IMG/VR virus record: IMGVR_UViG_3300005721_000046 | Source: a virus | Length of the DNA stretch: 64,000 bases | Direction: 5' to 3' (one strand) | Part shown: positions 1-64,000 of the stretch, piece after piece | Layout of the letters: each line of letters starts with the position of its first letter | Position numbering within the stretch: position 1 is the first letter of the stretch | Made by a program: the position numbers and the translations under genes | Notes under the pieces: generated by a model | Databases searched by the model: none | Told to the model about the DNA's origin: nothing | The model's input: only the letters and a program-made list of their open reading frames with translations

Positions 1-3000
1 CTCTAAGCCAATAGTTAAGCGTCTGTCGCGGCTCTAATCCTGTTCGACTGAAAGTAATGCCTGAAGTTTGCGCTATTAATTTTGCTTCGGCAACATTACT
101 GTTCGAACTTTCGTAAATCTCGACATAGGAGAAATCTACATCTGTCGGATTTGTCCAGCTCAACCACAGAGCATTCAAACCTGAACTGATCTTAAAATTT
201 GTCGGTTTCGCGGGCGGCACGTTATCTATCGCAACTTTATGTTCTACCGTTGCGGTATAGGACGAAACGTTACCTGCTTTGTCGCGTGCACGAACACGAC
301 ATTGATATGTTAGCCCGGCAATAGTATCAAATTCATATGAATTCGATACCGTGAGAACCGACACCCAGTTTCCATCCGGAAGTTCTTTTAACTGCAGGTC
401 GTAGCCTGCCAGATCATCTTCAGTGTTTGCGTCCCATTTGACTATAACATGCGGTCTGTTATCGGTTATAGCAGAACTGACTGCCAGATTTTCTGGCATT
501 TTGGGCGGTGTTACGTCAATATCAAAAAGTGTATGAATGGCGATCTCGGTTGAATAATCGAGATTGTCTTTACCAAAATTATCATATCCGGCTATTTTAA
601 AATAGTAGGTTGTGTCCGGTTTTCCCATTACGACAATCGGATTTTCGTTGCCTTCGTAGAAAGGCTTATCGGTGCTTACATCAATTCCTGATTTTTCCGA
701 TCTAAAGAGAACAACGCCTTCAAAGTCGTTATCTTTGGGACGTTCGTATCCCATGTAAATAACCGAACCATTGACCTGATAAATTGGAGCGATTGGCCCG
801 GGCGGCGGATTATAGAAAGTTGCGGTAACAGGATCAGAGTTACGACCAAATACATCATAGAGTGTAATTTCAACACGAAGCGATCGACAGGCATCGGAAT
901 GTCCACGCGCCTGATTGTCACCGCTATTTGCTTCATAGGTATATGTATAAGCGCTGCCGACTACTCGCTCTTGTCTTAATAAGTCGCCAGTCTGAGCATT
1001 GTAGATTTTTATAATATTGTAAGCGTAATGCGGCGAAGGCTCGTTCGAAGGAGCGCTATTCATGGATTGCGCCAGATTATTTTGCCATTTGATGCGTAAA
1101 TCTCTGCCATTAAAGGCATTTGAGCCCGGATTATCAATCAACTCGATATTGCTAACGGTGGGCAATGGATAGCCCCATGCACCAACTGCATCATATTCGA
1201 GTTCTGCGGGTGTCGAAAGTACGCCTACATACGAGATGGTTTGAACATAGAATTTGTATTTGCCAGTTTTTACGTCGTTTAATGTTCTGTAAGTGTCCTG
1301 CGTGACACCCAGAACTTGATGATCGTCGTCAGGTGTGTCGACAGAGACCATAAAACCGCGCGTAAGAGAAGCGTCAGGCGGCGTCCACGATAATGTTAAG
1401 CTTTGATATGACTGACCATTTAAGACGTAACCCGTTTCTTTAACGGTCAAATTCTTTGGCGGTAATGATGTTTTCGAGACACGATCATAAGGTAATGGGT
1501 CAAAAACTATGCCGCGTTCAATACGATCGAATTTTTGCGGATCATGAAAAAGACCTGACACTGTGAAGGTGTTTTTGTCTTCTTCTTTAATATCCAAAAC
1601 ATTATAAAGTCGCGGCGTAATATCAGTGCCTTTAATCGTCCAAACAGCGTTATCGACTGCTTTTTGCGAAAACGCACTTGCTACCCTCACCGTCTTTTCG
1701 TTAATAAAAGCCGCGATAGGTCTTGTTTCGATGCTACCATCCGGCATCGCAAGCATTAGCTGATAACTTTGATTGTCATTTGCTTCAAATGGCGCATCAA
1801 GCACTATTGTCAGATCATCTTGTCGCGCGATACGACCGCCCGCTCGAATATTGGCTTTATTGGGATCCGATACGGCTATTAGGTTGCCCGGTCTTACATT
1901 AGCATGATCCCAACCTGCTTTATACGTAATGGTCTCGGTCTCGTGTTGCTCGCTATCAATAATCCACTTTCCGTAGCGATGCGCCAAGCCACGCGATGTG
2001 CAACCAGGAAATTGTAGTGATTTCTCACGCCATCCATATTTCGCCAAAAGATCGTTATCAATAACCACTTCGGTCGAAGGCGAGTAGAAGTCTTTCGGGT
2101 CGTTCCATTTCACTAAAATGACGCTATGGCGTGCTTTTAGTGCCGTTCCTGAGTATTCAAACTCTCCTTTTATAACGTTCGCTGGCGTTACAAGTTTAAC
2201 GGGATCTGACGGCATATCAGCAGTAGCAAACACTTGACCATATGCCCAATATGCCATGCCGCGCCAAGCTTTTGTGATGTTCTGCAGAACAAAATAGGCT
2301 TCGTCTTGACTGTTAATTACGCCATTAAAAGTAAAGCGGGGTTCGTAAATATCCTTGCCGGTATCTGCGTTTTTATAACCAGACGGCACAAGTTGATCGC
2401 AATATTGGGCGATTGTGTAAAGCGACCATTTATCTACAGCACTGGCTGGAATAAATTCTCCGAGGCCATATCTGTTGTTCGTGACGAGATCGTAGAAAAT
2501 CCATGCCGGATTGTTCGTCCATGCGATTTTAAATGAACCGTCCCAAATACCGCTATACTTACGCGTCCAATTATCATAATTGGATGGAACCTGTACTTGA
2601 AGACCGAGAACGTGATAGGCGCGTGGCGGAATAGACGTTCCCATGTCCTCGGCGTTTACATCAACGAAAATCGCCGCTGTATGCGGATAAATAAACTTGC
2701 CTTCGACCAATATCACATAAGACTCAAGATAAAGGTCGTTCTGTATATCGTCATCCTTCGGATCTTTGTCATCCGTAAGTCTGCGAACACGAATTTCCCA
2801 TGGATTGCCGCCATACGGCAATTGAATGCGATGAGCAATCTGAAAAGGCGAAGTCGACTTTTCATTGATGGTATTTTTAATCGCTTCTTGCCATGTTCCG
2901 TCATTGCCGCGAACATCGATAGCGTATGACAGACTTGTCTTTTTTAATTCACCCTTTGAAGACTGTTTAAACAACGCATTCACACGCATGATCACACGCA

Positions 3001-3361
3001 CTGCATCGGCGTTCTGCTCAATGATTGTGCGTGTAACTGGTGTTGCGTTTTTTTTAACCTGAACGTCGACCTGGACAGGCGTTTCTACGGCATTTTGTCC
3101 GTAAAAATAACCGTCATCGGGAGTTCCTCGGTGAAACTCCCAATTAACATTTTGAAAATTTAGAGTGCCGTCAGGTGCGGCTAAAGGTGTCTGGTCGAAA
3201 TAAATCGATTGAGCACCATTAACTAATCCTTCAATCGGACCTTCGGAGATAATCTCGACGAAACGTGCACGATCGCGTGTACGAATGGTATTAGGTTCGC
3301 TTTTAGTGGTGCTTTTATCGCCGCCTTTGCGTCCCAGAACTATATCTTGACTTGTGGTCAC
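1..3361 (-). CDS. J: host specificity / central tail fibre protein (lambda gpJ-like); C-terminus lies beyond the window start
   Basis: A minus-strand frame opens at GTG 3361 (GAAGG Shine-Dalgarno upstream) and runs off coordinate 1. It is absent from the ORF table because there is no stop in the window. Own translation: N-terminal 'VEIISEGPIEG' and 'WTNNPAWIFYDLVTNNRYGLG' resemble lambda J, followed by FN3-like repeats. Confidence 0.85.
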   Translation of the reverse strand, partial: MTTSQDIVLGRKGGDKSTTKSEPNTIRTRDRARFVEIISEGPIEGLVNGAQSIYFDQTPLAAPDGTLNFQNVNWEFHRGTPDDGYFYGQNAVETPVQVDVQVKKNATPVTRTIIEQNADAVRVIMRVNALFKQSSKGELKKTSLSYAIDVRGNDGTWQEAIKNTINEKSTSPFQIAHRIQLPYGGNPWEIRVRRLTDDKDPKDDDIQNDLYLESYVILVEGKFIYPHTAAIFVDVNAEDMGTSIPPRAYHVLGLQVQVPSNYDNWTRKYSGIWDGSFKIAWTNNPAWIFYDLVTNNRYGLGEFIPASAVDKWSLYTIAQYCDQLVPSGYKNADTGKDIYEPRFTFNGVINSQDEAYFVLQNITKAWRGMAYWAYGQVFATADMPSDPVKLVTPANVIKGEFEYSGTALKARHSVILVKWNDPKDFYSPSTEVVIDNDLLAKYGWREKSLQFPGCTSRGLAHRYGKWIIDSEQHETETITYKAGWDHANVRPGNLIAVSDPNKANIRAGGRIARQDDLTIVLDAPFEANDNQSYQLMLAMPDGSIETRPIAAFINEKTVRVASAFSQKAVDNAVWTIKGTDITPRLYNVLDIKEEDKNTFTVSGLFHDPQKFDRIERGIVFDPLPYDRVSKTSLPPKNLTVKETGYVLNGQSYQSLTLSWTPPDASLTRGFMVSVDTPDDDHQVLGVTQDTYRTLNDVKTGKYKFYVQTISYVGVLSTPAELEYDAVGAWGYPLPTVSNIELIDNPGSNAFNGRDLRIKWQNNLAQSMNSAPSNEPSPHYAYNIIKIYNAQTGDLLRQERVVGSAYTYTYEANSGDNQARGHSDACRSLRVEITLYDVFGRNSDPVTATFYNPPPGPIAPIYQVNGSVIYMGYERPKDNDFEGVVLFRSEKSGIDVSTDKPFYEGNENPIVVMGKPDTTYYFKIAGYDNFGKDNLDYSTEIAIHTLFDIDVTPPKMPENLAVSSAITDNRPHVIVKWDANTEDDLAGYDLQLKELPDGNWVSVLTVSNSYEFDTIAGLTYQCRVRARDKAGNVSSYTATVEHKVAIDNVPPAKPTNFKISSGLNALWLSWTNPTDVDFSYVEIYESSNSNVAEAKLIAQTSGITFSRTGLEPRQTLNYWLR

Positions 3362-3366
3362 GGCGT

Positions 3367-4035
3367 TTAGACCTTCATTCTTTCGATGTCTATTCCGCCG
3401 GATACGACACCACCACCTGTTATGACTTCTCCGTAAACAAGAGGAACGGGTATTGCTTGATCAGACATATTTGTCGGACCGCTCATGATGAATGAGTTGT
3501 CGTTTTTGTTGCGAGTTTTCTCTTCCGGCGATAAAAGCGAGGAAACGCCGGTTAAAGCCAAAGCAAGGCCAAAAACCGCGACGTGCGTACCGGTTACCGA
3601 CGAAAACACGCCAGTTCCGATAGCTTGTGTGAGTGCGCCACCTGTAAATAAAAATGCTGCGCCGATTAATGCAACACCGAGAATAACTTTAAGACCTCCG
3701 CCGCCATGCTTTGAGCCTTTGACAACAGGCGCAATATGCAGATCGCCTTTGCCTAGGTTGAAGTAAGAAACGTCATATTCGTCGAGACTTCTGCCCTTTT
3801 TTAGATTTTGACCACGTACGACATGCCAGGATCCTTTCGTTATATCTTCGCGAAATGCCGGAAAGTTTGTAATGAGCGCTCGAATGGCTTCACCCGCTGT
3901 GCGAACTTCGAGATTGAATACTCGACCGTATTTTTTAGCCAAAACGCCATGAAGAAAAACTTTACGCATTTTTCTTGGCTCCCGTGTAACGTATCCATAA
4001 AGATGATTGTTTTGCCCAAATACCGGCTGGCTCAC
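3367..4035 (-). CDS. tail assembly protein (lambda gpI-like); true start may be the internal Met near 3969
   Basis: About 220 aa with a Gly-rich/hydrophobic C-terminal half. Sits between K-like and J-like genes exactly as in lambda. Confidence 0.55.
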   Translation of the reverse strand: MSQPVFGQNNHLYGYVTREPRKMRKVFLHGVLAKKYGRVFNLEVRTAGEAIRALITNFPAFREDITKGSWHVVRGQNLKKGRSLDEYDVSYFNLGKGDLHIAPVVKGSKHGGGGLKVILGVALIGAAFLFTGGALTQAIGTGVFSSVTGTHVAVFGLALALTGVSSLLSPEEKTRNKNDNSFIMSGPTNMSDQAIPVPLVYGEVITGGGVVSGGIDIERMKV

Positions 4036-4768
4036 GTCTTGAAAGTCGTTGCGGTAAGTGATGAACTATGAGGCCGTCATTAATTAAAACGCCCGCGTGG
4101 TTATATTTGTCAGACCGAATTTTCATGAGAAAGCAGTCGCCGGGTTTGGCTTCTGAAAAGGGAATTTCGACAAATCCCTGACTTTTAAAGTTTTCCGCGT
4201 AAAGATCGCCGCCTTTGTACCACCAGTCGACTTCACGCGGAAAATCGTCAAGTTCGATAGGCTCGTATGGCCAGTCGAGTATGCCCTGCTCCGCCAATCT
4301 GTCTTTGCCGAAACGAAAGGTGTCTCTTAAAAGTGAGTAGCAATCTGTTATACCGTGAACAAAAGTTCTACCGATGATCGGCGGAATATAATCTTTTTCA
4401 CCCCATTTGAGAGCGTCGAATATGCGTTCCTCGTCAAGCGGAATAATTGCCCACGCAACGTCGGTTTGAACTTGGCTTTGCATGTCGGTTAGCGACGGTT
4501 CAAACGGTCCGTTGGGGTGGGAATGAACAATGTATTGTATATTTGCGTGACCGGCGAGAAGACTAGCGTATTTTGTCTCGTTCATTTTGAACGAACACAG
4601 CTTGCAACTGCAGTTTGGGTCGTTTTTTTTGTGTGATGTTATCGGATCCGCTTCATTGTCGAACGGAATATATTTGTAATCGATAATAACGCCGCAGGAC
4701 TCTTCGGGAAAACAGTCACGCGCGTGATGTTTTGCGTCATCAAACGCCAAATCAAACTTACTTGTCAT
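3962..4768 (-). CDS. tail tip assembly protein (lambda gpK-like): JAB/MPN metalloprotease plus NlpC/P60 peptidase
   Basis: JAMM motif 'EESCG...HSHPNGPFEPSLTDM'. NlpC/P60 Cys/His motif 'DCYSL...HAGVLINDGLIVHH'. Start chosen at ATG 4768, which gives an ATGA overlap with the L stop at 4765. The longest ORF extends to 4837. Confidence 0.8.
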   Translation of the reverse strand: MTSKFDLAFDDAKHHARDCFPEESCGVIIDYKYIPFDNEADPITSHKKNDPNCSCKLCSFKMNETKYASLLAGHANIQYIVHSHPNGPFEPSLTDMQSQVQTDVAWAIIPLDEERIFDALKWGEKDYIPPIIGRTFVHGITDCYSLLRDTFRFGKDRLAEQGILDWPYEPIELDDFPREVDWWYKGGDLYAENFKSQGFVEIPFSEAKPGDCFLMKIRSDKYNHAGVLINDGLIVHHLPQRLSRREPAGIWAKQSSLWIRYTGAKKNA

Positions 4769-5472
4769 TTTATTCTTTGAACTCCCGGAAACCCGCCAAA
4801 CGGAAATGGCCCGTTTGCGCCAAAGCGGGCACGACAACAGCTTAATCGCCGCGAAGGTTCATCTTTATCGGGCGTGGTCGGTAAGTCGTTGCGGTCAAAG
4901 AAACTATCGCCAGCGTAAGGGCATTGAGCTTTGGAGTAATCAAATCGACCGGTTAGAGGATCAAAGCGTCTGTAGCGCCATAAACAGGTCTCTCTAATAA
5001 CGAGTCTTCCGGGCAATTTCTTTCCCTCTTGGTCGATCGAGGCGGAAAGTTCCCATTCGATATAGACGCTATTTTCGGATGTCTTGCGTTCAAAACGAAA
5101 AATATCAGGCCCATAAAATGCTTCGGAGTCAGGTTCTTCACCATCATCCAAATGTCGTGCAAAGGTGCGTACGCGGTAAATTGTGCAACCGAGTAGTTCG
5201 CCCCATGTGGCCGACATTGCCTGCGCTACGCCATCGGTGTTTGAAATACGTACAGTCGGCGTAGGCAAAGAGCCGGTTCCGCTGGTTTCAAGACCTTCAA
5301 ACTCGACGTCGATCGGTTGATATTCAATGCCACCGAAGCGAACTCTGCCGTTATGTTTTGAACCTTGGACGAAATAAAACAAGGTTCCGCCAAGTGGCGA
5401 TGTGTCAACCGTGAAAAGATCGATAATTGCTGATGGATTTAGACTTTGAGATTCGGCATGAATAGAGGTCAT
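4765..5472 (-). CDS. L: minor tail protein L (lambda gpL-like)
   Basis: Full-length similarity to lambda L, including Cys-rich C-terminus 'CPYAGDSFFD...CCRARFG..NGPFPFGGFPG'. Confidence 0.85.
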   Translation of the reverse strand: MTSIHAESQSLNPSAIIDLFTVDTSPLGGTLFYFVQGSKHNGRVRFGGIEYQPIDVEFEGLETSGTGSLPTPTVRISNTDGVAQAMSATWGELLGCTIYRVRTFARHLDDGEEPDSEAFYGPDIFRFERKTSENSVYIEWELSASIDQEGKKLPGRLVIRETCLWRYRRFDPLTGRFDYSKAQCPYAGDSFFDRNDLPTTPDKDEPSRRLSCCRARFGANGPFPFGGFPGVQRIK

Positions 5473-5511
5473 GATTGCCTGATTAAAAGGGAAAATTATT
5501 GTCTTGCTGAT

Positions 5512-5895
5512 TTATCGTTCGTTGGTGAACGACTGAACGAGATTGGCCGTGCCTGACCAAACACCTTGATCGAATTTGAATTCGAATTCTTTACAAGTCC
5601 ACTTAAACGTCTGTGGCAGACCAAATGGACGATAATAAAAAGCCAAATTGCCCTGACGTTCTATAAAGAAACGTTCGATTTCTTGTGCTTGATCGTATAA
5701 AAGCGCGTCCCACTTCAACGGAACATTAAGCCGAATATGATTAAGACCGGCTGGCGTTATCTGACTGTAACCGTCACCGAATTCGGTTTCACGCAGTTTA
5801 ATTTCATACTTATGCGTTGTTCCGGGGGATGGGCCAACAGGAGGACAAAATGTGGGAAGCTGCATCTTTCTACCTAAAGATGCGAAATAACGCAT
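5512..5895 (-). CDS. M: minor tail protein M (lambda gpM-like)
   Basis: Motif 'EFGDGYSQITPAGLN' matches lambda M 'RFGDGYSQRAPAGLN'. Confidence 0.8.
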   Translation of the reverse strand: MRYFASLGRKMQLPTFCPPVGPSPGTTHKYEIKLRETEFGDGYSQITPAGLNHIRLNVPLKWDALLYDQAQEIERFFIERQGNLAFYYRPFGLPQTFKWTCKEFEFKFDQGVWSGTANLVQSFTNER

Positions 5896-5938
5896 CTTTT
5901 TTAATATAAAACGACGTTAAAAGCAAGTTGATTGAATA

Positions 5939-6685
5939 TTAGCGACCACAGTATCTCAGCCAAAAATCGGAATTTCGTGACCAGATACCGGCCTTTTCTC
6001 GTCTTGAATAACGACCTGGTAGATGATGAATAATATCACCGTTATCTACCAGTACACCGCCGTGAGTGTATTTATCGGACATGAACTGCATCAAAAAACA
6101 GTCGCCGGGTTTGGCTTGTCGTCGATCAATACGTTTAAAGCCTAAACGTTCATAATTATCGACGTAATAGTTTTTGCCCTCGCCCCACCAGCCATCATTG
6201 CGTGGAATGATTGGTAGCTCAATGGGTTCGTACGGCCATTCATAAATATGTTGTTTCGCTAATCTTTCTTTACCAAGCCGAAAACAATCGCGAATGAGCG
6301 AATAGCAGTCAGTCACGCCATGAACGAAGGTTCTACCGATAATCGGCGGAATTGGAGTTTCTGCTCCCCATACAAGTGGCTCGGAAACGACGTTTTCGTT
6401 CAGAAATATAAGCGCGAATGGTCGATCATATTTCTCCTGAAAACTCATTTCCTTTTCACTAGGCCAATAAGGTTCAGACGGTTTTGATGCGACTATTGCT
6501 TGTATGTTTTCAACACCCACATCTTCAAGCAAATGAAAAGGGAATTGAAAGTCTAATATATCATTATTAGCGACATTTTGCACCGGTTGATATCTGTTAT
6601 TGCTAATAAAACCGCATGCACGCGACGGATATTTTCTTCTCGCGTGTCTTTTTGCGGCCTCTAAAGCGTTATCGATTTCACTCAT
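5939..6685 (-). CDS. NlpC/P60 peptidase-domain protein, paralog of the K-like gene with a degenerate MPN/JAB N-terminal domain
   Basis: The C-terminal half is near-identical in pattern to the K-like protein ('PIPPIIGRTFVHGVTDCYSLIRD...PGDCFLMQFMSDKYTHGGVLVDNGDIIHHLP'). The N-terminus keeps 'ACGFI' (compare 'ESCGVI') but lacks the HxH JAMM motif. Confidence 0.75.
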   Translation of the reverse strand: MSEIDNALEAAKRHARRKYPSRACGFISNNRYQPVQNVANNDILDFQFPFHLLEDVGVENIQAIVASKPSEPYWPSEKEMSFQEKYDRPFALIFLNENVVSEPLVWGAETPIPPIIGRTFVHGVTDCYSLIRDCFRLGKERLAKQHIYEWPYEPIELPIIPRNDGWWGEGKNYYVDNYERLGFKRIDRRQAKPGDCFLMQFMSDKYTHGGVLVDNGDIIHHLPGRYSRREKAGIWSRNSDFWLRYCGR

Positions 6686-6696
6686 TTTAAAATGCC

Positions 6697-9600
6697 TTAG
6701 CGGGAACGATTATTTAAGAATGAGCCCGGACGTGATTGTTTGCGCATTTCATCGGCAATAATTGCACGCATTGTGCCATCAAGCTCTTTCGACATGCGCT
6801 TTGCCAAATCTTCGTTTTGTTCCGGACTGCCGGCAGAGCCATTGACCGTAATTGGTGCTTGAATTTGAACAAGTCGATTTTGCTGAAAACTGCCAGCCGC
6901 ACGCATTTGTTCAGGAGTTAGTACGGCTTCGCCTTTTTTTGCTATGATCGGAACTTCGGATGGAAGTAATCCGCCGCCAACTATTCCGCCGCCATGCATT
7001 TTGGGCGCCCCAAGAAACGCAAGCGCGGAAACCGATCTAAATGCGCCTCTGTCGCCAATCATTCCGCCACTGTGATGCACTGCGGCAGATTTGGTAAACA
7101 TTGATTTTGCGGCAGATCCAGTTGCGCCACTATCGCTCTTTAATGAGACTTTCTGACCACCGAAAATGCTTGACAAAAGTCCTTTAACGCCGATTTTTGT
7201 TATGTCATTTATAATACCGTCAATAACCGAACGTAAATTTCCGGCGCCTGTAATTACACCAGCAATACCTCCAGCAAGGCTATCCATCCAGCCTGTTTCC
7301 GACTTTTCGATCTGATCATTAATATCCGCCCATTCGCGCATTTGTTTAACAACGGGATTTATTTGTTGAGCGTATTTTTGGCGGATATTGGCTTTCTTTT
7401 GCTCAACCTCTTCTGTTATTGCAATTTCATCGGCGCCATTTTGACGCATATGTTGAGCCCACTCATCAACTGCCGCCATATCACGTTGTAATTGTGTTTG
7501 GCGCAATTGTGATTGCGTTAATAAACTATCACGAATGTCTTGCGTCTCTTGAGCCGTAGCGGCTTTTCGTTGTGCCAGCTCAAGTTGCGCTTGTTTTCTA
7601 ACGGCATCGCTTTTGGCGGCCTCAATGCTCTTATAAACCGGACCATTTTTGCCTTCGCCAAGCTGCTCGGCTTTATTTAAAAGCTGATCATAGGTCAGAA
7701 GGATATTTTTAATCTCCTGACTTTGACCTTGGTAGTTCGGATTGGCCGCTTTTTTGTTGTATTCAGCAATTTGCGAAGTGAGTTTTAACTCATCCTCTTT
7801 CATATCATTTCGAAGTTTCTGATCCTTTGTAGCCAATGTGCTTTGCACATCAAGCTGACGCATGCTCTCTAAAATCCGCTGATTACGCTCGTTCTTCGGA
7901 TCTTCGCCGTTATTAAGCATTGATTGACGCGCGGCATCGTATTTGTTGCCAGCATCAAAGGGGCGATTATAGATTTCGAGAAGTTCTTGCTTTGCTTTGC
8001 TTTTGAGCTCATTTATGTCGGCTGAAAAGCTTTCTTTTTGCGCCGCACGAACCTTCTCGTCGAGCGCGTTAATGCTTTCATCAACATTGGCGTTGATGTT
8101 CGACGAAGCGTTCAACAACGCGTTTTTAGCGGGGTCAAAGTTTAATTCCGGCGACTTTAATAGAGTTGCGTCCTTCTGTAGAAAAGAACGACGACCGGTC
8201 CATTCAAAATGCATCGGATCTTTGGTGTTTTTCCAATCTCCACCCCAAGTCAAACCCCATTTAGCCGCTAATTCCGATATATTAGCAGGCATATCGGTCA
8301 TAAAATTCTTGCCCATCGGGTTTTGCGAAGGGTTGATATCAATAGCGTTGCCAAAGGCGTGTTCGGATAGCGAACGGCCATCACGCTTTGTACGAAGATT
8401 ATAACCGCCAAGTGAATTTATCTGATAACCTTGCTCCTCAAGATCGTTTAGAAAACCTAAAAACGAAGCCGCTGCTTCCTTATGAACATTAACAGACTTA
8501 CCATTATGAGTGGTAATGCGTGTAATGTTGTTTCCTTGCCAATCGGGCGAAGTCGGATTACCCCAACGTCCCATGTTTTTTGACATGAGATTTGCCGATC
8601 CCTTTAACGTATCGTTGACTTCGGCAATTCCGCTGGTTAGCGAGTTGAGTTGACCTAATATGTTTGGTCCGAACTGAGGCCCAGACAGCCCAAGATTATT
8701 CGTTGGTGATTGATTGTTTACAGCGCCAACATTTCGTAATGAAGTTCCAATGTCAATTCCATTCGCTAGACCACTTATACCCGAAAGACTGTTCGAGACG
8801 CCATCAAGCGACATCTTTACATCGTTGATTTTTGCAATAGTCGTATTGCCGAAAGCATTTTCTCTGAACGCATCGCCTAACGTGGCGGCGAGCTTGGTTT
8901 GACTGTTGACGTTTTTGGCTAAATCATCGAATTGATTTTCAATAACCGAACTGGGGCCGATACCAAAGTACTTACCTTCCCGAATGGCTATTTTTAACTT
9001 CTCTGTTTCGGAAAGCTTAATGCCTCCTCGATCAGCCTCTTCTTTTCTGATGACGTTCTGAATATGCTGATCAAGAGTTTTCTTTTTAATCTGGTCAATG
9101 TCGTTTTGAAGACCGGTAAAACCTTCGCGCATTTTGTCGAAGACGGTCTTTTCGGCAGCCATTTGAAGAAGCTCTTGATGCATTCTTTTGACGGCTTCTT
9201 CAGCAGAGTCCAACTCGCCGTATTTGCCCGCACTAACTTTTGCGAACATCTGTGAGAAGGCGTTTGTAGCGCCTGAAATCTCTCCCTGAAGGTCAAAGAT
9301 TGTCTCTTTGAGTTTTAGAAGAGCTTTATTGCCATTCTTGATACGCGTTTGTTCGTTATTTACTGGAGACGCAAGAAGCTCTGGGTCCATTTTGTTTGGA
9401 CTCAGATCGTTTATTTTTTTCTTAATTTCGTTCTGCAGGTCTTTTATTTTTTTTATAGCGCCGAGATAATAATTTTTACCTAAACCATTTTGCGTATTTT
9501 CTGCGTCGGCGTTGGAATATTTCTTTAATAAACCCTGTTGTTTTTTTAATTCATCTTCAAGGCTAGCTAACTGACTTTGATATAATTTCTTTTGAGCCTT

Positions 9601-11436
9601 AATAGACTCATTATCGTATTTTGATTTTATATCTTTTAGACTTTCGCCTGTCTTGACGGCATTGCTGATAGCCGCTTCGCGCTGTTGACTAATAAGATTT
9701 TCAGTGTCTTCATAATCGCGCTCAAGGCCATCGGTTCTTGAATATAGAATATTTTCAACGGATCTTGCGCCCGCTTCTGTGTCCTGACGCTTCTTTTCAG
9801 CCTCAATAACCTCGCGTTCCTGTTCTATTTCTTCGCGCTCTTGTTGATTTTTCTTGGAATCAACAAGCGCTTGTTTATATACGCTTTGCTCATAATCCGT
9901 AACATCAAAGCCCTTGCTTAAATCATAAAACCACTGCGGTTTTTCGGTCAGCTTGGCTCGTGATAAAGCAGTTTCTTCCGCCTTTTTTAACTCCTCAATT
10001 TTGGCATCAATATTTCTTTTGGTCTCTTCGTAGTTTTTGGTTGAGCCATTTCTAGCGGCCTCATACGCTTCGTCCGTTTTGCGTTTTGCCTTATCCGCCG
10101 CGCTCTCCCAGTTACCAAAGAGCTCAACAATTCCCTGAATTGCTAAAATGCCCAAACCAATCAGCGGGATTGAAGCTGTAATTCCCTTAAGCGCGGTTCC
10201 AAAACCGAGTGCACCTATTTGAAGACTGGTAAATACGCTCTGTCCGGTTTTTAAACCAACAAAGCTATCTTGTATTGCTGTAAGCCCCCAACGGACTTCT
10301 GTGATAGAATTTTTAAGGTTCTTTAACGATCCAATCGCATAACCACTGAAGGCTGAAAACAACTGGGAAAGCTTGCTTACAACATATATACCACCTGCCG
10401 TCTCGATTATTGACAGCAAGGCATCGCGATATTCCCAAACATACTTCAGTGAATTCTTTAGATTTATCGCAACATTGGCTAGCGCTTGTCCGAACTGCTG
10501 CGCATAAACCTTTGCGTCGTTCGACTTTAGAAACTCGTTGATATCCTTAAGATCATCTTTGATAACCGAGAAAAATGCGTTACCGCCTGTATCAGTCGCA
10601 AGTAACTGCAGATTGGTTTTAAGCTGACTCATTTGTCCGGAAAACGACTGCATCATACGATAGCTAGCGCCACCATATGTGCGTTCCATTTCATCAGCCA
10701 GTTTTTTCAACGACGACCGAGCGTCAAGTGTGCCAGTTGCTACAACTTTTGACAACTGAGCGACGGTCAAACCCATCGAGCGTGCCATCAACTGCATTGC
10801 AGTTGGCATATGCTCGCCAAGTTGCTGTCGCAATTCTTCCATCTGAATGACTGACTTACCAGCCATTTGCGTGATAGCAACGGAAACACGATTTAATTGC
10901 TCATCTGTGCCGCCGAACGCCGTTAAACCGTCCATAAAGGATTTTAACATGCCGCCTTTGGGATCCAAACGAGCGGCTTTCATTTTAACGAACGCGTCAG
11001 TAATGGCTTTTAATGAGAATGGCGCTTGTTCGGCCTCTTTTCGCAGCCATGCGACGTTTTCCGCTGCATCCTTAATCGGATCGCTTGCCGTGGACATCGC
11101 TCGCATCTGATAGCTTAGACGTTCCATCTCGCTATTAACACGAACGATATCGCCTAAAAAGCCGCTTGAAATAGACGAAAAGACGGAAATAGCCTGTGAA
11201 AATGCGCCCGTTATAACCGAAACGTCACGCAAGACACCCGTAAACGACTCTCCGGCGGACGTCATACGACGAAGCCCGGCAGCGGCCTTGTCGCTACCGG
11301 ACTCTATTTTTTGTACAGAAGTTGCTACTTTACCAGCACTTGTTTCAATGCCTGCCAGAGAACTTATGGCGTTTTTCAGATCAGACTGAAATTTGCTGGA
11401 ATCGAGTTGAAGCTCGACTTTGATGGGGGAAGTCAT
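6697..11436 (-). CDS. tail tape measure protein (1579 aa) with embedded LAS/M15 zinc peptidase domain
   Basis: Size and position downstream of the G/T chaperone genes. N-terminal TMP-like region, long coiled coils and Gly-rich segments. Internal M15/VanY-like motifs 'SEHAFGNAIDI' and 'DPMHFEW' at about 8360-8700. Confidence 0.9.
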   Translation of the reverse strand: MTSPIKVELQLDSSKFQSDLKNAISSLAGIETSAGKVATSVQKIESGSDKAAAGLRRMTSAGESFTGVLRDVSVITGAFSQAISVFSSISSGFLGDIVRVNSEMERLSYQMRAMSTASDPIKDAAENVAWLRKEAEQAPFSLKAITDAFVKMKAARLDPKGGMLKSFMDGLTAFGGTDEQLNRVSVAITQMAGKSVIQMEELRQQLGEHMPTAMQLMARSMGLTVAQLSKVVATGTLDARSSLKKLADEMERTYGGASYRMMQSFSGQMSQLKTNLQLLATDTGGNAFFSVIKDDLKDINEFLKSNDAKVYAQQFGQALANVAINLKNSLKYVWEYRDALLSIIETAGGIYVVSKLSQLFSAFSGYAIGSLKNLKNSITEVRWGLTAIQDSFVGLKTGQSVFTSLQIGALGFGTALKGITASIPLIGLGILAIQGIVELFGNWESAADKAKRKTDEAYEAARNGSTKNYEETKRNIDAKIEELKKAEETALSRAKLTEKPQWFYDLSKGFDVTDYEQSVYKQALVDSKKNQQEREEIEQEREVIEAEKKRQDTEAGARSVENILYSRTDGLERDYEDTENLISQQREAAISNAVKTGESLKDIKSKYDNESIKAQKKLYQSQLASLEDELKKQQGLLKKYSNADAENTQNGLGKNYYLGAIKKIKDLQNEIKKKINDLSPNKMDPELLASPVNNEQTRIKNGNKALLKLKETIFDLQGEISGATNAFSQMFAKVSAGKYGELDSAEEAVKRMHQELLQMAAEKTVFDKMREGFTGLQNDIDQIKKKTLDQHIQNVIRKEEADRGGIKLSETEKLKIAIREGKYFGIGPSSVIENQFDDLAKNVNSQTKLAATLGDAFRENAFGNTTIAKINDVKMSLDGVSNSLSGISGLANGIDIGTSLRNVGAVNNQSPTNNLGLSGPQFGPNILGQLNSLTSGIAEVNDTLKGSANLMSKNMGRWGNPTSPDWQGNNITRITTHNGKSVNVHKEAAASFLGFLNDLEEQGYQINSLGGYNLRTKRDGRSLSEHAFGNAIDINPSQNPMGKNFMTDMPANISELAAKWGLTWGGDWKNTKDPMHFEWTGRRSFLQKDATLLKSPELNFDPAKNALLNASSNINANVDESINALDEKVRAAQKESFSADINELKSKAKQELLEIYNRPFDAGNKYDAARQSMLNNGEDPKNERNQRILESMRQLDVQSTLATKDQKLRNDMKEDELKLTSQIAEYNKKAANPNYQGQSQEIKNILLTYDQLLNKAEQLGEGKNGPVYKSIEAAKSDAVRKQAQLELAQRKAATAQETQDIRDSLLTQSQLRQTQLQRDMAAVDEWAQHMRQNGADEIAITEEVEQKKANIRQKYAQQINPVVKQMREWADINDQIEKSETGWMDSLAGGIAGVITGAGNLRSVIDGIINDITKIGVKGLLSSIFGGQKVSLKSDSGATGSAAKSMFTKSAAVHHSGGMIGDRGAFRSVSALAFLGAPKMHGGGIVGGGLLPSEVPIIAKKGEAVLTPEQMRAAGSFQQNRLVQIQAPITVNGSAGSPEQNEDLAKRMSKELDGTMRAIIADEMRKQSRPGSFLNNRSR

Positions 11437-11447
11437 AACGCACCGTT

Positions 11448-12157
11448 TTATCCGTTGATGCGGCTCTTGTTTTTCAAAGCGTGAAGACCGTCGCGATCAA
11501 ATTCCGGATCCAATCCTGTCTCTGTGTCGATAACAATCTCGTTTGAAACCGCTTCGTCCCACACATAAATTTTTCCAATTTGATTTGATAAATGGTCATA
11601 AGTTGCTTTAAAAGCATCGCCGCTTTGAGCCGACGCAAGTAACTGAAGCTGTCGAAGCTCCTTTTCGGCTCGTAATCTGTCGATCTGATTACTCAAAAAC
11701 CAAAATCGACGAAGTGGTGTTTGTAATAGGTCGTCAAAACCTATGCCGTATTCTTTGAGAACTCTGGCGAAGAGAAATCCAAAATCTACTGATTTCAGTC
11801 CGCCTTTTGGGCGTTTCCCGATTTTTTTGCCTCGGTTATTTCTTCTTCATCGTCCGACACAATTTCACTATTTGCGCCGCGAGCTGTTTCGGCCAATGTA
11901 CGAAGTTGCTTGAACGTCCATTTCCGCACCTGTTCGGCTTTGAGTGTCGGAAATGCACGCAACACTATTCCGATCATAACTTCCACCTCTTGCCCCGCCG
12001 TCGCGTTTACACCAATGGAGTCAATCGCTTTCATGTTTTCAATAAAATCTGCGACCGTTGCTTCTTTCATTTTGTGCTTCGCGCCGTCGACAATAAGTTC
12101 GACCGGAGTTGGGTTGCGAATCTCGTCCAAGTTAATAATTTTGGTTTTCGTGGTCAT
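11448..12157 (-). CDS. tail assembly chaperone G-T fusion produced by programmed -1 frameshift
   Basis: The -1 frame is open from the A AAA AAA heptamer (plus-strand T7 at 11822-11828) through to 11448, joining the 82-aa ORF. This is the conserved phage G/GT arrangement just upstream of the TMP. Confidence 0.6.
11795..12157 (-). CDS. tail assembly chaperone G-like (120 aa)
   Basis: Small acidic protein immediately upstream of the TMP. An A7 slippery run lies at its 3' end. Confidence 0.65.
   Translation of the reverse strand: MTTKTKIINLDEIRNPTPVELIVDGAKHKMKEATVADFIENMKAIDSIGVNATAGQEVEVMIGIVLRAFPTLKAEQVRKWTFKQLRTLAETARGANSEIVSDDEEEITEAKKSGNAQKAD
11822..11828 (-). other. slippery heptanucleotide A AAA AAA (programmed -1 ribosomal frameshift site)
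   Basis: The minus-strand reading 'GAG GCA AAA AAA TCG' is seen directly. The downstream -1 frame has no stop until 11448. Confidence 0.6.
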
Positions 12158-12228
12158 AATTTTCTTTACACTGTTAATGATTTAGCGAAATGCGCGCCCG
12201 CATCTTTTTGTGGACGCGCAAGTGAGTT

Positions 12229-13038
12229 TTATTCTTTACCAACCGAGAATAGACGACCATCTTCGCGTGCATAGCCTTTGAAATCGGCCTTATAAACACG
12301 TTCATTGTCTGTTTGATAGGCAAAGTTGAGCGCTCCAGGGCAGGCTGCGCGATAAACAGTGAAGTCGTCCTCGCCATTTGTACCAATCGGGCGCAATACG
12401 AGTGTTTTAGCCATATTAAGCAGATTGATATTAACGCCGGTCGAAACGATCGCGGCGGCCTTTGTCGGATTCACGCCGCCGGTTAAATCCGTGGTATTCA
12501 AACCTGTTCCGACTTTAGAAATTTTGCCATTACCGATTGTACCACGTTGTTTAGCTGTAATAGTTACAACAGCGTTATTGGCTTCTGCGGTGTAATCGAT
12601 CTTTGCTGCGTTAATTGCGGCGGTAAGTTTAACGGCTGTTTCTTCCGGCGTAGCGCAAATTTCAATCTCGTGATCATTTGTAGGAAATGATTTAAAAGTG
12701 AAAATGGTGTCATTGATAGAAACTTCGTTGCTATCAACAATAGGATCACCGGTAAAAGAGATCGTACCTGTTGCTTTTACGCCATCACTGACGAGTTTTG
12801 AACCCGGCATGATAGCAACCAAATTTTCAAGAGTGGTCTCCGCAAGTGGGGTTTTTACAGTTACGGTACGACCTGTAATCAACTCGGAAATAGGTGTTTC
12901 GCCGAACTGATCGACTTTTACATCATGGGTGGTTGTTGCGACTTCGACTTCAACCCCGCCTTTGGTGTAGCCGAGATCATTTCCGTCAAAAAGAATAGTG
13001 CAAACGCCAAGTTTGACGTTCTCAGTGGACGATGCCAT
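12229..13038 (-). CDS. major tail (tube) protein (gpV-like)
   Basis: 269 aa and Thr/Val-rich with a beta-rich pattern. Position immediately upstream of G/T and TMP. The hairpin motif in the leader is shared with the capsid gene. Confidence 0.65.
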   Translation of the reverse strand: MASSTENVKLGVCTILFDGNDLGYTKGGVEVEVATTTHDVKVDQFGETPISELITGRTVTVKTPLAETTLENLVAIMPGSKLVSDGVKATGTISFTGDPIVDSNEVSINDTIFTFKSFPTNDHEIEICATPEETAVKLTAAINAAKIDYTAEANNAVVTITAKQRGTIGNGKISKVGTGLNTTDLTGGVNPTKAAAIVSTGVNINLLNMAKTLVLRPIGTNGEDDFTVYRAACPGALNFAYQTDNERVYKADFKGYAREDGRLFSVGKE

Positions 13039-13168
13039 TGCAAGCTCCTTGTTACATACAGTCTGATTATTTTGTTATGAAAATTGTGGCCGGAACGACG
13101 ACATCGTTTAATCAACGGCAACACAAACGATATAATAGCCTAACTTTACGAATAATTCCAGAAAAAAA

Positions 13169-13186
13169 GGCAAGTGATTACTTACC
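13169..13186 (-). promoter_or_regulatory. hairpin motif copy 3 (GGCAAGT-N4-ACTTACC), about 130 nt upstream of the major tail gene
   Basis: Same 30-nt context as copy 2 (AAAAGG[T/C]AAGT..ACTTACCATT.AAG). On the minus-strand RNA the stem keeps pairing through a G-U wobble and is followed by U7. Confidence 0.5.
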
Positions 13187-13300
13187 ATTCAAGGCAACAA
13201 ACCAACTTGAATTTGTTGTGAATAGATTGAATTGCGTTGGCGATTATTTGAATTTCTGGTTATTACACGCCAAACAAAATTTAATAGAGATTATATTATT

Positions 13301-13708
13301 ATGAAATTATTCCGAACTTCACTTTTAATCGCAATTACCTTTATACTGAACATAACGTCGACCTTCGCCGGGACTATAGCCGATGATGACGAATTAAAAG
13401 ATGAAATGGAAATGTTTTCCAGAGCAATCGGATTAGCAGATGCTATGGCCTCGAACTGCTCCAATGGAGAGGCTCTATCACGTGTAAAAATCGTGCGAAC
13501 TAGAGGTCTTGAGCGCTTTGCTGAAGCGGGGTTTCCGCAAAAAACGGTAGAGAAATTTGACGATTTTATTCAAAAACGTATTAAAACAGAGAGCGACAAT
13601 ATCGGTTCTAGATGTAGAGAGGATTCTCTAAAGGTTTATATGAGAGGGATAGAAATGGAATATAAACTTTTGGAGAACATTCTTAGCCGTTATGTCGGTC
13701 CGCAATAA
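13301..13708 (+). CDS. small secreted protein (moron) encoded opposite to the tail operon
   Basis: Start placed at the 'MKLFRTSLLIAITFILNITSTFA|GT' signal peptide. AT-rich upstream region. It is the only plus-strand gene within the 22-kb minus-strand structural block. Confidence 0.55.
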   Translation: MKLFRTSLLIAITFILNITSTFAGTIADDDELKDEMEMFSRAIGLADAMASNCSNGEALSRVKIVRTRGLERFAEAGFPQKTVEKFDDFIQKRIKTESDNIGSRCREDSLKVYMRGIEMEYKLLENILSRYVGPQ

Positions 13709-13723
13709 AAACGTTTGACTTAT

Positions 13724-14116
13724 TTAAATAACCGCAAAGACCGTTTGAAAATGTTGCGAAAATTCAATTCCATTTCCTTTAAGTCGTGGAAACTGTACAG
13801 GCAATGCCTCAGGATAGAACCGAATTATCTTGCAATTTTTCGCCTCATGTAATTCAGGTTTTTCTACAATCAACTCGTTACAAACTTTGTTAGCTAGTAT
13901 TTCGCCTTCAACCGGATCGACATGTCGGGTTATGATCTGAATTCGCGTTTTATGCCAGTCCTTGATGTAAGGATCGATTTTAATACCAGTGAGAGGGGGC
14001 TTGATCATAACGCCTATAGATACCTCTGCCGGCATCATTGCGTTGAACAAGGTTTTTCCCGGAACGACCAAGCCGGATTCGGTTAATTTGCTAATCAAAA
14101 CGTCTTCTATAATCAT
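13724..14116 (-). CDS. tail terminator / tail completion protein (gpU-position)
   Basis: 130 aa. Position between head-tail joining genes and the major tail gene. No diagnostic motif. Confidence 0.4.
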   Translation of the reverse strand: MIIEDVLISKLTESGLVVPGKTLFNAMMPAEVSIGVMIKPPLTGIKIDPYIKDWHKTRIQIITRHVDPVEGEILANKVCNELIVEKPELHEAKNCKIIRFYPEALPVQFPRLKGNGIEFSQHFQTVFAVI

Positions 14117-14119
14117 TAT

Positions 14120-14614
14120 TTACCGACCTAACGTTGATACCAAATTAAACATCTGCTTCTGCAGCTTTTCCTCTTCTTCTTCCGCTGCACGCGAGAGAAA
14201 ATGCGAACCCACCTTATCGCCATTTGGCCCAGCCATTTTAGCCAAGGTTCGAGGTCCGGGTTTATAAGCTTCGTAGTTTTCATGAATAATCATGGCGTAT
14301 TGATCAAGATTGACGTCCGCCATGAAAACTTCGCCGTTATCGCGGTCAACAACCTGTCCGCCAACAACAACGTCAATTTGCAGGCGTCCATTAATACCGG
14401 TTCTGTCAGACTCCACGCGGATAGAGTTTTTAAGTGCACCCGTATCTTCGGGTACATACTCCTTGGCGGTTTTTACAATGTTATTTGCGGCTCTGCGCAT
14501 TTGTCTACTTGCGCCATCAACAGCTCGCTCGCCTATTTGACGCAACTCAAGTCGGTTTTCTTGCAAACCTGTTACGCGTACTTTGCTCACGTTGCTACAA
14601 TCTCCAAGTCGCAT
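14120..14614 (-). CDS. head-tail joining protein, HK97 gp10-like family
   Basis: 'GALKNSIRVE' motif typical of the HK97 gp10 family. Position. Confidence 0.45.
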   Translation of the reverse strand: MRLGDCSNVSKVRVTGLQENRLELRQIGERAVDGASRQMRRAANNIVKTAKEYVPEDTGALKNSIRVESDRTGINGRLQIDVVVGGQVVDRDNGEVFMADVNLDQYAMIIHENYEAYKPGPRTLAKMAGPNGDKVGSHFLSRAAEEEEEKLQKQMFNLVSTLGR

Positions 14615-14934
14615 TCATAATGATCAATTTTTCCGTCAACGGAACGACGGGCAAATTTTGAAATAATCTTGTAACGAACTCCGTCGAAATCAAAACGATC
14701 ATTGATTTTTACGTCAACATAATTAGCAATGAGTATTTTGCCTCTCTCAACCGTCATTTCGTCGGCCGATCCGCGAGAGGCGGAGGAGTCGGCGCGTACC
14801 GAGGTTTTCTCCGCGCCTATTTCGAGATTTACAATTGCAAACGGACAAACACGAACCGGACTGTAAATTTCACGAGCGTGAACGTCATATCCTTCTAAAG
14901 TCGATATTGCACCAACGAGATTAGGCTCAAACAT
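14587..14934 (-). CDS. head closure / head-tail adaptor protein
   Basis: 115 aa. Position and size. Confidence 0.4.
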   Translation of the reverse strand: MFEPNLVGAISTLEGYDVHAREIYSPVRVCPFAIVNLEIGAEKTSVRADSSASRGSADEMTVERGKILIANYVDVKINDRFDFDGVRYKIISKFARRSVDGKIDHYECDLEIVAT

Positions 14935-14941
14935 TTTTACC

Positions 14942-15730
14942 TCATGTTCGTGCTACGGTCATGCGGTAATAGATATAACCTGCAAGCGCTGTTAGCGTTT
15001 GATTTGAAACGCCATAATCGAGCTTGTCCGGTCGTAAAGTTAGCCAGCTCTCGCCGATTTTTTCCGTAATCACTCCAGAACGACGCTTTCGCGCAATGCT
15101 ATCGCCTTGAAGCAATTCATTCGCTTCAATAAGCTGGGCTCTACGTAAAACCTTTTTAAAGTGTGTGGGAAACTCGTTAAAGTCGTCGCGTGTGAGCTCT
15201 TGCCACGTGTGAGCGAGAATAACATATTGCTTTCCAATTGGCCTGCCGTAGTTATCAAATCGATCAAATCGCATCGGGATGGAAACCAATCGATTATACG
15301 CCTCGATCAACGCGGATTTTTTCTGCTCTTCCGATGCCGCAGACCAACCAAGCAGATTGGGTTGATTATTAGCTTCAATCTCGGCCGCTTCATAAGTTTG
15401 AAACGTATTACTCATAATCACCAGTCGCTGTTCTGTCTCTATAACATAGGAGAGTGACTGATATATCGACCCATGCGCGGTGACGAGTTCGACACGGAGA
15501 ATTCTGGCCGCTTGTAGTTCTTCGGACTGTAACTTGTTAAAAGCCGAAGATATAACGATCGATTTTTCCTTGTCCGTCTGTTCAAACGGTAAAGAACCAA
15601 AGTCTACGATTTCGTTATCCTCGCCATCAAAAAGCGTGGCTTTGATTTCGGTCGGTTCAATAGAACTGCCATTTCTGTCAACGAAATTAACGACTACCTC
15701 GACGGTGCTATCTTCGACATAGTACTTCAT
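14942..15730 (-). CDS. putative head-tail connector / head completion protein
   Basis: Position between capsid-proximal genes and adaptor genes. No motif. Confidence 0.3.
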   Translation of the reverse strand: MKYYVEDSTVEVVVNFVDRNGSSIEPTEIKATLFDGEDNEIVDFGSLPFEQTDKEKSIVISSAFNKLQSEELQAARILRVELVTAHGSIYQSLSYVIETEQRLVIMSNTFQTYEAAEIEANNQPNLLGWSAASEEQKKSALIEAYNRLVSIPMRFDRFDNYGRPIGKQYVILAHTWQELTRDDFNEFPTHFKKVLRRAQLIEANELLQGDSIARKRRSGVITEKIGESWLTLRPDKLDYGVSNQTLTALAGYIYYRMTVART

Positions 15731-15735
15731 TCAGA

Positions 15736-16374
15736 TTATTCGCTTTCAGGTGTGTTATTTGACGCTTTTACATCCGAAACATCAGCAATCTCTGAGTTAG
15801 AAACATCGTTATTGGCCGCGTTAATGGCTTTCGAGAGATCGCCAGAAATCGCTGCCTGTTTAAGTGCGTTGTTTTCCGCAACTTCCTTTTCAATGGCACT
15901 ATCGATGCGTTTTTTACGTTTTTCGAGGAACTTTTCTTGAGCTGCCAAGATCATGTCGATGAGTGCCGGGATTGAACGATGTTTGACGTCCCAAATTTCG
16001 GCAGCTTCACGCAGGCCTTTAATACCTTCTTTATCGGCAATCGCTTCAAGATTTTCTCTGGTGTAAAAAGTGGGCTGCTTGCCTGACTCCATTGCTATAG
16101 AGAGATCCTCTCGTGCTTTTTCTGTCTCTGTTTGCCGAGAAAGCGGAGCATTTACCGGTGCATGAATTGTATTCGTGCTTAGCAATTTATAAGCGGCGCT
16201 ATTTCTACTCTCATTACCATCCACATCAATTTCGATCATTTCCATGCCGATTGATAGTCGACGTCTGATGTGGTCGGGTACAAACTCGTCCGAAACGCCA
16301 TTGGTAAAATGAACAACACCAAGGGAGCCAGTGTAATTTGCCCATTGCGGCGCTGTAATCTTTAATTTTTTCAT
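15736..16374 (-). CDS. hypothetical structural-module protein
   Basis: ORF directly downstream of the capsid terminator. Acidic C-terminus. Confidence 0.35.
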   Translation of the reverse strand: MKKLKITAPQWANYTGSLGVVHFTNGVSDEFVPDHIRRRLSIGMEMIEIDVDGNESRNSAAYKLLSTNTIHAPVNAPLSRQTETEKAREDLSIAMESGKQPTFYTRENLEAIADKEGIKGLREAAEIWDVKHRSIPALIDMILAAQEKFLEKRKKRIDSAIEKEVAENNALKQAAISGDLSKAINAANNDVSNSEIADVSDVKASNNTPESE

Positions 16375-16384
16375 ATGTTGTAAA

Positions 16385-16418
16385 TCCTCAAAACGAAAAT
16401 GGGGCGATAACGCCCCAT
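16385..16418 (-). terminator. rho-independent terminator downstream of major capsid gene
   Basis: Minus-strand RNA GGGGCG-UUAU-CGCCCC followed by AUUUUCGUUUUG, immediately after the capsid stop (16451). Confidence 0.7.
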
Positions 16419-16450
16419 AGTCGCTTAGATGGGGCTTTAAGTCCCATTGA

Positions 16451-17353
16451 TTATACGTTGGTTACGCCCTTCAGTCGTGCAAGACTATGAGTAGCTTTCA
16501 AAGCTGCGCCACAATACCAACGAAGACGCCAACGACGTGCATCGCGTTTTTCGAGAAGACCAAGATCGTCTACACGAATACCTGCTGCGTTACCGCCATA
16601 AAGACCATGGAAGCCATCAATCTCGTTGAGGCGCAAAGCATAAACAGACGTAGTCGCTGTGGCCGAACCCTGTTTTTCATCTGCTGGGATGAAATCGTTG
16701 ATAATGACCGGAGTACCGTCATAACATTTGATCGGCATACCAAAGTTTTTAATCATCATTGTTTCGGCTGTATTACCACCATGAATGCGATTGAGTTCGC
16801 GGATTGCTCGCCAAGTACCCGAGCGCATCATAATGACATCAGCACCGAGCTTGACCATGTCCTTGAGCTCATCAAGAGCGGCATACGAAATAGGATTGCC
16901 GTCGACACCTGCATCAAGCGTTTGATCGGCTGTAACAAGTTTACGTACGCCATCGAACTGCTTCGGATTGACACTTGTGTCACCTGTAACGAGATTCATC
17001 CTAAATTTGCGCCCCAAGCCTTTGGCTTTGGCTGCAAGCTGAAGAGCAACCTGATCGTTAAGTTGCGACTGCGTTTCGGCAGTGAAATTGTCAATATCGA
17101 CCTGTCCGGCCAGCACCTTCAACTTTGTTTCGACCTCGACGTATTTTGCTGCCGACTCTTCGATATCTTCATAAGCGTCATACCAATCGCCGGTCGGCAA
17201 TTCGCCTTCGCGGACATAGCTGTATACTTTATCTTTTGCTTGCACGAAGGGCACGAGTGCAAATAATTCGTCACGGTCAATGATTTCTTCGATCACGCCA
17301 CGCTGTTTGTCTTCCACAGATAGCTTTTCAGCCTCTTCGACGAGAAGCGCCAT
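16451..17353 (-). CDS. major capsid protein (HK97-fold, T7 gp10-like pattern)
   Basis: 300 aa following the scaffold gene. 'DQVALQLAAKAKG' resembles T7 gp10 'DQVALGKEIIAALTKA'. Strong terminator downstream. Confidence 0.8.
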   Translation of the reverse strand: MALLVEEAEKLSVEDKQRGVIEEIIDRDELFALVPFVQAKDKVYSYVREGELPTGDWYDAYEDIEESAAKYVEVETKLKVLAGQVDIDNFTAETQSQLNDQVALQLAAKAKGLGRKFRMNLVTGDTSVNPKQFDGVRKLVTADQTLDAGVDGNPISYAALDELKDMVKLGADVIMMRSGTWRAIRELNRIHGGNTAETMMIKNFGMPIKCYDGTPVIINDFIPADEKQGSATATTSVYALRLNEIDGFHGLYGGNAAGIRVDDLGLLEKRDARRWRLRWYCGAALKATHSLARLKGVTNV

Positions 17354-17473
17354 GTGTTTTCTCCTTGAAATTCGCCGAAAGACGGGAAAGACCGCAAAGC
17401 GGCTTTGAAACGTCAGAAATGAGGTTCGGAATGAACACCCGATAAATCGGCTATTATGTTTTTGGGGGGTGGT

Positions 17474-17491
17474 GGTAAGTTATAACTTACC
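17474..17491 (-). promoter_or_regulatory. hairpin motif copy 1: perfect palindrome GGTAAGT-TATA-ACTTACC in capsid leader
   Basis: Seen directly. About 120 nt upstream of the capsid start. Additional small palindromes nearby (ccgataaatcgg, ccgcaaagcgg). Confidence 0.55.
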
Positions 17492-17581
17492 TCTGGCTAT
17501 ATAAAAGACGTGCGAAATCACGCAATAGGCCAGACTACAGCGTGCAGTTTAGCCTAAAACGGAATAAATCTCAAGAGAAAA

Positions 17582-17599
17582 GGTAAGTTAATACTTACC
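17582..17599 (-). promoter_or_regulatory. hairpin motif copy 2: GGTAAGT-TAAT-ACTTACC just downstream of scaffold stop
   Basis: Seen directly. Shares a 30-nt context with the copy at 13169. Confidence 0.55.
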
Positions 17600-17611
17600 A
17601 TTTAAGCATTT

Positions 17612-18505
17612 TTAAAGCTTTTTAGAGCTTTCAGACTCCAAACCCGCGAATATTCGTGATTTTCCGAACAGATTTTGTCCGCCAGTTTTGTTTTGAGTTT
17701 TTAGATTATCAGTGCGAGAGCGTGCGCCTTCTTTGATCTTTGAACGCACCAATGTGTCGCGATCAGGATCCGCCTCAATAATTTTCTGAAAGGCCGTATC
17801 GAAGTTATAAGGATTGCCGGAACCATCAATCAACGGCGCGCGATTTGCAGCGCCAGCAGGTTTATCATAAGCAATCACTTGGCCGTCCTTAAGATCGAAA
17901 TAAGATCCATAAAGCGCACGAGCTTTCGTGGGTGTCAAAATGAGATTTTCGTTGATATATTTGGAATTTGCGAAATTCGCGCCAAGAGTTAAATTATCAA
18001 TCGTTGCCGCGTTTTGATCAAGTTTCTGTTTTAACTCGGCAATTTCTTTTTCTCGCGCCTCAATATCGCGTTTGTGTTCTTCGGCCATCATTTTTTTGGC
18101 CAGCTCGAAATCGCCTTTAGCTTCGGCCTCTTTTTGCTTTGCCTCCTGCTCGCGTTTCTTCAGATCGCGAACTTCTTTTGGCTCAATGCCACCATATTCG
18201 TTAATCTTTGCCCGCAACGCATCGAGCTCGCTTTGTGCTTTGCGTAGCTTTTCTTTCTTTTCCATCACTTCTTTAAGAAGTCCGTCATCTTGTTTGGGTT
18301 TATCAGAAGTTTCCTTTTGATTTTCCTGTGACGTTTTTTGCGTGTCGACTTTGCTGTTCTCAGCCGCTACTTCTTCGACAACGTTTTTTGAAGCCGTTGC
18401 AGTCTGATTTGCGGTATCCGCTACAGTCTGATTTGTACCTGCGCCATTAACGGTTTCAGACGTTTTAGCTTCGGCATGTGATGTTGCGGTATTTTCGGTA
18501 GACAT
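17612..18505 (-). CDS. capsid scaffolding protein
   Basis: 297 aa, highly charged with K/E-rich coiled coil ('EKKEKLRKAQSELDALRAKINE...'). Lies between the portal and capsid genes. Confidence 0.75.
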   Translation of the reverse strand: MSTENTATSHAEAKTSETVNGAGTNQTVADTANQTATASKNVVEEVAAENSKVDTQKTSQENQKETSDKPKQDDGLLKEVMEKKEKLRKAQSELDALRAKINEYGGIEPKEVRDLKKREQEAKQKEAEAKGDFELAKKMMAEEHKRDIEAREKEIAELKQKLDQNAATIDNLTLGANFANSKYINENLILTPTKARALYGSYFDLKDGQVIAYDKPAGAANRAPLIDGSGNPYNFDTAFQKIIEADPDRDTLVRSKIKEGARSRTDNLKTQNKTGGQNLFGKSRIFAGLESESSKKL

Positions 18506-18615
18506 ATTACACTCCTGCCCGGTCTCTTCTTGGGCTGTTGAGGGGGTCGGTATCTTGACCCGTTGCTGTTTTTAGCTCCAACGGTCTCTTGTTGAAGCTA
18601 AGTTAAAAGGATTAT

Positions 18616-20199
18616 TTAGTCGGTGTCTTTTGTGACTTCGCCTTGGCGATTAGGCGCTGAAGCCGGTTTTGCGCTTGAAGGTATAGCCGCGCTGTCGGAA
18701 TTCGACTTGTCATCTAGCCAACGATTGATGTCGGCTTTCAGTTTTTGTTTTATATCTTCGCTAATTTGAGGAAAGATTTTTGAAACCAATGAACGCATTT
18801 GTTCGCGTCTGACTTCTTTCGGAGCGTCGATTTGACCTAATGTTTGAGCTAAAACGACGTCGTCGGCCATGCTTGCAATGTCAAAAGTGGTCGGATAGGT
18901 AACGAGTTTTTTATCGACGCTATTAATACCGCGCCAAGCGCAAGCGGTCGCAACGATCCAGTTTTCGACGTTTTCACAGCTCTGAGCTTTTGCCATCAAA
19001 AGCGAGTTTACTCGCTCGAAGTCATAAGCCTTGGCAACGCCGGAAGAGTTATCAATACCGACAGCATTGTCCTCTTTTGTGCGCTCACCAGCCAAGCCGA
19101 TCGAGTGATAAATTTCGTTGATGATTTTTTCAACAACCGTCAGAATAATGCTGGCTTGTTTGGGGTCGGGAGATAGAAAAAATGGTTGTGACGAAGAACC
19201 CGCGCCGCCATCATATACAAAAACGCGCTTCGTTCCCATATCCAGCGTCTTCTGATAGAGATCATCTCCCGGCAACATCGATTGACTTGGTATTGCAAGC
19301 TGCGAAAAAGTCTGGTCCTGAATGATTGCGTCGAGGTTCGACATGTAGTTTGCGGCAGCTCTATCAAGATAAGCCACGTCATCAATTAGACCGGATACGG
19401 TGTATTGATCCTCGGAGATTGTGTGGTCGGAAAACTTTACAGGTACGAAGCCGAGTTTGTTTTCTCCCTTGTCTTTTAAGACAACCTTACGTTTTTTTGT
19501 CGGCTGATTTGTTTTTGGATCTAAAACTTCCTCTTGAGTTTCAATTTCCTCAAACAACATCCATTCAGTGCGTGTCCACAAACGAACTCTTTCCTTGACT
19601 TCGTTTGACGAATTGAAAGGATCGGCGTCATCGCGTACGACCTCGCGTAATTTTACCCAGAGTAGTTCGCCGTCGCCGTCTTCATCCCAGGCATAATCAA
19701 GAATATCAGGCGCTTTAACAACGTATGCATAAATCTTTCCTTGGGAGTTTTTTTCGTCCTGAACAGTACGATTATCGCCTGTGACTGGCGTAAAATTGTT
19801 GTCAACCACAACAGCGACACGACCAAATATGCTGTTTCCAACTGATACCTGTCGCATAAATTGCGAGATATCAAGACCGCCAAGCGTCGTCTTTTCCCAG
19901 AGTTGCCTGATTACGTCATTCGCTTCGTCAAAATTGCGCTCGATCTGACCTTTGAAAAGATATTTTTGGACAAGCTCGACAACCTCCCTCGTATGATTAA
20001 AACGATAGGAGCGTTCAATGCGTTCTCTGTATTCTTTATCGCCCTCTTTCAAATATCGGAAAATGTTCGTGTCGAACCAATCTCGACCGCCTTTATACGT
20101 TGCCTCCAAAAAGGCCCAGTGCGCAATCATACTGGCGTAATGCGGATGTCGATTGTGATATATTGAAGATAGAGCTTCGTCACTATAAGAATTAAACAT
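18616..20199 (-). CDS. portal protein (T7 gp8-like head-tail connector family)
   Basis: 527 aa. Position between TerL and the scaffold gene. Confidence 0.75.
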   Translation of the reverse strand: MFNSYSDEALSSIYHNRHPHYASMIAHWAFLEATYKGGRDWFDTNIFRYLKEGDKEYRERIERSYRFNHTREVVELVQKYLFKGQIERNFDEANDVIRQLWEKTTLGGLDISQFMRQVSVGNSIFGRVAVVVDNNFTPVTGDNRTVQDEKNSQGKIYAYVVKAPDILDYAWDEDGDGELLWVKLREVVRDDADPFNSSNEVKERVRLWTRTEWMLFEEIETQEEVLDPKTNQPTKKRKVVLKDKGENKLGFVPVKFSDHTISEDQYTVSGLIDDVAYLDRAAANYMSNLDAIIQDQTFSQLAIPSQSMLPGDDLYQKTLDMGTKRVFVYDGGAGSSSQPFFLSPDPKQASIILTVVEKIINEIYHSIGLAGERTKEDNAVGIDNSSGVAKAYDFERVNSLLMAKAQSCENVENWIVATACAWRGINSVDKKLVTYPTTFDIASMADDVVLAQTLGQIDAPKEVRREQMRSLVSKIFPQISEDIKQKLKADINRWLDDKSNSDSAAIPSSAKPASAPNRQGEVTKDTD

Positions 20200-20304
20200 A
20201 AAAACCTGACGAAGATATGGGAAAATAACGACATGATGTCGTTTAAATGACCGCTATAAGGTCAAACGTGGAAAGTATACGTTATAATATAACGGTTTGC
20301 AAGC

Positions 20305-21639
20305 TTATAACGATATACCAATAATGTTTGATTGACGCATCGGATGTCTGAAATCGACATAATAACCAAGAGCATCGGCTGCGTGCTCAACACCTTTGGC
20401 TTTGTCGACTTCGCGAGATCCTTCTTTATAAGTTGTTTGTTCAAGCGAGTTGATGATACCGGAACAGTTGGCGTCAACACGCAGTCTTATTTCGCCGTTG
20501 GCGGTAAACAACAATCGATTGACCGAGTTTACGCGATCTTGCACGGCCGGATGTTTGCGCTTGAAATAAATGTTTTTAAAACCGGCTTCCCGCAAAATAT
20601 CAAGCGACGTTTCGCCACGATCATGATTACGGTTATTGCCTGCCGGGTCAGGATAGATGGAAATCTGGTTGAGATAACGATAATAGCGCCGTGATAGCTC
20701 ATCGGCGGTTTCTTGAACGTTACTTCCAAAAAGTATCGCCTCGTCAACGACCCAGATTTCACCATCTGGCTGTTCTTGCAAAACGATAGACGACATCGGG
20801 TCGATGTTAAAGTCCATGCCAATGTAAATTGGTAATTTGGGATTAAACGGATAATCACCAACGTGTTTTGTTCTATCAAACGCGTAATAGACGCGACCGC
20901 TCATATTGACGAAAGAGGCTTCAAACTCTTGAGCAAAGGATTTTGGATCCATGTCATGCCGACGGGCTTCGATTTCAGAGCGCGGCACAAAAGGAGAAGA
21001 GCTTGTGGGAAATTGCCAGGACTTCCATTCGTTCTCGATAATCTTTCCGCGACTATCTGTAATATGGTCCGGCCGCTGACCTAGCTGATAAAGATCGTAA
21101 AGCCAGTTAAAACTCTTTGGCGTACCAATGAAAATAGCCCGGCCGCGCGTTGTGGCGAGTGTCGGCTGTATAACCTCTTGCCATGTTTCTTCTTTCATGT
21201 CCTGCGCTTCGTCGAGCACAACCAGATTAAGACCTACACCACGTAAAGTATCCGGTTTATCAGCGCCTTTCAAAACAATACGTGAGCCATTGACAAACTC
21301 CATCGACATTCGAGTTTCGTTTGTCTTTTTAATCCATTGATAAGGAATAATACGTTTAAGACTATCCCACATCAGATCACGAGCCATTTGATATGTTGGT
21401 GCAATATACCAAATAAGCTGATCCGATTTTTCCGCTGAAGCCACTATAATTTCGGTCGATGAAAGCTTGGTTTTACCCCAACGTCTACCCGCCACAACAA
21501 CGCGAAAGCGATGTTTGTCCTGATAAACCTTTTTCTGTAACGAATGAAGTTTGCAGGAAAAGTTATTTAGTGTCGACGACGTCATTCTTTTCCTCAAATG
21601 ATTTAATTTCCGCAACAAGGTCGTCAGTGGTTGCGTCAA
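20305..21639 (-). CDS. terL: terminase large subunit
   Basis: Walker A 'VVAGRRWGKTKL', Walker B 'LVVLDEAQD', C-terminal nuclease region. Start may be the internal Met near 21585. Confidence 0.85.
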   Translation of the reverse strand: MTQPLTTLLRKLNHLRKRMTSSTLNNFSCKLHSLQKKVYQDKHRFRVVVAGRRWGKTKLSSTEIIVASAEKSDQLIWYIAPTYQMARDLMWDSLKRIIPYQWIKKTNETRMSMEFVNGSRIVLKGADKPDTLRGVGLNLVVLDEAQDMKEETWQEVIQPTLATTRGRAIFIGTPKSFNWLYDLYQLGQRPDHITDSRGKIIENEWKSWQFPTSSSPFVPRSEIEARRHDMDPKSFAQEFEASFVNMSGRVYYAFDRTKHVGDYPFNPKLPIYIGMDFNIDPMSSIVLQEQPDGEIWVVDEAILFGSNVQETADELSRRYYRYLNQISIYPDPAGNNRNHDRGETSLDILREAGFKNIYFKRKHPAVQDRVNSVNRLLFTANGEIRLRVDANCSGIINSLEQTTYKEGSREVDKAKGVEHAADALGYYVDFRHPMRQSNIIGISL

Positions 21640-22234
21640 GTGGTAAAGCGCCGATCTCCTTGTGATGCTTCAACAGGTCTTCGTCAGTAAGGTCTTCGAC
21701 TGTGAGCTTGGGTAATCTGTTTTCATCGACGTGTTCGTCGGCTTTAAGCACGCGTAATGTGGCTTCTACGTTATCAATAACGATACGATTATATCTATTT
21801 AACGCCTTTAAATCCGGGTCGATTGCTGAAGGAGGTCTGGACGCCTTCAGATTTTCTATAACCGTGTGTCGAGCGAGCAATAATGATTGCTTTAGAACAT
21901 TTACGGCCGTTAAACGAGTTTCTTCAATCCACTGTGCACGTTTATCCGAATAACGTTCGACGGCCGCAATGGCTGCTTTATGACCGGCGGTTGCAACTTC
22001 TGCCGCGCGAGATCCTTTTACAATTCCGGCTGATTTGAATCTTTTCGACAAAGCTTGTCGTGAAATTCCAAGATCGTTGGCAATTTCGACAAGTGAGCGC
22101 TCACCTTTTTCGTAAATATCACAGGCGTTTTGAAACTCGGCTTCGGTAAGACGTTTACCGGTGACGGTCAATGTTTCTTCGTCAAAATTTGCTTCATTTT
22201 CATCAGAATTGGGTGTCATTTGCGTATAATGCAC
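21563..22234 (-). CDS. terS: terminase small subunit with N-terminal HTH
   Basis: HTH 'LVEIANDLGISRQALSKRF'. Immediately upstream of terL and overlapping it. Confidence 0.7.
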   Translation of the reverse strand: MHYTQMTPNSDENEANFDEETLTVTGKRLTEAEFQNACDIYEKGERSLVEIANDLGISRQALSKRFKSAGIVKGSRAAEVATAGHKAAIAAVERYSDKRAQWIEETRLTAVNVLKQSLLLARHTVIENLKASRPPSAIDPDLKALNRYNRIVIDNVEATLRVLKADEHVDENRLPKLTVEDLTDEDLLKHHKEIGALPLDATTDDLVAEIKSFEEKNDVVDTK

Positions 22235-22277
22235 AAAAGCCGTGCATTTCCAGTTATTTAGCCGGAGTTTTTAACAA

Positions 22278-22370
22278 ATTTTCCCGTCCTACGCGCTGTA
22301 AATATATATATATATAATTTATTATCTAATATTAATTTCTTTACAGCGCGAAGAAGGGATAACTCTCCGG
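22278..22370 (-). promoter_or_regulatory. conserved ~90-bp element, copy 1: 11-bp inverted repeat CGCGCTGTAAA/TTTACAGCGCG (22292-22302 and 22340-22350) flanking an AT-rich (TA)n spacer, upstream of terS
   Basis: Seen directly. Near-identical second copy at 33795-33870. Confidence 0.6.
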
Positions 22371-22622
22371 TCATGGTTTAGGCCAAAAAAGTTTGTAAGA
22401 AAGATCGGTCGGAATGAGCAGAGAATAGCTTCCGGATTTTTTTCTAATCAGAACGTTGTATTTAATTAAATATCGGACGGAAATTCGTACCGCACCGTAA
22501 GAGCACTCATACGGTAATAGCTCGTGAAGTTCCCGGATATTTAAAAACTTTCCCTCACCGGCTTTTTTCAGAACAATACCCATGATGGTACGCTGCTTGT
22601 CTGTCATTCGCGGCATGTTCAT
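22371..22622 (-). CDS. small winged-helix DNA-binding protein
   Basis: 83 aa, MarR/PadR-like helix pattern. Overlaps the upstream GNAT gene by 4 nt. Confidence 0.5.
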   Translation of the reverse strand: MNMPRMTDKQRTIMGIVLKKAGEGKFLNIRELHELLPYECSYGAVRISVRYLIKYNVLIRKKSGSYSLLIPTDLSYKLFWPKP

Positions 22623-23527
22623 TGTTTTAGCCTCTCAGTCGGACTTTGACGATCAAATGCAGAAAGCGGCAAACGTGCCGGCACACTTCCTTTCGGATCC
22701 GGACATTTCCAAATTCCGTAAAGCGGTGAGGCTAAGCCGATCTGCTGAATGCCCTTGATGATTTCGCGTGCCGACATTGCTGCAACGCGACGCGCTGCAT
22801 TCGATCCGGCATTAGATGTGTTTTCCAAAGCCGAGTTGCGCATGTAGAACTGTCGACATTGTTCGATCACCAATTCGCGTTCAGTTTGAGGCTTACTATC
22901 AATCTCTGCCAATATCGCTTCGTGATCGGCCGGATTTGCCTCAAAGTTCATGCGAAAAAATTTCATGACCTTTTCGTAATTGTTCGCGTTCATCGGTTTA
23001 ACGAACCGGAAGCCCGCTTTTTGGCCGAAAGTATTATACTTCGACATCGAGGATTGAATTTCCATGAAGGTGTTACCCTCAATGCGCGACACCAAGTTCA
23101 TCATACGATAGCCTGCACCAATGCCGCGATACATCGTGTCGATCACGAAGCGAGAGATGACGCGGATATTAGCATTGATGAACTTGTATCGAGCGGTATT
23201 GGTAAAACGCGTGTCGTTTCCCGGCTTTAATTTCGGCATAACGATATGTCTCTCGCGCAGCATTCCTTTTGGCGAGCCCGTTACCAGGACACCAATCGTT
23301 TCGCCGTATAGACTTAATCGCCAAAAACGTGGGCCAACGGGTAATTTTTCAGCCTTGTAGTGAAGCTCGTGCAGGAGATTCCAGTCGTCTTTAGTGCCGC
23401 GCTCCACTATCATATCGTCTAAAAGCTTAAAAGAAGCTCGTGGAGCGTCGTTTCGTTCGAATAGAGTATCGAACATGCAGACGACGTCTGGAGCGCGTGT
23501 ATGACGCTCTGTGTTGATTTTATGCAT
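22619..23527 (-). CDS. GNAT-family N-acyltransferase with N- and C-terminal extensions
   Basis: GNAT motif A 'RVISRFVIDTMYRGIGAGYRMMNLV'. 302 aa. Confidence 0.55.
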   Translation of the reverse strand: MHKINTERHTRAPDVVCMFDTLFERNDAPRASFKLLDDMIVERGTKDDWNLLHELHYKAEKLPVGPRFWRLSLYGETIGVLVTGSPKGMLRERHIVMPKLKPGNDTRFTNTARYKFINANIRVISRFVIDTMYRGIGAGYRMMNLVSRIEGNTFMEIQSSMSKYNTFGQKAGFRFVKPMNANNYEKVMKFFRMNFEANPADHEAILAEIDSKPQTERELVIEQCRQFYMRNSALENTSNAGSNAARRVAAMSAREIIKGIQQIGLASPLYGIWKCPDPKGSVPARLPLSAFDRQSPTERLKQ

Positions 23528-23539
23528 ATTTCCTGAGTG

Positions 23540-24175
23540 CTAAATGCGTTTACAATCGACTTTTTCGCGAAAACGCTTCGTGATTGTTAAATTTGGCGCA
23601 AGTTCGTCGACAAGATCGGTATGGGTCGTCGCAACCATTAATGTTTTACCGAGACGTCTTGCAACTTTGGCTACATTGAAGGCGACGACACGGGCAGTAA
23701 CGCGATCTAAAACGGCGCCGAATTCGTCGGCAACCCATACATCAGCGCCAGACTCCATGACTTTTGCAAGTTTGAGTCGATAACGCTGACCATCAGAGAG
23801 CTCGGAAGGCTTGCGGATGTAGATCCAGGCGTCGGAAATGCCTGCCTTCGCAAGAAAATCGGTTGCTGTTACCGTGTCGTCACCAATCAATTCAATTACC
23901 GGCCTCTCCTCAAGCGTAATCGAATTGAGATCCGCGACCTTGAGACCTTCTTTGCGCATTTTGGCTACAAGGTCGCGTAGGAGAAGTGATTTACCGGATC
24001 CGGATTGACCGGTGATATAGACCACGTCTCCCTGGTTTATCGAAATCGAAAGGTTGTCATAAATAACAAATTCCTTTTCCGATAAACCTAGACCAAAGGC
24101 TTCGGCAACCTCTAGAACGCGAGGGGTTCGTTCGACTGAGCTGCGAAATCTTCGGTCAATTGTGTATGTTGTCAT
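23540..24175 (-). CDS. ABC-type ATPase (nucleotide-binding domain only)
   Basis: Walker A 'GQSGSGKS', ABC signature 'LSDGQRYRL', Walker B 'VWVADEFGAVLD', H-loop 'ATTH'. Start placed at Met 'MTTYTIDRR' (24175). The longest ORF extends to 24265. Confidence 0.65.
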   Translation of the reverse strand: MTTYTIDRRFRSSVERTPRVLEVAEAFGLGLSEKEFVIYDNLSISINQGDVVYITGQSGSGKSLLLRDLVAKMRKEGLKVADLNSITLEERPVIELIGDDTVTATDFLAKAGISDAWIYIRKPSELSDGQRYRLKLAKVMESGADVWVADEFGAVLDRVTARVVAFNVAKVARRLGKTLMVATTHTDLVDELAPNLTITKRFREKVDCKRI

Positions 24176-24186
24176 TGAATTCCCGC

Positions 24187-24576
24187 TTAACCGTTTTCGT
24201 TCATCGGGAAATAGATGTTTCCGTCCACATCGGTGTAAGGCGAGTAGATGAGAACGTCGTTGCATTCGAGACTTAAAGAGCTCAAAATCGCGCCGATAGT
24301 GCCAATTTCGGGCGAATTATATGTTTCTTTGCGAATAGCCATTTCGGTGAAGAAAAAGCCGTTTTCGACATTTCGGGCTACAATAACGACGTCGTCCATT
24401 TTACCTTCGGCAACCATGTTTCGAAGTTTATCGAGCGTTTCGATTAGATCGTTTCGCCGTTCCTCTTCTGTGACATCGATCACCGGTTTTTCGTAGTTGC
24501 TGCTATTGTTCGGAAATTTTACGACGTTATCGCTATTTGTCGTGGGAGAGTTATTATGATTATCGTTATTGTTCAT
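24187..24576 (-). CDS. hypothetical protein with Asn-rich N-terminus
   Basis: ORF tightly packed between the ParB-like gene and the ATPase gene. Confidence 0.4.
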   Translation of the reverse strand: MNNNDNHNNSPTTNSDNVVKFPNNSSNYEKPVIDVTEEERRNDLIETLDKLRNMVAEGKMDDVVIVARNVENGFFFTEMAIRKETYNSPEIGTIGAILSSLSLECNDVLIYSPYTDVDGNIYFPMNENG

Positions 24577-24578
24577 GT

Positions 24579-25271
24579 TTATTCTGCCATCACTTCCGAC
24601 GATAGAGAAGTGTCCAATATTTCGATTAAGGCATCTGGTCCTTTCTTGCCTGTCTTTGTTTCGACGCGTGACATGAGTGAGTGAATCTGACGTGACTGGG
24701 CAATTGTCACGCGTTTAAAACCGAGAGCATCAGCAACTGGCGCCATAATGTCATCGGTTGCTGCGACGTTTTCTCGGTTTTGCTCGGCTTGTTCTTCGAC
24801 CGCCGATCCTATGTCGTCGACAAAATTCAAATCGCTAATTTCGCCGAGATCTTCGATTGCAAAATTAAGTTCGTTTTCGTCAAAACCGGTATCGAAAAGA
24901 GTCAAATTGCTTTCTGTGCTGGCAAGACTTTCCTGAAGTCGTTTAAGTTCCGACGAAATCATATCCATGTCGTAAGCAACCGATGTTACGCGGTTGTCGG
25001 CAAGACGTAACGCATCTGCCTCAGCTTTGGTTAGATCGGAGCGAACAACAACCGGAACCTTTTTCAGTCCAAGTTTTAGGGCGGCCAATCGTCTACCATG
25101 ACCGATAATAATCGATCCGTCTTTCCAAACGACAATTGGCTGCGTCCATCCAAATTGCTTAATTGAATTGGCGAGCTTGGCTATTTGCTTTTCATCGTGA
25201 AGTTTGGCGTTATTCTCATACGGCTTTAGTTTTTCGATATCCCAAATCTCAGTTGGTAGGGGTTGCGACAA
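24579..25271 (-). CDS. ParB-like nuclease domain protein 1
   Basis: ParB N-terminal domain pattern 'IVVWKDGSIIIGHGRRLAALKLGLKKVPVVV'. Confidence 0.7.
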   Translation of the reverse strand: MSQPLPTEIWDIEKLKPYENNAKLHDEKQIAKLANSIKQFGWTQPIVVWKDGSIIIGHGRRLAALKLGLKKVPVVVRSDLTKAEADALRLADNRVTSVAYDMDMISSELKRLQESLASTESNLTLFDTGFDENELNFAIEDLGEISDLNFVDDIGSAVEEQAEQNRENVAATDDIMAPVADALGFKRVTIAQSRQIHSLMSRVETKTGKKGPDALIEILDTSLSSEVMAE

Positions 25272-25341
25272 TTTTTTTCTCTCCAGAATTGTATGCCGTC
25301 GCTAGTTACTTTTTTTAATTATAGCGATAAATGGCCGTCAT

Positions 25342-25998
25342 TTATTTCAGGTAAGGCATCAAAATTTGAACCAGGGCGTCACCGACGTTTGTCAGTTCGT
25401 CGGCTTCTGTGAAGCCGTATTCTTTTTGAGTGGTCGCGATAAGCGCGGTTATGCGTTCAGCGTCCGCGATAGGTACTTTAAATCGCATAATTGTGTGCGT
25501 TTTTGCAGGCTTTGCGACGGGCTCCAAATCTTCCGGTGTATCAAGTTCAGTTTCAACATCCTCCTCAAGTTCCAACATTTCTAACGCTATATTTGATGAA
25601 AAGATTTCGTTGATGTCAGATTCGCCATAAGGAAGAAAATCTTTGAGCTCGTTAGTGTCCAAAGACTTTAACAATTCGGCTAATTCAATAGCGTCGTCTG
25701 TGCCGTATCGTGCGTTGTCGGCCAAACTGATTTCTTTGGCGCGTTTGTCGTCGATACAACCAAGATTAAAAACAGGTAATTTATCCAAGCCTAGTTCGAT
25801 GGCCTGTTCCCATCGATGCTGTCCGCCGAGAATCTCGTATACGCCCTCTTCTATCTCTCGAACGATAATGGGTTTAAAAACACCATTACGTTTGAGTGAA
25901 GCGCGTATTTTGCGCTCGTTTTCGGGCGTTACTTTATTCGTATTCCATGAGTTTTTTCGGAGCTGGCTTGGCTTGAGTTCAAGAAACTGTGCTGCCAT
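25342..25998 (-). CDS. ParB-like nuclease domain protein 2
   Basis: 'IIVREIEEGVYEILGGQHRWEQAIELGLDKLPVF' ParB/Srx fold pattern. Acidic middle region like protein 1. Confidence 0.7.
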   Translation of the reverse strand: MAAQFLELKPSQLRKNSWNTNKVTPENERKIRASLKRNGVFKPIIVREIEEGVYEILGGQHRWEQAIELGLDKLPVFNLGCIDDKRAKEISLADNARYGTDDAIELAELLKSLDTNELKDFLPYGESDINEIFSSNIALEMLELEEDVETELDTPEDLEPVAKPAKTHTIMRFKVPIADAERITALIATTQKEYGFTEADELTNVGDALVQILMPYLK

Positions 25999-26090
25999 GT
26001 TGCTCTTTTTTTATAAATACCGTTATGTTATAACATAACCATATAATTTTAACCCGCATTTTGAAATAATTCAAGTAAAAAGGATATTTA

Positions 26091-27665
26091 ATGTCTCTTG
26101 TTCGTATAGCTAAGAACGCGATTTTAGCAAAATTGATTGAACCAGATCATAATATCGTTGTTTTCGTGAATAATCTTCTTTCCTATGACGTAAATGTCGG
26201 TGGAGCGTTCGGTTGGTCAGGAAAGTCATCTTTTTTTACCATGTATAACCGAACATTTCCGGCGGGCTTTGTCTATTTGGTTACGGAAGAGCTTAGTAAA
26301 GCTGGTCATGACGTCAGAATTATTCAAAGTGCGTTACCCAAACCTACAGGACCTGAAAATCCCATTGTCGATAGCTTTGGTAACGATGATCCGCGTTATG
26401 ATTATCAGATAAAAGCATTGCGACAGGTAGAAAAGTATGGCGCGGGTATTGTGCGTGTTGCAACCGGTGGCGGTAAGAGCAAGATCGCCAAATTGGTGAT
26501 GAAAAGATTTCCCGGCGTTACGCTTTTTCTGTCTACACGAGCAATTTTGCTTCGTCAGATGGATAAACAGCTCAAAGAAATCGGTATGAACACCGGAATG
26601 ATTGGCGACGGTGAAATGCATTTTGTTCCCGGCGTTAATCTTGGAATGGTGCAAACGCTCGTACAGGCTCTTGAGGAGCCAAACTTAAATAACGAAATTC
26701 TTGCAGTGATTGCCGCAGAACACAAAAAGAACAAGAAGGTTTTAACGCGTCAACAAGCCGAAAAGACTGCCAGATTAGTTTACGAGCGAAAAATTAAGCG
26801 GCGCGACGCGATAAGCAAGTTTCTTTCGATGGTTAATGTTGTCATTGGTGAAGAAGCCCATGAAGCAGGCGGCAATTCTTATTATAAAATTCTACAACAT
26901 TGTAAAAACGCGAGAATTCGCGTTGCATTAACTGCAACGCCATTCATGCGTTCTGACATGGAAGATAATATGCAGCTCATGGCCGCTTTCGGACCAATTT
27001 TGATCGACATTAGTGAGAAAATGTTGATTGATCGAGGCATTTTAGCAAAGCCTTTCTTCAAGTTTGTCGATAGTCAGCCTCATCCCAAGCTCTTTAAGAC
27101 ATCGCCATATGAACGAGCCTTGAAATATGGCTATACCGAGAACGAATTTTTGATAAATGACATGATCCGTGACGCAAAACACGCAAAATTACATGGTTTG
27201 CCGGTGTTGACGCTTGTGACGCGCAAGAAGTTTGGCGAGATTTTGCAAAAGGCTTACGAAAAAGCAGGAATTCGAGCTGTTTTTCTTAAAGGCGACGACG
27301 ATAGCGTCGAGCGGAGCGAAAAATTAAACGCTTTAGCAAGCGGAAAGATAGACGGTATTATCGGAACGACAATTTTGGATGTTGGTGTCGACGTTCCAGC
27401 GATTGGTCTTGTTCAATTAGCAGGTGGCGGTAAAGCCGAAGTAGCTCTTAGACAGCGTATAGGTCGCGGATTACGCGCGAAAAAAGGCGGACCGAATGTC
27501 GCTTTCATTGCTGATTATTCCTGCAACAAAAACACCTATCTGAGCGTTCATGCCGAGCAGCGATTTTCGATAATCAAAAACACACCCGGCTTTGCCGAAG
27601 GAATTTTGCCGAAGGGTAAGGATTTTGATTGGAATATTTTTGAAAAGTCGCTTGTTGATGCGTAA
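26091..27665 (+). CDS. superfamily-2 DNA helicase (DEAH-like)
   Basis: Motif I 'ATGGGKSK', motif II 'VIGEEAHEA', motif VI 'QRIGRGLR'. Confidence 0.8.
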   Translation: MSLVRIAKNAILAKLIEPDHNIVVFVNNLLSYDVNVGGAFGWSGKSSFFTMYNRTFPAGFVYLVTEELSKAGHDVRIIQSALPKPTGPENPIVDSFGNDDPRYDYQIKALRQVEKYGAGIVRVATGGGKSKIAKLVMKRFPGVTLFLSTRAILLRQMDKQLKEIGMNTGMIGDGEMHFVPGVNLGMVQTLVQALEEPNLNNEILAVIAAEHKKNKKVLTRQQAEKTARLVYERKIKRRDAISKFLSMVNVVIGEEAHEAGGNSYYKILQHCKNARIRVALTATPFMRSDMEDNMQLMAAFGPILIDISEKMLIDRGILAKPFFKFVDSQPHPKLFKTSPYERALKYGYTENEFLINDMIRDAKHAKLHGLPVLTLVTRKKFGEILQKAYEKAGIRAVFLKGDDDSVERSEKLNALASGKIDGIIGTTILDVGVDVPAIGLVQLAGGGKAEVALRQRIGRGLRAKKGGPNVAFIADYSCNKNTYLSVHAEQRFSIIKNTPGFAEGILPKGKDFDWNIFEKSLVDA

Positions 27666-27697
27666 GCATAGAAGGAAATAAGGAAATAGGCATATAA

Positions 27698-27737
27698 GCG
27701 AGTAAGGAAGTACGGATTTCTTTAGTTCCTTACTCGC
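27698..27737 (+). promoter_or_regulatory. 12-bp perfect inverted repeat GCGAGTAAGGAA/TTCCTTACTCGC with a 16-nt loop, directly after the helicase stop and next to GGAAATAAG repeats
   Basis: Seen directly. Possible terminator or operator. Confidence 0.45.
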
Positions 27738-27824
27738 CCCTCCCCTACCCGCGTCATTTCCGTGCATTTTCTCGCTATAAAATATTATCGACAGCAACGT
27801 TGATTAAGTGAATGCGAGGAAAAA

Positions 27825-28499
27825 ATGCAGGAAACGCCCAAAATTTTTGCTATTTGCGGTCAACCAAAGTCGGGTAAAACCACGCTTGCTCAGATGCTGA
27901 AAAACAGACTTGGCTATCAGATCATTGATGACGCTCGACCATTACGTTCAATCGCGACACAGCATTTTGGCTTATCGTTGGCCGATGTAATTACTCAGGC
28001 GGGTAAATCAAAGCAAGTCGAATTTATGGGACGTCAATGGACGGTAAGACAGATTTTGGGCGAGATCGGTAACGCGCTTGAGGATAAATTCGGTGCCGAT
28101 ATTATTCCTGAGCTTGCATATATGCAGATGTGCCGGATGATGGAGCAGAAATCAATCAAGCACTTTGTTGTACCTTCCGTAAGACGTGATCAGGGTGTCT
28201 ACTGGAAATCAAAAGGCGCGCTTGTTGTTGAGATTTGTAACCCGAACGTTCCGGAGAGTGCGTTTGAATTCGATCAATATAACAAATCGGTCATCGATAT
28301 TCGTTTAATTAATGATTTTGATCCGGAACGAATAGCGGATCCTAATCGAGAACGTCGTCGGCTTTATAATGAATTCGTTGGGCATGTTCAGAAGAAGTTT
28401 GTTAAGCAGATTCAGTCGGGTGTTTTCTGCGGCGGCGTCATTCAAAATACTCCAGAACATATGCCACAGACATTATCGTGTGACGAAAGCGTTCTGTAA
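27825..28499 (+). CDS. P-loop nucleotide kinase (dNMP kinase-like)
   Basis: Walker A 'ICGQPKSGKTT'. 224 aa. Confidence 0.55.
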   Translation: MQETPKIFAICGQPKSGKTTLAQMLKNRLGYQIIDDARPLRSIATQHFGLSLADVITQAGKSKQVEFMGRQWTVRQILGEIGNALEDKFGADIIPELAYMQMCRMMEQKSIKHFVVPSVRRDQGVYWKSKGALVVEICNPNVPESAFEFDQYNKSVIDIRLINDFDPERIADPNRERRRLYNEFVGHVQKKFVKQIQSGVFCGGVIQNTPEHMPQTLSCDESVL

Positions 28500-28609
28500 T
28501 AAGGAAATAAGCATATAGGCATCTACTTTTTTCTCTAAATAGGGAATTTCCTTGCGGTATTTGCTTATTTGGTTATGTTTAAGGCATAGATTCGTATTAG
28601 GGAATTACA

Positions 28610-29263
28610 ATGCCTTTAATCATTGCCTGTTTGTCACAAAAAGGCGGAGTGGGTAAAAGCACTCTTGCCCGACTTATTGCCAGAACCTACGCAGTCGGTG
28701 GATGGTCGGTAAAAATTGCCGACTTTAACACGACACAGTTGAGTTCGTATAATTGGGCGCAAATTCGCAACGGTGAAGGCCATAAACCAAAAATCGATTC
28801 AGAGCCTGCCACCTCGCCTTCTCTTCTCAAACGCGAAAAATATGATCTGGTTGTCGCTGATGGTCGACCGGACTCCGATCAATCAAGTTTGGAAATCGCG
28901 CGAATAGCTGATCTGATTGTTATACCAACCGGTCTACCGCTAGACGACTTGATGCCACAGTTGCGCTTTGCCAATGAGCTCGTTGAAAAAGGCATAGATC
29001 CTCAAAAAATTCTTTGGGTGCTCAACAAGATCACCGATAGCATAACTGCGGTTGCAGAGGCGCGCGATTATATTCGTCAGGATCAGGATTATCGCATCGC
29101 CGCTCAAGAGCTCATGCACAAGATCAGTTACCAGAAAGCGCAAAACCATGGACTGGCTTTATCGGAAGTTGGTCGTAAGGTTGGTTCGTTGGAAGAAAAG
29201 GCTGATCTATTGGCGGCCGAAATCGTAGAGCTTGTTACCAAGTTGACGGAGGATAAAGAATGA
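28610..29263 (+). CDS. parA: ParA/MinD-family partition ATPase
   Basis: Deviant Walker A 'SQKGGVGKST'. 217 aa (small, type Ib size). Confidence 0.8.
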   Translation: MPLIIACLSQKGGVGKSTLARLIARTYAVGGWSVKIADFNTTQLSSYNWAQIRNGEGHKPKIDSEPATSPSLLKREKYDLVVADGRPDSDQSSLEIARIADLIVIPTGLPLDDLMPQLRFANELVEKGIDPQKILWVLNKITDSITAVAEARDYIRQDQDYRIAAQELMHKISYQKAQNHGLALSEVGRKVGSLEEKADLLAAEIVELVTKLTEDKE

Positions 29264-29514
29264 CTGAAGACGTAAAAACTAGAGCAGCAGTTCCGCCGCG
29301 TTCAAACAAAAGCTTTTTGCCACACGAAATCACAGCAAAGAAAGCAGGCGCAGCAAATAACATGCGCTCGGAAAAGACCGTTAAGACGTCTTTGCTGATT
29401 ACCGAAGAGCAACATCGCGATATGCGCTTGGCACGTGTCGAGTACAATCGGCCAGTCAATGACATTCTGGTTGAAGCGTTTTACCAGTGGCTCGATCGGC
29501 AGCGTAAGAAATAA
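29260..29514 (+). CDS. small ribbon-helix-helix-like partition partner (ParG-like)
   Basis: 84 aa overlapping the parA stop by 4 nt. Basic N-terminus and C-terminal helix pair typical of RHH centromere-binding proteins. Confidence 0.5.
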   Translation: MTEDVKTRAAVPPRSNKSFLPHEITAKKAGAANNMRSEKTVKTSLLITEEQHRDMRLARVEYNRPVNDILVEAFYQWLDRQRKK

Positions 29515-29570
29515 TATCCTGGTCTTCGAGACACAAAGAAGCAAAACGGTAGATAGGTAAAGAGGGATTA

Positions 29571-29636
29571 GCGTAGATAAGGAAATAAGCATTTGCGCAT
29601 TTAGGTATACGCCTATTTAGGTACATGCTTATTTCT
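29571..29636 (+). repeat. symmetric repeat element GGAAATAAGCAT ... ATGCTTATTTCT enclosing two ATTTAGGTA(C/T)AC direct repeats
   Basis: Seen directly. Immediately downstream of the parA-RHH operon. Candidate centromere or operator. Confidence 0.5.
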
Positions 29637-30069
29637 GGTCAAACGTCAACGACGTAACTTCGCCACCTGAAAACACATCAAACTGCATTGCGATTTTTAT
29701 AGCTTCCTCGGCGTTAGCACCCATTCCAAGCGCGCCATAAGCATATTTGCAGCCAGAACCAATTGCGTAATAATCGGATGAGAGCGGACCTGATGGTGTG
29801 TAGTTATCGCAGTAATAGAACACGCCTTCTTGGGTTATATGTAATGCCGCAAAATCTGGATCGGTGTCTGGTATTTCTTCAGGTCTTGCTCCGTTATTCA
29901 ACCAGTTGGCGATTTGCTCGGAAAAGCCTGGATGCGCCGTTGTAACGCCAACGAGACTGTTATTCTTCAGCTTGTGAATCTTTAATTTGTTGCCAATTGG
30001 TGTCGCATCGCCTGAGTAGGCACGCGAGTCAGCAGCAAGCACGCCATCACGATAAACAATTGTCGTCAT
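29629..30069 (-). CDS. HslV/proteasome-beta-like N-terminal nucleophile hydrolase
   Basis: 'MTTIVYRDGV' aligns with HslV 'MTTIVSVRRNG' (Thr1 nucleophile). Lys at the HslV K33-equivalent position ('NKLKIHKL'). 'YYAIGSGCKYAYGALG' aligns with 'LIAIGSGGPYAQAAAR'. An alternative start at 30108 would add a 13-aa pro-peptide. Confidence 0.65.
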   Translation of the reverse strand: MTTIVYRDGVLAADSRAYSGDATPIGNKLKIHKLKNNSLVGVTTAHPGFSEQIANWLNNGARPEEIPDTDPDFAALHITQEGVFYYCDNYTPSGPLSSDYYAIGSGCKYAYGALGMGANAEEAIKIAMQFDVFSGGEVTSLTFDQK

Positions 30070-30180
30070 TTTAATCCATGCAATAGAGGGGAAATGCGCG
30101 CATATCATTTGCGCTTAAGGCGACCGAATTCTCAAAGTCGCTTTTGTACTTTTAATCCCAACTTTCGATAAAATCAATAA

Positions 30181-30268
30181 ATAAGGAAATAAGTGAATAG
30201 GGGAATAAGGAAATAAGCGAATAAGCGAAGAGGGGAATACGGAAATAAGGAAATAGGTAAATAGAGGA
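30181..30268 (+). repeat. array of about 9 GGAAATAAG / GGGAATAAG / CGAATAAG direct repeats
   Basis: Seen directly. Upstream of the HslV-like gene. Confidence 0.7.
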
Positions 30269-30470
30269 GGACAGAAACCTCAAGGATTGCCGGGGTTTTT
30301 TTAAAGATCGAGCAGGGGAGGTTTGGATTTGAAAGTGTCGCGGCAACTGGAGGCATCCCCGAGATGCTTATTGCGTTGGGCTAAGACTTTCGCTATAGTA
30401 TATTTATCAAGAGAACAGAAAAACAAAATATCTTGATAGTAAAACAACAATTTAATGAAAGAGAAACAAA

Positions 30471-31115
30471 ATGTCAAAAGCAAAACTTAACAAAGAAAAC
30501 AACAAAGAAAACAACAAAAAAGAAACAATCTTAAAAGTTGCTAGAACAATTGAAAACGAATACGTAAAAGCAATTGATGAACGTCTTCAATTAGCACTAG
30601 CAAAAAATGTTTGCGCTGCAAACGAGAAGAAAATGCAAAACATGAAGCGCATGTTGTCAAGTGAACGCTTGTGTAATCTTTTAAGAGATGCAAAAGTTGA
30701 CGCGAATGCATTTTCTCGTGCAATTTACGCAAGCGAAAAAGTCGTAAAATTCGCAACACAAGCAATCGCATTTGACGCGACAAAATTAAACGAAAACACG
30801 CAAGCAATCTTCAAAACTGCAATCAATTGTGCAAAAAACAACGTCGAGTTTACAAAAGATGACGCGTGCGCTTCAATAAGCAAAGATTTAAACGTTGATG
30901 AAAATAAAAAAGCGTATGTTTTTCGTAGAAACATTATTCAACAAGTTTCAACAATTGCTGCACAAAGTCAAACAAGTCTTGACGCGTTGAAAACGCTTCA
31001 CATTATTAGCGACAATGCGCAAAAGAAAAATGTCTATGACGTAAATCTTGACAGCGAATTGACAAAAGCGCTTTGCAAAAACTTTAATATCGACTTGAAT
31101 GCAAAAGCTGCATGA
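30471..31115 (+). CDS. hypothetical protein, paralog of the 32831-33640 gene
   Basis: A-rich, low-GC ORF. 'INCAKNNVEFTKDDA' aligns with 'IKCSENNVSFTQG' in the paralog. Confidence 0.5.
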   Translation: MSKAKLNKENNKENNKKETILKVARTIENEYVKAIDERLQLALAKNVCAANEKKMQNMKRMLSSERLCNLLRDAKVDANAFSRAIYASEKVVKFATQAIAFDATKLNENTQAIFKTAINCAKNNVEFTKDDACASISKDLNVDENKKAYVFRRNIIQQVSTIAAQSQTSLDALKTLHIISDNAQKKNVYDVNLDSELTKALCKNFNIDLNAKAA

Positions 31116-31828
31116 TGAAAGTCAAACGAAAGCGAGTGAATTAACTCACTCGCTTTCAAATGCAAAACCCCTACGGGGCGTCCCACGATTTCATGCGGGG
31201 CGTCCCACGATTCGACACAAATACCAAACCATGGCTACCGGATTGATTATTTCCGGAATGGCGTTCGAAACGGTTTTCAAATGGTCGTCCGTCTTTTGTC
31301 TTGAAATAATTGGCAACCAGAATGGTGTCCATGCTGAAACAATCGGAAACCGGAATTGGCAACCAGAATGGCAACCAAGTTTAGGGCTGAATCAAAATGA
31401 CCGGCACTCTAATTCAGATCCAACGGGAAACCGCTTTTATAACCATCTCCAATGGCGAATTTTTGTCAGGCATTTTGGGCGCGTTTGACCAATTTTGGAC
31501 AGGTTTTCGGCAGGTTTTTCGCTGGTTTCGGGCGGTTTTCAGGTGGTGTTGGGCGAATTTTGGTGGTGGCGGTGTCGGTTTTGGCGGTGTTGGGCGGTTT
31601 TTTTCGGCAGGTTTTCAGGCGTTTTTCAGGCGTTTTTAGGTGAAATCCACGCATCCCACGGTTTAAATCTCGCCGTTCCTAGCCGACGTGTCCATTCCCC
31701 GGAATCCAAGCAAATCCAAAACCGCAAGCTATATCTCGGCTTCTAGGAATCTTGCCATTCCCCGAATTATCCATGGTTTTTAAGAAGCGTATTGAAAAGG
31801 GCTAGAGTTTAGCTCTTTTCAATGTGTT
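31116..31828. repeat. repeat-dense non-coding region. Contains a 16-bp direct repeat GGGGCGTCCCACGATT x2 (31175-31190, 31197-31212), TTGGCAACCAGAATGG x2.5 and about 15 G-rich units with T4-5 tracts phased at about 10-11 bp (31440-31640). Candidate origin / bent DNA
   Basis: Seen directly. ORFs called here on both strands are low-complexity artefacts. Confidence 0.6.
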
Positions 31829-32137
31829 TCACTGTTGCGCTTGTGAGAACGTTAAAGCCTTTAATTCAGCGCGCTTTTGATTAAGTTGCTTAACATATCG
31901 CGCGCGTCTAAATTTCATAACATTGTAGCGTTTGTTATAAAGTTCGATTAATTCATCAACCGAGCGATTTAAAGCGCTTGCAATAAGGCGAATACGCTCA
32001 CGAGTGTTTTTAACAATCTCGCTAAGCGCGATTATGATTTTCGGTTTCTCAAAGCGTCTCGTTGCAAGAGCGACGCTTGCAGCGTTAAGCAATTCAAATT
32101 CTTCGAAAAGGCGTTCGAATGAGCTGCGAAAAGACAT
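31829..32137 (-). CDS. hypothetical protein
   Basis: 102 aa ORF. Confidence 0.4.
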   Translation of the reverse strand: MSFRSSFERLFEEFELLNAASVALATRRFEKPKIIIALSEIVKNTRERIRLIASALNRSVDELIELYNKRYNVMKFRRARYVKQLNQKRAELKALTFSQAQQ

Positions 32138-32489
32138 TTTTTTTCTCTTTCTGTTATTTGATTATCATTAAAACAAAGACAAAAAGAGCGACGATAAGCG
32201 CGATCTCTTCAATTACGTCATAAAGAACAATGCGATTAAGTTCTTTTTCATAATCAAAATGCTGTCTCATTTGTTTCTCTTTCTGTTTGTTTTTTACATT
32301 TTGATAATAGCGTTTCAGAGCGTTGAAATCTCGAGGTGTCGAACGGTGAATACGCTTGCTGATTGGCCTGAATCGGCCGGAAAAAATTGGATAACGCTGT
32401 TAATCGGCCTCAAAAAAAAACGCAGGATTAGCGGCGTTTTGGCCTAAAGGTTCCGTAGATGTTATCGGTTGGCCGGAACGCCAAGGATT

Positions 32490-32658
32490 TTAAGGAAATA
32501 TGTACATAGGCAAATAGGCCGATAAAGAAATAGGTAAATAGGGAAATAAGCACATAAGGAAAGACACACGCCCGTGGGATCAGCGGCCAAGGTGCAAGCG
32601 GCCAAGGTGTTAGTGAGGATAAAGAAATAAGGAAATAAGGAAGTAGGTAAGTAGGTAC
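32490..32658 (+). repeat. GGAAATA-type repeat arrays (two clusters) plus GCGGCCAAGGTG x2
   Basis: Seen directly, including 'GGAAATATGTACATAGG', which resembles the palindromic operator half-site. Confidence 0.6.
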
Positions 32659-32689
32659 AAAAAAAAGACGCTGACCGAAGCCAGCGTCA
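32659..32689 (-). terminator. rho-independent terminator after gene 32831-33640
   Basis: Minus-strand RNA stem GACGCUG/CAGCGUC followed by U8-9. Confidence 0.7.
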
Positions 32690-32830
32690 GTTAAGAGCGA
32701 TCAGAATAGAGAAACACAAGAATCGCCCTTGAAAAGTTTTATACAATTGAAGAAAAATTCAAAAGCATAATAATAAATTAAAGCGTCTAGTGAGCACTAG
32801 ACGCCTATGAGATATCGTTGTTGAGTTGTT

Positions 32831-33640
32831 TCATTCATGAAACATTTTAATGAGTTGACGTGTTACAGGTGTATCTTTCAAAGCGATTACATTGTCGTCA
32901 CTCTTTTCATTATTGCTAGCAATTGCATCAAAAACCTCTAATGACGCGATCATTTGCGAACGCTGCGCTTGAGCCGTTGCTTTTGAAAGGTCGTGTCGCG
33001 TCAAATAACGCGCGTCACTGTGTGAGATGCGATATTCGCGCGATAATGACGCGAGTTGCAGACCCTGTGTAAAAGATACGTTATTTTCGCTACATTTGAT
33101 CATAGAACGTATAAAACAGTTGATTGTCTTATTGCTTGAATAAAAACCTTTCAACGCACGAGCGATCTCTGCAATCTTGAAAAACGCATAGACGTTGAAA
33201 CGGTTTTTAACGCTTTGCTGTTTATTTACAAAACTCTCATTAATGTGCAATGCGACGAAAACCTGACAAATGTCGTCACTCATGAACTGATTTTTTAGAA
33301 CCGTGAGATTATTGATCATTTTCATCGTGCAATTTTCTTTTGAACGCTCATAATCGATGCGAGCGTCAAAGGCGACAGCAAAATGCATGCGCATTTCTTC
33401 AATCTTTTTTACGTCTTCGATTGCAGTAAATATGTTATTGATATCACCTGATATGCTCTCACCGATATCAACTGACTTGATTGCGTTTGTATTGTTTAAC
33501 GAGACAGTTTTAACAACCGGTGCTTTCGCGATCTCTTCTGTTGTTTTGGTCTCTTCAATCTCTTTCGCATTAAGCGCGACGGCCTGCGCTGTAATATCGT
33601 CGAAAATCGCGGTGTTCGTCATGACGTCTGCAAGGTTCAT
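32831..33640 (-). CDS. hypothetical protein, paralog of 30471-31115
   Basis: See paralog. Followed by a terminator. Confidence 0.5.
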   Translation of the reverse strand: MNLADVMTNTAIFDDITAQAVALNAKEIEETKTTEEIAKAPVVKTVSLNNTNAIKSVDIGESISGDINNIFTAIEDVKKIEEMRMHFAVAFDARIDYERSKENCTMKMINNLTVLKNQFMSDDICQVFVALHINESFVNKQQSVKNRFNVYAFFKIAEIARALKGFYSSNKTINCFIRSMIKCSENNVSFTQGLQLASLSREYRISHSDARYLTRHDLSKATAQAQRSQMIASLEVFDAIASNNEKSDDNVIALKDTPVTRQLIKMFHE

Positions 33641-33794
33641 TTTGTTTCTCTTTCTGTTTTGTTTTCGCGTTAATATTTTGATTTCATTGCGAAAAATTGT
33701 TTTACAAGAAAGACTATAGTCAAAAAAAACAAACGTGTCTCAAGGCTTATAACGGTTTGTGACGGTTTGAAATTCCGGAACTTTGAACAAAGAG

Positions 33795-33870
33795 ACGTTC
33801 CCGTCCTACACGCTGTAATATATATAATATATCTAACATTATAATATTAATTTACAGCGCGTAGGCAGGA
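33795..33870 (-). promoter_or_regulatory. conserved ~90-bp element, copy 2: IR CCTACACGCTGTAA/TTACAGCGCGTAGG (33805-33818 and 33852-33865) around an AT-rich (TA)n spacer
   Basis: Seen directly. Flanks are also shared with copy 1 ('TTCCCGTCCTAC', 'CTCCGG'). Confidence 0.6.
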
Positions 33871-33893
33871 AAGAGACATCTCCGGGCGTTCTA

Positions 33894-34745
33894 TTAGATA
33901 TCTCTAACGCACTTAAAATGCCTTAAGTGCGTTGTTAAAATCACTTCTCCTAAGAATTCGTTGAGACCCAAAATATTATAGTGCTCAACTATTAACTCGT
34001 CGGTGTCGTCACGAGCCGTTATCGCTAAAACCGAAGGAACACGGTGTTTTTCAAAAGCTAAGGCGTAATGTTCCTCTCTGTATTGCGGCTCTTTTACGGT
34101 CTTTGGGGTTTTTCGTAAAACCGTCTTCGATTGAACCGTTCGATAATAAGCGGCTTTCTGCATAACTTCGATTAAATGAGCGCGGTCGCTTTCACTTAAC
34201 TCACTTAGCTTTTTGTTTTTTTCAAATTTTGAAACGAGATCCTTGAGATCGTTGACTGTCGAAAGCTTATTCTTTTTGCAATATTCTTCTGAGGCTTCTA
34301 AAAGCGTTAATAATGTCGGATCACAACGTTGTTGACATTTGAAGTGTTCAATTTTTTCTAGTGAGGAATTTTTAAAGAATTTATTTAGCTTTTCAATCGA
34401 GATAAATTCGGCTGTTAAATCGGCGATGGCTTCCTGGGGTTTATGATGCATTTTTACAAAATAAACAGGAAATTCCATCAGGCGTGGACGGCTGATGGCG
34501 TAATAGATAGCCTCTTTCGTTTTTTCATCGAGTATTACTTCCTCAAAATAAGCTGCGTCTTTTATATTGAGCAGCGTTATGTTTGTATCCCAGTCGCCTT
34601 TTAATTTACGTCGAACGCGTCTCTTGTAGGAATCGCCGGCAGATAATATTAAATCCTCGGCTGTAACGAGATCGTAGATTTCGCAAAAATCCTCCGATTG
34701 TCTCAAGAGATCCATATAGAGAGTCGGTGACTTGCTGTCAGGCAT
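33894..34745 (-). CDS. hypothetical protein, paralog family B member 1 (two internal repeats)
   Basis: Aligns along its length with 35023-35868 ('LEKIEHFKCQQRCDPTLLTLLEASEEYCKKNKLS' versus 'EEKLQNFKCLKPCACATVFIELLKSSEEYCKEHELS'). Start chosen at the Met aligning with the paralog start. The longest ORF starts at 34841. Confidence 0.55.
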   Translation of the reverse strand: MPDSKSPTLYMDLLRQSEDFCEIYDLVTAEDLILSAGDSYKRRVRRKLKGDWDTNITLLNIKDAAYFEEVILDEKTKEAIYYAISRPRLMEFPVYFVKMHHKPQEAIADLTAEFISIEKLNKFFKNSSLEKIEHFKCQQRCDPTLLTLLEASEEYCKKNKLSTVNDLKDLVSKFEKNKKLSELSESDRAHLIEVMQKAAYYRTVQSKTVLRKTPKTVKEPQYREEHYALAFEKHRVPSVLAITARDDTDELIVEHYNILGLNEFLGEVILTTHLRHFKCVRDI

Positions 34746-34831
34746 TTGTTTATTCGCTTTCTCAATCTCAATGTGTGAATTATTGATTGAATTGTAGCGA
34801 TCAATAATAACGCCTTCAAAAGGTATCGTAA

Positions 34832-34847
34832 GGAAATACATATTTCC
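34832..34847. promoter_or_regulatory. perfect 16-bp palindrome GGAAATACATATTTCC (operator-like) within a 45-bp conserved promoter block
   Basis: Seen directly. Identical palindrome and flanks at 35936-35951. Confidence 0.6.
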
Positions 34848-35022
34848 CTATAAGCCTATTTCTGCATATGCGTAGAAGAAGGTAGATAGACTACCCGGAA
34901 GCCATGGTTTTGAGTTTATGTTCTTGGTTTTTTTGATGCGTTATATCTTGACAAAACCTTCATCAAAGACACAAAAACAGAGAAAGCTTTTTTGCTTTCT
35001 CTGTTGTCATTCTTTTACTCTA

Positions 35023-35868
35023 TTACATATATCTAAAGCATTTAAAGCATTTCATCTGCTCAGTAGTCGCGTTACTCATAAGATTACTGAACTCGAAAAC
35101 GTTATAATGTTTTTCTTCAAACTCATTTTTATGTTCAAGTAGCGATAAAACGCAAACCTCATGATTAAGAGTGCGTTCGAGATATGCAAAGGCGCGATGT
35201 CTAATGTCGTTATTTTCTTCGTCATATGAACATTCGTAAAACGCTGCATTTTTCATAATCTCGATTGCGTGATCACGATCTTCATTTAAAAACTGTTTCG
35301 TCTCGTCATATTTTTTACTGATCTTGTAAAAATCGTCATGCGTCGAAAGCTCATGCTCTTTGCAATATTCTTCAGAACTTTTTAAAAGCTCGATAAACAC
35401 AGTCGCGCATGCACAAGGTTTTAGACATTTGAAGTTTTGTAGCTTTTCTTCTGTTGCGTTTTCAAAAAACTTGTTGAACTCTTCAAGCGTAATATATTCG
35501 CATGTCAATTCAGCATATTCTTCTTCAGGTTTGTCATGAAGAATTGAACGATAGATACATGAAGGTCTATCATCGTTTTCGTGATAGCAAAAAGAATAAT
35601 AAATAACTTCATGTGTTTCTTTATTAATTGATTGCGCTTCATAATAAGCAGCTTCAATCATGAAAGACAGATCTGTCTCGAACTGACCGTAAGAGTAACC
35701 GTACTCATCATTTTCGTCATCAGAGTGCGTAAAAACTTCATGATGTTGTTTTTGATCTTCTACGTAATGAACTAATTCATCATAGTCAGTTAAATTATGC
35801 TGCACGCAAAACTTTTGAGACTTTTTCAAGAGTGCTAAATATTTAGTATCAGACATTTGCTCATTCAC
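35023..35868 (-). CDS. hypothetical protein, paralog family B member 2 (two internal repeats)
   Basis: See member 1. The internal duplication is visible ('KKSQKFCVQHNLTDYDELV' and 'KSSEEYCKEHELSTHDDFY'). Confidence 0.55.
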   Translation of the reverse strand: MNEQMSDTKYLALLKKSQKFCVQHNLTDYDELVHYVEDQKQHHEVFTHSDDENDEYGYSYGQFETDLSFMIEAAYYEAQSINKETHEVIYYSFCYHENDDRPSCIYRSILHDKPEEEYAELTCEYITLEEFNKFFENATEEKLQNFKCLKPCACATVFIELLKSSEEYCKEHELSTHDDFYKISKKYDETKQFLNEDRDHAIEIMKNAAFYECSYDEENNDIRHRAFAYLERTLNHEVCVLSLLEHKNEFEEKHYNVFEFSNLMSNATTEQMKCFKCFRYM

Positions 35869-35935
35869 TTTCTTTGTTAATTAATTGAACAATAAAGTTA
35901 TAGCGACGAGCAAAAGCGCCTTCAAAAGGCTTCGT

Positions 35936-35951
35936 AAGGAAATACATATTT
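35936..35951. promoter_or_regulatory. second copy of palindrome GGAAATACATATTTCC, 68 nt upstream of paralog B member 2
   Basis: Seen directly. Confidence 0.6.
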
Positions 35952-36009
35952 CCCTAAAGGCGTATATCCTTATATATTTAGGCGAATGTCCGGGAAATCG
36001 CGTATTAAT

Positions 36010-36330
36010 CGCATCCTTGGTTTTCATCGGCTTAGGCTTCGCGTCATGGTTTCTTCATACCTTGGTTTATCTACCTTGGTTTTCACGCCTTGGTTCTTAA
36101 ACCACGGTTTCGCGTCACGGTTCTTAAACCATGGTTTTTAATACCGAGGCATCTTCACCGTGGTTTTGTGTACCTAGGAAAAAGTCCAGCCATTCCTAGG
36201 ATTTTAGGTGTGTGAGCGAAAACTCAGTCATTCCTCGGTTTTTGCACAAAGGCTTCTAGGTGTCTAAACGCGAACTCAGCCGTTCCTAGGCGTATAGACA
36301 AAAGCTCAGTCGTTCTTAGGTATAGTCCGG
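36010..36330. repeat. GGTT-rich repeats (CCTTGGTT x4, GGTTCTTAAACCAYGGTTT x2). Then four copies of core CTCAGYCRTTCYTMGG at variable spacing
   Basis: Seen directly. Confidence 0.6.
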
Positions 36331-36444
36331 ATTGGTTTATGGCTTCAGGTTTACGGATTATGCAGGAAAAGATAGGGCGAAGAGGGGAGGGGTGAATTTA
36401 CCTATTGAAATCCAAAGAGCACGGCGGCGCGGAATTTTTCATCG

Positions 36445-36560
36445 TCCGCTTACGTCCGTTCTTATTCGCTCTTATTCATTCTTATTCGTTCTTACTCGCT
36501 TACATTCGTTCTTGGTCACTCTTGTTGGTTCTCAGTTCGCTCTTATTCGTTCTTATATGC
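36445..36560. repeat. about 11 tandem copies of a 10-bp unit YTCTTATTCG (reverse complement CGAATAAGAR)
   Basis: Seen directly. The unit is the reverse complement of the GAATAAG motif found elsewhere. Confidence 0.75.
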
Positions 36561-36840
36561 TCATACACGCTTCTAATGATCTGAAGGCGTTTTGACGCTA
36601 TCTGTCTTTTTTTACGTCTTGCTAGAATATGTTTTATGCTTAGCGTTCCCTATCATGCGTAAAAACGCTCAGTTGACCCTCTAAGCGCGTTTTATATCTT
36701 TGACGTATGAATTGACGTCTTGTTTGACGGTCGCACTCAGTGAGCTTCTATAGCGTTTTTTAATATGATGTTATTTGTTATAGACCTGTCTTAGTTTTTT
36801 ATGTTTCAGCTTGTTAGCGTTTTAAAAAAAATAAATTTTG

Positions 36841-37025
36841 GCCTAAAACGTAAACTTTTGTCAACTTATGTCGTTCTTGGCCTGAATAATCCGATATCTT
36901 AAGTTGACAGATTGTGGCCGATCGAAGCCGGAATTTGTGTTTTAGGCTGTGTTTTTACATGATAAGTTGACAGATTATGGTCAAAATGGCCTAAACGTAA
37001 ACATTTTATGGCCTAAACGTAAACG
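36841..37025. repeat. GGCCTAAACGTAAAC x3 and TAAGTTGACAGATTRTGG x2 direct repeats
   Basis: Seen directly. Confidence 0.6.
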
Positions 37026-37709
37026 TTACGCTATTTCATTTTCGACACAAAAATTCTTAAGTCTGTTGAGCTTGGCAATGGTTGCGCGAAGATGAGTTTT
37101 TTGCCAAAAGCCTGATGTTTCCATTCGCGAAGGATCTTTTGTGAAAGGTGTATCCTTTCGCTCAATCTTATTAGCCAAATATAGCCATTCAATCGCCTCT
37201 TTAAGAAAGAAGTTATGCCGTTTATGTAGAAAGGACATTTGATAACGTTTTTCTGCCTTTGCTAATTCAGGCTTTAATCGACACAAATGTTTTATAACGT
37301 TTGGTGAATCCAAATGCCGCATAACGTTTCGAACGAGCAAACTTATAAACATTATAAATATTGCGTTTTTAAGCGCCGCTATTGTTAGCAATTCATACTC
37401 GTCGAAGTGAAAGGTTTCCGGTATGTTAAAACCTTCAATCACGCTTTCAATGTTGGCCGATGGTTTGTAATATAATCGATTAAGAATGTCTAAAATGTCA
37501 TGAACAAGATCGTATGTGTTTGGATGTTCCGGATCGTTTAACGATTCCTTAGGAAATTGTTTAGCGAATTGAATGAACCAGAACAGCTTTTCGTTGAGAG
37601 TTTTCCCATGCATATTCTTCATATCATCCAACGAAATTATATCAGCTAGGTCAATCATGACGCTCTTCCGTGTCGTTTTTGTTGTCTTCGTGATTGATAT
37701 ATTTCTCAA
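37026..37709 (-). CDS. hypothetical protein
   Basis: 227 aa ORF. Confidence 0.45.
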   Translation of the reverse strand: MRNISITKTTKTTRKSVMIDLADIISLDDMKNMHGKTLNEKLFWFIQFAKQFPKESLNDPEHPNTYDLVHDILDILNRLYYKPSANIESVIEGFNIPETFHFDEYELLTIAALKNAIFIMFISLLVRNVMRHLDSPNVIKHLCRLKPELAKAEKRYQMSFLHKRHNFFLKEAIEWLYLANKIERKDTPFTKDPSRMETSGFWQKTHLRATIAKLNRLKNFCVENEIA

Positions 37710-38187
37710 TTTTTCGTTCGAGCCGCACTAATTGACATAGTTCGACGCCGATTATTAAAGCTGAATGAAAGATAAAGAACACAGCCACATAACGAAACAG
37801 TTGAATAAGGTCTGTGTGAATACCGCTAAGTCGTTCAATGAAGTTAAAAAACGTGACCCACATCGGTGTATCCGGCATTATTAATGCAAAGTCGAAAAAT
37901 AACGAGCCGTAAAAAAATACATTCGTGCGTGAATATCTTTGGTCTTTTAGTACCGATAAAATAAATTCCGAGAATTCGATTTTCACCATTTCGGTTAAGG
38001 CGAAGCGAATAATATCGTTCAGTAGAAAAAACGCCAAAAACAGCAGACATAATAAGCTATAAGGCACTATTAGTGCATAATCATTGACGCTTTGTAGGCC
38101 GAAGAGCTCATACGAGATTACAGCAATGACCATGAGCAAAATATTACGAAATGATTTTTTTGACATGTTGTTTTCTTTGTCGCTCAA
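37651..38187 (-). CDS. membrane protein (multiple TM helices)
   Basis: Hydrophobic segments throughout. Confidence 0.45.
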   Translation of the reverse strand: MSDKENNMSKKSFRNILLMVIAVISYELFGLQSVNDYALIVPYSLLCLLFLAFFLLNDIIRFALTEMVKIEFSEFILSVLKDQRYSRTNVFFYGSLFFDFALIMPDTPMWVTFFNFIERLSGIHTDLIQLFRYVAVFFIFHSALIIGVELCQLVRLERKIEKYINHEDNKNDTEERHD

Positions 38188-38555
38188 TGCAGATTATGTT
38201 CGTTTAGTTTAGAACTTATGCTCGCCTCGATGGCGTTCAAAGCGTTTCGTTCTGCTTCTGGAATTGTCGAATGAGCTTTGATTTCCGCTATTTTATTGAG
38301 CACGATAACGTTTAATGTGTTCTGTGATGGCAATAAGAGAAATATGACCATAAGCACTGGCGCGACACATGCGATTATAATCATAGCCTTTTTCGTAAGA
38401 ACCGTGATGACGGAATTCTTGTCCGGCAATATTATATACAACATAGTTACTGTTGCGATTGCGCCCCAAACAAGCAAAATCGTCGCAATAAGCAATACGA
38501 TGTATGCTGTTTGAACAAGGTCAGACCAATACATGGTCGTTATTAAATCGTTCAT
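38184..38555 (-). CDS. small membrane protein (3 TM)
   Basis: Hydrophobic segments. 4-nt overlap with the downstream gene. Confidence 0.45.
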   Translation of the reverse strand: MNDLITTMYWSDLVQTAYIVLLIATILLVWGAIATVTMLYIILPDKNSVITVLTKKAMIIIACVAPVLMVIFLLLPSQNTLNVIVLNKIAEIKAHSTIPEAERNALNAIEASISSKLNEHNLH

Positions 38556-38776
38556 ATCGTCGCCGTCAGTTCTTTACAAGTTAATATGAGCTTTAAAGTT
38601 TCGCTTGCCTCTTTGGTAATGACATCGTCGGGATAGCCTAGAGCACGGTAAACTTTGACGATTTCCGTAAGATGAGCCAGAAGCGTCAATCGAAGTCTTG
38701 CGTCCTCGTTACCGGCAAATTTCGGATCAATGTCAACGTGTGTAGTGATGTTAAATTTTAGATCGTTTCCGGTCAT
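38552..38776 (-). CDS. hypothetical small protein
   Basis: 74 aa ORF in an operon-like array. Confidence 0.35.
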   Translation of the reverse strand: MTGNDLKFNITTHVDIDPKFAGNEDARLRLTLLAHLTEIVKVYRALGYPDDVITKEASETLKLILTCKELTATI

Positions 38777-38836
38777 GATAGTTTCGCCTTTAAATTAAAA
38801 CGTGAATTGTATAAGCGACTGTTTTTATTACCGATT

Positions 38837-39418
38837 TTAAGCCGCCATTACTCTTGGATATGAAAATCGAACGTAAGTGCTAAGAACATATTTTGCCGCG
38901 TTCGAGATGGGTTTCATGTCGCTATAACGATACATCTGCATGTAGGGAAAAATAACGACTGTGCCGGTCTTTGGTTTGATTCCTGCGTCTAAATGGTCGA
39001 AGACAGTTTCTCCGCCGTTTTCGACGTCATTCAGATAGGCAAGCATTACGAATAAACGACTTGCAGTGGCGTTGCTTGTAGGACCAACAGGATGCGAAAC
39101 TCGATTGGATCCATTTGACGAATAACGTTCAATTCGGAACGACGTCAATGTCGTTGAAAAGCTCACACGTTCCGGTAGTTTTACGTTAAAATGGGTTTCG
39201 CGTGCCTGAAGAAGTGTGTTGTAAATACGCGATAGATAAGTTTTAAAGGCCGCATAATCGTGAGGATTTATTTGTTCGAAATAACCATCTGCGTCTGATT
39301 GTTCCGACTGACAAGGCTTTTTGATTTTATCTGCTAAGGTGATTAGCTTTTCACAGATATTGGTATCTAATACACCTTCATAAACGCCAATTAAATTCAA
39401 GAGAGTAGGAGTTGACAT
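38837..39418 (-). CDS. 2OG-Fe(II) oxygenase / prolyl-4-hydroxylase-like fold protein (atypical metal motif)
   Basis: 'RLFVMLAYLNDVENGGETVF...KPKTGTVVIFP' matches the P4H-like core pattern. The first His motif reads 'SHPVG' rather than HxD. Confidence 0.4.
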   Translation of the reverse strand: MSTPTLLNLIGVYEGVLDTNICEKLITLADKIKKPCQSEQSDADGYFEQINPHDYAAFKTYLSRIYNTLLQARETHFNVKLPERVSFSTTLTSFRIERYSSNGSNRVSHPVGPTSNATASRLFVMLAYLNDVENGGETVFDHLDAGIKPKTGTVVIFPYMQMYRYSDMKPISNAAKYVLSTYVRFSYPRVMAA

Positions 39419-39451
39419 AATCTATTTCTCCGAAATAGCTGCTTTCAGTTA

Positions 39452-39505
39452 GTATTATAGCTTGAGATAGCGTGGAGAAATGTCGGTATAAAAAGGCTTT
39501 AACAC
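39452..39505 (-). promoter_or_regulatory. repeated promoter-like element copy 1 (TATAAT - N11 - CGYGGAGAAATGTCGGTAT ... GGCTTTAAC)
   Basis: Minus-strand TATAAT at 39454-39459. Upstream of the 38837-39418 gene. Confidence 0.55.
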
Positions 39506-39524
39506 TTGCCTTTAGTTATGATAT

Positions 39525-39956
39525 TCATTCCGTAGGATTTAACGTTATTGTCTGTTTAGTTTCTTCGCAAAATCCGATGAAAGTCGGCATGACGTTGTAA
39601 TCTTTTTGCCATTTATCAGCGATTGCCTTAACTGCGTCATCAAAGGCCTTTTCGGCCTCACGTGAACAAATAAAAACATCTTCGTCGCCATAAAAATCGG
39701 ATATGTCCCAATTCACTTCGCCAATAAGATAATCCATATAATCAGCAAGCCTGTGATAGTAGACTTTACCAAAAATTAAATAGATTTTTGTTGGTTTTTC
39801 AGCGCAATTGGCGATTTTCGTCTTTGCATAATTCACCGCATCTTCTTGCGTTTTGAAAGCGCCTTTGTCCGTCTCGAACCGTTTTCCGTCCAGGCTCAAA
39901 AACCAACCGTCTTCGTTCAATACTCTGTTCAATGGTCTTTTACCTTTTGTTATCAT
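39525..39956 (-). CDS. hypothetical protein
   Basis: 143 aa ORF. Confidence 0.4.
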   Translation of the reverse strand: MITKGKRPLNRVLNEDGWFLSLDGKRFETDKGAFKTQEDAVNYAKTKIANCAEKPTKIYLIFGKVYYHRLADYMDYLIGEVNWDISDFYGDEDVFICSREAEKAFDDAVKAIADKWQKDYNVMPTFIGFCEETKQTITLNPTE

Positions 39957-40531
39957 TTTGTTGCTTTCTCTATGGCTTCTTTAATTTCGCGATTTAGACT
40001 GAAAAGCCCTCGAATACTTGAAAAGTTTCGTATTGTTAGCTGGGCAAGATAAATTACGGTAACAAAGCAAAACAATCGAACCAAATGAACCAGATCGATC
40101 GTTATGGCGCTTTGTTCGGTGTCAACGTTGAAAATGATTATTTGGTAGTTTGTTTCGGCTAAAGAGATTGCTATTCCGGCTAGCACACACCTTACAAAAA
40201 AAGCATTTTCTATGTAGTCGCGTTCTTTCTCAAAAAAGGATAAGACTGCTTGTCTCCAATCTGGGTTTAAGTCGGCTTTCAATATCGAAAACCTATGGCT
40301 GAACCACAGATTTAAACAAATGGCTATGCCGCTCGTTACCGTCAAAAATACGAACATATAAATGATCGTACGACCGCTAATGTCCGGCATTCCGAAAATA
40401 AAGTCGAGAACAAAGTAAAGTGCAATACTAACTAATGTAAGAAAACTATATCTATATAATTCCGGATAATCTTCTATGAAAAAGATCATTCTATTTATAA
40501 TATTGTTTATTAAACTTTTTAATGTTGTCAT
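39953..40531 (-). CDS. membrane protein (4-5 TM)
   Basis: Hydrophobic segments. Confidence 0.45.
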   Translation of the reverse strand: MTTLKSLINNIINRMIFFIEDYPELYRYSFLTLVSIALYFVLDFIFGMPDISGRTIIYMFVFLTVTSGIAICLNLWFSHRFSILKADLNPDWRQAVLSFFEKERDYIENAFFVRCVLAGIAISLAETNYQIIIFNVDTEQSAITIDLVHLVRLFCFVTVIYLAQLTIRNFSSIRGLFSLNREIKEAIEKATK

Positions 40532-40577
40532 TAGCTTATCACCTCGACAAAACGATTGCTTGAGTTAATTTCGTGAG

Positions 40578-40630
40578 TTATTATAACTGATAACAACGCG
40601 GAAAAATGTCGGTATGAAAAGGCTTTAACG
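40578..40630 (-). promoter_or_regulatory. repeated promoter-like element copy 2
   Basis: Minus-strand TATAAT at 40580-40585, N11, then CGCGGAAAAATGTCGGTATGAAAAGGCTTTAACG. Confidence 0.55.
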
Positions 40631-41398
40631 ATGTCTCGTGTTTAGTTTTTTCTCAAGTTTTTCAAAGCAAGCCGAAAGCATGCTGGAATCATAACCATTA
40701 AATAATTCACCAGCGGATAATGCAGATTGATGACTGTCAAAACCGGTTTTTGTTTTGCAATAGTCGAAGCTGATAACTTTAAAACCATATGTGCCTTTGT
40801 TATTCTCATCCTCAAAGGTTCTTACCCATTGAAAGATTCCTTGAGATTGCAAACCACATATAAAATCTTTAGGTTCGATTAAAATACCAAGTTCTTTACG
40901 TGAAAAATCTGGTTTTTCCATAAGCTCGGTTGCGTTAGCTAATATGAAATTTTTTATTTCAAAATAAACTTTATTATATGGTCGATTATGCTTTTTAGAA
41001 GCCCATTCGGTCGCGATTATTAACTTTTCAATGCCTGATTTAGATAAATCGTCATAACAATGCATGTAATAATCTTCAGGAATAATCTCAGCGACAAGGC
41101 TTAATGCGTCTTGCATATTATTTGCAAAAACAGAATCCTCGTAGAGGTTTAATTCGTCATATCCAAATGTGAAAATAAACTCAATGTCATTTTCATCAGA
41201 TTTATCAATCCTCAAGCGAACATTGAATGGTAAATGATCTAATTTTGAATCATATGGAACAAAATTAGAGTCTCGTAAATTTTCAATGGAGCCTCGAATG
41301 GTCTTGCTTACGGGCGTCATTTTAATTCTTTTGTTTGTTTTATCATCACAAATGACAAACCACGAATTAACCGGGCCGCGCAAAAGATATGCCTGCAT
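40625..41398 (-). CDS. hypothetical protein
   Basis: 257 aa ORF. Confidence 0.4.
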   Translation of the reverse strand: MQAYLLRGPVNSWFVICDDKTNKRIKMTPVSKTIRGSIENLRDSNFVPYDSKLDHLPFNVRLRIDKSDENDIEFIFTFGYDELNLYEDSVFANNMQDALSLVAEIIPEDYYMHCYDDLSKSGIEKLIIATEWASKKHNRPYNKVYFEIKNFILANATELMEKPDFSRKELGILIEPKDFICGLQSQGIFQWVRTFEDENNKGTYGFKVISFDYCKTKTGFDSHQSALSAGELFNGYDSSMLSACFEKLEKKLNTRHR

Positions 41399-41498
41399 AA
41401 TTGATGTCTTTCATATTAAGATAGATAAATGGCAATTGACAAAAACTGGCCGTCTCGAACGGTGTAAACGATGTTATTCAATTAATTCAGACGTGACA

Positions 41499-41792
41499 CT
41501 AAACATTTTCGTTTATTTGGTTGTCAAGTTTATCAAGCATTTTCTGCCTTTCACGTTGGTCAAGTCCCCACAACTGCGGATTGATTGCATAATTGTGCTT
41601 GTGACAATGTGTTGCGTGTTGAACAGCTTCGTCTAGGGTGTCAAACACGCCTAGCCATTCACCATAAAGAACCGGAAAAGTTATGCCATATTGTCCTTGA
41701 CTTCGGCCGTAATAACCAAATGAAATATGATATCTTTTATCAATTTTCAGCTCTCCTCGCTTGTTTATTCGCTTATCAGAGGCGATACGCAT
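41499..41792 (-). CDS. hypothetical protein
   Basis: 97 aa ORF with a promoter element upstream. Confidence 0.4.
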   Translation of the reverse strand: MRIASDKRINKRGELKIDKRYHISFGYYGRSQGQYGITFPVLYGEWLGVFDTLDEAVQHATHCHKHNYAINPQLWGLDQRERQKMLDKLDNQINENV

Positions 41793-41827
41793 GATGAATT
41801 CTCCGTTCGTTTGTTTTGTTGTCTTTC

Positions 41828-41880
41828 GCTATTATAGCTGCAGAAAACGCGGAGAAATGTCGGTAAAAGAAGGCATTAAA
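41828..41880 (-). promoter_or_regulatory. repeated promoter-like element copy 3
   Basis: Minus-strand TATAAT at 41831-41836, N11, then the conserved block. Confidence 0.55.
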
Positions 41881-41886
41881 CGTTTT

Positions 41887-42600
41887 TTAAGACCAATTTT
41901 GATCTTCTTCTATTTGCTTTTTTCTTATTTCGACAGCGCCCTTTAATCGTTCAATGAAGCGTTGCTTTGCCGTCATGATGTCATTACGCGGAAGAATAAT
42001 ATCTGAACCATCAAACTTGGCGAGTGTTTCTGTATAACGAATGGCGATATTCTTATAAGCGATAATACCGGAACCGGGTCGATAATCCTCTATGATCGAA
42101 AAGATATAAAGGAATGAACGCCGCGCTATTTTACGTTGTGCTATCGAAATAGCTTGGTTTATATCTAAAAATGGGCCGCCGCCAATGCCGTCGACACTTA
42201 GACATGGCTTATTAGACGTATCTCGCTGATGTTCTTCAATGTACCAAAAATAGCTTTCTGGCTTTTGTTGCCATTGTTTTTCTTTCTCTTTCGTTTTCTC
42301 GAACGCTTGTTTTAAAGCATAACAATCGCTTTGATTTAAATGATAACCCACGCAGATTTTTTTAACCACATCCGTAGGTAACGTTGTAGTTCCGGCTTCG
42401 AGCCAAGCCAGCAGTGATGCGTGTACGCCAGTCACTCTTTCCATGTCTTCAATACCATGCTTATGGGCCTTTCGTATCGTACGAATTGCAAGTCCAAAAT
42501 CTGTCGTCTCGCTTGGTATCTCGAATAAGCTGTCGCTGTTCTCGACGTTTAAGTCCCAACTCCAGTACCAATTAGTGCTCTTTTTATCTTTAATTGTCAT
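41887..42600 (-). CDS. XRE-family HTH regulator with novel C-terminal domain (paralog 1)
   Basis: HTH 'AIRTIRKAHKHGIEDMERVTGVHASLLAWLEAG'. Along-length similarity to 42726-43421. Confidence 0.55.
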   Translation of the reverse strand: MTIKDKKSTNWYWSWDLNVENSDSLFEIPSETTDFGLAIRTIRKAHKHGIEDMERVTGVHASLLAWLEAGTTTLPTDVVKKICVGYHLNQSDCYALKQAFEKTKEKEKQWQQKPESYFWYIEEHQRDTSNKPCLSVDGIGGGPFLDINQAISIAQRKIARRSFLYIFSIIEDYRPGSGIIAYKNIAIRYTETLAKFDGSDIILPRNDIMTAKQRFIERLKGAVEIRKKQIEEDQNWS

Positions 42601-42667
42601 GCTTTGTTTCCATCTCTATCGTCTCGACGAAACGGTTGTTTGTGCTAATTCTGTGTGATTGAGTGTT

Positions 42668-42722
42668 TATTATAGCTGCAGAAAACGTGGAGAAGTGTCG
42701 GTATGAAAAGGCTTTAAACGCG
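42668..42722 (-). promoter_or_regulatory. repeated promoter-like element copy 4
   Basis: Minus-strand TATAAT at 42669-42674. Confidence 0.55.
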
Positions 42723-42725
42723 TTC

Positions 42726-43421
42726 TCAGGAATAAAACTGGTCTTGTTCTTGTTGTTTTTGCCTTATCTCAACAGCGTTTTTTAAACGTTCGATGAAGCG
42801 TTCCTTTGCCGTCATCATCTCTTTACGCTGAATAATACCTGAGGCGCTAGACTTGGCGAATGTTTCTACAAAACGAATGACGATATTCTTATAAGCAATA
42901 ATACCGGAGCCAGGTCGATAATCCTCTACAACCGAAAAAACATAAACGGTTGACGGCTGTACCACTTTAAATTGTGCTACCGAAATAGCTTGGTCAATAT
43001 CTAAAAATGGACCGCCGCCAATACCATTGTTGTTTTGCGAGGAGGGCTGATGTTCTTCAATGTACCAAAAATAACTTTCTGGCTTTTGTTCCCATTGTTC
43101 TTCTTTGATTTTTGTTTTTCGGAAAGCTTGCCTCAAGGCATAATCATCTTCCTGGCTTAATTGATAACCCACGCAGATTTTCTCATCGACTCCATAAGGC
43201 AATCTTACAATTCCGCTTTCAAGGCAACTCAGTAGGCGATAGTCGACATCGGTCAATCTTCCCATGTCGACGACGGTATGATTATGAGCCTTTCGTATCG
43301 TTCGAATTGCATGACCGAAATTCGTTATTTCACTTAGAATTTCAAATAGGCTGTCATTAGTCTTAAAATCCGAGTCCCAGTTCCAGTGCCAATTAGTGCT
43401 CTTTTTGTCCTTAATTGTCAT
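42726..43421 (-). CDS. XRE-family HTH regulator with novel C-terminal domain (paralog 2)
   Basis: Start set at 'MTIKDKKSTNW', which is conserved with paralog 1. The longest ORF extends to 43448. Confidence 0.55.
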   Translation of the reverse strand: MTIKDKKSTNWHWNWDSDFKTNDSLFEILSEITNFGHAIRTIRKAHNHTVVDMGRLTDVDYRLLSCLESGIVRLPYGVDEKICVGYQLSQEDDYALRQAFRKTKIKEEQWEQKPESYFWYIEEHQPSSQNNNGIGGGPFLDIDQAISVAQFKVVQPSTVYVFSVVEDYRPGSGIIAYKNIVIRFVETFAKSSASGIIQRKEMMTAKERFIERLKNAVEIRQKQQEQDQFYS

Positions 43422-43499
43422 GTTATCGTCGACTCCTAACATCTTCACAAAGTGTCTTTTCTCCCGTTATGGGTTGATAGACGTGTGATTATTGTTGCA

Positions 43500-43697
43500 T
43501 TAAGAGCACTCCTCGAGGGCAATTCTTACAGCCGTATTAACTTGAGCGATAATTCGCTCATCGGTGTCTCCTCGCTTCTTTAAAATACGAACAATGGTAG
43601 TCATAAAAGCGGCCGGTAAGACACGAGCCGACTCGTCGTCAGAAAGTCTTCGATCCGCTTCAATCTTTATTGAAATTTTTGGTAAGTTGTCGGTCAT
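43500..43697 (-). CDS. hypothetical small protein
   Basis: 65 aa ORF with a promoter element upstream. Confidence 0.35.
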   Translation of the reverse strand: MTDNLPKISIKIEADRRLSDDESARVLPAAFMTTIVRILKKRGDTDERIIAQVNTAVRIALEECS

Positions 43698-43776
43698 TTT
43701 GTTTTCTCTTTATTCGGTTCATCTGTCGCGTCAATGAGACGTTCGTTTGTGTTGATTTTGCGTTATTGTATGTTTG

Positions 43777-43835
43777 ATTATAGCTGCAAACAGTGCGGAA
43801 AAATGCTGGGTAAAGAAGGTATTAAACACCTGATA
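43777..43835 (-). promoter_or_regulatory. repeated promoter-like element copy 5
   Basis: Minus-strand TATAAT at 43777-43782. Confidence 0.55.
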
Positions 43836-43873
43836 GAGACAATTGATTCAATGATGAATGGTTTTCGCTGTAA

Positions 43874-44251
43874 TCAATGGATATTGTCGGTTGTGTCGCG
43901 TTCTTTTCCTGATGAATAGCTGGCCGTCAGTGATTGCAAATAATCGCGTTCTGATTGCGATAAATTACCATCAGCTAACGCGGTTGCGATTGTCGCTTTG
44001 ATTATTTCTTTTTCAGCGGATAATGACGGCATTAGCGAATAAAAGAAAAAAAACGCACAAGAAGCAAAAAGAAAACCTCCAGTTATCATTTTCAGTTCGT
44101 CCGTTATTTTTTCTCCAGCCATGCTGACCGCCAGAATTACAAACATCGCTATCCAAAAAAAGATAAATGAAGTTGATGCGGTTACGAAAAAGAATGTTTG
44201 CAAATTGCTCGCGCCGTCACAGCGATAAATTATGCCAATAACGTCATTCAT
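43874..44251 (-). CDS. membrane protein (3 TM)
   Basis: Hydrophobic segments. 4-nt overlap with the upstream gene. Confidence 0.4.
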   Translation of the reverse strand: MNDVIGIIYRCDGASNLQTFFFVTASTSFIFFWIAMFVILAVSMAGEKITDELKMITGGFLFASCAFFFFYSLMPSLSAEKEIIKATIATALADGNLSQSERDYLQSLTASYSSGKERDTTDNIH

Positions 44252-44781
44252 TCTGCGATTTTCTCTTTTATTTCGTTTAAATTTGTTTCGGCCGCGAGCA
44301 ATTCAGCCAATTTTTCTTGAGCCAGAACAATAGCGTCTATGCCGCTGTTAAGCTTTCTTTGCTGGTAAATGTCGAAACAGGTTTGGAAAAATTCGGTTAG
44401 CAGGAAAAAACTAATAGCGAAGCGAACCGCTTGTACGACATCAACTGCCCCAACGCGATTACCGACATGACTAAACAGTTCAATTTGAAAATGAAAATCT
44501 GGTAGTAAAACCATAATATTGGTAAGAATGGATAGCAGAATAAATAAGACAAATTTTTTTCGCCAAACACGTTCGAGGTTGGTTATAAGATATTCGCGAA
44601 GATGCGTTTCTCCTATCGTCGCAGCTTTGGTAACTGTTCTATTAACCAGTTCAAGAGAATATATTCTTGGAAGCGCGAAAATAACATAGGAAATGCTGAG
44701 TTCCGTTAATGTAACGATAGGACTTTGCATAAACACGTAATAGAGAAACGCGAGTATGGCTAAGAAGCAGGCTTTTTTCAT
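44248..44781 (-). CDS. membrane protein (4 TM)
   Basis: Hydrophobic segments. Confidence 0.4.
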   Translation of the reverse strand: MKKACFLAILAFLYYVFMQSPIVTLTELSISYVIFALPRIYSLELVNRTVTKAATIGETHLREYLITNLERVWRKKFVLFILLSILTNIMVLLPDFHFQIELFSHVGNRVGAVDVVQAVRFAISFFLLTEFFQTCFDIYQQRKLNSGIDAIVLAQEKLAELLAAETNLNEIKEKIAE

Positions 44782-44830
44782 TTTTCGGCCTCTAAATGTT
44801 CGTAGTGGGATTCACCGTCTTGTTGTCGGT

Positions 44831-45337
44831 CTAAACTTCTTCGGAAGAGGCGATAGTCGCGTCGTAATAGATAATTTTGATACCGAGTGAGCCTGCGCTA
44901 CCAAGCTGATCAATATGATAAGATGGATCTTCAATATCGATCAGCCCGTTTAGATGTTGTTCGATAATGTCGTTGAACGCATCTCCGGGACTTTTACTCG
45001 GCCAAAGACCTCTTCCGGCTTTAATCGCTGCAGTAAATTTAGGAAGATCGATTTCACACGTTAGATATGTTTCGGCTTTAACGTTAATTGTTTTTATCGA
45101 TCCATCTTCTGTTTCGTTTTGTATTCGCTTTATCAAAAGTTGATTGCGGCGCAGTGAGACGTCAAACTTTGTTTCTCTATTTTCTTCGTCAAAAACCGAA
45201 AAAGTTTCATGAGATTGTTCGGTGTCTAGCTTCTGTAGGCGTTGCGCTACGTCTTTATTTAAGAAAATGTAACTTGCTATTGCGTCTTTGGGATTGCGAG
45301 CGGCTATTTTTTGTTTATTTATGATGAAAAAGTTCAT
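44831..45337 (-). CDS. hypothetical protein
   Basis: 168 aa ORF. Confidence 0.4.
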   Translation of the reverse strand: MNFFIINKQKIAARNPKDAIASYIFLNKDVAQRLQKLDTEQSHETFSVFDEENRETKFDVSLRRNQLLIKRIQNETEDGSIKTINVKAETYLTCEIDLPKFTAAIKAGRGLWPSKSPGDAFNDIIEQHLNGLIDIEDPSYHIDQLGSAGSLGIKIIYYDATIASSEEV

Positions 45338-45349
45338 TTTTATATGCCT

Positions 45350-46036
45350 TCAAACCGTCGCTTCGATTAGTTTTCTTTCGTCAATGACTTTTTTAATTTT
45401 GGCGCGTAAAATAACAGCCGCTGCTGCTGCGTTATATGTCCACTTTCGCATCCATTCATTTTTTTGATGCGAGTAATGAAATCCTCGTTCTTTCAAAAGA
45501 TCAGTAATGTCCGGCGAAGGCTTTTCTGAAAAAATGAATTTTATTCGTTTTTCTTCGGAATTCTGTTCAAGATCAAAGCCGTATTCCGGGTAAGAAAGTC
45601 TCTTTGTTTTAAGCGTTGCGATATGCTTTATTTCCTCAATTCGTTTTTTTAACCGACGAATTTCTGAATATTTTGCGGCTGTCTTATTTTTTTCGGCTTT
45701 TATCTCGGCGAGCTTGGCTTCAAGCTTTTCAACCGCATCCGGATCATCACTTGAAATGCCGCCTTTACCGACTGATTTCGCTTTTTCTTCATAAAATTCC
45801 GCTTTTTCAATTTCTTTGGTCGCACGACTAAAAGCACTGTCAAGCTGGTTTTGAGTCCGTAAATGTTTTTGTTCAGAATAATGACCGCGTAAAACGGGTT
45901 GACCACCTGAGCCCAAAAAGACCTGATGCCGTTCGTGCGCGGCATTCAATATTTCGTCCGATTTTTGTCGAGCTGTTGCGGCTTTTTTGAGCAGTTGTTG
46001 ACGTTTTTGTTCCTGTTTTTCGTAGATATTCGTCAT
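45350..46036 (-). CDS. hypothetical coiled-coil protein
   Basis: 228 aa. Five CCTTATTT repeats lie immediately upstream. Confidence 0.45.
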   Translation of the reverse strand: MTNIYEKQEQKRQQLLKKAATARQKSDEILNAAHERHQVFLGSGGQPVLRGHYSEQKHLRTQNQLDSAFSRATKEIEKAEFYEEKAKSVGKGGISSDDPDAVEKLEAKLAEIKAEKNKTAAKYSEIRRLKKRIEEIKHIATLKTKRLSYPEYGFDLEQNSEEKRIKFIFSEKPSPDITDLLKERGFHYSHQKNEWMRKWTYNAAAAAVILRAKIKKVIDERKLIEATV

Positions 46037-46045
46037 TTTTCAAAA

Positions 46046-46085
46046 CCTTATTTCCTTATTTCCTTATTTCTTTATTTCCCTATTT
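46046..46085 (+). repeat. 5 tandem copies of CCTTATTT (= AAATAAGG), abutting the start of gene 45350-46036
   Basis: Seen directly. Confidence 0.7.
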
Positions 46086-46308
46086 ATGTATATAGGGAGA
46101 TAAAGAAATGCGCGAAGCGGTCTGATTTAACCGTAATGTCAATACTTAGTCACAAAGAAGCGGCATCAGACTTTTCTTGCTTAGTAGGACGTTCGCGCGC
46201 ACCCCGAAAGGAATCTTTGTGACTTGGCATCGTAAGCTGTTTAGTGTCACAGCATCACGTTCTGATATTATGTATAGCGAAAATAAATGTGGAAGTATTG
46301 AGGATGTG

Positions 46309-46707
46309 TCAGGCGTCTGATTGAAGATCGTATTCGTACAACTCGTCTGGATAATTCGATTCGATGAAGTCTCTTGCGCCGTTTTGATATGCGCCGATAA
46401 TCAAATCCTTTTTTTCTGCCTCAAGTCTAGCGTTCAAATTAATCAAACCGTTTATTGTTGCTTCTTTCTGCTGGCACAGCTCGTACATTTTCACCAGATA
46501 CTGCACCTTTTGGTCTTCGATCTTCTCGTGTTGATTCATAAGTTTTTTTACAAATTTAGCGGTTTGATATTTCTTGAAATTGAAAAAACCGAACACTTTT
46601 AAGTCTCCTGAGCTTAAGCTATAACAACTATTTGTTATAGCGTGACAAAAGCTGGACTTTGTTAGGCACGATTGAGTATCGAGCGTCCGGAATAACGATA
46701 CAAACAA
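46309..46707 (-). CDS. hypothetical protein
   Basis: 132 aa ORF. Confidence 0.35.
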   Translation of the reverse strand: MFVSLFRTLDTQSCLTKSSFCHAITNSCYSLSSGDLKVFGFFNFKKYQTAKFVKKLMNQHEKIEDQKVQYLVKMYELCQQKEATINGLINLNARLEAEKKDLIIGAYQNGARDFIESNYPDELYEYDLQSDA

Positions 46708-46787
46708 AAATCGCTTGCCGAAGAAAAATATTCATGGTAGAAAACAAATGCGACAGAATTCTCTTTCTGTTGTTTGTTTTACAAAAA

Positions 46788-47078
46788 TTAACCTTCCTTA
46801 ACTGGAAGGTTTTTTTTTGACTTCGTATTATATCGACCTTCAAGTTCAAATGCCGCTATTTCTGCAATCTGAATCCATGTGCAAGACGGCTTTTTCTCGT
46901 CAACAACGACCAGGAAATGTCGAGGATCGTCAAATACTGCCACTTTTCCTCGAATAGGCGCGGAATTGCCTTTCAGTGTAACGGCTACCGAGCAACCGAC
47001 AAGCTTCTTTTTGGTTGCAAATATATTAATGAACATCGGTGTCATTGTTTGTTTCCCTTTGTATACGCCATTTTTCAA
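46788..47078 (-). CDS. small protein with tentative Sm/Hfq-like fold
   Basis: 'VAVTLKGNSAPIRGKVAVFDDPRHFLVVVDE...IQIAEIAAFEL' resembles the Sm1/Sm2 pattern of Hfq. Weak call. Confidence 0.3.
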   Translation of the reverse strand: MKNGVYKGKQTMTPMFINIFATKKKLVGCSVAVTLKGNSAPIRGKVAVFDDPRHFLVVVDEKKPSCTWIQIAEIAAFELEGRYNTKSKKNLPVKEG

Positions 47079-47280
47079 ATGAAAGGTTCTCGTCTGCGTC
47101 GACTGATGATATGGATTTTTCGATTGCCGCGATCAGAGCGGATCTATCCAGTGTTGAATATTGATCGAAATTTTTGATTGGATTGGGTTGATCAGGAAAG
47201 CTTAAAGCGAACCGGCGACGCATTTCCGCAAGAAAACAAACTGCGGCGAATTCTAAGCGTAGGCGTGAAAGATTCTGCAT
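47026..47280 (-). CDS. hypothetical small protein
   Basis: 84 aa ORF. Confidence 0.3.
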   Translation of the reverse strand: MQNLSRLRLEFAAVCFLAEMRRRFALSFPDQPNPIKNFDQYSTLDRSALIAAIEKSISSVDADENLSFEKWRIQRETNNDTDVH

Positions 47281-47936
47281 AATTAATTAGTCACAATTTT
47301 ATTAGATGGCTAAAAAGCGCGTTGTTACAAGTGGTTAAGTTTTTATAGTTGAATTCAAAGTTGAAAATTGCGGGGTATTTCTTGTTCATTAAAAAAAATT
47401 TTATGGACTCTAACAAAATATTCGATCAGAAAGCGAGAACAAAACGGGAACAGCGGAAAGGGGCGGTTTATGATGCAGTACTCGGATACAAGGATTACGC
47501 GCGCGGCAACTATGCTACGCCGCGATTTAAAATTGACTGTTGGGCGAATATTTAAAGAAAATGGCATTCTTTTTAATGAAGAGGTGTTTTTGCAAAATAC
47601 GTCAATTGATTGGGAACAACTCGTTCAAGAAGCTTTTTGCTATGGAACGGATATAATTCCGCCTCCTGTACCTGTTAAAGAGACATTAGAAATCAATGTT
47701 CAAGTTGAGGTTTTAAACGTATAAAAGTTGTTTCGTGGTTAAAATGAGATTTATAGGCCAACGAATTGAGCAAAAAAGAAAGAAAGTTATTCGTTGACCT
47801 ATAGTTAATTATGAAATATGAAATAGAAAAATGAGTGTTTTGCGTCTGAATTATGTCTTTACGTCATATATTCTCCTTTTGTTTTTTCTTATAATATATT
47901 TATAGCAAAAATGAACTTGGAATGCTGTAGGTAAAT

Positions 47937-48983
47937 CTATATCGCCCAGACCCGATAACGTGATCGGCCAGTAATTTCTCTCAATTGCAACGTCTTTAAA
48001 ATCTTCAATACACCGGCCGGAGAAATATTCAGCGCGGCTGCCGCATTTGTGGTTGTAACGACCGGCGTTGCAATAGCATAATCAATAAAAGCCTTGGTTT
48101 TGGATCCCGCACGTATGTTTTCGGTGCGTTCTTGCAAGCGTTCATAACGGACTTTGATTTTATGAGCGTTACGAATGGCTTGCTCGCTTGAAAGCGCATA
48201 AGCGTCGATATAGGCTTTCAAACGCTTCAAACGATTATGATTTTTGCGGGTATTTAACGGTGTTTGTCTTAAACCCGTTGTTATAGAAGGCAGATAATCA
48301 AGCGATAAATCCACCCGAAGGGCAGTGTTTGCGTATTCAAAGCCAAGCCATGGTTTGTTCGGTATTGGATCGAGGTTAATCCAGGCGTCCAGAAGGATGG
48401 CCGAACGCAAGATTGGCGGTTCGTGCTGCGTTGATTTTATAACCTCTTGCCATTTTTCCCATATTTCATCCTGATTTTTTGGCTTCAGCAATTGCTTAAG
48501 TCGGTTAGGCTTGATTTCAAGTGTCTCCGGATTTTCAAGGATTTTGTTTGTACGCTCTAAGATGGCGTCTATATCTTCCAGCTCTCTTTCAAAATCATCA
48601 ATAGCGGTTTTATCACGTGAAGTTTCGTGAGTTGGCTGTTGTGTCAATTGGAATGAATCTGCTTCAAAGAGCCACTCGCGCTTCTTGGTCTCGATCAAAC
48701 GTCTGGCAGCCAGAATATCCATGGCATCGGCAATATCCTGATTAGAAATTGCAACGTCGGTGTTATATGCGTGGAGCACCAAGTCGTTCAATTCGATCAA
48801 GCCGCCTTGAAGATAGATTGAGGCAACGGCTGAAAAGAAATGTTCGCGACTGTTTAGTCCGTTTTTGAACGTGGATGCCTCGATGAGACCGTTGTAACGC
48901 ATGATTAGCTCGGTCGCTTTTATCAGCGGCTCAAGGAGTTCAGAACGGTCAACCGTAGACGATCTATAATCAATTGATTTCAT
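47937..48983 (-). CDS. hypothetical protein with C-terminal HTH, divergent from integrase
   Basis: 348 aa. C-terminal 'AAALNISPAGVLKILKTLQ' HTH-like. This is a common architecture next to tyrosine recombinases. Confidence 0.45.
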   Translation of the reverse strand: MKSIDYRSSTVDRSELLEPLIKATELIMRYNGLIEASTFKNGLNSREHFFSAVASIYLQGGLIELNDLVLHAYNTDVAISNQDIADAMDILAARRLIETKKREWLFEADSFQLTQQPTHETSRDKTAIDDFERELEDIDAILERTNKILENPETLEIKPNRLKQLLKPKNQDEIWEKWQEVIKSTQHEPPILRSAILLDAWINLDPIPNKPWLGFEYANTALRVDLSLDYLPSITTGLRQTPLNTRKNHNRLKRLKAYIDAYALSSEQAIRNAHKIKVRYERLQERTENIRAGSKTKAFIDYAIATPVVTTTNAAAALNISPAGVLKILKTLQLREITGRSRYRVWAI

Positions 48984-49001
48984 TTAAAAAAATATTTCAC
49001 A

Positions 49002-49028
49002 TTAAACTGAAAGCGGCGTTCAGTTTAA
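49002..49028. promoter_or_regulatory. 10-bp perfect inverted repeat TTAAACTGAA-N7-TTCAGTTTAA in the divergent int promoter region
   Basis: Seen directly. Confidence 0.45.
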
Positions 49029-49141
49029 TCACTACCGATAATAACGCAAGCAGTTTCTAACTAATGATAACTATCCCTTATCGTTAGTGTTGAATAAAAC
49101 CGCAAATCATCGTATGGAGAGATAACTTCAACGAGGATGTT

Positions 49142-50259
49142 ATGAGCGACTTAAATCCGCTTTATTCGGTATTGCCGACAAGACAGGTCGAAAACCTCGG
49201 CCATGAACTCAATAGCGAAGATGTTGCGACATTAAGCTACCTTGTTCAGCAAGGCATGGGCGCAAACACACTGCGCGCTTTGGCCGCCGATCTTGCTTAT
49301 ATCGAATGCTGGTGCAAGGCTGCCACCGGCCATGATCTCGATTGGCCGGCACCTGAGACGCTCATACTCAAATTTATCGCTCATCACCTTTATGATGTCG
49401 CAAGGCACGAAGTTGATAAAAGCCATGGCATGCCGGAAGAGGTTGCCTCGGCCATGATTAAAGCAGGCGTTCTTAAGCATGTCGGACCGCATGCACCTTC
49501 GACTGTCAAGCGCAGATTGTCGTCATGGGCGACATTGACACGATGGAAGGGTCTTGAAGGCGCATTTCAGTCGCCAAAGATAAAGAATGCTATTCGGCTG
49601 GCCGTTCGTGCAAGTGAGCGGCCGCGCCAACGTAAAAGCAAAAAGGCGATAACCATTGACGTATTAATCAAGCTTATTGCGACCTGCGGTCAAAGTCTGG
49701 TTGATATGCGTGACAAAGCAATTCTATTGGTAGCCTTCGCATCAGGTGGTCGACGGCGTTCCGAAATCGCAAGTCTCAGGATGAGCCAATTAACGAGAGA
49801 AGCCGACGTTTTAATCGACGCGCGGGATGCGGGGAAGGGGACTATGCCATGCGCTCGAATTAGGCTTGGGCGCACGAAAACCACGACAAATGATGAGGGC
49901 GATTATGCACTGATTATGGGCAGACCCGTCGTTGCTTTGTATCAATGGATTGAGGCTGCGCACATTGATAAAGGCGCAATTTTCAGGTCGATTGATAGAT
50001 GGGGGAATATCAACAATGTGTCGCTTACAGGCCAGTCGATTAATAATATGATTAAATCGCGCGTCAAAAAAGCCGGATTGGATCCTAACGACTTTTCAGC
50101 TCATGCTTTACGAGCAGGTTATCTCACTGAGGCCGCGCGAAAGGGATATCGCTTCCCGAAGCCATGCAGCAATCAGGCCATAAATCAATACAGCAGGCGG
50201 CACGTTATTATAATGACAGTGAGCGCAGATCAGGCTTAGCGGCGCGACTTATCGATTGA
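49142..50259 (+). pseudogene. int: tyrosine recombinase / phage integrase with +/-1 frameshift near the 3' end
   Basis: The main frame ends 'KGYRFPKPCSNQAINQYSRRHVIIMTVSADQA*' at 50239. The adjacent frame from about 50160 encodes the canonical catalytic tail 'AMQQSGHKSIQQAARYYNDSERRSGLAARLID*' (stop 50257-50259). A single-base indel near 'CCCGAAGCC' (50153-50161) would restore it. Confidence 0.75.
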
Positions 50260-50578
50260 TAGGTCTTGCTTGTTTTACGTGATAGACGGCGACGATGTGA
50301 ATGATTTGGTTGTCGTCAATCAGATAGCGTATTTCGTACCTTTTGCTGACGAGCATTCGCCTTACAGGTGTTTTAGTTTGAAGTCCTTTAACGACCGGAT
50401 GGCTTTCAGGAAAAAGTTTTAAATCTTCAACTGCATCTAAAAGCGCATCAACCAGTTGCTGCACTCTTATCTGACCTGAACCGGACGCTGATTTATCGGT
50501 GCGGATTATAAAATTGGTAATCTCATAAAGTTGGTGAAGAGCATACTCTTCCCATTGAATGGCTTTGATAACATGCAT
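50249..50578 (-). CDS. ParE/RelE-family toxin
   Basis: 109 aa. C-terminal 'RYEIRYLIDDNQIIHIVAVYHVKQ' is a ParE/RelE pattern. Preceded by a small partner gene. Confidence 0.6.
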   Translation of the reverse strand: MHVIKAIQWEEYALHQLYEITNFIIRTDKSASGSGQIRVQQLVDALLDAVEDLKLFPESHPVVKGLQTKTPVRRMLVSKRYEIRYLIDDNQIIHIVAVYHVKQARPINR

Positions 50579-50579
50579 A

Positions 50580-50786
50580 TTAAGAAATGGGATCTGGCCA
50601 AGAAAGAGGTTTATCTGTGAATTTGCTCATGATGAAGCGCCGAACATCTTCATGCCTATAGCTTTTGGCACCAGGTTTTTCCATTTCTTCCAGTGCCCTG
50701 AGCGTGTCAATGTCCATCTCAGCTTCGGTCCAACCTCGTTGAGTCATTTCTTTTAAGTCAGGTGTTTTAACGCTAGCGTGAGACAT
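50580..50786 (-). CDS. putative antitoxin partner
   Basis: 68 aa ORF directly upstream, separated from the toxin gene by one nucleotide. Confidence 0.45.
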   Translation of the reverse strand: MSHASVKTPDLKEMTQRGWTEAEMDIDTLRALEEMEKPGAKSYRHEDVRRFIMSKFTDKPLSWPDPIS

Positions 50787-50863
50787 CGATTACCTTCTCT
50801 AAGTGAATATATCTTAATATATATGAACACATTACAACGTGTCAAATGGTTGTGGTCGGGTTA

Positions 50864-51238
50864 TCATTTAGAGCTAAGACAAATCTCGCGAAGATCCGGG
50901 TCGTCAATCATGTAACAGTTACCTTCGCACGATGCGCGCTCGTCCGGGTCATCAATCATATAGCAAGAGCCTTTACCGGTTTTGCCGAGACACAATGCAC
51001 GTTCTTGCGGATCTTCGATATCATAACAAGAACCGGCTTTTGTTTGGCCAAGACATTGTTGTCGCATCTGTCGGTCATCGATTGCGTAGCAAGAATCCTT
51101 GCCCGATAAACCAAGACATAATGCGCGTTCTTGCGGATCGTTAATGTTGTAACAGTTACCGCCTGCTTGCGCTGTCGCGTTAAAAGCAAGGTTAATTAGA
51201 ACAAATGATATAATGACAGCGATATTTTTGATAAACAT
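50864..51238 (-). CDS. secreted cysteine-rich protein with five tandem ~21-aa repeats (CY-I-DP-ER-LCLG)
   Basis: Signal peptide 'MFIKNIAVIISFVLINLAFNATAQA'. Repeats are seen directly in the translation. Confidence 0.55.
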   Translation of the reverse strand: MFIKNIAVIISFVLINLAFNATAQAGGNCYNINDPQERALCLGLSGKDSCYAIDDRQMRQQCLGQTKAGSCYDIEDPQERALCLGKTGKGSCYMIDDPDERASCEGNCYMIDDPDLREICLSSK

Positions 51239-51548
51239 TTTACTCTACCATCATTAAAAAAGGCATCAAATGACGCCTTTTTTAATGTCTTTTGTTTCTT
51301 CGTGACTTTCATAACATGTTTATAGGAATAATCGACGGCATGTTTATAGGAAAAACCGACACGATTTTCAGTTTTTTGTTTGCCTTTTCTAAACAATTTG
51401 CATTGTCACAAATAAAAACAGTTTGTCGGTTATTATCATCTAAACTATCACAAAAACAAACTCTTGTGGCCGCTTGATAACAAAAACCGCAAATGTCTTT
51501 TCTATGGTTATTAAGCATTTGATAACCTTTTTGTTGCTTAAGATCGGA

Positions 51549-52406
51549 TTATTTTAGACTGACAAATGGCACAGAATTACCGGACATCATTGTACTTGGC
51601 AAAGCACCATTCCAACGTTCAGCCTTTGTAAGATCAATCAAGTCAGGATTGTTATGAAGTGCCTCACTTTTTGCCTTAATTGCATCTGCCGAAGCTTGGC
51701 CCTCGATGCGAATGGACTCGGCTTTGCTTTTTGCTGACGCCAATTGACTATCAGCTAGAGCTTGAGCGCGGGTTACGGTGATTTCGGCTTCAACTTTGGT
51801 ACGTTCGAGTTCTTGCTTTTTTGTTTGAACAGCCATTTCCGCCTGTGCGCGTTGTTCTGCGGCTTCTTCTACGGTCTTCGAGAAGGTAATGTTCTCAATC
51901 TGAACAGCCTCAATCTTAATCAAACCGTCACCGATATTAGAAATAGCTTTTGTAAGCTCGGTGTTTAATCGAGTACGTTCGCGTATGGCTGTATCGGCCG
52001 TAAAAGTACCAAAAACCGAAGCTATTTGTTCCTTTGCCGGTCTTAAAATCATTCGTGAGGCTAAACTATCAAGCGTACCGAAGTTGCGATAGATTTGTTC
52101 AACCTCTCCAGGTAGTGCAGAATAGTTAATCGAGAAAGTAACAGTCGCGGTTTGTCGGTCAGATGTATAAACCGGTACATCCTTAAAATCGCTGGTTTGA
52201 GTGCGAATTGAGATAATTTTGGCGTCGTCAATAAATGGCTTTTTCCAATAAATTCCCGGCGTTGACGTGCTGATGATTTTTGAATTCGACAAAATAACTG
52301 CCCGCTCTCCTTCGTCGACAACGTAAAACGAACCGCCAATGATGGATATTGCGATAACAAAAACAATAAAGCAGATTATTGCCGACACAATTTTAATAAT
52401 GGTCAT
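51549..52406 (-). CDS. SPFH/band-7 (HflK/C, prohibitin-like) domain membrane protein
   Basis: N-terminal TM followed by 'YVVDEGERAVILSNSKI' SPFH start motif. C-terminal coiled coil. Confidence 0.75.
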   Translation of the reverse strand: MTIIKIVSAIICFIVFVIAISIIGGSFYVVDEGERAVILSNSKIISTSTPGIYWKKPFIDDAKIISIRTQTSDFKDVPVYTSDRQTATVTFSINYSALPGEVEQIYRNFGTLDSLASRMILRPAKEQIASVFGTFTADTAIRERTRLNTELTKAISNIGDGLIKIEAVQIENITFSKTVEEAAEQRAQAEMAVQTKKQELERTKVEAEITVTRAQALADSQLASAKSKAESIRIEGQASADAIKAKSEALHNNPDLIDLTKAERWNGALPSTMMSGNSVPFVSLK

Positions 52407-52591
52407 TTATTTTGTTTTTTCCTTTTTTGGTTTTTTTGATCTCGGTATAATGCCCATTTGAAAGCTTGATAGGCGCCAATACCTATCAGACATCCCACGA
52501 CGAACCCGCCTATAAGTTTGTAAATCATATTGATTACCTTACAGTTTTGTGAAAATGATTGAGATTGATAAAATTCGTTGAGGTATGACAA
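52403..52591 (-). CDS. small membrane protein upstream of the SPFH gene
   Basis: 62 aa, one TM and a basic tail. 4-nt overlap. Confidence 0.35.
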   Translation of the reverse strand: MSYLNEFYQSQSFSQNCKVINMIYKLIGGFVVGCLIGIGAYQAFKWALYRDQKNQKRKKQNK

Positions 52592-52640
52592 TCTCGCTAT
52601 ATGTTATAGCGAGATTACTTTTTGACGCTTGCGGGTAATA

Positions 52641-53435
52641 TTAAGCAGCTTCTGCAACAGTTGCTGCAGGAGCTAACAAGTCACGCAACCGATTTGTGAT
52701 TGTATTGTTGGGCAGCAATGTCAGTGTTTGCCCAGAACGATTAGCGATTTTGACGCACGAAAGAAGCGTCATCATCTGCCCTGTTTGCGAACGCGCTGTA
52801 CCTTCGCGTAGACCAGCGTCTTGATACATCTTCACAACTTCGCCGTTAGTCGCTTCGCCTTTTTCTAACAGATAAGCAAACGCCATTTTAGTGTACCGAG
52901 AAGGTTCGCGACCGGCGGCGAGCGAGATAAACAGATTATCGAATTTTTCACCAATTTTTGTCTGCAAAGGCCTAAGCTTAATCACTTCATCCTTGATAGC
53001 ATCCAAGCGTGACTGGTCCAATTTAGAAGGATCTTCTTCGAGAACAAAAAATTCAGCCGGAACTGACGCCAAAGAGTGAACAGAACGTCCGCCTTTTCTC
53101 GTTGAAGACAATTTCTGTTTCTTTTTACTCTTATCGGTCACAGCAGCCGTCACTTCAGAGACCGCTATAGGCGTCACAACCGGCTGTTCTTCGTAAATTT
53201 TTTCTTTCTCGATAGTTGCTTCAATGAGGTTGAGTTCTTCGGATGTAGGCGTTTCAACATTGCTGTCGACAGTGATATTAAGATCAGTAATTTCAGACTG
53301 ATCATTTTGATCACTATCATCGACAACCTCGTCAACCGACTCTTCTTCGCCAATAATATCGTCAAATTCACTCAATGCCTGTTCAAGCGAAACTTCTGTT
53401 TCGTTTGAGGCTTCTGTAATTTCATGTGCACTCAT
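52641..53435 (-). CDS. hypothetical protein with strongly acidic N-terminal half
   Basis: D/E-rich first roughly 90 aa. Confidence 0.4.
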   Translation of the reverse strand: MSAHEITEASNETEVSLEQALSEFDDIIGEEESVDEVVDDSDQNDQSEITDLNITVDSNVETPTSEELNLIEATIEKEKIYEEQPVVTPIAVSEVTAAVTDKSKKKQKLSSTRKGGRSVHSLASVPAEFFVLEEDPSKLDQSRLDAIKDEVIKLRPLQTKIGEKFDNLFISLAAGREPSRYTKMAFAYLLEKGEATNGEVVKMYQDAGLREGTARSQTGQMMTLLSCVKIANRSGQTLTLLPNNTITNRLRDLLAPAATVAEAA

Positions 53436-53511
53436 TTTAGTAGTCCTTCTACTCGATTAGTTTAGTATAGATTGATCATAGAAGTTTTGCGTGTGGAGTG
53501 CGGCAGGTAAA

Positions 53512-54066
53512 TCAAGCTGCTTTTTGTTTACCTGTGGTGTCAGGAAGCTTGTAAAAACCCCATGTTGAGGCTTTGAAGAAGCACTTCATCATTACCTCAA
53601 CATCATAATAGGCGGCGTGTGCTTTGCTTTGATCATAATCAACGCCGCAAGCAAACGCTAATTCGCCCAAGCGCGGCTTTTTCCCGTCAGAAGTCGCCCA
53701 AACACCCTCAAGCATCGTGTCAACAGAAGGCTTCTTAGGCATTATAAGGCCAACTCGCTTTAATTCCTTGGCAATAAAGGGAAGATCAAATTCGTTTCCG
53801 TTATGAGCTATTAACAAATCCGCGCGTGACAAGATTTTTTGCACCATTGGCGCGACCGCTTTCCATTTGGGTTGACCAAATAGATCATTAATCGATATCC
53901 CGTGAACGCGCTGTGAGTCAGCAGATATACCTCTTTCCGGATCAATTCGCTGCTCATATTGCCATATGCGTTTTTCGTCTTTCCATAGACCGACATAAAT
54001 TTCAATAATGCGATGATCGGGCGTTAAAAGACCTGTGGTTTCAATATCAAGTCCGGCGATAATCAT
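53512..54066 (-). CDS. DnaQ-like 3'-5' exonuclease (DEDDh)
   Basis: Exo I 'LDIETTG', Exo II 'AHNGNEFDLPF', Exo III 'HAAYYDVEV'. Confidence 0.8.
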   Translation of the reverse strand: MIIAGLDIETTGLLTPDHRIIEIYVGLWKDEKRIWQYEQRIDPERGISADSQRVHGISINDLFGQPKWKAVAPMVQKILSRADLLIAHNGNEFDLPFIAKELKRVGLIMPKKPSVDTMLEGVWATSDGKKPRLGELAFACGVDYDQSKAHAAYYDVEVMMKCFFKASTWGFYKLPDTTGKQKAA

Positions 54067-54362
54067 ATCGTTTTCTCAATCTTCCTAATGCCAAAAATGT
54101 TCTCAACCGTCGTAATAGCCTCGTCTTTTGTTGAAGTGCGCGCGATAGGATAAAGCGTTAGAGGTGGCATTTGGCGCAGTGAAATGCTCCAACCGTTTTC
54201 ATCGTTACCAACGACATGAGCAACATCTCGATCATTCATGGTTAAAACGCATAATGTTACGCCAAGAGACGGATTTTTGACGCGTTCATTAAAGTCGGCG
54301 TTAGTAAGAAACTGCTCTGTCCATTGAGCCATTGTCGTGTCCTTTATAATAAATGACGCCAT
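54063..54362 (-). CDS. hypothetical protein
   Basis: 99 aa ORF. Confidence 0.35.
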   Translation of the reverse strand: MASFIIKDTTMAQWTEQFLTNADFNERVKNPSLGVTLCVLTMNDRDVAHVVGNDENGWSISLRQMPPLTLYPIARTSTKDEAITTVENIFGIRKIEKTI

Positions 54363-54877
54363 GTCTTGTTGTTGACGATGGCGAAGATTGTTGAGCGGCT
54401 TACATTGTATTTTGATGCCAGAAACGCGGCGCTTTCTTTGCTGTGGCGAATTTCACACACGTCGTTCGCGGTAAGTTTCGCGTTTGCGTTTGCGCTGCCG
54501 CGACCTGTTTTCAGACCGGTTCTATGCGCATGTCGTTCGTTTTCTGAGCCGCTTGCCCATTCAAGATTAGAGACGGCATTGTTTTGTTTGTTGCCATCGA
54601 TGTGATTAACTTGCGGCAAATTATGCGGATTCGGCAGAAAACGTAACGCGACAACTCTGTTTACCAAGACTGATTTTGTAATGCCGCGCCAGGTTAGATT
54701 GAAATAAACACGGCCGGTGGACTTATGTGTTCGCGGCTTAACAACTGACCACGTGTTTGACATAAGTTCACCGGCGTACGACGCACGCGAGCAACGGCGA
54801 ATGGTTCCGTCACTCGTCACGATCAAATAACGCTTAACCAGGGCGTCTTTAATCCATGCGTCTTTGTTGAAGGTCAT
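54344..54877 (-). CDS. HNH endonuclease
   Basis: 'NHIDGNKQNNAVSNLEWASGSENERHAHR' HNH_3 motif. Confidence 0.7.
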   Translation of the reverse strand: MTFNKDAWIKDALVKRYLIVTSDGTIRRCSRASYAGELMSNTWSVVKPRTHKSTGRVYFNLTWRGITKSVLVNRVVALRFLPNPHNLPQVNHIDGNKQNNAVSNLEWASGSENERHAHRTGLKTGRGSANANAKLTANDVCEIRHSKESAAFLASKYNVSRSTIFAIVNNKTWRHLL

Positions 54878-55113
54878 TCGGGTTTTCCGGCCGAAGAGGA
54901 AATACCGTTACGAATATCGGCGTGAATGTCTGCGAGCAGACTAGATAATCCGTCGTCAACGATGCCGGATGTCGTGTCGTACAAAACATTAACAACGAGA
55001 AAATACTCTCTTTTGCTAATTTTTTTCGCGTTATAAGCCGCAGTCCATTTGTCTAATTGATCTGCAGCTTTACGCGAAAGTTCCTCCATATGACTCGGCC
55101 ATTCGTCGATCAT
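54874..55113 (-). CDS. hypothetical small protein
   Basis: Start trimmed to Met 55113 (GGAG SD) because the promoter-like element copy 6 lies inside the longer ORF. Confidence 0.35.
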   Translation of the reverse strand: MIDEWPSHMEELSRKAADQLDKWTAAYNAKKISKREYFLVVNVLYDTTSGIVDDGLSSLLADIHADIRNGISSSAGKPE

Positions 55114-55140
55114 TTTGTTCTCCGTGTTGTTGTGTGCTTT

Positions 55141-55195
55141 AGCTATTATAACTTGTAACAACTCGGAAAAATGACGGGATGTAATGGCATTAAGC
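55141..55195 (-). promoter_or_regulatory. repeated promoter-like element copy 6
   Basis: Minus-strand TATAAT at 55145-55150, N11, then CTCGGAAAAATGACGGGAT. Confidence 0.5.
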
Positions 55196-55208
55196 GCTTT
55201 GCGCTAGC

Positions 55209-55823
55209 TTAAGAGTTTATTTGAGTTTTATAGGTGTCAAGAAACAGGTCGCGGGCGCGTGTCGGCTCAAGCATTTCAATGATATAAGGCGCAATACGTT
55301 TGTCGTTATACATTTTGCCGATTTCCCAATCTTCACTACTCTTCATGACAATAATTTGGCTCGCCTCGGCCGCACAAACCGCATCATCGGCTATTTTTAT
55401 CTCTTCGGGAAATGGCAACGTTAAATTAAAACGTTCGGCAATTGCGCGCTCGTTTATTTCTTCAATTCGTTTAAAAGGCTCGAAAAAAGCCGTTGAGTAT
55501 TTTAGCGGTCGAATAAGATCTGACACGTAGGCTTCGGCCGCATCGTGGAGTAGGGCGTATAGGCCTAAATCCGGTCTACCCAGTTCTTCGCAAACATAAC
55601 GCCAGACATATACAGAATGCTCGGCGACCGAATAAAATATTTGATCAAATCTGGAGTCTTCTTTTGACCGTCTAAGCGTAGCGCCGTTCCAACGACCAAT
55701 CGTTGCGAGATGATGAGCGATTGTATAAATGTGAACGTCTTGTGGTTTGGGCGCAAATGGATAATATTTACTACCCATAGCGGTGTGCATGTATATTTTT
55801 TCAAGCTCTGTTGTGTTCATCAA
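55209..55823 (-). CDS. HD-domain phosphohydrolase (YfbR-like 5'-deoxynucleotidase family)
   Basis: 'VAEHS...ALLHDAAEAYVSDL' H/HD/D metal motifs. Confidence 0.6.
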   Translation of the reverse strand: MMNTTELEKIYMHTAMGSKYYPFAPKPQDVHIYTIAHHLATIGRWNGATLRRSKEDSRFDQIFYSVAEHSVYVWRYVCEELGRPDLGLYALLHDAAEAYVSDLIRPLKYSTAFFEPFKRIEEINERAIAERFNLTLPFPEEIKIADDAVCAAEASQIIVMKSSEDWEIGKMYNDKRIAPYIIEMLEPTRARDLFLDTYKTQINS

Positions 55824-55845
55824 AATTCATTCTTGTTGTTTGAGA

Positions 55846-56046
55846 TTAAAATATCGCCGAAAGCCAATCGACCCAAAGATTGAAACCTCGACAAATACCG
55901 CCAGGAAGAAAAACGAGACCAACAACCGCGAGTATGACGTTGTTATGCCATAGAGCCTCTATGACATGCGTTCCAAGCAGGAATGTCAACGAGTTCCACA
56001 TAAGAAATAATATGACGTCGGCTTGATGTCTCATTTTTTTACTCAA
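55846..56046 (-). CDS. small membrane protein
   Basis: 66 aa with two hydrophobic helices. Confidence 0.3.
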   Translation of the reverse strand: MSKKMRHQADVILFLMWNSLTFLLGTHVIEALWHNNVILAVVGLVFLPGGICRGFNLWVDWLSAIF

Positions 56047-56099
56047 TGATTAATTTCGTTAATCTAACTTTAGCAAAAAAATAAGCGGATAACTCGCGG

Positions 56100-56744
56100 T
56101 TAATTGAGTTTCTTTAACATTTCCATCTTGAGACGTTGTTCCGCCATATAATCGCAGATTTCGGAATATACCAAGTTCAGTCTATCTTTGAGCGGAGACG
56201 CCTCAACATCCAATGTTGTTATATCAGGAAGAATATCGGACAAAAAACCTTTTATAAGCGTTTCGCAGTGAATTTGATAGGCAAAACCAATCGGCGGTCT
56301 ATAATCGTTAAATTCATAATCTGGCAGACGCCTGAGAAAAATGATAAAAGGTTTGTAGGTATAGATTAGTTTAAGGCATAACGCGCGATAAGCTATTAGT
56401 TGTCTGTCGTAGTCTTCAAAAACGTTTGTTCGATTGGCTAATGCGTTTTTGGTGCTATGCATACCAACTTCGGCATACGTATAGGCTAAAAGATCAACAG
56501 GTGTCCTGTCTATAATACACGGTTTGTCAATCTTGCCTAGAAAGCGTTCAAATGCCTTTAACAAACCGACTTGAAAATTCATTCGATCAATAAAATTAAG
56601 ATCGGCGACCGGACTTGGCAATCCCGCCTCAGCCGCCATTTCTGTGATTGATGTTGGTATAAAAGGAATTCCAAGCTTTTTTGACAACTCTTTTGCCAAT
56701 GTTGTTTTGCCCGAACAAGACGCGCCAGTTAAACCATAAATCAT
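56100..56744 (-). CDS. P-loop deoxynucleoside/dNMP kinase
   Basis: Walker A 'GLTGASCSGKTT'. 'IIDRTPVD' dNK-like motif. Confidence 0.55.
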   Translation of the reverse strand: MIYGLTGASCSGKTTLAKELSKKLGIPFIPTSITEMAAEAGLPSPVADLNFIDRMNFQVGLLKAFERFLGKIDKPCIIDRTPVDLLAYTYAEVGMHSTKNALANRTNVFEDYDRQLIAYRALCLKLIYTYKPFIIFLRRLPDYEFNDYRPPIGFAYQIHCETLIKGFLSDILPDITTLDVEASPLKDRLNLVYSEICDYMAEQRLKMEMLKKLN

Positions 56745-56764
56745 AATTGATCCTTCTCTTGAGA

Positions 56765-57445
56765 TTAGTGTCCGGTAGAACCAAAACCGCCAGTACCTCT
56801 GGCTGTAGTTGTGATGTTTTCGTCATCGAGAACAAAAAACATTCTGGCTCGCTTTGCAGGAACCATTTGAGCTATACGATCACCGGTTTTAACAATAAAA
56901 GGAATGTCGCTTGTGTTGAACAGGATGACGCCAATCTCGCCGCGATAATCCGGATCGATTGTTCCGGGTGTATTTAAAACGGTAATGCCGTTTTTGAGCG
57001 CAAGACCGGATCGCGGTCGTATCTGTAATTCATAATCTTTGTCCATATTTGCGATCATTAAGCCCGTTTTAATAAGCGCGCGTTGACGAGGTTTGATAAC
57101 GACTTCACCGTCAACTACGGCATAGAGATCCGCACCAACTGCTTCTTCTGTCGAGAAAACAGGCAAACGCGCATCTTTGTGATTTTTAAAGAAACAGACC
57201 GTATTTTCGCAGTTAGATGCGGCTTTCTTAATTTCGTTTTTCATAAAATCTGCCCTTAATTCACCTTCTATCTCTTTGACGACAAACGAAGTAATTTCCT
57301 CATTCATGGCGTCAGTTGCCGCCTTGCGTGTCACGTATGGCCCATATCGACGCCTATCTGTTGGACGCGAGCCGAAGATAAAGTCTGCATAGAAAAGTCC
57401 TCGTTTCCTATGGATTGAATAGTTAAGTCGAGGTTGTTCACTCAT
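56765..57445 (-). CDS. dut: dUTPase with ~67-aa N-terminal extension
   Basis: All five dUTPase motifs are present ('AVGADLYA', 'RPRSG', 'GTIDPDYRGE', 'GDRIAQ', 'RGTGGFGSTG'). Long-form start overlaps the thyX stop (ATGAGTGA). An alternative start at 57244 gives a canonical 160 aa. Confidence 0.85.
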   Translation of the reverse strand: MSEQPRLNYSIHRKRGLFYADFIFGSRPTDRRRYGPYVTRKAATDAMNEEITSFVVKEIEGELRADFMKNEIKKAASNCENTVCFFKNHKDARLPVFSTEEAVGADLYAVVDGEVVIKPRQRALIKTGLMIANMDKDYELQIRPRSGLALKNGITVLNTPGTIDPDYRGEIGVILFNTSDIPFIVKTGDRIAQMVPAKRARMFFVLDDENITTTARGTGGFGSTGH

Positions 57446-58328
57446 GTGTGTTGCTTTTCGTGTTATTTTGCAGTTGATTTTCGACTAGAATTCGGTGCTG
57501 AAACCAGCCTCGACAGAAGTTTCTGCTGGGCAGACCCAAATCTAATACAGCTTCGGCTTGATGCTCGACGGGCGAAGCATGAATGGGATTAGCGCCGACA
57601 AGTTTATTAAATCGCGCAAGTTCGCTGGCGATGTCATCTTTGCCGTCAAAGGGTTTGTAAGAAATGCGAGCGCAACGTGCCGCTGACAGCGACAAAAGTG
57701 TCTGCAGGTCGTTTGCGTTGTTTGTTTTGTCGTCATCGGTGATGTAAGGTAAGTGCCATTCGCCGCTATCAAGGTCTTTATAAGAGGTGTTTTCTACCGC
57801 ATCGCGTATTTTGACCGCCAAGTCATGAAAATGCGGTTCAGCATCTTTGTGACAACGCAAAGCAAAGAAATTGTCGAAATCGGTTGCAGTAATAAGCGTA
57901 TCAATCCACATAAATGGTTCTAGCAAACGATTTACCAACTGCTTGTGATATCCGGCGTTCATAAAGCCTTCGGCCGCTTCTACTGCATAGTCACGCGCTT
58001 TTAACCACATTGCTTCGCGATTACCGGTTATTGCCGGATGACTAGCTGAAACGAATGTTACATTTGCTGAACATTCTTCAAACGCCTGCATTCCTTTTTG
58101 GTTTTTCCCCCAATGCCACGGAATAACCGGATTGGTCTTCACTTCTTCGATCATTCTCGAAATAGGAACGGCGCGAGAAGAACGTGCGTTGCGTGAAAAG
58201 ACCCTGTGTGTCATTAGCTCTGAATGAATAAAGCGCGGATAGTGTAGATGAAGCGTAATCAAAGGTCTAATGGTGGCAAGCGGATGATTGCTAGCAGCAA
58301 TAACCTTAACAAACATTTGATCTTGCAT
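57438..58328 (-). CDS. thyX: flavin-dependent thymidylate synthase ThyX
   Basis: ThyX motif 'THRVFSRNARSSRA' (RHRx7-8S). Confidence 0.8.
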   Translation of the reverse strand: MQDQMFVKVIAASNHPLATIRPLITLHLHYPRFIHSELMTHRVFSRNARSSRAVPISRMIEEVKTNPVIPWHWGKNQKGMQAFEECSANVTFVSASHPAITGNREAMWLKARDYAVEAAEGFMNAGYHKQLVNRLLEPFMWIDTLITATDFDNFFALRCHKDAEPHFHDLAVKIRDAVENTSYKDLDSGEWHLPYITDDDKTNNANDLQTLLSLSAARCARISYKPFDGKDDIASELARFNKLVGANPIHASPVEHQAEAVLDLGLPSRNFCRGWFQHRILVENQLQNNTKSNTHE

Positions 58329-58455
58329 GTTTATTTCTTTCGATAAAATGTCTCATAAGACAAAAAAATAGCGCGTCGTTTTTTTTCACGACGCACTGTT
58401 TTTTATAACGAGAATTTTTTTGGATAACTGATGGGATTAATCAGATTTGTGTCGG

Positions 58456-58683
58456 TTAAAACTCGTCATCCAAATAATCTGCCAAGTCATCAAAACCGCC
58501 AATATGTTCGCCGTTTTGATATATCTGCGGAAAAGTTTTAAAGCCTAATGCTTTAAATTCGGCGATTTCGTCAGGCTCGGCATAAATGATTTCCTGATAA
58601 CTTTCGCCGCTATCTTTGATGGCCTTTTTGGCTTTTTCGCACCAAGGACAGCCGGGTTTTGTGTGAATGACAAAAGTACTCAT
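58456..58683 (-). CDS. glutaredoxin-like redoxin
   Basis: 'KPGCPWCEKAKK' CxxC active site. 75 aa. 4-nt overlap with nrdA. Confidence 0.7.
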   Translation of the reverse strand: MSTFVIHTKPGCPWCEKAKKAIKDSGESYQEIIYAEPDEIAEFKALGFKTFPQIYQNGEHIGGFDDLADYLDDEF

Positions 58684-60389
58684 GCTTCACAAGCCTGACA
58701 TGCAGCCGCGTTCGAGCGTCCTAGCTCTTGAGCTTTATTTAGGCTCTTGTGGTAATAAAGTGATTTCACTCCGCATTTCCAAGCCCGCACGATCAAATCG
58801 ACGTTTTCTCGTTTGTTCATATCAGGATTAATCTTCAAGTTGATTGACTGGCCTTGGTCAATGAAGCGCTGTCTATCACCTGCCTGGCGAATTATCTCGT
58901 GCGGGTCAATCTCGATGAAGGTTTTAAAAATGGATTTTTCTTCATCAGAAAGAAAGTCCAGATGCTGAACAGAACCGGCGTTTTTGAGAATTGACAACCA
59001 AGTTTCACGTGTGTTTTTACCTTTTTCATCCAGCACATGTTCAAGTACCGGGTTTTTCATGGTGAAAACGCCCTTTGCGTTGTCGTTCTCAAAGTAGTTG
59101 GATTCCCACGGCTCAATTGACTGCGATATTTGACCCAGAATAATCGACGAACTAGTTGTTGGCGCGATTGCATTCACACACAAGTGTCTGACACCATAGC
59201 CTTTCAAACCTTCTGGCTCGCCATATTCTGCGGCCATTGCTTTTGAGGCTTTATGAGACATCTCACCAATATACGAATGAACGGCGATATTGAACTCGCG
59301 AGCTTTTTCGCTTTCAAAGGCGATATTATTGGCTTGCAAATACGAATGATAACCGACAACACCCAAACCCAAAGCGCGCCATCTTTTAGAGAATGCATGA
59401 GCACGTTCCATAAACTTAATCGAAGCGGTTTTGTCGATATATTCGCTCATGACAGCGTCGAGAAAATAAATCATTTCCTCAACAAGTGGGGTATTCTTCC
59501 ATTCGTCATAAAAGAGCAAATTAACCGCCGACAGATTACAAACGAAGCTTTCTTCTGCGTTTGAGGGCAGCATGATCTCCGAACAAAGATTGGAAGCGTA
59601 AATCGGTATATTCTTGTCTTTCAAGACCTGCGGTTTTGCTCGATTGACTGTGTCTTTGAAGAAAATATACGGATAGCCGCTTGAACGACGACGTTTAATG
59701 ATTTTAGCCATAATCAGGCGTTTTTTGCCGCCTTTTTCTTCGGCCAACATCTCTTGCATCCATTTGTCACCGATACATACACCGAACGACAAATGTTGAA
59801 TAACATGATGGACGCCATCTGTAATCGAGCGCATCATCAGCCATTCATTAATATCCGGATGCTCAACATCAAGCCAGATGGCGCAATTGCCACGTCGAAT
59901 GTTCGACTGTGAGATAACAGATATTGACTCTTGCAACAGTCGTGCAAAATGAACCGGACCATGTGACTTACCGCCTGCTGATATTGGCGCGCCTTCGGGT
60001 CGTAGTTCGTTCATATAGCATGAAGTCCCCGCGCCTTGTTTGGTCATCATTCCGATTTCTGCGTTAGCTGTCAGAATGGACTCCATATTATCTTCCATGA
60101 AGGATCCATTACATGAGATAGGCAGGCCACGTTTGTTGCCAAAATTCGACCATACGGGAGAAGAGGGCGAGACCCAGCCACGCGCCATGCCTAGCCGAAC
60201 AGTCGGCAGTTTTTTGTTCAAGATGCGTTCGGCTGTATCAACCAGCTGATTGGCTCTTTTTATAGCCTCTTCGCGCAAGTTTGCCTGAGGAATGCCTTCG
60301 CGGAGATAACCGCGCGAAAGCATTGTCAGTGATACATCATTCAACCAGTACCAATCTGGTCGTGTTTTTAGTTTTTGAAGGTAATTCAT
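58680..60389 (-). CDS. nrdA: ribonucleotide reductase large subunit (class I alpha)
   Basis: 'NLCSEIMLP' active-site motif. Paired with R2 upstream. Confidence 0.8.
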   Translation of the reverse strand: MNYLQKLKTRPDWYWLNDVSLTMLSRGYLREGIPQANLREEAIKRANQLVDTAERILNKKLPTVRLGMARGWVSPSSPVWSNFGNKRGLPISCNGSFMEDNMESILTANAEIGMMTKQGAGTSCYMNELRPEGAPISAGGKSHGPVHFARLLQESISVISQSNIRRGNCAIWLDVEHPDINEWLMMRSITDGVHHVIQHLSFGVCIGDKWMQEMLAEEKGGKKRLIMAKIIKRRRSSGYPYIFFKDTVNRAKPQVLKDKNIPIYASNLCSEIMLPSNAEESFVCNLSAVNLLFYDEWKNTPLVEEMIYFLDAVMSEYIDKTASIKFMERAHAFSKRWRALGLGVVGYHSYLQANNIAFESEKAREFNIAVHSYIGEMSHKASKAMAAEYGEPEGLKGYGVRHLCVNAIAPTTSSSIILGQISQSIEPWESNYFENDNAKGVFTMKNPVLEHVLDEKGKNTRETWLSILKNAGSVQHLDFLSDEEKSIFKTFIEIDPHEIIRQAGDRQRFIDQGQSINLKINPDMNKRENVDLIVRAWKCGVKSLYYHKSLNKAQELGRSNAAACQACEA

Positions 60390-60397
60390 TTAAGGTC

Positions 60398-61363
60398 TCA
60401 AAAATCGTCGTCGTCGGTATCGTCCGACTGTGTGTAAGTCGTGGGTTCGCCATGAAAAAAATCGACCTTTGGCGGCGCGTAAATTCCTTCGGTCATCCAG
60501 AAGGTTTTTGCCTCAAGTTCCGGATTGATCTTGAACTGCGGCTTATAACCAATACCCTCAAGACTTTCATTTAGCCGGATAGCGACGAAGGTTTTTAGAA
60601 TTTCGGCATTGAGATTTGGTTGGTTGTAATCACCTAACATCCAATCAACGAGATTGCATTCAGCGGCATATGCAACGTGGCATTCCTCGACAACTTTGGC
60701 TTCCATGTCTGCGTCGAAATATTGCGGATATTCCTCGCGCAAAGTGTTAATGATCTTTGTACCAATCTGGCCGTGCAAGAGCTCTTCGTTTCGTGTGTAC
60801 TTAACTTGCTGAGCCGCGTCTTTCAGTCTGTTTTGAAAGCGGTTCATCCACAAAATGATATAAAATTGGCTGAACAAGCTTACGTTTTCGGTAAACAGCG
60901 TAAACAGAACCAACGAATAGATATATTGCTTCTTGTCGTCGCCATAGACCTTCTGATTGTGCTTGGTGAGGTATTTCACGCGATTAGCAATTGCCGGAAC
61001 ATGAAGATTTTCTTCAAAAATGTTCGACATGCCCATTTTGTCGAGCAGCTTCTCGTAGGCGTCATTGTGAATCTCTTCCGTGTGCGCCATAACCGTTCCA
61101 AGGCTGTCGATCGAAGGATGAGGAAGATTGTCGCCAAGGCGTGCCCAAAACTTTTTAACCTGAACCTCGATTTGTGCAATTGCCGCAAGACAACGCGAAA
61201 CGATTACACGTTCTTGATCGGTCATTTTAAGCCGGAAATCATTTACGTCACTGTCAAAGGAAAATTTCTGCGCGTTCCAAAAGCCGTCCCACATCGCCTG
61301 GATAAAATCTTTTGTCCAGGGATAATGATTGGGCTTACGCGCTACTTGTTTATCAAATAGCAT
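60398..61363 (-). CDS. nrdB: ribonucleotide reductase small subunit (R2)
   Basis: Di-iron ligand motifs 'EEIHNDAY' and 'EELLHGQ'. C-terminal 'DDDDF'. Confidence 0.8.
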   Translation of the reverse strand: MLFDKQVARKPNHYPWTKDFIQAMWDGFWNAQKFSFDSDVNDFRLKMTDQERVIVSRCLAAIAQIEVQVKKFWARLGDNLPHPSIDSLGTVMAHTEEIHNDAYEKLLDKMGMSNIFEENLHVPAIANRVKYLTKHNQKVYGDDKKQYIYSLVLFTLFTENVSLFSQFYIILWMNRFQNRLKDAAQQVKYTRNEELLHGQIGTKIINTLREEYPQYFDADMEAKVVEECHVAYAAECNLVDWMLGDYNQPNLNAEILKTFVAIRLNESLEGIGYKPQFKINPELEAKTFWMTEGIYAPPKVDFFHGEPTTYTQSDDTDDDDF

Positions 61364-61396
61364 CGTTATAACTCTTATATTTTTGTTGAATTTTTG

Positions 61397-61436
61397 CTTG
61401 TGAAAAGTGTCACAAGTCGAAGATATTGATCATATC
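61397..61436. promoter_or_regulatory. operator-like palindromes upstream of nrdB: CTTGTGA-N6-TCACAAG and perfect GATATTGATCATATC (61422-61436)
   Basis: Seen directly. Confidence 0.4.
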
Positions 61437-61474
61437 AAAAAGAAAAAAATATCAAAGACTTGACTTTGTTATTT

Positions 61475-62044
61475 TTAGCTTGTTTTTGCAGCTTTTATCA
61501 TTGCAACTGTTTGTCGAAAAGACGGCGTTTGAATGCCTGCATGCATAATGCCGACACTATCGGCCAAATGCTCATTATCGTTCGTAATAACAAACTCACC
61601 ATGCAGCTTTCGTTTGCGCCAATCAGCTTGTGGAAACTTTTCTGTCGCCCACTCAATCATTTCTTGTTTGCTGGCGGTCTTTGTACCAACAGCAGCAAGC
61701 TTTGTTTCAGTTGGAGAAACCTCGACAATGGGTACTGTTAAGCTTGCATAGATGCCGATAACAATACCAAAACCAAGTACGGCCGAATAACTTTGTCCGC
61801 CGCTTGGTACTTCAAGAAACACTACAGCACAATCATCAAGCAGCGGTCGCAATCTTTCCGCGATTGATTGAGCGCGTTTAAGATTGTCCGAGGAAGCTCG
61901 TACTTGTTTGTTTTTGCCTTTTTCGGTCTTCAAAATATGCATTTCGCCGATTGTCAGATGCTCGTCATTCGTGTCGTAAGTGCCTTTTACGACACCGAAA
62001 TTTCGTAGAGAGCCGTCAAGAGCGGCAATTTTAATCTCAGCCAT
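61475..62044 (-). CDS. RuvC-like Holliday junction resolvase
   Basis: 'IAALDGSLRNFG' (first catalytic Asp), 'VFLEVP', C-terminal 'EHLADSVGIMHAG'. Confidence 0.55.
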   Translation of the reverse strand: MAEIKIAALDGSLRNFGVVKGTYDTNDEHLTIGEMHILKTEKGKNKQVRASSDNLKRAQSIAERLRPLLDDCAVVFLEVPSGGQSYSAVLGFGIVIGIYASLTVPIVEVSPTETKLAAVGTKTASKQEMIEWATEKFPQADWRKRKLHGEFVITNDNEHLADSVGIMHAGIQTPSFRQTVAMIKAAKTS

Positions 62045-62526
62045 TAAAATCTCCCGAATAGCGCGTTATTTGCGTAAGCAGTCTCTTTACGACGCTTTTC
62101 TTTTTCCTTTTCTTCGTTTACCGATTTCTCGAATTCTTCATTTAGAACCAATAATATGTCGAGCCATTCAAGCTGATCAGCATCAATATTGTCGGTGTCG
62201 GGAAACACCTTTTCTTTGACGATAGAGAAAAATTTTGGGAAAACAGCATCCAAATCAGAAAGCGGAATCTCGATAAATTGCCATGCTTGACAATCTTCAG
62301 GCGAAAAACCGAATATTAAATTCTTGCGCGGTGAAAGATACACATAGTCCGGAGCGAATAAAATACCGTCGACTTTTTTCTTTTTGAAAGTGCCATCTTG
62401 ATATTTTACCGTAACAGCAGTCTGAATGTCTGTTGCTAGAAATTCCTCTTTTAAGCTTGCGCCAGCAAGTCGTTCGTTTAAAAATTGCGCAAATTCTTTG
62501 GTCAGAAAACCATGTTTCTTCGCCAT
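62044..62526 (-). CDS. hypothetical protein
   Basis: 160 aa ORF. Confidence 0.4.
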   Translation of the reverse strand: MAKKHGFLTKEFAQFLNERLAGASLKEEFLATDIQTAVTVKYQDGTFKKKKVDGILFAPDYVYLSPRKNLIFGFSPEDCQAWQFIEIPLSDLDAVFPKFFSIVKEKVFPDTDNIDADQLEWLDILLVLNEEFEKSVNEEKEKEKRRKETAYANNALFGRF

Positions 62527-62597
62527 GATTACCTCGTAATAAAAACTTCTTCTTTATTTATAGCAAATTAAAACGCGCGTTTTGTGCAGGATAGTCG

Positions 62598-64000
62598 CTA
62601 CGCCTCAAGGATATTTGTGGTTCCATCCTCAAGCTTTTGCACCGTCAAAACCTGATCAACGTGATCGCGTAGCTCATTATGACTAATTATGAAAACAGAC
62701 CCGCGTTCTTTGGCTTTTTCTTCCAAAATCATCGTAAGGCGCTCTAAACCGGCCGGATCGAGTGCATCATCGATTTCATCGCCGATAAACAAATCAATCG
62801 GCTTTGTCGCACGTGTTGCGACCAAGTCTTGTAGCGCAAGCGCGGCTGCGATGCGCACCTTACGTTTCTCACCGCCGGAGAGACCTTTAAATGAGCGGGC
62901 ACAATGTTCTTTTTCCACCTCAATGGTGAATTTCTCTTTTAATCCGCCACTTGCGCTCTTAGCCAATGTCGTCCACACCGCCTTTATATTGCCGTCAGAA
63001 AGCGTCGAGAGATATTTCTCCGTTTGCATGTTGAGAAACGGCGTAACATCGTCAAGCACACGCGCACGAACGCCTGCAGGCTCAAACACACGACAAATGA
63101 CTTGTTTCTCGCGGCAAACGAGTTCTTGCGCGGTCAATTGATTTTGCATTTGCTCTTCGTAGTTTTTGGCGGTTTCTAAATCGGCCTGCGATTTCTTTAT
63201 CTGACTATCAAGCGGACACTCGGCTGTTTTTAACGACTTAATTCGTTCGACATTCTCTTTCGCCAACTGCTTCCATATATCTTTTTGCTTTTCGAGTGCC
63301 GCTATTTCATCCCGTTGCTTTTGCAAAGCCTTTAATTTTGCGATATGCTCATCCGGAGCTGTCATTGATGCGATATAGTCGTTAGTCTCTTTCTTTATCG
63401 CTTCACATTCGTATTCTATTTTATAACTCTCGCTTTCTGTAGCGTCTTGTAGCGATTTTTGCTCACTCAAACGCTTGTTAAGCGCTTTTAGTTTGTGCGA
63501 GATATGTTCTTTGTCAAACAGTCGACCGCATTCGAGGCAGGGCTTGCCGATTAAATCATTCACCGTAGCGATCTCTTTCATCGTGTTGGTAATCTCGGTC
63601 GCTATTTGCGCTTTTTTGCGTGTTATTTGATTTAAGTCAGCAGTCTTTTCCCCAAGTTTCCCCCTAAAGTCGCTAAGTTTGTCTTTTTGTTTGTAAACTG
63701 AGGCGAGCTGATCGTTGACTTTGGCGATCTGATTATCAATGGCTTCTTTATTGGACGATTTAAGCTTATTGTCTAATTTAGCAATGTTGGCGATCAACTC
63801 TTTGGTTTTTGCATGAATAAGGTTGATTTCCTCGGTCTTTTTGCTTTCCCACTGTTGTTTTGAATTTTCTAAATCAACAATGTTTTTACCGATAAACTCG
63901 ACGCGTTCGTTTGCCTTTTCGATTTCGTTGGTGATTGATTGAAGAACGTAAGTCTCTTGTTTCAGCCGATCACGGGCTATCTCTGACGCCTTTTCAAAAA
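62598..64000 (-). CDS. SbcC/Rad50-like recombination ATPase, C-terminal part (N-terminus beyond window end)
   Basis: Long coiled coil. ABC signature 'LSGGEKRKVRIAAALAL', Walker B/D-loop 'LFIGDEIDDALD'. Frame remains open to 64000. Confidence 0.7.
   Translation of the reverse strand, partial: FEKASEIARDRLKQETYVLQSITNEIEKANERVEFIGKNIVDLENSKQQWESKKTEEINLIHAKTKELIANIAKLDNKLKSSNKEAIDNQIAKVNDQLASVYKQKDKLSDFRGKLGEKTADLNQITRKKAQIATEITNTMKEIATVNDLIGKPCLECGRLFDKEHISHKLKALNKRLSEQKSLQDATESESYKIEYECEAIKKETNDYIASMTAPDEHIAKLKALQKQRDEIAALEKQKDIWKQLAKENVERIKSLKTAECPLDSQIKKSQADLETAKNYEEQMQNQLTAQELVCREKQVICRVFEPAGVRARVLDDVTPFLNMQTEKYLSTLSDGNIKAVWTTLAKSASGGLKEKFTIEVEKEHCARSFKGLSGGEKRKVRIAAALALQDLVATRATKPIDLFIGDEIDDALDPAGLERLTMILEEKAKERGSVFIISHNELRDHVDQVLTVQKLEDGTTNILEA

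Follow-up and report, generated by a model that had tools for sequence, protein, structure and literature searches.

The window analyzed here, a 64-kb stretch (64,000 nucleotides) of viral DNA, contains an island of 1.15 kb (35869-37025) that has no conserved open reading frame (ORF) and carries at least five repeat families, which raises the question of what this stretch does. A preliminary description took it for a partition centromere or incompatibility locus. We infer a different function and tentatively propose, with somewhat less than even confidence, that the island is a terminal-repeat boundary and concatemer-processing region, analogous to Repeat Region 3 of phage T5. Two ORF-poor stretches are the largest in the window, namely the island and a stretch of similar length at 46708-47936, which however contains a 118-aa ORF.

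The element to which the window belongs is a relative of the RHEph10/pLM21S1/B1VFA phage-plasmids of Hyphomicrobiales. Its large terminase (TerL) is 73% identical to those of Rhizobium phages V1VFA-S and B1VFA and 66% identical to that of RHEph10, its ParA is 66% identical to that of pLM21S1, and the gene order is common to the window and its relatives. The element itself was seen only in honey-bee-gut metagenomes, and scans of genome contigs and metagenome contigs found neither an isolate genome nor a further lineage. Similarly, no matches were obtained in a near-identity DNA search of the island region against phage and plasmid collections, in a distant search against phages, or in scans of viral contigs with both flanking proteins and with the core 21-mer. 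The host is assigned to Bartonella on three grounds, namely ParA similarity, GC content and sample origin.

Reading the island from left to right, the leftmost ~130 nt (35869-~36000) are the leader of a 277-aa gene encoded on the minus strand at 35023-35856. This leader/promoter region (35869..36014, minus strand) contains an RBS, a terminator-like hairpin (35918-35930), the palindrome GGAAATAcatATTTCC (35939-35954) and the A+T-rich patch TATATCCTTATATATTTAGG; an A+T-rich patch flanked by inverted repeats is found at the same island end in relatives. The leader is duplicated at 34811-34850, where a 95% identical copy of the 40-nt block 35917-35956 lies upstream of a 315-aa gene that is a paralogue of the 277-aa gene (30% identity). 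Next comes a plus-strand CCNNGG(TT) array (36015..36180, with repeats ending at 36178), composed of 10-11 units (CCTTGG x4, CCACGG, CACGG, CCATGG, CCGAGG, CCGTGG and CCTAGG) with a 13-15-bp period. The two-unit pattern CCNNGGTTN6CCNNGGTT has four matches in the island, compared with 0.10 expected in the whole window. On the same strand, the adjoining segment (36181..36325) holds four copies of CAGYCRTTCYTMGG, at 36187, 36225, 36277 and 36307 (spacing 38, 52 and 30 bp), the first of which begins CCAG and not CTCAG. There are none elsewhere in the 64 kb, and 0.22 would be expected.

The center of the island is occupied by a unique conserved block (36368..36446), composed of the G-rich GAAGAGGGGAGGGG and then CACGGCGGCGCGG, which lies directly before a 10-bp tandem array on the plus strand (36447..36566; approximately 11-12 units in register). 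Tandem Repeats Finder (TRF) places this array at 36457-36556, with a period of 10, 9.9 copies and 67% matches, and its consensus in the window is CGYTCTTATT. To its right lies the most conserved unique block (36561..36835), which contains four copies of TTGACG (36592, 36700, 36712 and 36724, spanning 36592-36729) as well as A/T runs (36815-36835). Finally, lineage-specific iteron-like repeats on the plus strand (36836..37025) abut the stop codon of a 210-aa gene. They include three copies of GGCCTAAA(A)CGTAAAC (36840, 36988 and 37010, the last two 22 bp apart), three copies of AAGTTGACA (direct at 36901 and 36964, inverted at 36859) and GGCC-containing elements. Two of the repeat families were tested against shuffled sequence, and both are far more frequent than chance.

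Every repeat reported in the preliminary description is present where it was placed, including the GGTT-rich repeats, which correspond to the CCNNGG(TT) array, the four copies of CAGYCRTTCYTMGG and the array of roughly 11 10-bp units. Some of the detail needed correction. The inverted copy of AAGTTGACA had been missed, as had the entire TTGACG family, and the four families described as unrelated are all present but the first two have a CCNNGG core in common. The 10-bp unit is indeed the reverse complement of GAATAAG in the window's own lineage, but the core conserved in the relatives is GYTCTTRY. The single ORF called in the island (36332-36595) had been dismissed as repeat-driven, and the relatives bear this out, since in every one of them two overlapping frames run open through the array and encode low-complexity products. 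Because the relatives differ by 10-bp indels, the starts, ends and frames of these array ORFs vary between them. ORFs are annotated inside the island in three GenBank records, and the available parts of the RHEph10/pLM21S1-family papers do not mention the island.

Conservation among four Bartonella-type lineages is higher in the island than in the neighboring genes. The 100-bp block 36605-36704 is 97% identical to its counterpart in lineage contig L011, compared with 40% protein identity for the 277-aa gene, and the adjacent 210-aa gene is 47-75% identical. Invariant columns make up 84% of the block at 36561..36835, 80% of the G-rich block and 31% of the CCNNGG array, in which copy number varies by gain or loss of whole units. 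Other Bartonella lineages carry five to six copies of the CAGYCRTTCYTMGG family, and the 10-bp array is kept in all lineages, with 10-bp indels and unit drift. We also examined ten more distant relatives, which are phages or plasmids of five genera (Rhizobium, Sinorhizobium, Pararhizobium, Shinella and Methylobacterium), and all ten have a gene-poor island of 1.1-1.5 kb at the same position with broadly the same order of parts. This counterpart is the largest gene-free gap in the flanking stretches that were read in the relatives and, for B1VFA and V1VFA-S, in the whole genome.

The motifs that fill the island in these distant relatives are clade-specific, and an nhmmer profile of the Bartonella island found no alignable homology in them. 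Therefore, the correspondence between clades is based on where the islands sit, on the order of their parts and on a few short motifs. A CCNNGG array with a 10-14-bp period is visible in every relative's island that was read, and the single-copy core CCGTTCCTAAATTCC shows 100% identity between B1VFA and the Methylobacterium plasmid pAMS5a. The place of the G-rich block is taken by the motif pair GGGGTGGGAGG...CCGCGGCGCGG in the B1VFA/pLM21S1 clade, by an GGCGCGGCGCCGCC variant in the RHEph10 clade and by GCCGCGGCCGCGG/GGCGCCGCGCGGCC in Methylobacterium plasmids, whereas CTCT-type arrays (CTCTCTAGG, CTCTATGGG) sit at the position of the 10-bp array in Rhizobium, Sinorhizobium, Shinella and Methylobacterium relatives. 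In B1VFA, the sub-blocks of the island include the G-rich/CGGCGCGG block along with the CTCT array and the CCNNGG array. At the right end, the repeats are ATGTTGACA (five to seven copies) in RHEph10, Y2_11 and Pararhizobium, GTAAAGGTC (four to five copies) in B1VFA and pLM21S1, and 11-bp tandem arrays of GGGACATCC or GGGGACA in Methylobacterium, and in each clade they adjoin a different small gene. The preliminary description had named absence of the repeats from relatives as an outcome that would count against it; the island and its repeat architecture are conserved, and we therefore regard it as a functional cis-acting element with protein-binding-type arrays.

That much of the original idea stands, whereas its assignment to partition appears very improbable. 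In that account, the island is a centromere or incompatibility locus whose repeats are bound by an 84-aa ParG-like protein or by two ParB-N-domain proteins, providing a handle by which ParA would segregate the plasmid prophage. The element does encode ParA (28610-29263), the 84-aa partner and two ParB_N proteins, ParA is present in all relatives with the island, and in 5 of about 11 units of the 10-bp array there is a GAATAAG, similar to the AATAAGG unit of the parA operator. Dispersed centromeres, moreover, exist in the phage-plasmid N15. However, the island does not combine a place next to the par operon with a motif in common with its operator. It lies 6.3 kb and approximately nine genes from the parA/84-aa operon (28610-29514), the 10-bp units of the other three Bartonella lineages are without the AATAAG core, and most of the island (including the 275-bp most conserved block and the CCNNGG and CAGCC families) is unlike the par operator motifs. 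The par operator itself lies at 28500-28580, upstream of the operon, is conserved in all four lineages and carries AATAAGG/AAATAGG units. The operator-type unit also forms 8-bp tandem arrays of its own at 30179-30268, 32491-32655 and 46046-46085, and these are probably better centromere candidates than the island. Arrays of units of 7-10 bp, bound by small ribbon-helix-helix proteins, are known from type Ib centromeres (TP228 parH and the pSM19035 omega heptad arrays); here, those that carry the par operator motif are the AATAAGG arrays at 30.2, 32.5 and 46.05 kb and not the island. A small plasmid of Bartonella sp. HY406 encodes a ParA that is 68% identical and a partner protein that is 54% identical, and similar AAATAAGTAGG/AAATAGG motifs lie on either side of its par operon.

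The duplicated gene leader at the left end raises the possibility that the island is a transcription-control and noncoding RNA locus within a long leftward operon, with a transcript running from the TTGACA-containing repeats through the conserved block and arrays and stopping short of the next genes, and with the CAGCCATTCCTAGG units serving as tandem phage-sigma promoters for the 277-aa gene cluster. The relatives encode a sigma-70-family factor, and the coding-strand unit GGAAYGRCTGAG-N12-TAnAC may resemble an ECF-type -35/-10 layout; more speculatively, the CAGYCRTTCYTMGG copies, which read CCTAGGAAYGRCTGAG on the minus strand, could be tandem phage-sigma-type promoters. In addition, the Rhizobium-clade island has a rho-independent terminator oriented as the flanking genes, and hairpins with a few compensatory changes (189/201 CG to AU and 215/229 AU to GC). 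On the other hand, this hairpin/terminator segment has no clear counterpart in the window, and the island yielded neither an Rfam model nor a significant conserved fold. Rfam searches at the gathering score and at E <= 1 found no match, including for the block at 36561..36835; self-folding was not significant for that block or for the G-rich block, and the Bartonella segments fold no better than shuffled sequence (z -1.5 to +0.75). One substitution in the most conserved block of L005 (GCGT..ACGC to ACAC) breaks a candidate hairpin and is not compensating. Sigma-70 promoter-like sites occur at the level expected by chance (6 vs 5.3), and short tandem arrays that drift in copy number are unusual for RNA genes. 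On balance, we consider this reading unlikely.

The right end suggests another alternative, that the island is a lytic or second replication origin. Here the variable gene next to the right-end repeats (210 aa in the window) would encode an initiator that binds them, A/T runs or the A+T-rich palindromic patch would melt, and the other arrays would bind accessory or host factors. The layout is origin-like, with three copies of GGCCTAAACGTAAAC (two of them 22 bp apart), A/T-rich stretches and, in relatives, hairpins. The right-end repeats and the neighboring small gene change together between clades, which is typical of iteron/initiator co-evolution; the 11-bp arrays of Methylobacterium comprise 9-10 units; in the high-GC relatives, a 40-bp A+T-rich patch between inverted repeats stands out; and the island would be mid-genome, as are T5 origins, if the pLM21S1 ends were near repC. 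There are likenesses to P1 oriR/incA, lambda ori and P4 ori/crr in the helically phased direct-repeat clusters, the A/T-rich segments and the lineage-specific repeats beside a variable gene. Unlike those iteron loci, the island has no recognizable initiator next to it, and its repeats are mostly 6-16 bp rather than 17-22 bp; the GGCCTAAACGTAAAC copies and the A/T runs may correspond to iterons and an unwinding segment, with short, heterogeneous units. Neither the flanking proteins nor the B1VFA_058 family had a match in Pfam, PHROGs or PDB sequence searches, and AlphaFold models of the 269-aa and 210-aa proteins (pLDDT 34 and 54) were too poor for a fold search. Nor does the island pair an adjacent initiator gene with host DnaA boxes, which are not enriched (TTWTNCACA occurs once in the island and three times in the window, compared with eight expected). 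The right-end repeats lie downstream of the 3' end of the neighboring gene, GC skew does not switch at the island (although gene orientation is constant across it), and the replication genes of the family (DnaE, primase/helicase and RepC) are tens of kilobases away. Plasmid replication in relatives is assigned to RepC (PMC4447125), ~60 kb from the island. An origin is a possibility to be kept in mind, albeit not a likely one.

We now return to the terminal-repeat boundary. In B1VFA, the termini are fixed and the direct terminal repeat measures 3,605 bp as determined by PhageTerm, and V1VFA-S has a terminal repeat of 3,939 bp, a length taken from coverage and not from PhageTerm (PMC12509600). 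The position of the B1VFA repeat was deduced from these two lengths, assuming homologous boundaries, by scanning every B1VFA start for a 3,605-bp interval whose homologous interval in V1VFA-S measures 3,939 +/- 25 bp. Only two genome regions qualify. The better-fitting region (3,940/3,949/3,950 bp) starts at 39,113-39,808 and ends at 42,718-43,413, and all of its starts fall inside the B1VFA island (38,843-40,333). If both ends are to be noncoding, the start must lie at 39,557-39,808, a 250-bp range that includes the G-rich/CCGCGGCGCGG block (homologous to 36368..36446) and the adjoining hairpin region. The second region lies within structural genes, which it would cut, and its fit is poorer (3,922-3,932 bp). 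The chance that either candidate block would overlap the island is ~5-6%. This placement is suggestive only, and the published lengths are consistent with a boundary inside the islands of B1VFA and V1VFA-S.

We favor the boundary reading because TerL, ParA and gene order tie the window to B1VFA, a phage with fixed ends; because the island is more constrained than its neighbors and its part order is broadly kept in all ten distant relatives; because of the analogy with T5; and because RepC is far from the island and partition-type motifs lie elsewhere. As we envisage it, the element is a siphovirus with a long genome, of the RHEph10/pLM21S1/B1VFA type, and can exist as a plasmid as well. During lytic growth, its concatemers would be packaged as linear DNA whose ends are fixed and whose direct terminal repeat is several kilobases long. 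One edge of this repeat would fall within the island, close to the 10-bp array and the conserved G-rich/CGGCGGCGCGG block. To either side, the arrays (CCNNGG, CAGCCATTCCTAGG, the 10-bp units and the lineage-specific GGCC/GTTGACA repeats) would serve as phased binding sites on which terminase and accessory or host proteins come together in a nucleoprotein complex, and this complex would fix the concatemer cut site and the duplication of the repeat. The part of the island within the repeat would be the first or last DNA to enter the cell and would bear the leader of the repeat's first genes (277, 315 and 269 aa). In the window, the repeat would run from ~36.4 kb leftwards to ~30.1-30.5 kb, or roughly 6 kb, longer than that of B1VFA because of the inserted paralogous genes. 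The other edge had initially been placed in noncoding DNA at 32271-32830; this was dropped in favor of ~30.1-30.5 kb based on synteny with B1VFA_061 (window 30471-31115).

The T5 region with which we compare the island is a 1.2-kb untranslated region at the terminal-repeat boundary, with several direct-repeat families, inverted repeats and palindromes (AY587007, 9194-10409) and a 15-nt repeat present nine times, on both sides of the boundary (AY587007). Repeat Region 3, at the boundary of the left terminal repeat, is the proposed injection stop signal and is better conserved than the ORFs that flank it (Davison, bioRxiv 10.1101/866236). Like it, the island exceeds 1 kb, is gene-free, has several direct-repeat families along with inverted repeats and palindromes, and is more conserved among relatives than the small ORFs around it. 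Repeat Region 3 straddles the inner edge of a long direct terminal repeat, as we infer for the B1VFA homologue. Both phages are of the ~100-120-kb siphovirus type with homologous large terminases, the TerL of the window being a full-length but distant homologue of that of T5 (23% identity, E 1e-23). The differences are that no sequence similarity between the two regions is evident by eye, that Repeat Region 3 has paired DnaA boxes and the island is without them, that the terminal repeat is 3.6-3.9 kb in the island's relatives versus 10 kb in T5, and that the island's phage is temperate or plasmid-forming with DnaE-type replication. T7-type concatemer junctions also have short tandem repeats and hairpin-capable sequences beside a fixed terminal-repeat boundary, where they are used in concatemer processing. 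The island may share this arrangement, but T7 belongs to an unrelated lineage, with 7-bp units and a 160-bp terminal repeat, and the island is much larger with many more repeat families.

Several observations weigh against the boundary. In V1VFA-S, an alternative repeat at the end of the record (114,293-118,231) also has intergenic edges, although it would not yield 3,605 bp in B1VFA. A search for a motif common to the two proposed edges at the exact offset returned background-level matches only, and the island is ~15 kb from the terminase genes (a candidate small terminase gene lies at 21563-22234). Furthermore, the Bartonella-type contigs are all collapsed metagenome assemblies, so that the repeat is carried over to them from the relatives, and a boundary of the T5 type in this element, the proteins that would bind it and the mechanism of cutting are all proposed on that footing. 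Contig ends near the island (L003, L004, L006, L007 and L010) were rejected as physical DNA ends, as the 40-nt duplicated leader breaks k-mer assemblies, and the record starts of RHph_X66, Y2_11, B1VFA and V1VFA-S were set aside as termini as they look arbitrary. An attP site was also considered and rejected: 12 kb separate the island from the integrase, and no integrase is annotated in the regions read of those Rhizobium-clade relatives in which the island occurs. Likewise, pLM21S1 is reported to be without an integrase (PMC4447125).

A broader and rather unlikely proposal is that the island represents an undescribed, family-wide "terminus organizer" of alphaproteobacterial phage-plasmids, a composite noncoding module in which an ancient order of parts, with binding motifs co-evolving with lineage-specific proteins, couples fixed-end packaging at the terminal-repeat boundary to the control of DNA entry or early expression. 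Such an organizer could stage injection in the manner of T5, or switch the DNA between its linear form in the virion and the circular plasmid prophage.

Phage-plasmids of the RHEph10/pLM21S1 type occur in several genera of the Rhizobium group and, as shown here, in the honey-bee gut, and their cis-acting sites have not been mapped so far. Given the large gene-free gap and, where relatives can be aligned, a level of conservation above that of the neighboring genes, the island is an obvious place to study cutting, packaging, injection and perhaps recircularization. If the boundary is real, annotation of the family would gain a defined genome start, and vectors in Rhizobium and Bartonella a candidate packaging site. 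The boundary would also provide a second, evolutionarily distant system in which to study the still unexplained repeat region at the terminal-repeat boundary of T5.

The 64-kb window belongs to a tailed phage and encodes a tape measure protein, TerL and a presumed portal (a 527-aa ORF adjoining TerL, without a family match), together with ParA and its 84-aa partner, a helicase, two ParB_N proteins, an integrase and a ribonucleotide reductase. Its TerL shares 73% identity with that of the Rhizobium phages B1VFA and V1VFA-S and 66% with that of RHEph10; its ParA shares 66% with that of pLM21S1, a Sinorhizobium plasmid-prophage, and 68% with that of a Bartonella sp. plasmid. Gene order is the same as in the ~115-122-kb phage-plasmids of the RHEph10/pLM21S1/B1VFA type. 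Identical and related contigs come from metagenome assemblies only, two of whose names are interpretable and presumably denote honey-bee-gut samples; searches of genome contigs found no isolate genome. The tyrosine integrase adjoins a DUF1612/HTH_13 protein (47937-50239), and no RepC or DnaE homologue lies within the window. Rhizobium-clade relatives, unlike the window, possess RepC; pLM21S1 is reported to have no integrase (PMC4447125), and none is annotated in the regions covered of the other Rhizobium-clade relatives. The Bartonella-type lineage may integrate instead of, or besides, replicating as a plasmid.

The repeat-dense island (35869-37025) is flanked by two leftward genes of unassigned function, one for a 277-aa acidic protein on the left (35023-35856) and one for a 210-aa protein on the right (37026-37658). 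Neither protein has a Pfam or PHROG match, and a PDB sequence search with the 210-aa protein returned none. All of the repeats named in the preliminary description are present: a CCNNGG(TT) array of 10-11 units with a 13-15-bp period (36015-36178), four copies of CAGYCRTTCYTMGG (36187-36320), a 10-bp tandem array of ~11 units (36447-36566; period 10 and 9.9 copies by TRF), GGCCTAAA(A)CGTAAAC three times, and AAGTTGACA three times, one of them inverted. An additional family, TTGACG, occurs four times in a unique stretch (36592-36729). These repeats are well in excess of chance; CAGYCRTTCYTMGG was found four times versus 0.22 expected, always within the island, and the double CCNNGGTT unit four times within the island versus 0.10 expected for the window. 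The only sizeable ORFs cross the 10-bp array, where two frames are open simultaneously, and their frame and length differ among relatives, so they are repeat-driven, as originally proposed. An Rfam search of the island gave no match, even at E <= 1, and no significant folding was detected in the Bartonella island.

The leftmost ~130 nt of the island is outside the repeat element proper. It holds a 40-nt block (35917-35956) that includes a terminator-like hairpin and the palindrome GGAAATAcatATTTCC; a second copy of this block (34811-34850) is 95% identical. The two copies sit upstream of the 277-aa gene and an acidic 315-aa paralogue (30% identical), and because the block is duplicated several metagenome contigs end ~70 nt upstream of the 277-aa gene. 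Three paralogues of this type occur in other lineages.

Three further Bartonella-type lineages (L005, L008 and L011/L012) were obtained by exact look-up of 277-aa protein homologues; identity in that protein is 91%, 77% and 40%, respectively. The island is alignable over its full length in all of them, repeats included. The stretch 36605-36704 retains 97% identity to the most distant lineage, compared with 47-75% for the neighbouring 210-aa gene. The invariant fraction is 80-84% in unique blocks versus 31-51% in the arrays, where CCNNGG units are gained or lost, CAGCC units number 4 versus 5-6, and the 10-bp array differs by 10-bp indels. A cis-acting DNA element in which arrays of binding-site type surround fixed unique sequence would be expected to show such a pattern. 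Elsewhere in the window, two adjacent paralogous genes (41887-42600, matching HTH_31, and 42726-43448, without a Pfam match) are ~75% identical in DNA and differ in number and sequence among lineages.

Lack of conservation in relatives, which would have spoken against the original proposal, is not what the alignments show. A functional cis element had been correctly anticipated; its assignment as a partition centromere or incompatibility determinant is unsupported. The GAATAAG in the island's 10-bp units is restricted to the window's own lineage, 6.3 kb separates the island from the par genes, and arrays of par-type motifs lie elsewhere. AATAAGG/AAATAGG units occur upstream of parA (28500-28580), in a region that all four lineages conserve. 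An 8-bp unit, RAATARGN, which is also present in this upstream region, forms tandem arrays at 30179-30268 (12 units), 32491-32655 (about 13 units) and, in reverse orientation, 46046-46085 (5 units). These arrays and the parA upstream units probably serve the 84-aa ParG-like protein (29260-29514) as operator/centromere sites. Similar motifs flank the par operon of the 23-kb Bartonella sp. HY406 plasmid, whose ParA is the closest and whose partner protein is 54% identical. A second non-coding stretch (32271-32830), downstream of a 269-aa gene, carries 8-bp AATAGG arrays and has TTTTGGCCTAAA, GGCCTGAAT and three CCAAGG motifs in common with the island. Tandem 11/21-bp repeats resembling TTTTCGGGCGG (31500-31640; TRF scores 40-53) occupy the end of a 129-aa ORF and the gap after it.

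We read the corresponding gaps in ten distant relatives: B1VFA, RHph_X66, V1VFA-S, pLM21S1, RHEph10, RHph_Y2_11, Pararhizobium p5, a Shinella plasmid and two Methylobacterium plasmids. At the matching position, a few kb beyond parA, each has a stretch of 1.1-1.5 kb that is poor in genes and adjoins a conserved ~230-325-aa gene of the B1VFA_058 family. The window homologue is the 269-aa gene (32831-33640; 27% identity), and the Bartonella lineages have an insertion of two or three paralogous acidic genes between it and the island. The relatives' gaps have no alignable homology to the Bartonella island and align among themselves only in part; the order of parts is nevertheless broadly kept. An A+T-rich patch with inverted repeats on either side is followed by a CCNNGG array (which precedes the patch in Shinella), a CCRTTCCTRR motif (21 nt identical between B1VFA and the Methylobacterium plasmid pAMS5a; not found in Shinella), a G-rich block with a G+C-rich GCGGCG-type motif (GCGGCGCGG in the Bartonella and B1VFA/pLM21S1 clades, variants elsewhere), a short-period CTCT-type array, a unique block rich in GACG and, adjoining a variable small gene, clade-specific iteron-like repeats. 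The latter are ATGTTGACA in the RHEph10 clade, GTAAAGGTC in the B1VFA clade and an 11-bp tandem GGGACATCC/GGGGACA in Methylobacterium.

Such iteron-like repeats beside a variable gene make a replication origin a less likely but serious alternative, and yet the island is not clearly one: a recognisable initiator is absent beside it, DnaA boxes are not enriched, GC skew does not change, and RepC, which one report (PMC4447125) credits with plasmid replication in the relatives, is ~60 kb from the island there.

ORFs annotated or called within the relatives' islands (RHEph10 gp104, L016 15551-16114; X66 QWY82961, L022 2957-3232; Y2_11 EVC19_009, L026 7408-7926; and 9173-9465 and 9664-9833 of contig L003) lack equivalents in sister genomes and are probably spurious. 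Compared with the B1VFA_058 family, RHEph10 gp103 seems to have been annotated in an incorrect frame. Within the Rhizobium-clade island, a ~330-nt segment (L017 17600-17935 in B1VFA, with homologous sequence in X66, V1VFA-S and pLM21S1) contains several hairpins and a rho-independent terminator oriented as the flanking genes; it shows a small number of compensatory substitutions, and a non-coding RNA may be encoded there. No clear counterpart was seen in the Bartonella island. The circular Shinella zoogloeoides plasmid record (NZ_CP132310.1) begins exactly at the B1VFA_058-family start codon, placing the island at its extreme end, which suggests start-gene-based rotation of the assembly.

For B1VFA and V1VFA-S, the genome announcement (PMC12509600) reports that the termini are fixed and that the direct terminal repeats measure 3,605 and 3,939 bp, respectively, but gives no location for these repeats. 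We assembled both genomes from their records, mapped them onto each other and, presupposing homologous boundaries, scanned for 3,605-bp B1VFA intervals corresponding to 3,939 +/- 25 bp in V1VFA-S. Only two regions qualified. In one (3,940-3,950 bp), the B1VFA starts, at 39,113-39,808, all fall within the B1VFA island (38,843-40,333). Requiring a non-coding far end (43,162-43,413, after B1VFA_061) narrows the start to 39,557-39,808, which takes in the G-rich/CCGCGGCGCGG block and the adjoining hairpin region. The other is in the head-tail cluster, with the major capsid gene on one side and the tape measure gene on the other; its fit is poorer (3,922-3,932 bp), and genes would be cut. By our estimate the chance of one of two such blocks overlapping the island is ~5-6%, so the test is supportive and not proof. 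An alternative 3,939-bp placement in V1VFA-S (114,293-118,231) starts in an intergenic gap, ends at the record end and holds nadM-nadV-prohibitin genes; the homologous B1VFA interval would not be 3,605 bp.

The placement in the B1VFA island agrees with the precedent of phage T5. There, the boundary of the left terminal repeat is embedded in an untranslated region of 1.2 kb that is dense in repeat families; one of them, a 15-nt repeat, is present nine times in all, with copies on both sides of the boundary (AY587007 annotation). The region is better conserved than adjacent ORFs (Davison, bioRxiv 10.1101/866236). The window TerL is homologous to T5 TerL over its full length, though distantly (23% identity). 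By synteny, the window's terminal repeat would run from ~36.4 kb to ~30.1-30.5 kb. Extrapolating from the relatives, the best-supported reading, a tentative one with somewhat less than an even chance, is that the island would be the terminal-repeat boundary and concatemer-processing region of this phage, a variant of the T5-type terminus.

Follow-up and report, generated by a model that had tools for sequence, protein, structure and literature searches.

We found six copies of a 49-nt element in a 64-kb window of phage DNA (the whole stretch that was analyzed), all on the minus strand, and these are very probably promoters that each start a short operon of accessory genes on that strand. The six copies are the strongest representatives of a broader promoter class, whose core is TCC-N12-G(C/T)TATAA(A/T). 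The window comes from an uncultured siphophage of 42% GC that shows collinearity with V1VFA-S and RHEph10, two phage-plasmid-like phages of Rhizobium. Relatives in this lineage are phage-plasmid-like and carry parA/parB/repC, and their genome announcement mentions no transcription signals (PMC12509600). The name of one contig suggests a honey-bee-gut member of the Rhizobiales as the host.

A motif search had been proposed in a first-pass annotation of the window, which placed six promoter-like copies ahead of minus-strand genes starting at 39418, 40531, 41792, 42600, 43697 and 55113. We searched the window with the fixed-spacing pattern TTAAWRCCWTY-N5-CC-NN-CAYTTYTCCR-N3-T-N-T-N4-AGYTATAAT and obtained exactly six matches, one ahead of each start claimed, with TATAAT ending 31-79 nt before it. 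Dinucleotide shuffles gave no match to this pattern (six copies observed versus 0 expected). In a weight-matrix scan, the same six copies scored 62-74 bits, while all else in the window scored 8 bits or less and the best value in shuffled sequence was 11 bits. The copies, each matched by both pattern and weight matrix, are listed below with the distance from the end of TATAAT to the start codon and the unit that follows.

39454..39502, minus strand: copy 1, TTAAAGCCTTTTTATACCGACATTTCTCCACGCTATCTCAAGCTATAAT; 35 nt; unit from 39418 down to ~37026, with a 2OG-Fe(II) oxygenase-like gene and four small genes
40580..40628, minus strand: copy 2; 48 nt; 192-aa and 143-aa genes, from 40531 down to 39525
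41831..41879, minus strand: copy 3; 38 nt; 97-aa gene (41792-41499), then a 257-aa gene
42669..42717, minus strand: copy 4; 68 nt; XRE-like (HTH_31) gene, 42600-41887
43777..43825, minus strand: copy 5, more divergent; 79 nt; 65-aa gene 43697-43500, then an XRE-like paralog, 43448-42726
55145..55193, minus strand: copy 6, more divergent; 31 nt; unit from 55113 down to ~50249, with a 79-aa gene, an HNH endonuclease, an RNase T-like exonuclease, a Band_7 protein and a ParE-like toxin pair

The boundaries of conservation were sharp. Mean pairwise identity among the six copies was 77% within the block; the 40 nt before it gave 30%, and the 60 nt after it 36% and then 24%. The conserved span is approximately that of the upstream promoter DNA contacted by RNA polymerase. 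TATAAT, the N11 spacing (without indels) and 28 scattered positions were invariant in all six, and AG(C/T) lay directly 5' of TATAAT in every copy. The element had been described as an invariant TATAAT-N11-19-mer; the hexamer and the spacing are indeed invariant, but the 19-mer CGCGGAGAAATGTCGGTAT varies, with 1, 1, 1, 2, 7 and 4 mismatches across the six copies. That description also mixed strand senses, giving TATAAT in the minus-strand sense and the 19-mer in the plus-strand sense. From -55 to -30, the six copies share additional, asymmetric conservation (TTAAAGCC..ACCGACAYTTY), and CC dinucleotides recur at ~10-nt intervals, at element positions 7-8, 17-18 and 28-29. This upstream block is not particularly A/T-rich and contains no repeated half-site, and the element shows no dyad of the sort that HTH dimers usually bind.

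The promoter-like character claimed for the elements was borne out by their setting: they are oriented, intergenic and just 5' of six minus-strand transcription units, whose start codons carry Shine-Dalgarno sequences. Almost no spacer and no terminator separate each element from the preceding gene, and at copy 2 the first TTAA includes the stop codon of the preceding gene (40625-41398). At copy 6, the longest ORF (54874-55161, TTG start) begins within the element. The shorter start proposed for this gene is supported by a GGAG 8 nt upstream of the ATG at 55113, and by independent gene calls on another contig, which give the 79-aa product. Plus-strand transcription from the elements was rejected, as no plus-strand genes follow. 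We also rejected an intrinsic terminator or RNA element: none of the six elements has a terminator-like site, an Rfam match or a stable fold (fold z-scores of -0.7 to +0.2). Two of the genes downstream of the elements are paralogs, indicating that a tandem duplication happened in the region. The similarity among the elements does not track the paralogy of these genes.

The -10 region of the elements is of host type. The alphaproteobacterial sigma-70 -10 consensus has been given as CTATAT (PMC2873474, PMC7717549) and as GCtANAWC (PMC8144410); the box GCTATAAW agrees at 7 of 8 positions with the latter and at 5-6 of 6 with the former. A consensus scan, in contrast, called no -35 hexamer (TTGACA or CTTGAC) 16-19 nt upstream of the -10 in any of the six copies. 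CTTGAC and TTGACG were absent at any allowed spacing, the sole GACA (within ACCGACA) is 20-21 nt away from the -10, CCGACA is at 21 nt, and CAYTTY occupies the place of the hexamer at 17-nt spacing, confirming the earlier view of a -35 region that is conserved yet not sigma-70-like. Alphaproteobacterial housekeeping promoters are strongly -35-dependent, with 6-18-fold effects of single -35 changes (PMC8144410), and the elements raise the question of what replaces -35 recognition. Among other promoter types, a MerR-type long-spacer promoter was rejected because the spacer has no dyad, a sigma-54 promoter because there is no GG-N10-GC, and a CtrA box because there is no second TTAA at N7.

The core TCC-N12-G(C/T)TATAA(A/T) occurs at nine sites in the window versus 0.2 expected. 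Outside the six copies, we found the following weaker members.

58402..58424, minus strand: core only, TCC-N12-GTTATAAA; between a glutaredoxin-like gene and a Thy1-like gene (58328-57438), with a GC-rich hairpin and T-run directly after
47899..47921, minus strand: TACCTACAGCATTCC-N12-GCTATAAA; just downstream of the DUF1612/HTH_13 gene, followed only by a 2-codon ORF
27759..27781, plus strand: CCCGCGTCATTTCC-N12-GCTATAAA; 44 nt upstream of the plus-strand gene 27825-28499

The class extends to distant relatives, in which the core likewise stands ahead of genes. V1VFA-S has 17 core sites (0.35 expected), and TCC lies 11-13 nt upstream of 17 of its 24 GCTATAA boxes (background 4.9%); this holds for 16 of the 18 boxes that lie on the gene-coding strand. 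The metagenomic relatives L067 and L061 have four core sites each (0.15 and 0.07 expected, respectively), and RHEph10 shows the class weakly, with GCGATAA at three of its four sites. V1VFA-S has the box as GCTATAA(N) and the window phage as G(C/T)TATAA(A/T), and in both the gene that lies upstream of the HNH gene has an equivalent site ahead of it. Since the family-wide -10 box is always 12 nt downstream of TCC, the six copies form a strong subset of a larger class, not the closed regulon of six that had been envisaged. The -10 previously called canonical is likewise a perfect TATAAT, but as a lineage variant of the family-wide box. TCC is kept at a fixed 12 nt across phages of 42-59% GC and is therefore not a duplication relic. 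Of 18 plus-strand boxes in V1VFA-S, 17 end the hexamer in A, G or C; such a variable last base is unusual for E. coli-type sigma-70 and compatible with the Caulobacter consensus.

The structural genes of V1VFA-S and the portal gene of the window instead have sigma-70-like promoters, CTTGCA-N18-TAnnnT; there is thus a second class of promoter. Promoters of both classes in V1VFA-S and L067 have, directly on or beside them at ~26 places, the 18-bp palindrome TAAGTAAG-NN-CTTACTTA, and RHEph10 has a palindrome of its own. Lineage-specific regulator sites attached to promoters are thus the rule in these relatives.

A plausible suggestion of the first-pass annotation is that the elements depend on a phage-encoded activator or alternative sigma. 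The explanation that we favor, at close to an even chance of being right, is that the host sigma reads the -10 and that an extra factor is needed at the upstream block. Host core RNA polymerase with the host housekeeping sigma would open the -10 box, and the contacts of sigma region 4 at -35 would be replaced by contacts to the TCC-centered block, most likely made by a putative phage-specified factor bound at ~-30 to -55. TCC at ~-29 to -27, exactly 12 nt and then G(C/T)TATAA(A/T) constitute the lineage-wide specificity core, and the proposed geometry is like that of a class II activator or of T4 MotA/AsiA sigma appropriation. If upstream recognition is by a phage-specified factor, the six units would come on jointly once the first phage proteins have been made; the "early or middle" timing proposed earlier was inferred from gene content. 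Pfam hits to the called genes at 31.9-64 kb yielded no activator candidate, showing only XRE-like HTH_31 paralogs and a DUF1612/HTH_13 protein. No link between the XRE-like paralogs and the element, which is without dyad symmetry, was seen. The 49-nt similarity could partly reflect duplication or gene conversion instead of protein contact.

A divergent, ECF-like sigma encoded by the phage might instead replace the host sigma and read TCC, as a short-spaced -35-like element, together with GYTATAAW, making these middle promoters; we regard this as unlikely but a serious contender. A PF04542 protein occurs in 64 relatives of ~104-122 kb within the fixed synteny CobT-CobS-sigma-x-PolIII alpha, both V1VFA-S and RHEph10 have the sigma, and V1VFA-S, L061 and L067 combine it with the TCC-N12-GCTATAA class. 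The 14-nt gap from TCC to TATAA is wrong for region 4 of a housekeeping sigma, and the variable last hexamer base in V1VFA-S and the second class at structural and portal genes also favor a phage sigma. However, the transcription unit of the sigma in four relatives is itself headed by the TCC-N12 class, with no obvious sigma-70 promoter, so that under strict sigma dependence the unit could never be switched on; the class must therefore be readable before the phage sigma exists. Moreover, phage sigmas usually use a distinct -10, whereas the -10 here matches the alphaproteobacterial consensus, and protein and contig searches found no sigma gene for the window phage, the relatives found being of 49-60% GC. 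The expected position of the gene falls outside the window. The V1VFA-S sigma had no match among solved structures by sequence search, and in NCBIfam only a sub-threshold match to the ECF superfamily. A seemingly co-varying -10 in RHEph10 (GCGATAA) was dropped as evidence for a phage sigma, as it comprises three sites only.

It is improbable, in our view, that the elements are plain strong host sigma-70 promoters read with no phage factor, the block being a UP-like/alpha-CTD contact or a product of duplication and gene conversion. The -10 is perfect and, with G at -14, would suffice, and the conserved span is the upstream DNA that RNA polymerase contacts. T4 and T5 early promoters are likewise conserved well past the hexamers, which we count in favor of this explanation, as we do the tandem duplication of two downstream genes and a strain-variable stretch (40669-42555) between copies 4 and 2 that is compatible with recombination at repeats. 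Nevertheless, the block is not notably A/T-rich, the elements do not follow gene paralogy in their similarity while their flanks are at background identity, TCC keeps its fixed 12 nt in phages of 42-59% GC, and the -35 on which housekeeping promoters depend (PMC8144410) is missing. Quite improbable is an upstream block that serves mainly as an operator, through which a lysogeny or plasmid-state repressor would silence the six promoters in the carrier state. The C1 repressor of P1 has many dispersed asymmetric operators. Relatives are phage-plasmid-like with parA/parB/repC (PMC12509600), palindromes accompany both promoter classes in V1VFA-S and L067 and one is found in RHEph10, and copies 4 and 5 would drive two XRE-like genes. 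The block, however, is asymmetric with no repeated half-site, there are only six copies in 64 kb and none at late genes, and an operator leaves the replacement of -35 unexplained; it is also compatible with, not exclusive of, a host-read -10 with an extra upstream factor.

More broadly, we tentatively consider it possible, if doubtful, that the alphaproteobacterial phage-plasmid-like siphophages of the V1VFA-S/RHEph10 lineage and their low-GC relative, the window phage, share an undescribed redirection of host RNA polymerase, in which a host-type -10 box is paired with TCC at a fixed 12 nt, and TCC stands in for -35 and is read by a phage factor or the divergent sigma of the lineage. This would be an independently evolved functional analogue of T4 sigma appropriation, tuned by lineage-specific modules; the add-on modules would be the 5' block in the window phage and the palindromes in relatives.

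T4 middle promoters resemble the elements in their host-type -10, absent -35, phage-specific box near -30 with fixed spacing, and multiple copies ahead of prereplicative or accessory genes. In T4, the MotA box lies 11-13 bp upstream of a host-type -10 and replaces the -35. Its sequence, (a/t)(a/t)(a/t)TGCTTtA, is unlike CAYTTYTCC at -35 to -27 in the elements, in which conservation reaches -55 and the presumed host is alphaproteobacterium-like. No MotA or AsiA homologues were found among precomputed Pfam hits to the called genes at 31.9-64 kb of the window. Promoters of SPO1 gp28, phiEco32 gp36 and T4 gp55 are similarly lineage-specific and much repeated, as here with a divergent sigma-70-family gene in relatives, but the -10 here is the host consensus and the sigma operon of the relatives carries the class itself. 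T4 late (gp55) promoters have TATAAATA at -10 and no upstream element, whereas the box here is TATAAT(A/C) and TCC and the block to -55 are conserved. Alphaproteobacterial housekeeping promoters (CTTGAC-N17-CTATAT; TTGaCgS-N10-14-GCtANAWC) share the -10 but have the -35 that is missing here. Lambda CII promoters (PRE, PI and PaQ) also combine a poor -35 with short direct repeats on one helix face over the -35 region (here CC); the elements, however, lack TTGC-N6-TTGC, the class drives replication genes in relatives, and we know of no CII homologue for the window phage. PeSL "mobile regulatory cassettes" and T4/T5 early promoters are likewise ~50-nt near-identical promoters between small ORFs in a plastic region. 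Two copies (4 and 2) bracket a strain-variable block, but the elements have a non-canonical -35 and lack the adjacent stem-loop of PeSL cassettes, and recombination at the copies has only circumstantial support.

Repeated phage promoters are common, and the basic finding is thus ordinary: the elements are most likely promoters, a kind of feature that is usual in phages, here in a variant not described before. What the analysis adds is a definition of the promoter, TCC-N12-GYTATAAW, that is precise and can be tested, in a lineage of large Rhizobiales phage-plasmids that has been little studied. The elements fix gene starts and operon boundaries for phage annotation and, if a dedicated factor is involved, would provide strong inducible promoters and a bait for that factor.

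A megablast search with the 38-46 kb region found nothing similar in 50,697 phage records, and exact and relaxed patterns found the element in IMG/VR, GTDB genomes and JGI metagenomes either not at all or as chance matches; 16 metagenome pattern matches were without protein similarity to the window. Searches for related loci via the 257-aa and 193-aa proteins returned only distant or unrelated phages. Strain contigs were 95-99.99% identical to the window, and because of this identity the five of six orthologous copies that are unchanged in them are uninformative. Copy 3 alone varies: its ortholog in other strains has eight differences, all outside element positions 17-30 and 36-49, which take in the TCC and -10 parts. 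Differences between strains are concentrated in the stretch 40669-42555, which lies between copies 4 and 2; one of them is a 1-kb gene insertion.

We found 49 nt that align gap-free across six upstream regions. A degenerate fixed-spacing pattern derived from this alignment matched the window exactly six times, always on the minus strand, and shuffled sequences not at all:

39454-39502, minus strand: copy 1, degenerate pattern match
40580-40628, minus strand: copy 2, degenerate pattern match
41831-41879, minus strand: copy 3, degenerate pattern match
42669-42717, minus strand: copy 4, degenerate pattern match
43777-43825, minus strand: copy 5, degenerate pattern match
55145-55193, minus strand: copy 6, degenerate pattern match

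By weight matrix the six copies scored 62-74 bits and everything else at most 8 bits. Within the block the copies are 77% identical pairwise; the figure drops to 30% on the upstream side and to 36% and then 24% on the downstream side, so the unit is sharp-edged. None of the six copies departs from TATAAT, AG at -15/-14, TCC at -29 to -27, CA, the three CC pairs or the 5' TTAA. The first-pass annotation had proposed six copies with an invariant 19-mer upstream of TATAAT; the six copies stand, but the 19-mer carries 1, 1, 1, 2, 7 and 4 mismatches and, searched with up to three mismatches, recovers four copies only. Its shorter start for the gene behind copy 6 proved right: the TTG start of the longest ORF lies inside the element, and the real start is ATG 55113, also called on an independent contig. 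We also noted a sigma-70-like CTTGAC-N16-TAAACT at 55199-55241 (minus strand), ∼6 nt upstream of copy 6 and within the end of the gene at 55209-55823; it may be chance.

Each element lies 0-48 nt from the end of the preceding gene, with no terminator in between at any of the six copies, and 31-79 nt separate the end of TATAAT from start codons with Shine-Dalgarno sequences. The elements showed no RNA structure (z-scores -0.7 to +0.2) and no Rfam family, and the block contains neither dyad symmetry nor a terminator. Judged by sequence, the six elements are very probably promoters. Similarity among them does not track which XRE-like genes downstream are paralogous, and their flanks are at background identity, so simple tandem duplication does not account for the conservation. 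Among the orthologous copies, copy 3 alone varies between strains; all changes (8/8) fall outside positions 17-30 and 36-49, a pattern consistent with the TCC and -10 parts being more tightly constrained.

The units headed by the elements are consecutive and short, and their genes are mostly unannotated. Annotated products are a 2OG-Fe(II) oxygenase-like protein, two XRE-like HTH_31 paralogs (41887-42600 and 42726-43448, in tandem, DNA identity 73-81%), an HNH endonuclease, an RNase T-like exonuclease, a Band_7 protein and a ParE-like toxin pair. The leaders of copies 2, 4 and 5 (40532-40579, 42601-42668 and 43698-43776), and not those of copies 1, 3 and 6, share a ∼35-nt block, roughly AAnTnAnCnCAAnCnAnCGTnTnnTnGAnnnGAnA, which may be a second regulatory site, e.g., for XRE-like gene autoregulation. 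Strain differences, a 1-kb gene insertion included, are concentrated in the segment 40669-42555, which copies 4 and 2 flank. Other strains (L055, L057 and L058) have an extra 318-aa gene at window 41428-41477 (L055 12230-13249), and nearly all remaining strain differences fall in that mosaic segment. The clustering is compatible with exchange at the repeats, without proving it.

The window is phage DNA, with tape-measure, large terminase, helicase, ribonucleotide reductase and integrase genes and a portal-sized ORF adjoining the terminase. The terminase shares 73% identity with its counterparts in Rhizobium phages V1VFA-S, B1VFA and RHph_X66, and 66% with the one in RHEph10. The minus strand of the window runs collinear with the plus strand of V1VFA-S; these relatives have been described as phage-plasmid-like (PMC12509600). 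GC content is 36-46% in the window versus 59-60% in these relatives. Several metagenome assemblies (ENA, Logan and JGI) contain the same phage, 95-99.99% identical, and deposited phage genomes gave no near match. One strain contig, L057 (JGI 3300000333), is named HBC_ctgs, which hints at a honey-bee-associated sample; such a sample, taken with 42% GC and a Rhizobiales-type DUF1612/HTH_13 gene, would fit a Bartonella-like host.

The core of the element, TCC-N12-G[CT]TATAA[AT], occurs at nine sites in the window versus 0.2 in shuffles. Besides the six copies, its strong members, these are:

27759, plus strand: extra core site, core match
47921, minus strand: extra core site, core match
58424, minus strand: extra core site, core match

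All three extra sites also have CC..CA..T.TCC upstream. At 58360-58424 (minus strand) the weak core, TCC-N12-GTTATAAA, is followed directly by a GC-rich hairpin and T-run (GTGCGTCGTG-A8-CGACGCGC-TATTTTTTT), which looks like a ribonucleotide reductase operon terminator set downstream of the promoter box.

The 49-nt element is absent from V1VFA-S, but the same core is present there. On its gene-coding strand GCTATAA occurs 18 times, with TCC 11-13 nt upstream in 16/18; for both strands the figure is 17/24, against a background of 4.9%. Each of its 17 core sites (0.35 expected) precedes a gene of the replication, nucleotide-metabolism or small-gene arms, and none is in the structural module. Two metagenomic relatives recovered via their sigma gene, L061 (59% GC) and L067 (49% GC), have four core sites each, versus 0.07 and 0.15 expected; in RHEph10 the class is weakly present, mostly as GCGATAA. 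The conserved determinants are therefore TCC and, a fixed distance away, the GYTATAA box, and only the window phage has the part from -55 to -33. The six elements are a lineage-specific form of a class that combines a host-type -10 with the lack of a -35 and is common to Rhizobiales phage-plasmid-like phages. The relatives' lineage-specific add-on differs from that of the window phage: in V1VFA-S and L067 it is a palindrome, TAAGTAAG-NN-CTTACTTA, at about 26 places, at the start site or just after, and in RHEph10 another palindrome.

What might read these promoters? The box GCTATAAW matches the published alphaproteobacterial housekeeping -10 consensus, which is CTATAT in CTTGAC-N17-CTATAT (PMC2873474, PMC7717549) and GCtANAWC for Caulobacter RpoD (PMC8144410). 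Neither CTTGAC nor TTGACG occurs at a permitted distance from the -10 at the six elements. Since single -35 changes shift promoter activity 6-18-fold in Caulobacter (PMC8144410), a promoter lacking a -35 would be expected to need help. We find it improbable that the host holoenzyme reads the elements alone, and tentatively favor, at close to even chances, host sigma acting with an extra upstream-binding factor. That the upstream block is mainly a repressor operator, a role compatible with the other readings, we regard as very unlikely.

The obvious alternative reader is a phage sigma holoenzyme. A divergent sigma-70-family gene (PF04542) is conserved with fixed synteny in 64 related elements, whose long contigs are mostly ∼104-122 kb. 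It matches the ECF superfamily only below threshold and has no solved-structure relative, and none of the homologues retrieved is on a low-GC contig; the window phage's own gene was not found and is expected ∼14 kb past the window end. Against strict dependence on such a sigma, the -10 is host-type, and in V1VFA-S and three sigma gene-bearing relatives (L061, L065 and L067) the sigma-containing unit is itself headed by the core promoter class, and no sigma-70-consensus promoter is visible there. We consider the phage sigma a rather unlikely reader, and host sigma with an upstream-binding factor remains our preferred one.

Structural genes have a different, sigma-70-like signal, CTTGCA-N18-TACAAT or TATACT, found upstream of the portal gene both in the window (20303) and in V1VFA-S. 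At window 20260-20310 (minus strand), upstream of the putative portal gene, it reads CTTGCA-N18-TATACT with a spacer palindrome, CGTTATA-T-TATAACG; in V1VFA-S, three structural operons are preceded by AAGCTTGCAA-palindrome-TACAAT. The divergent genes 25998 (minus) and 26091 (plus) have between them, at 26022-26039, a perfect 18-bp palindrome, GTTATGTTATAACATAAC.

In one assembly, ERZ12633344, two contigs end in or close to the integrase gene (window 49832 and 50433-50760), a region that by collinearity corresponds approximately to the ends of the V1VFA-S record. The breaks could mark a terminal repeat, a junction that varies between strains or a physical end of the genome. The genes there are:

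49142-50239: integrase
50249-50786: ParE-like pair

The window also contains 8-bp-period iteron arrays, consensus about AATAAGGA, of up to ∼14 tandem units:

27655-27724, 28499-28525, 29577-29603, 30158-30285: iteron arrays
32483-32657, 34841-34874, 35930-35989, 46046-46094 (inverted): iteron arrays

They are scattered around the region collinear with the V1VFA-S ParA/helicase region, one lying upstream of the DUF3560 gene, and the equivalent places in V1VFA-S hold analogous arrays of TAGCTNNN, also with an 8-bp period. The arrays may be partition (centromere) or replication iterons. Two intergenic short-period arrays lie at 36445-36572 (10-bp units, about TTCGTTCTTA, ∼12 units) and 31493-31642 (10-11-bp units, about GGTTTTTCGGCA). 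At 22284-22358 and 33800-33866, arms CCCGTCCTAC(G/A)CGCTGTAA and TTACAGCGCG(A/T)AG enclose 30-40 nt of pure A/T; one such structure, just upstream of a putative small-terminase/HTH gene (21563-22234), could be a late regulatory or packaging site, and the equivalent place in V1VFA-S (35.17 kb) is occupied by an inverted repeat with CCCGTCC arms.

Follow-up and report, generated by a model that had tools for sequence, protein, structure and literature searches.

A single-base deletion in the Cre-like recombinase gene of an SSU5-like Bartonella phage is shared with Bartonella apis chromosomal remnants

We analysed a 64,000-nt stretch of DNA from IMG/VR virus record IMGVR_UViG_3300005721_000046 (the window), which is an SSU5-like siphophage of honeybee-gut Bartonella. 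Structural genes occupy approximately 3–22 kb, and the SSU5-like virion module is present as PHROG matches to a tape-measure protein (6697–11436), a major head protein (16451–17353), a portal (18616–20199) and a large terminase (TerL; 20305–21639). A nucleotide metabolism block at 56–61 kb holds ribonucleotide reductase (subunits at 58680–61363, again PHROG matches), Thy1 and dCTP deaminase/dUTPase, and a helicase is also among the PHROG matches in the window. The gene of interest, a disrupted tyrosine recombinase, is internal to the phage with nucleotide metabolism on its other side, just as an earlier note on this DNA had described. The portal is 61% identical to that of Rhizobium phage B1VFA and 51–52% identical to those of SSU5 and the Klebsiella/Escherichia SSU5-like phage-plasmids (51% over 92% of the length for SSU5). 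Members of the recombinase cluster are annotated as B. apis, B. apihabitans and Bartonella sp. W8122. No near-identical DNA was found in public phage and plasmid records, and searches of IMG/VR found neither a match to the frameshift allele described below nor a relative of the recombinase protein.

The window also encodes a ParA-like partition ATPase (28610–29263, + strand; Pfam CbiA, 3.3e-7; PHROG 164), which matches NCBIfam ParA_partition with an E value of 2.2e-21, below the model cut-off, as well as two ParB_N proteins and two HTH_31 regulators. Neither a plasmid replication initiator nor a tRNA was identified within the 64 kb. The element looks like a phage-plasmid, and we infer a plasmid state for it; the ParA-like ATPase supports such a plasmid-prophage lifestyle. 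A literature search found no paper linking Bartonella apis with phage-plasmids, and a survey of bee prophages (PMC10259446) contains nothing specific on this element.

The recombinase ORF (49142–50239, + strand, 365 aa as encoded) belongs to a compact module with the order RHE_PE00001/DUF1612-HTH gene, two conserved inverted repeats, recombinase, ParE and antitoxin. The divergent partner gene (47937–48983, − strand) carries DUF1612 and a C-terminal HTH_13 domain by Pfam, is syntenic in all related phages and matches the NCBIfam model NF040876 (RHE_PE00001_fam) with E 4.6e-70 and 236.7 bits, just below the cut-off of 250. On the other side, a ParE-family toxin (50249–50578; Pfam PF05016) and a putative antitoxin (50580–50786), together spanning 50249–50786 on the − strand, are transcribed towards the recombinase gene, with an overlap of 11 nt at its 3′ end. 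The repeat nearest to the recombinase, ACTAATGATAA-CTATCCC-TTATCGTTAGT (11-7-11; 49060–49088), is a candidate recombination or binding site. It ends 54 nt before the start codon, occurs once in the window and is fully conserved in phages that are only 71–72% identical across the integrase gene. A promoter-like match over the same repeat was dismissed as no more than expected by chance. The second repeat, ATTAAACTGAAAGC-G-GCGTTCAGTTTAAT (49001–49029), has arms that are conserved between phages and a variable centre, and could be an operator or accessory site. On plasmids of Ensifer and Rhizobium, homologous integrase genes are likewise preceded by similar CGATAA-N7/9-TTATCG repeats.

The earlier note had described a tyrosine recombinase broken by a single base before its catalytic tyrosine, and both the PF00589 match and our alignments agree with this. 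Residues 1–335 of the ORF match tyrosine recombinases (Met1 to Gly335, 49142–50146, + strand, delimited from the ORF list, PF00589 and the Cre alignment), after which the frame is lost. In three-frame translation, frame 0 reads ...SAHALRAGYLTEAARKG and then runs into an aberrant tail, YRFPKPCSNQAINQYSRRHVIIMTVSADQA, whose 30 codons plus stop occupy 50147–50239 (+ strand); these final 30 residues match nothing, so the description of an unrelated ORF tail was apt. The −1 frame is open from 50130 to a stop at 50259, reads ...KGISLPEAMQQSGHKSIQQAARYYNDSERRSGLAARLID and encodes GISLPEAMQQSGHKSIQQAARYYNDSERRSGLAARLID. Its segment from 50146 to 50259 (+ strand; Ile336 to Asp372 plus stop) is the true C-terminus by translation and Cre alignment, is 100% identical to residues 334–371 of the protein of the syntenic phage contig L001 and, as had been proposed for the neighbouring frame, carries the missing end of the enzyme, including His347 and Tyr356. 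Joining the two frames gives a single ORF of exactly the 372 aa that the earlier note had anticipated, restoring one A at 50146/50147 gives the same protein, and this repaired protein matches the intact 372-aa protein P0001 with 98% identity from end to end.

DNA alignments place the lesion precisely. One A is lost at 50146/50147, in a site (50140–50147, + strand) where the ancestral GGA-ATA has changed from AAAGGGAATA to AAAGGGATA in alignments to L001, L011–L015, L024 and L025. The intact phage allele is GGGAATATCG; aligned to CGAAAGGGAATATCG of L015, the window reads CGAAAGGGA-TATCG (CGAAAGGGATATCG). Comparison with related elements, which the earlier note had suggested, shows the gene of the phage relatives in a single frame and that of the window 1 base short: the gene measures 1118 nt here and 1119 nt in all eight of the gene-aligned phage contigs (L001, L002, L005 and L011–L015). 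The earlier proposal of a missing or extra base around 50153–50161 was thus right about a single base, which is missing and not extra, and the break lies 7–15 nt further upstream.

The repaired protein scores 59.4 bits against Pfam PF00589 (cut-off 27.1; residues 170–360) and matches PHROG 1 'integrase' with E 4.4e-23. Among solved structures, the top 17 PDB matches are all Cre or Tre (E 9e-5 to 5e-4), aligned over residues 120–371 at low identity, with XerD far behind. The Cre alignment gives a catalytic set of Arg206, Lys246, His321, Arg324, His347 and the nucleophile Tyr356. The 365-aa ORF keeps the first four, whereas His347 and Tyr356 exist only in the −1 frame, the break falling 21 codons before Tyr356; a complete R-K-H-R-H/W-Y set in one polypeptide is therefore absent as encoded and present once the base is restored. 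With His347 and Tyr356 beyond the break, the encoded 365-aa protein is predicted to be catalytically dead, as it cannot cleave DNA. Homologues occur on 2182 plasmid records, mostly of Rhizobium, Agrobacterium and Sinorhizobium, and identity to Hyphomicrobiales plasmid integrases is 57–62% over 99% of the length. A tblastn search of the phage collection found no close homologue of the recombinase in SSU5-like or Rhizobium phages. As judged from its sequence, the gene product is a Cre-like, plasmid-type tyrosine recombinase of the Hyphomicrobiales kind and not a leftover chromosomal integrase. Membership of the XerC/XerD group was rejected, given that the NCBIfam Xer models score 35–46 bits against cut-offs of 220–335.

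One explanation offered by the earlier note was that the integrase is decaying in an element now maintained as a plasmid. The part concerning the element holds up, in that it has the look of a phage-plasmid (SSU5-like, with a ParA-like ATPase and a ParE pair), but the decay does not. The gene is intact at 372 aa and in the same syntenic position in all 12 related phage contigs (L001, L002–L004, L005, L011–L015, L024 and L025; the last two are partial, but in frame across the lesion site), at 71–99% DNA identity. The dN/dS ratio of the repaired window gene against its phage relatives is 0.04–0.12 (Nei–Gojobori); phages that are 71–72% identical in DNA keep 79% amino-acid conservation, and the nearest relative, L013 (99.2% nucleotide identity), differs by eight synonymous changes and one non-synonymous change. 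Such low ratios, together with intact relatives, indicate that the gene is maintained in the lineage and that the break is recent and strain-specific. Among the contigs examined, the window is the only one with the frameshift in a full-length phage context. The exact 365-aa protein had no entry in the contig index, and the cluster table lists it from one JGI/IMG contig of 73,455 bp. Lineage-wide decay, in which the integrase would be dispensable in a plasmid and eroding, draws on the plasmid-type features (ParA, the ParE toxin–antitoxin pair and SSU5 kinship) and on the decaying fragments of the gene seen in Bartonella chromosomes. However, the low dN/dS persists even at 71–72% DNA identity, the window copy has no second lesion, and an element living as a plasmid would have a use for a plasmid-type enzyme, whose rhizobial homologues neighbour plasmid maintenance genes. 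We consider lineage-wide decay very unlikely.

The deletion itself recurs outside the phage. A 36-nt exact match spanning it is found in B. apis PEB0122 (NZ_LXYU01000005.1), the only genome match for the allele; a JGI metagenome scan found no further copy. The PEB0122 locus is 94% identical to the window over 49624–50760 and 84–86% identical further on. Upstream of 49624 it runs into PAAR-motif genes, with the recombinase 5′-truncated and fused to them. The recombinase gene keeps its 3′ two-thirds there, and genes for ParE, the antitoxin, a Cys-repeat protein and a Band_7 protein are present as well. This locus is a chromosomal remnant of the phage. The frameshifted remnant ORF of 197 aa (P0122; WP_225867854.1) is present on 15 contigs from several samples, and an in-frame 204-aa version of the truncated remnant gene (P0130) also exists. 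Between window and remnant, dN/dS is 0.33, which indicates relaxed selection, as expected of a dead copy. The occurrence of the deletion in PEB0122 and on 15 remnant contigs establishes it as a real allele in this gene pool.

Around the deletion, the window is a fine-scale mosaic. Within 49600–50800, it differs from L013 at ten positions (49765, 49777, 50021, 50023, 50032, 50134, 50137, 50143, the deletion and 50178), and at nine of these ten it carries the remnant allele. Several of the ten differences merely reflect alleles found in the L013 clade alone, and phage L015 shares the window's alleles at 50134 and 50143; the one difference that specifically marks the remnant is the deletion. At the seven SNPs starting with 50021, L024 and L025 carry the L013 haplotype, and neither is frameshifted where the window has the deletion. 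The variable-site table and the comparison with L024 give the remnant haplotype a maximum extent of 50111–50198 (+ strand). Inside this tract, window and remnant have in common 50134 C, 50137 G, 50143 G, the deletion and 50178 C; at its bounds, 50110 A and 50199 G are private to the window and the L013 clade and absent from the remnant. These flanking phage-private alleles limit the remnant-like tract, which measures 45–88 bp, to at most 88 bp, and at all other remnant-diagnostic sites in 49833–50314 the window has the phage allele. The pattern fits a short gene-conversion tract. We do not claim a second remnant-derived tract at 49765–49777, as 49774 keeps the non-remnant allele.

The earlier note had also raised the possibility of an assembly error. 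Independent assemblies cover approximately 32 kb of the window with 0 indels: NODE_34 of ENA ERZ12633344 is 100% identical over 6451–27353 and 99.975% identical over 41937–49832 (2 mismatches, 0 gaps), the Logan SRR5237156 contigs are 100% identical wherever they overlap, and JGI 3300000333 contig HBC_ctgsDRAFT_1000174 (L024) is 100% identical over 50179–53578. Of the 18 genes shared with the syntenic L001, the recombinase is the only frameshifted one, hence the lesion is not a chance pattern. A generally error-prone assembly was rejected, given that no other gene shared with L001 is frameshifted and that the apparent split of TerL (223-aa and 444-aa ORFs) is normal: B1VFA likewise has two genes here, with an HTH/TerS-like gene ahead of a TerL of 422 aa. 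A random sequencing or homopolymer error confined to the window's assembly could point to the short A3G3A run in which the site lies, but the missing A came from a 2-nt A run and not from a long homopolymer, and the error would have to reproduce the exact natural allele plus its linked SNPs. The indel-free agreement over approximately 32 kb, combined with the single frameshifted gene and an unsplit TerL, makes a random indel highly improbable.

A subtler form of the assembly explanation has more in its favour. If intact phage and a frameshifted B. apis remnant were present in the same sample, the assembler, or a consensus or merging step, could have taken the remnant variant for some tens of bases, producing a micro-chimera. 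The deletion is indeed identical to the remnant allele, B. apis chromosomes contain a 94%-identical copy of 49624–50760, and the near-identical L024 is in frame here and matches the window at 100% once past 50179. Three or four independent assemblies of this strain or a near-identical one end at 49741, 49832, 50005 and 50315, each inside a remnant-shared stretch; breaks clustered within 49741–50315 indicate a tangled graph, a hard region where phage and B. apis chromosome co-occur. Against this, the window keeps the phage allele at 49921, 49933, 49950, 49955, 49962, 49963, 50110, 50199 and 50288–50297, and a chimera would need path switches within 23 nt and 20 nt, shorter than usual k-mers. 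Coverage-driven bubble popping would also be expected to convert neighbouring sites. Hence, of the earlier suspicion of an assembly error, the plain version is unlikely, given the same deletion in B. apis remnants and the indel-free agreement over approximately 32 kb, whereas a micro-chimera is possible, although we rather doubt it.

The lesion could in principle be functional, as a programmed −1 ribosomal frameshift in which a slip on A_AAG_GGA yields the full-length protein (..RKGISL..) and the short form is a second product. The deletion does create an X_XXY_YYZ heptamer in frame 0 at 50140–50146, and a −1 slip there would restore exactly the wild-type RKGISL sequence. However, no relative needs such a device, as the gene is single-frame in all 12 phage relatives, and the same heptamer occurs in the unbroken frame of L015. 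The 84 nt downstream fold less stably than shuffled sequences (z +1.27), the heptamer is found 7 times in the window against 7.9 expected, and a truncated, dead remnant carries the allele as well. Programmed frameshifting is therefore exceedingly unlikely, but trace unprogrammed −1 slippage is possible.

We consider it probable that the deletion is a real, recent loss-of-function allele that the phage shares with chromosomal remnants through short-patch recombination. The most parsimonious history is its exchange by short-patch homologous recombination (gene conversion) between a B. apis chromosomal remnant and the phage. The remnant was likely the donor, because the frameshift is common in this dead copy and of no consequence there, whereas in phages it is rare and harmful. 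A more speculative extension, which we regard as quite unlikely, is that the B. apis remnants act as a reservoir of the disabling allele, such that gene conversion knocks out the recombinase of an incoming phage-plasmid and destabilises the prophage. If true, this would be a host-side 'poisoned template' shaping phage-plasmid persistence, and spontaneous −1 slippage at the new A_AAG_GGA might then provide a partial rescue.

By itself, a frameshifted recombinase gene in one phage contig is nothing unusual. That a phage and chromosomal phage remnants have the identical lesion illustrates, neatly and on a small scale, allele exchange between a phage and the phage debris of its host, and also why metagenome assemblies break in such regions. 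We recommend annotating the gene as a disrupted recombinase of the Cre-like plasmid type, 372 aa when repaired, and not as a 365-aa integrase, nor should its presence be read as a sign of chromosomal integration by the phage. More broadly, SSU5-like phages of honeybee-gut Bartonella are seen here to possess a maintenance module of the rhizobial-plasmid kind, made up of the recombinase, its RHE_PE00001 partner and ParE. This module suggests that they live as phage-plasmids in a gut community that is a well-studied model, and our search found no paper describing it.

With a lambda-type integrase, attP adjoins the gene and matches a chromosomal attB, often a tRNA, and the prophage is flanked by host DNA. 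The chromosomal copies seen here are truncated remnants joined inside the recombinase gene, not at the upstream repeats. The recombinase would act at the single 11-7-11 repeat (49060–49088) just upstream of its own gene, and action there would resolve multimers or circularise the plasmid prophage, like Cre at loxP in P1. Taken together, the module, the repeats, the plasmid homologues and the known biology of P1 Cre and phage-plasmids (PMC7969092) suggest that it is a multimer-resolution or circularisation enzyme of the plasmid prophage, with 49060–49088 as the likely core site.

Close parallels are found on Hyphomicrobiales plasmids, where a 'site-specific integrase' is often paired with an RHE_PE00001-family gene, as in the window. 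Examples of plasmid homologues are found on Ensifer adhaerens pD (WP_255382690.1) and in Beijerinckia indica (NC_010580.1). On pD the integrase is followed by ParE/ParD and adjoins repCBA, and the window has the same integrase–ParE–antitoxin order. The partner gene varies, being a 140-aa hypothetical protein on pD and a DUF1403 protein on pC6.5b, and, unlike its plasmid homologues, the module in the window sits inside a tailed-phage genome of approximately 42% G+C. Our literature search found no experimental paper on this plasmid integrase family and none tying DUF1612 to integrases. As a phage, the element shares the order TerS-like gene, TerL, portal, capsid with SSU5/pHCM2-type phage-plasmids, B1VFA and RHEph10, as well as the presence of ribonucleotide reductase genes. 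The recombinase genes of the window's relatives lie on contigs of 103.2–103.4 kb, compared with 103.3 kb for SSU5, whereas the host, bee-gut Bartonella, sets it apart from all of these phages.

XerC/XerD acting at dif, cer or psi are likewise tyrosine recombinases that resolve chromosome or plasmid multimers at a short inverted repeat, but their N-terminal half differs from that of the window recombinase. The best-matching solved family, with both domains covered, is Cre/loxP of P1 (PDB 1crx, 1nzb, 7rhz and others), in which Cre resolves multimers (PMC7969092). The catalytic residues pair as Arg206/R173, Lys246/K201, His321/H289, Arg324/R292 and Tyr356/Y324, and the two enzymes have in common a GRTKT motif around Lys246/K201 and a C-terminal motif, G(V/I)S(I/L)PE(I/A)MQ. 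Each is encoded by a phage able to live as a plasmid, as we infer for the window, and each has a single short inverted-repeat site near its gene, the window site being a candidate. The two sequences are nevertheless only distantly related (E about 1e-4), Trp315 of Cre is replaced by His347, and the candidate site is 11-7-11 against 13-8-13 for Cre. The window has a divergent RHE_PE00001/DUF1612-HTH partner gene, which P1 lacks, and its recombinase copy, unlike Cre, is frameshifted.

Four assemblies, made independently of one another from this phage or one almost identical to it, stop between window positions 49741 and 50315: SRR5237156_10500 ends at 49741, ERZ12633344 NODE_34 at 49832, JGI HBC_ctgsDRAFT_1000174 at 50005 and ERZ12633344 NODE_479 at 50315. 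All four ends lie within sequence that is common to the phage and to a chromosomal remnant, and this interval is an assembly break point induced by the repeat.

The remnant, approximately 6 kb of the window's phage, is present in Bartonella apis chromosomes (positions 1-4100 of L017, strain PEB0122, accession NZ_LXYU01000005.1, and contigs L021-L023). It comprises the 3' part of the Cre-like tyrosine recombinase gene (from window position 49624), ParE, its antitoxin, a Cys-repeat protein and Band_7, and is fused to a PAAR-motif (type VI secretion-like) gene cluster at a junction inside the recombinase gene. Both versions of the truncated gene occur, with the frameshift (P0122, 197 aa) and without it (P0130, 204 aa). 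C-terminal fragments of the same recombinase, of 70-80 aa (P0123-P0129), are also annotated in the chromosomes of B. apihabitans and Bartonella sp. W8122, on contigs that reach 2.38 Mb. These fragments carry Leu in place of the catalytic His (SALALRAG) and are copies of the recombinase in more advanced decay.

Read depth was compared for a related phage that encodes a 79%-identical recombinase and lies on contig L002 (ENA ERZ12593050 NODE_15; 168,142 bp), which is longer than the relatives of approximately 103 kb. The coverage of L002, 1133, is approximately 2.6-fold that of L021 (NODE_336; coverage 435), a contig of the B. apis chromosome assembled from the same ENA sample. An excess of this size would fit an element that is extrachromosomal or replicating.

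Elsewhere in the window, two neighbouring HTH_31 (XRE-type) regulator genes (41887-42600 and 42726-43448) are paralogues with a DNA identity of approximately 75%. They may be lysogeny or immunity regulators, and their copy number differs among related contigs. The 1,579-aa tape-measure protein (6697-11436, minus strand) has a C-terminal Peptidase_M15_4/endolysin-like domain and is matched by PHROG 1768, labelled 'endolysin' (E 4e-182). The 124-aa Cys-repeat protein (50864-51238, minus strand), whose N-terminus resembles a signal peptide and which contains five repeats rich in Cys (CY.IDDP.ERA.CLG), is conserved both among related phages and in the remnant on the chromosome; a family search for it gave no significant match. 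Between its gene and a 69-aa ORF, a 106-aa ORF (L001 5937-6257) is found in the related phage contigs L001, L014 and L015 and is missing from the window (51243-51311) and from its nearest relative, L013, which is a minor presence/absence polymorphism.

Conserved inverted repeats lie at 49001-49029 and 49060-49088, between the divergent DUF1612/HTH and recombinase genes, and a possible third half-site, TCACTACCGATAA, is located in the same intergenic region at 49029-49041. Integrases with 58% identity that are encoded on plasmids of Ensifer and Rhizobium have related repeats of the form CGATAA-N7/9-TTATCG (L026 3361-3395; L027 1207-1239) upstream of them. The repeats are a candidate site of recombination for an entire, uncharacterised family of plasmid recombinases.
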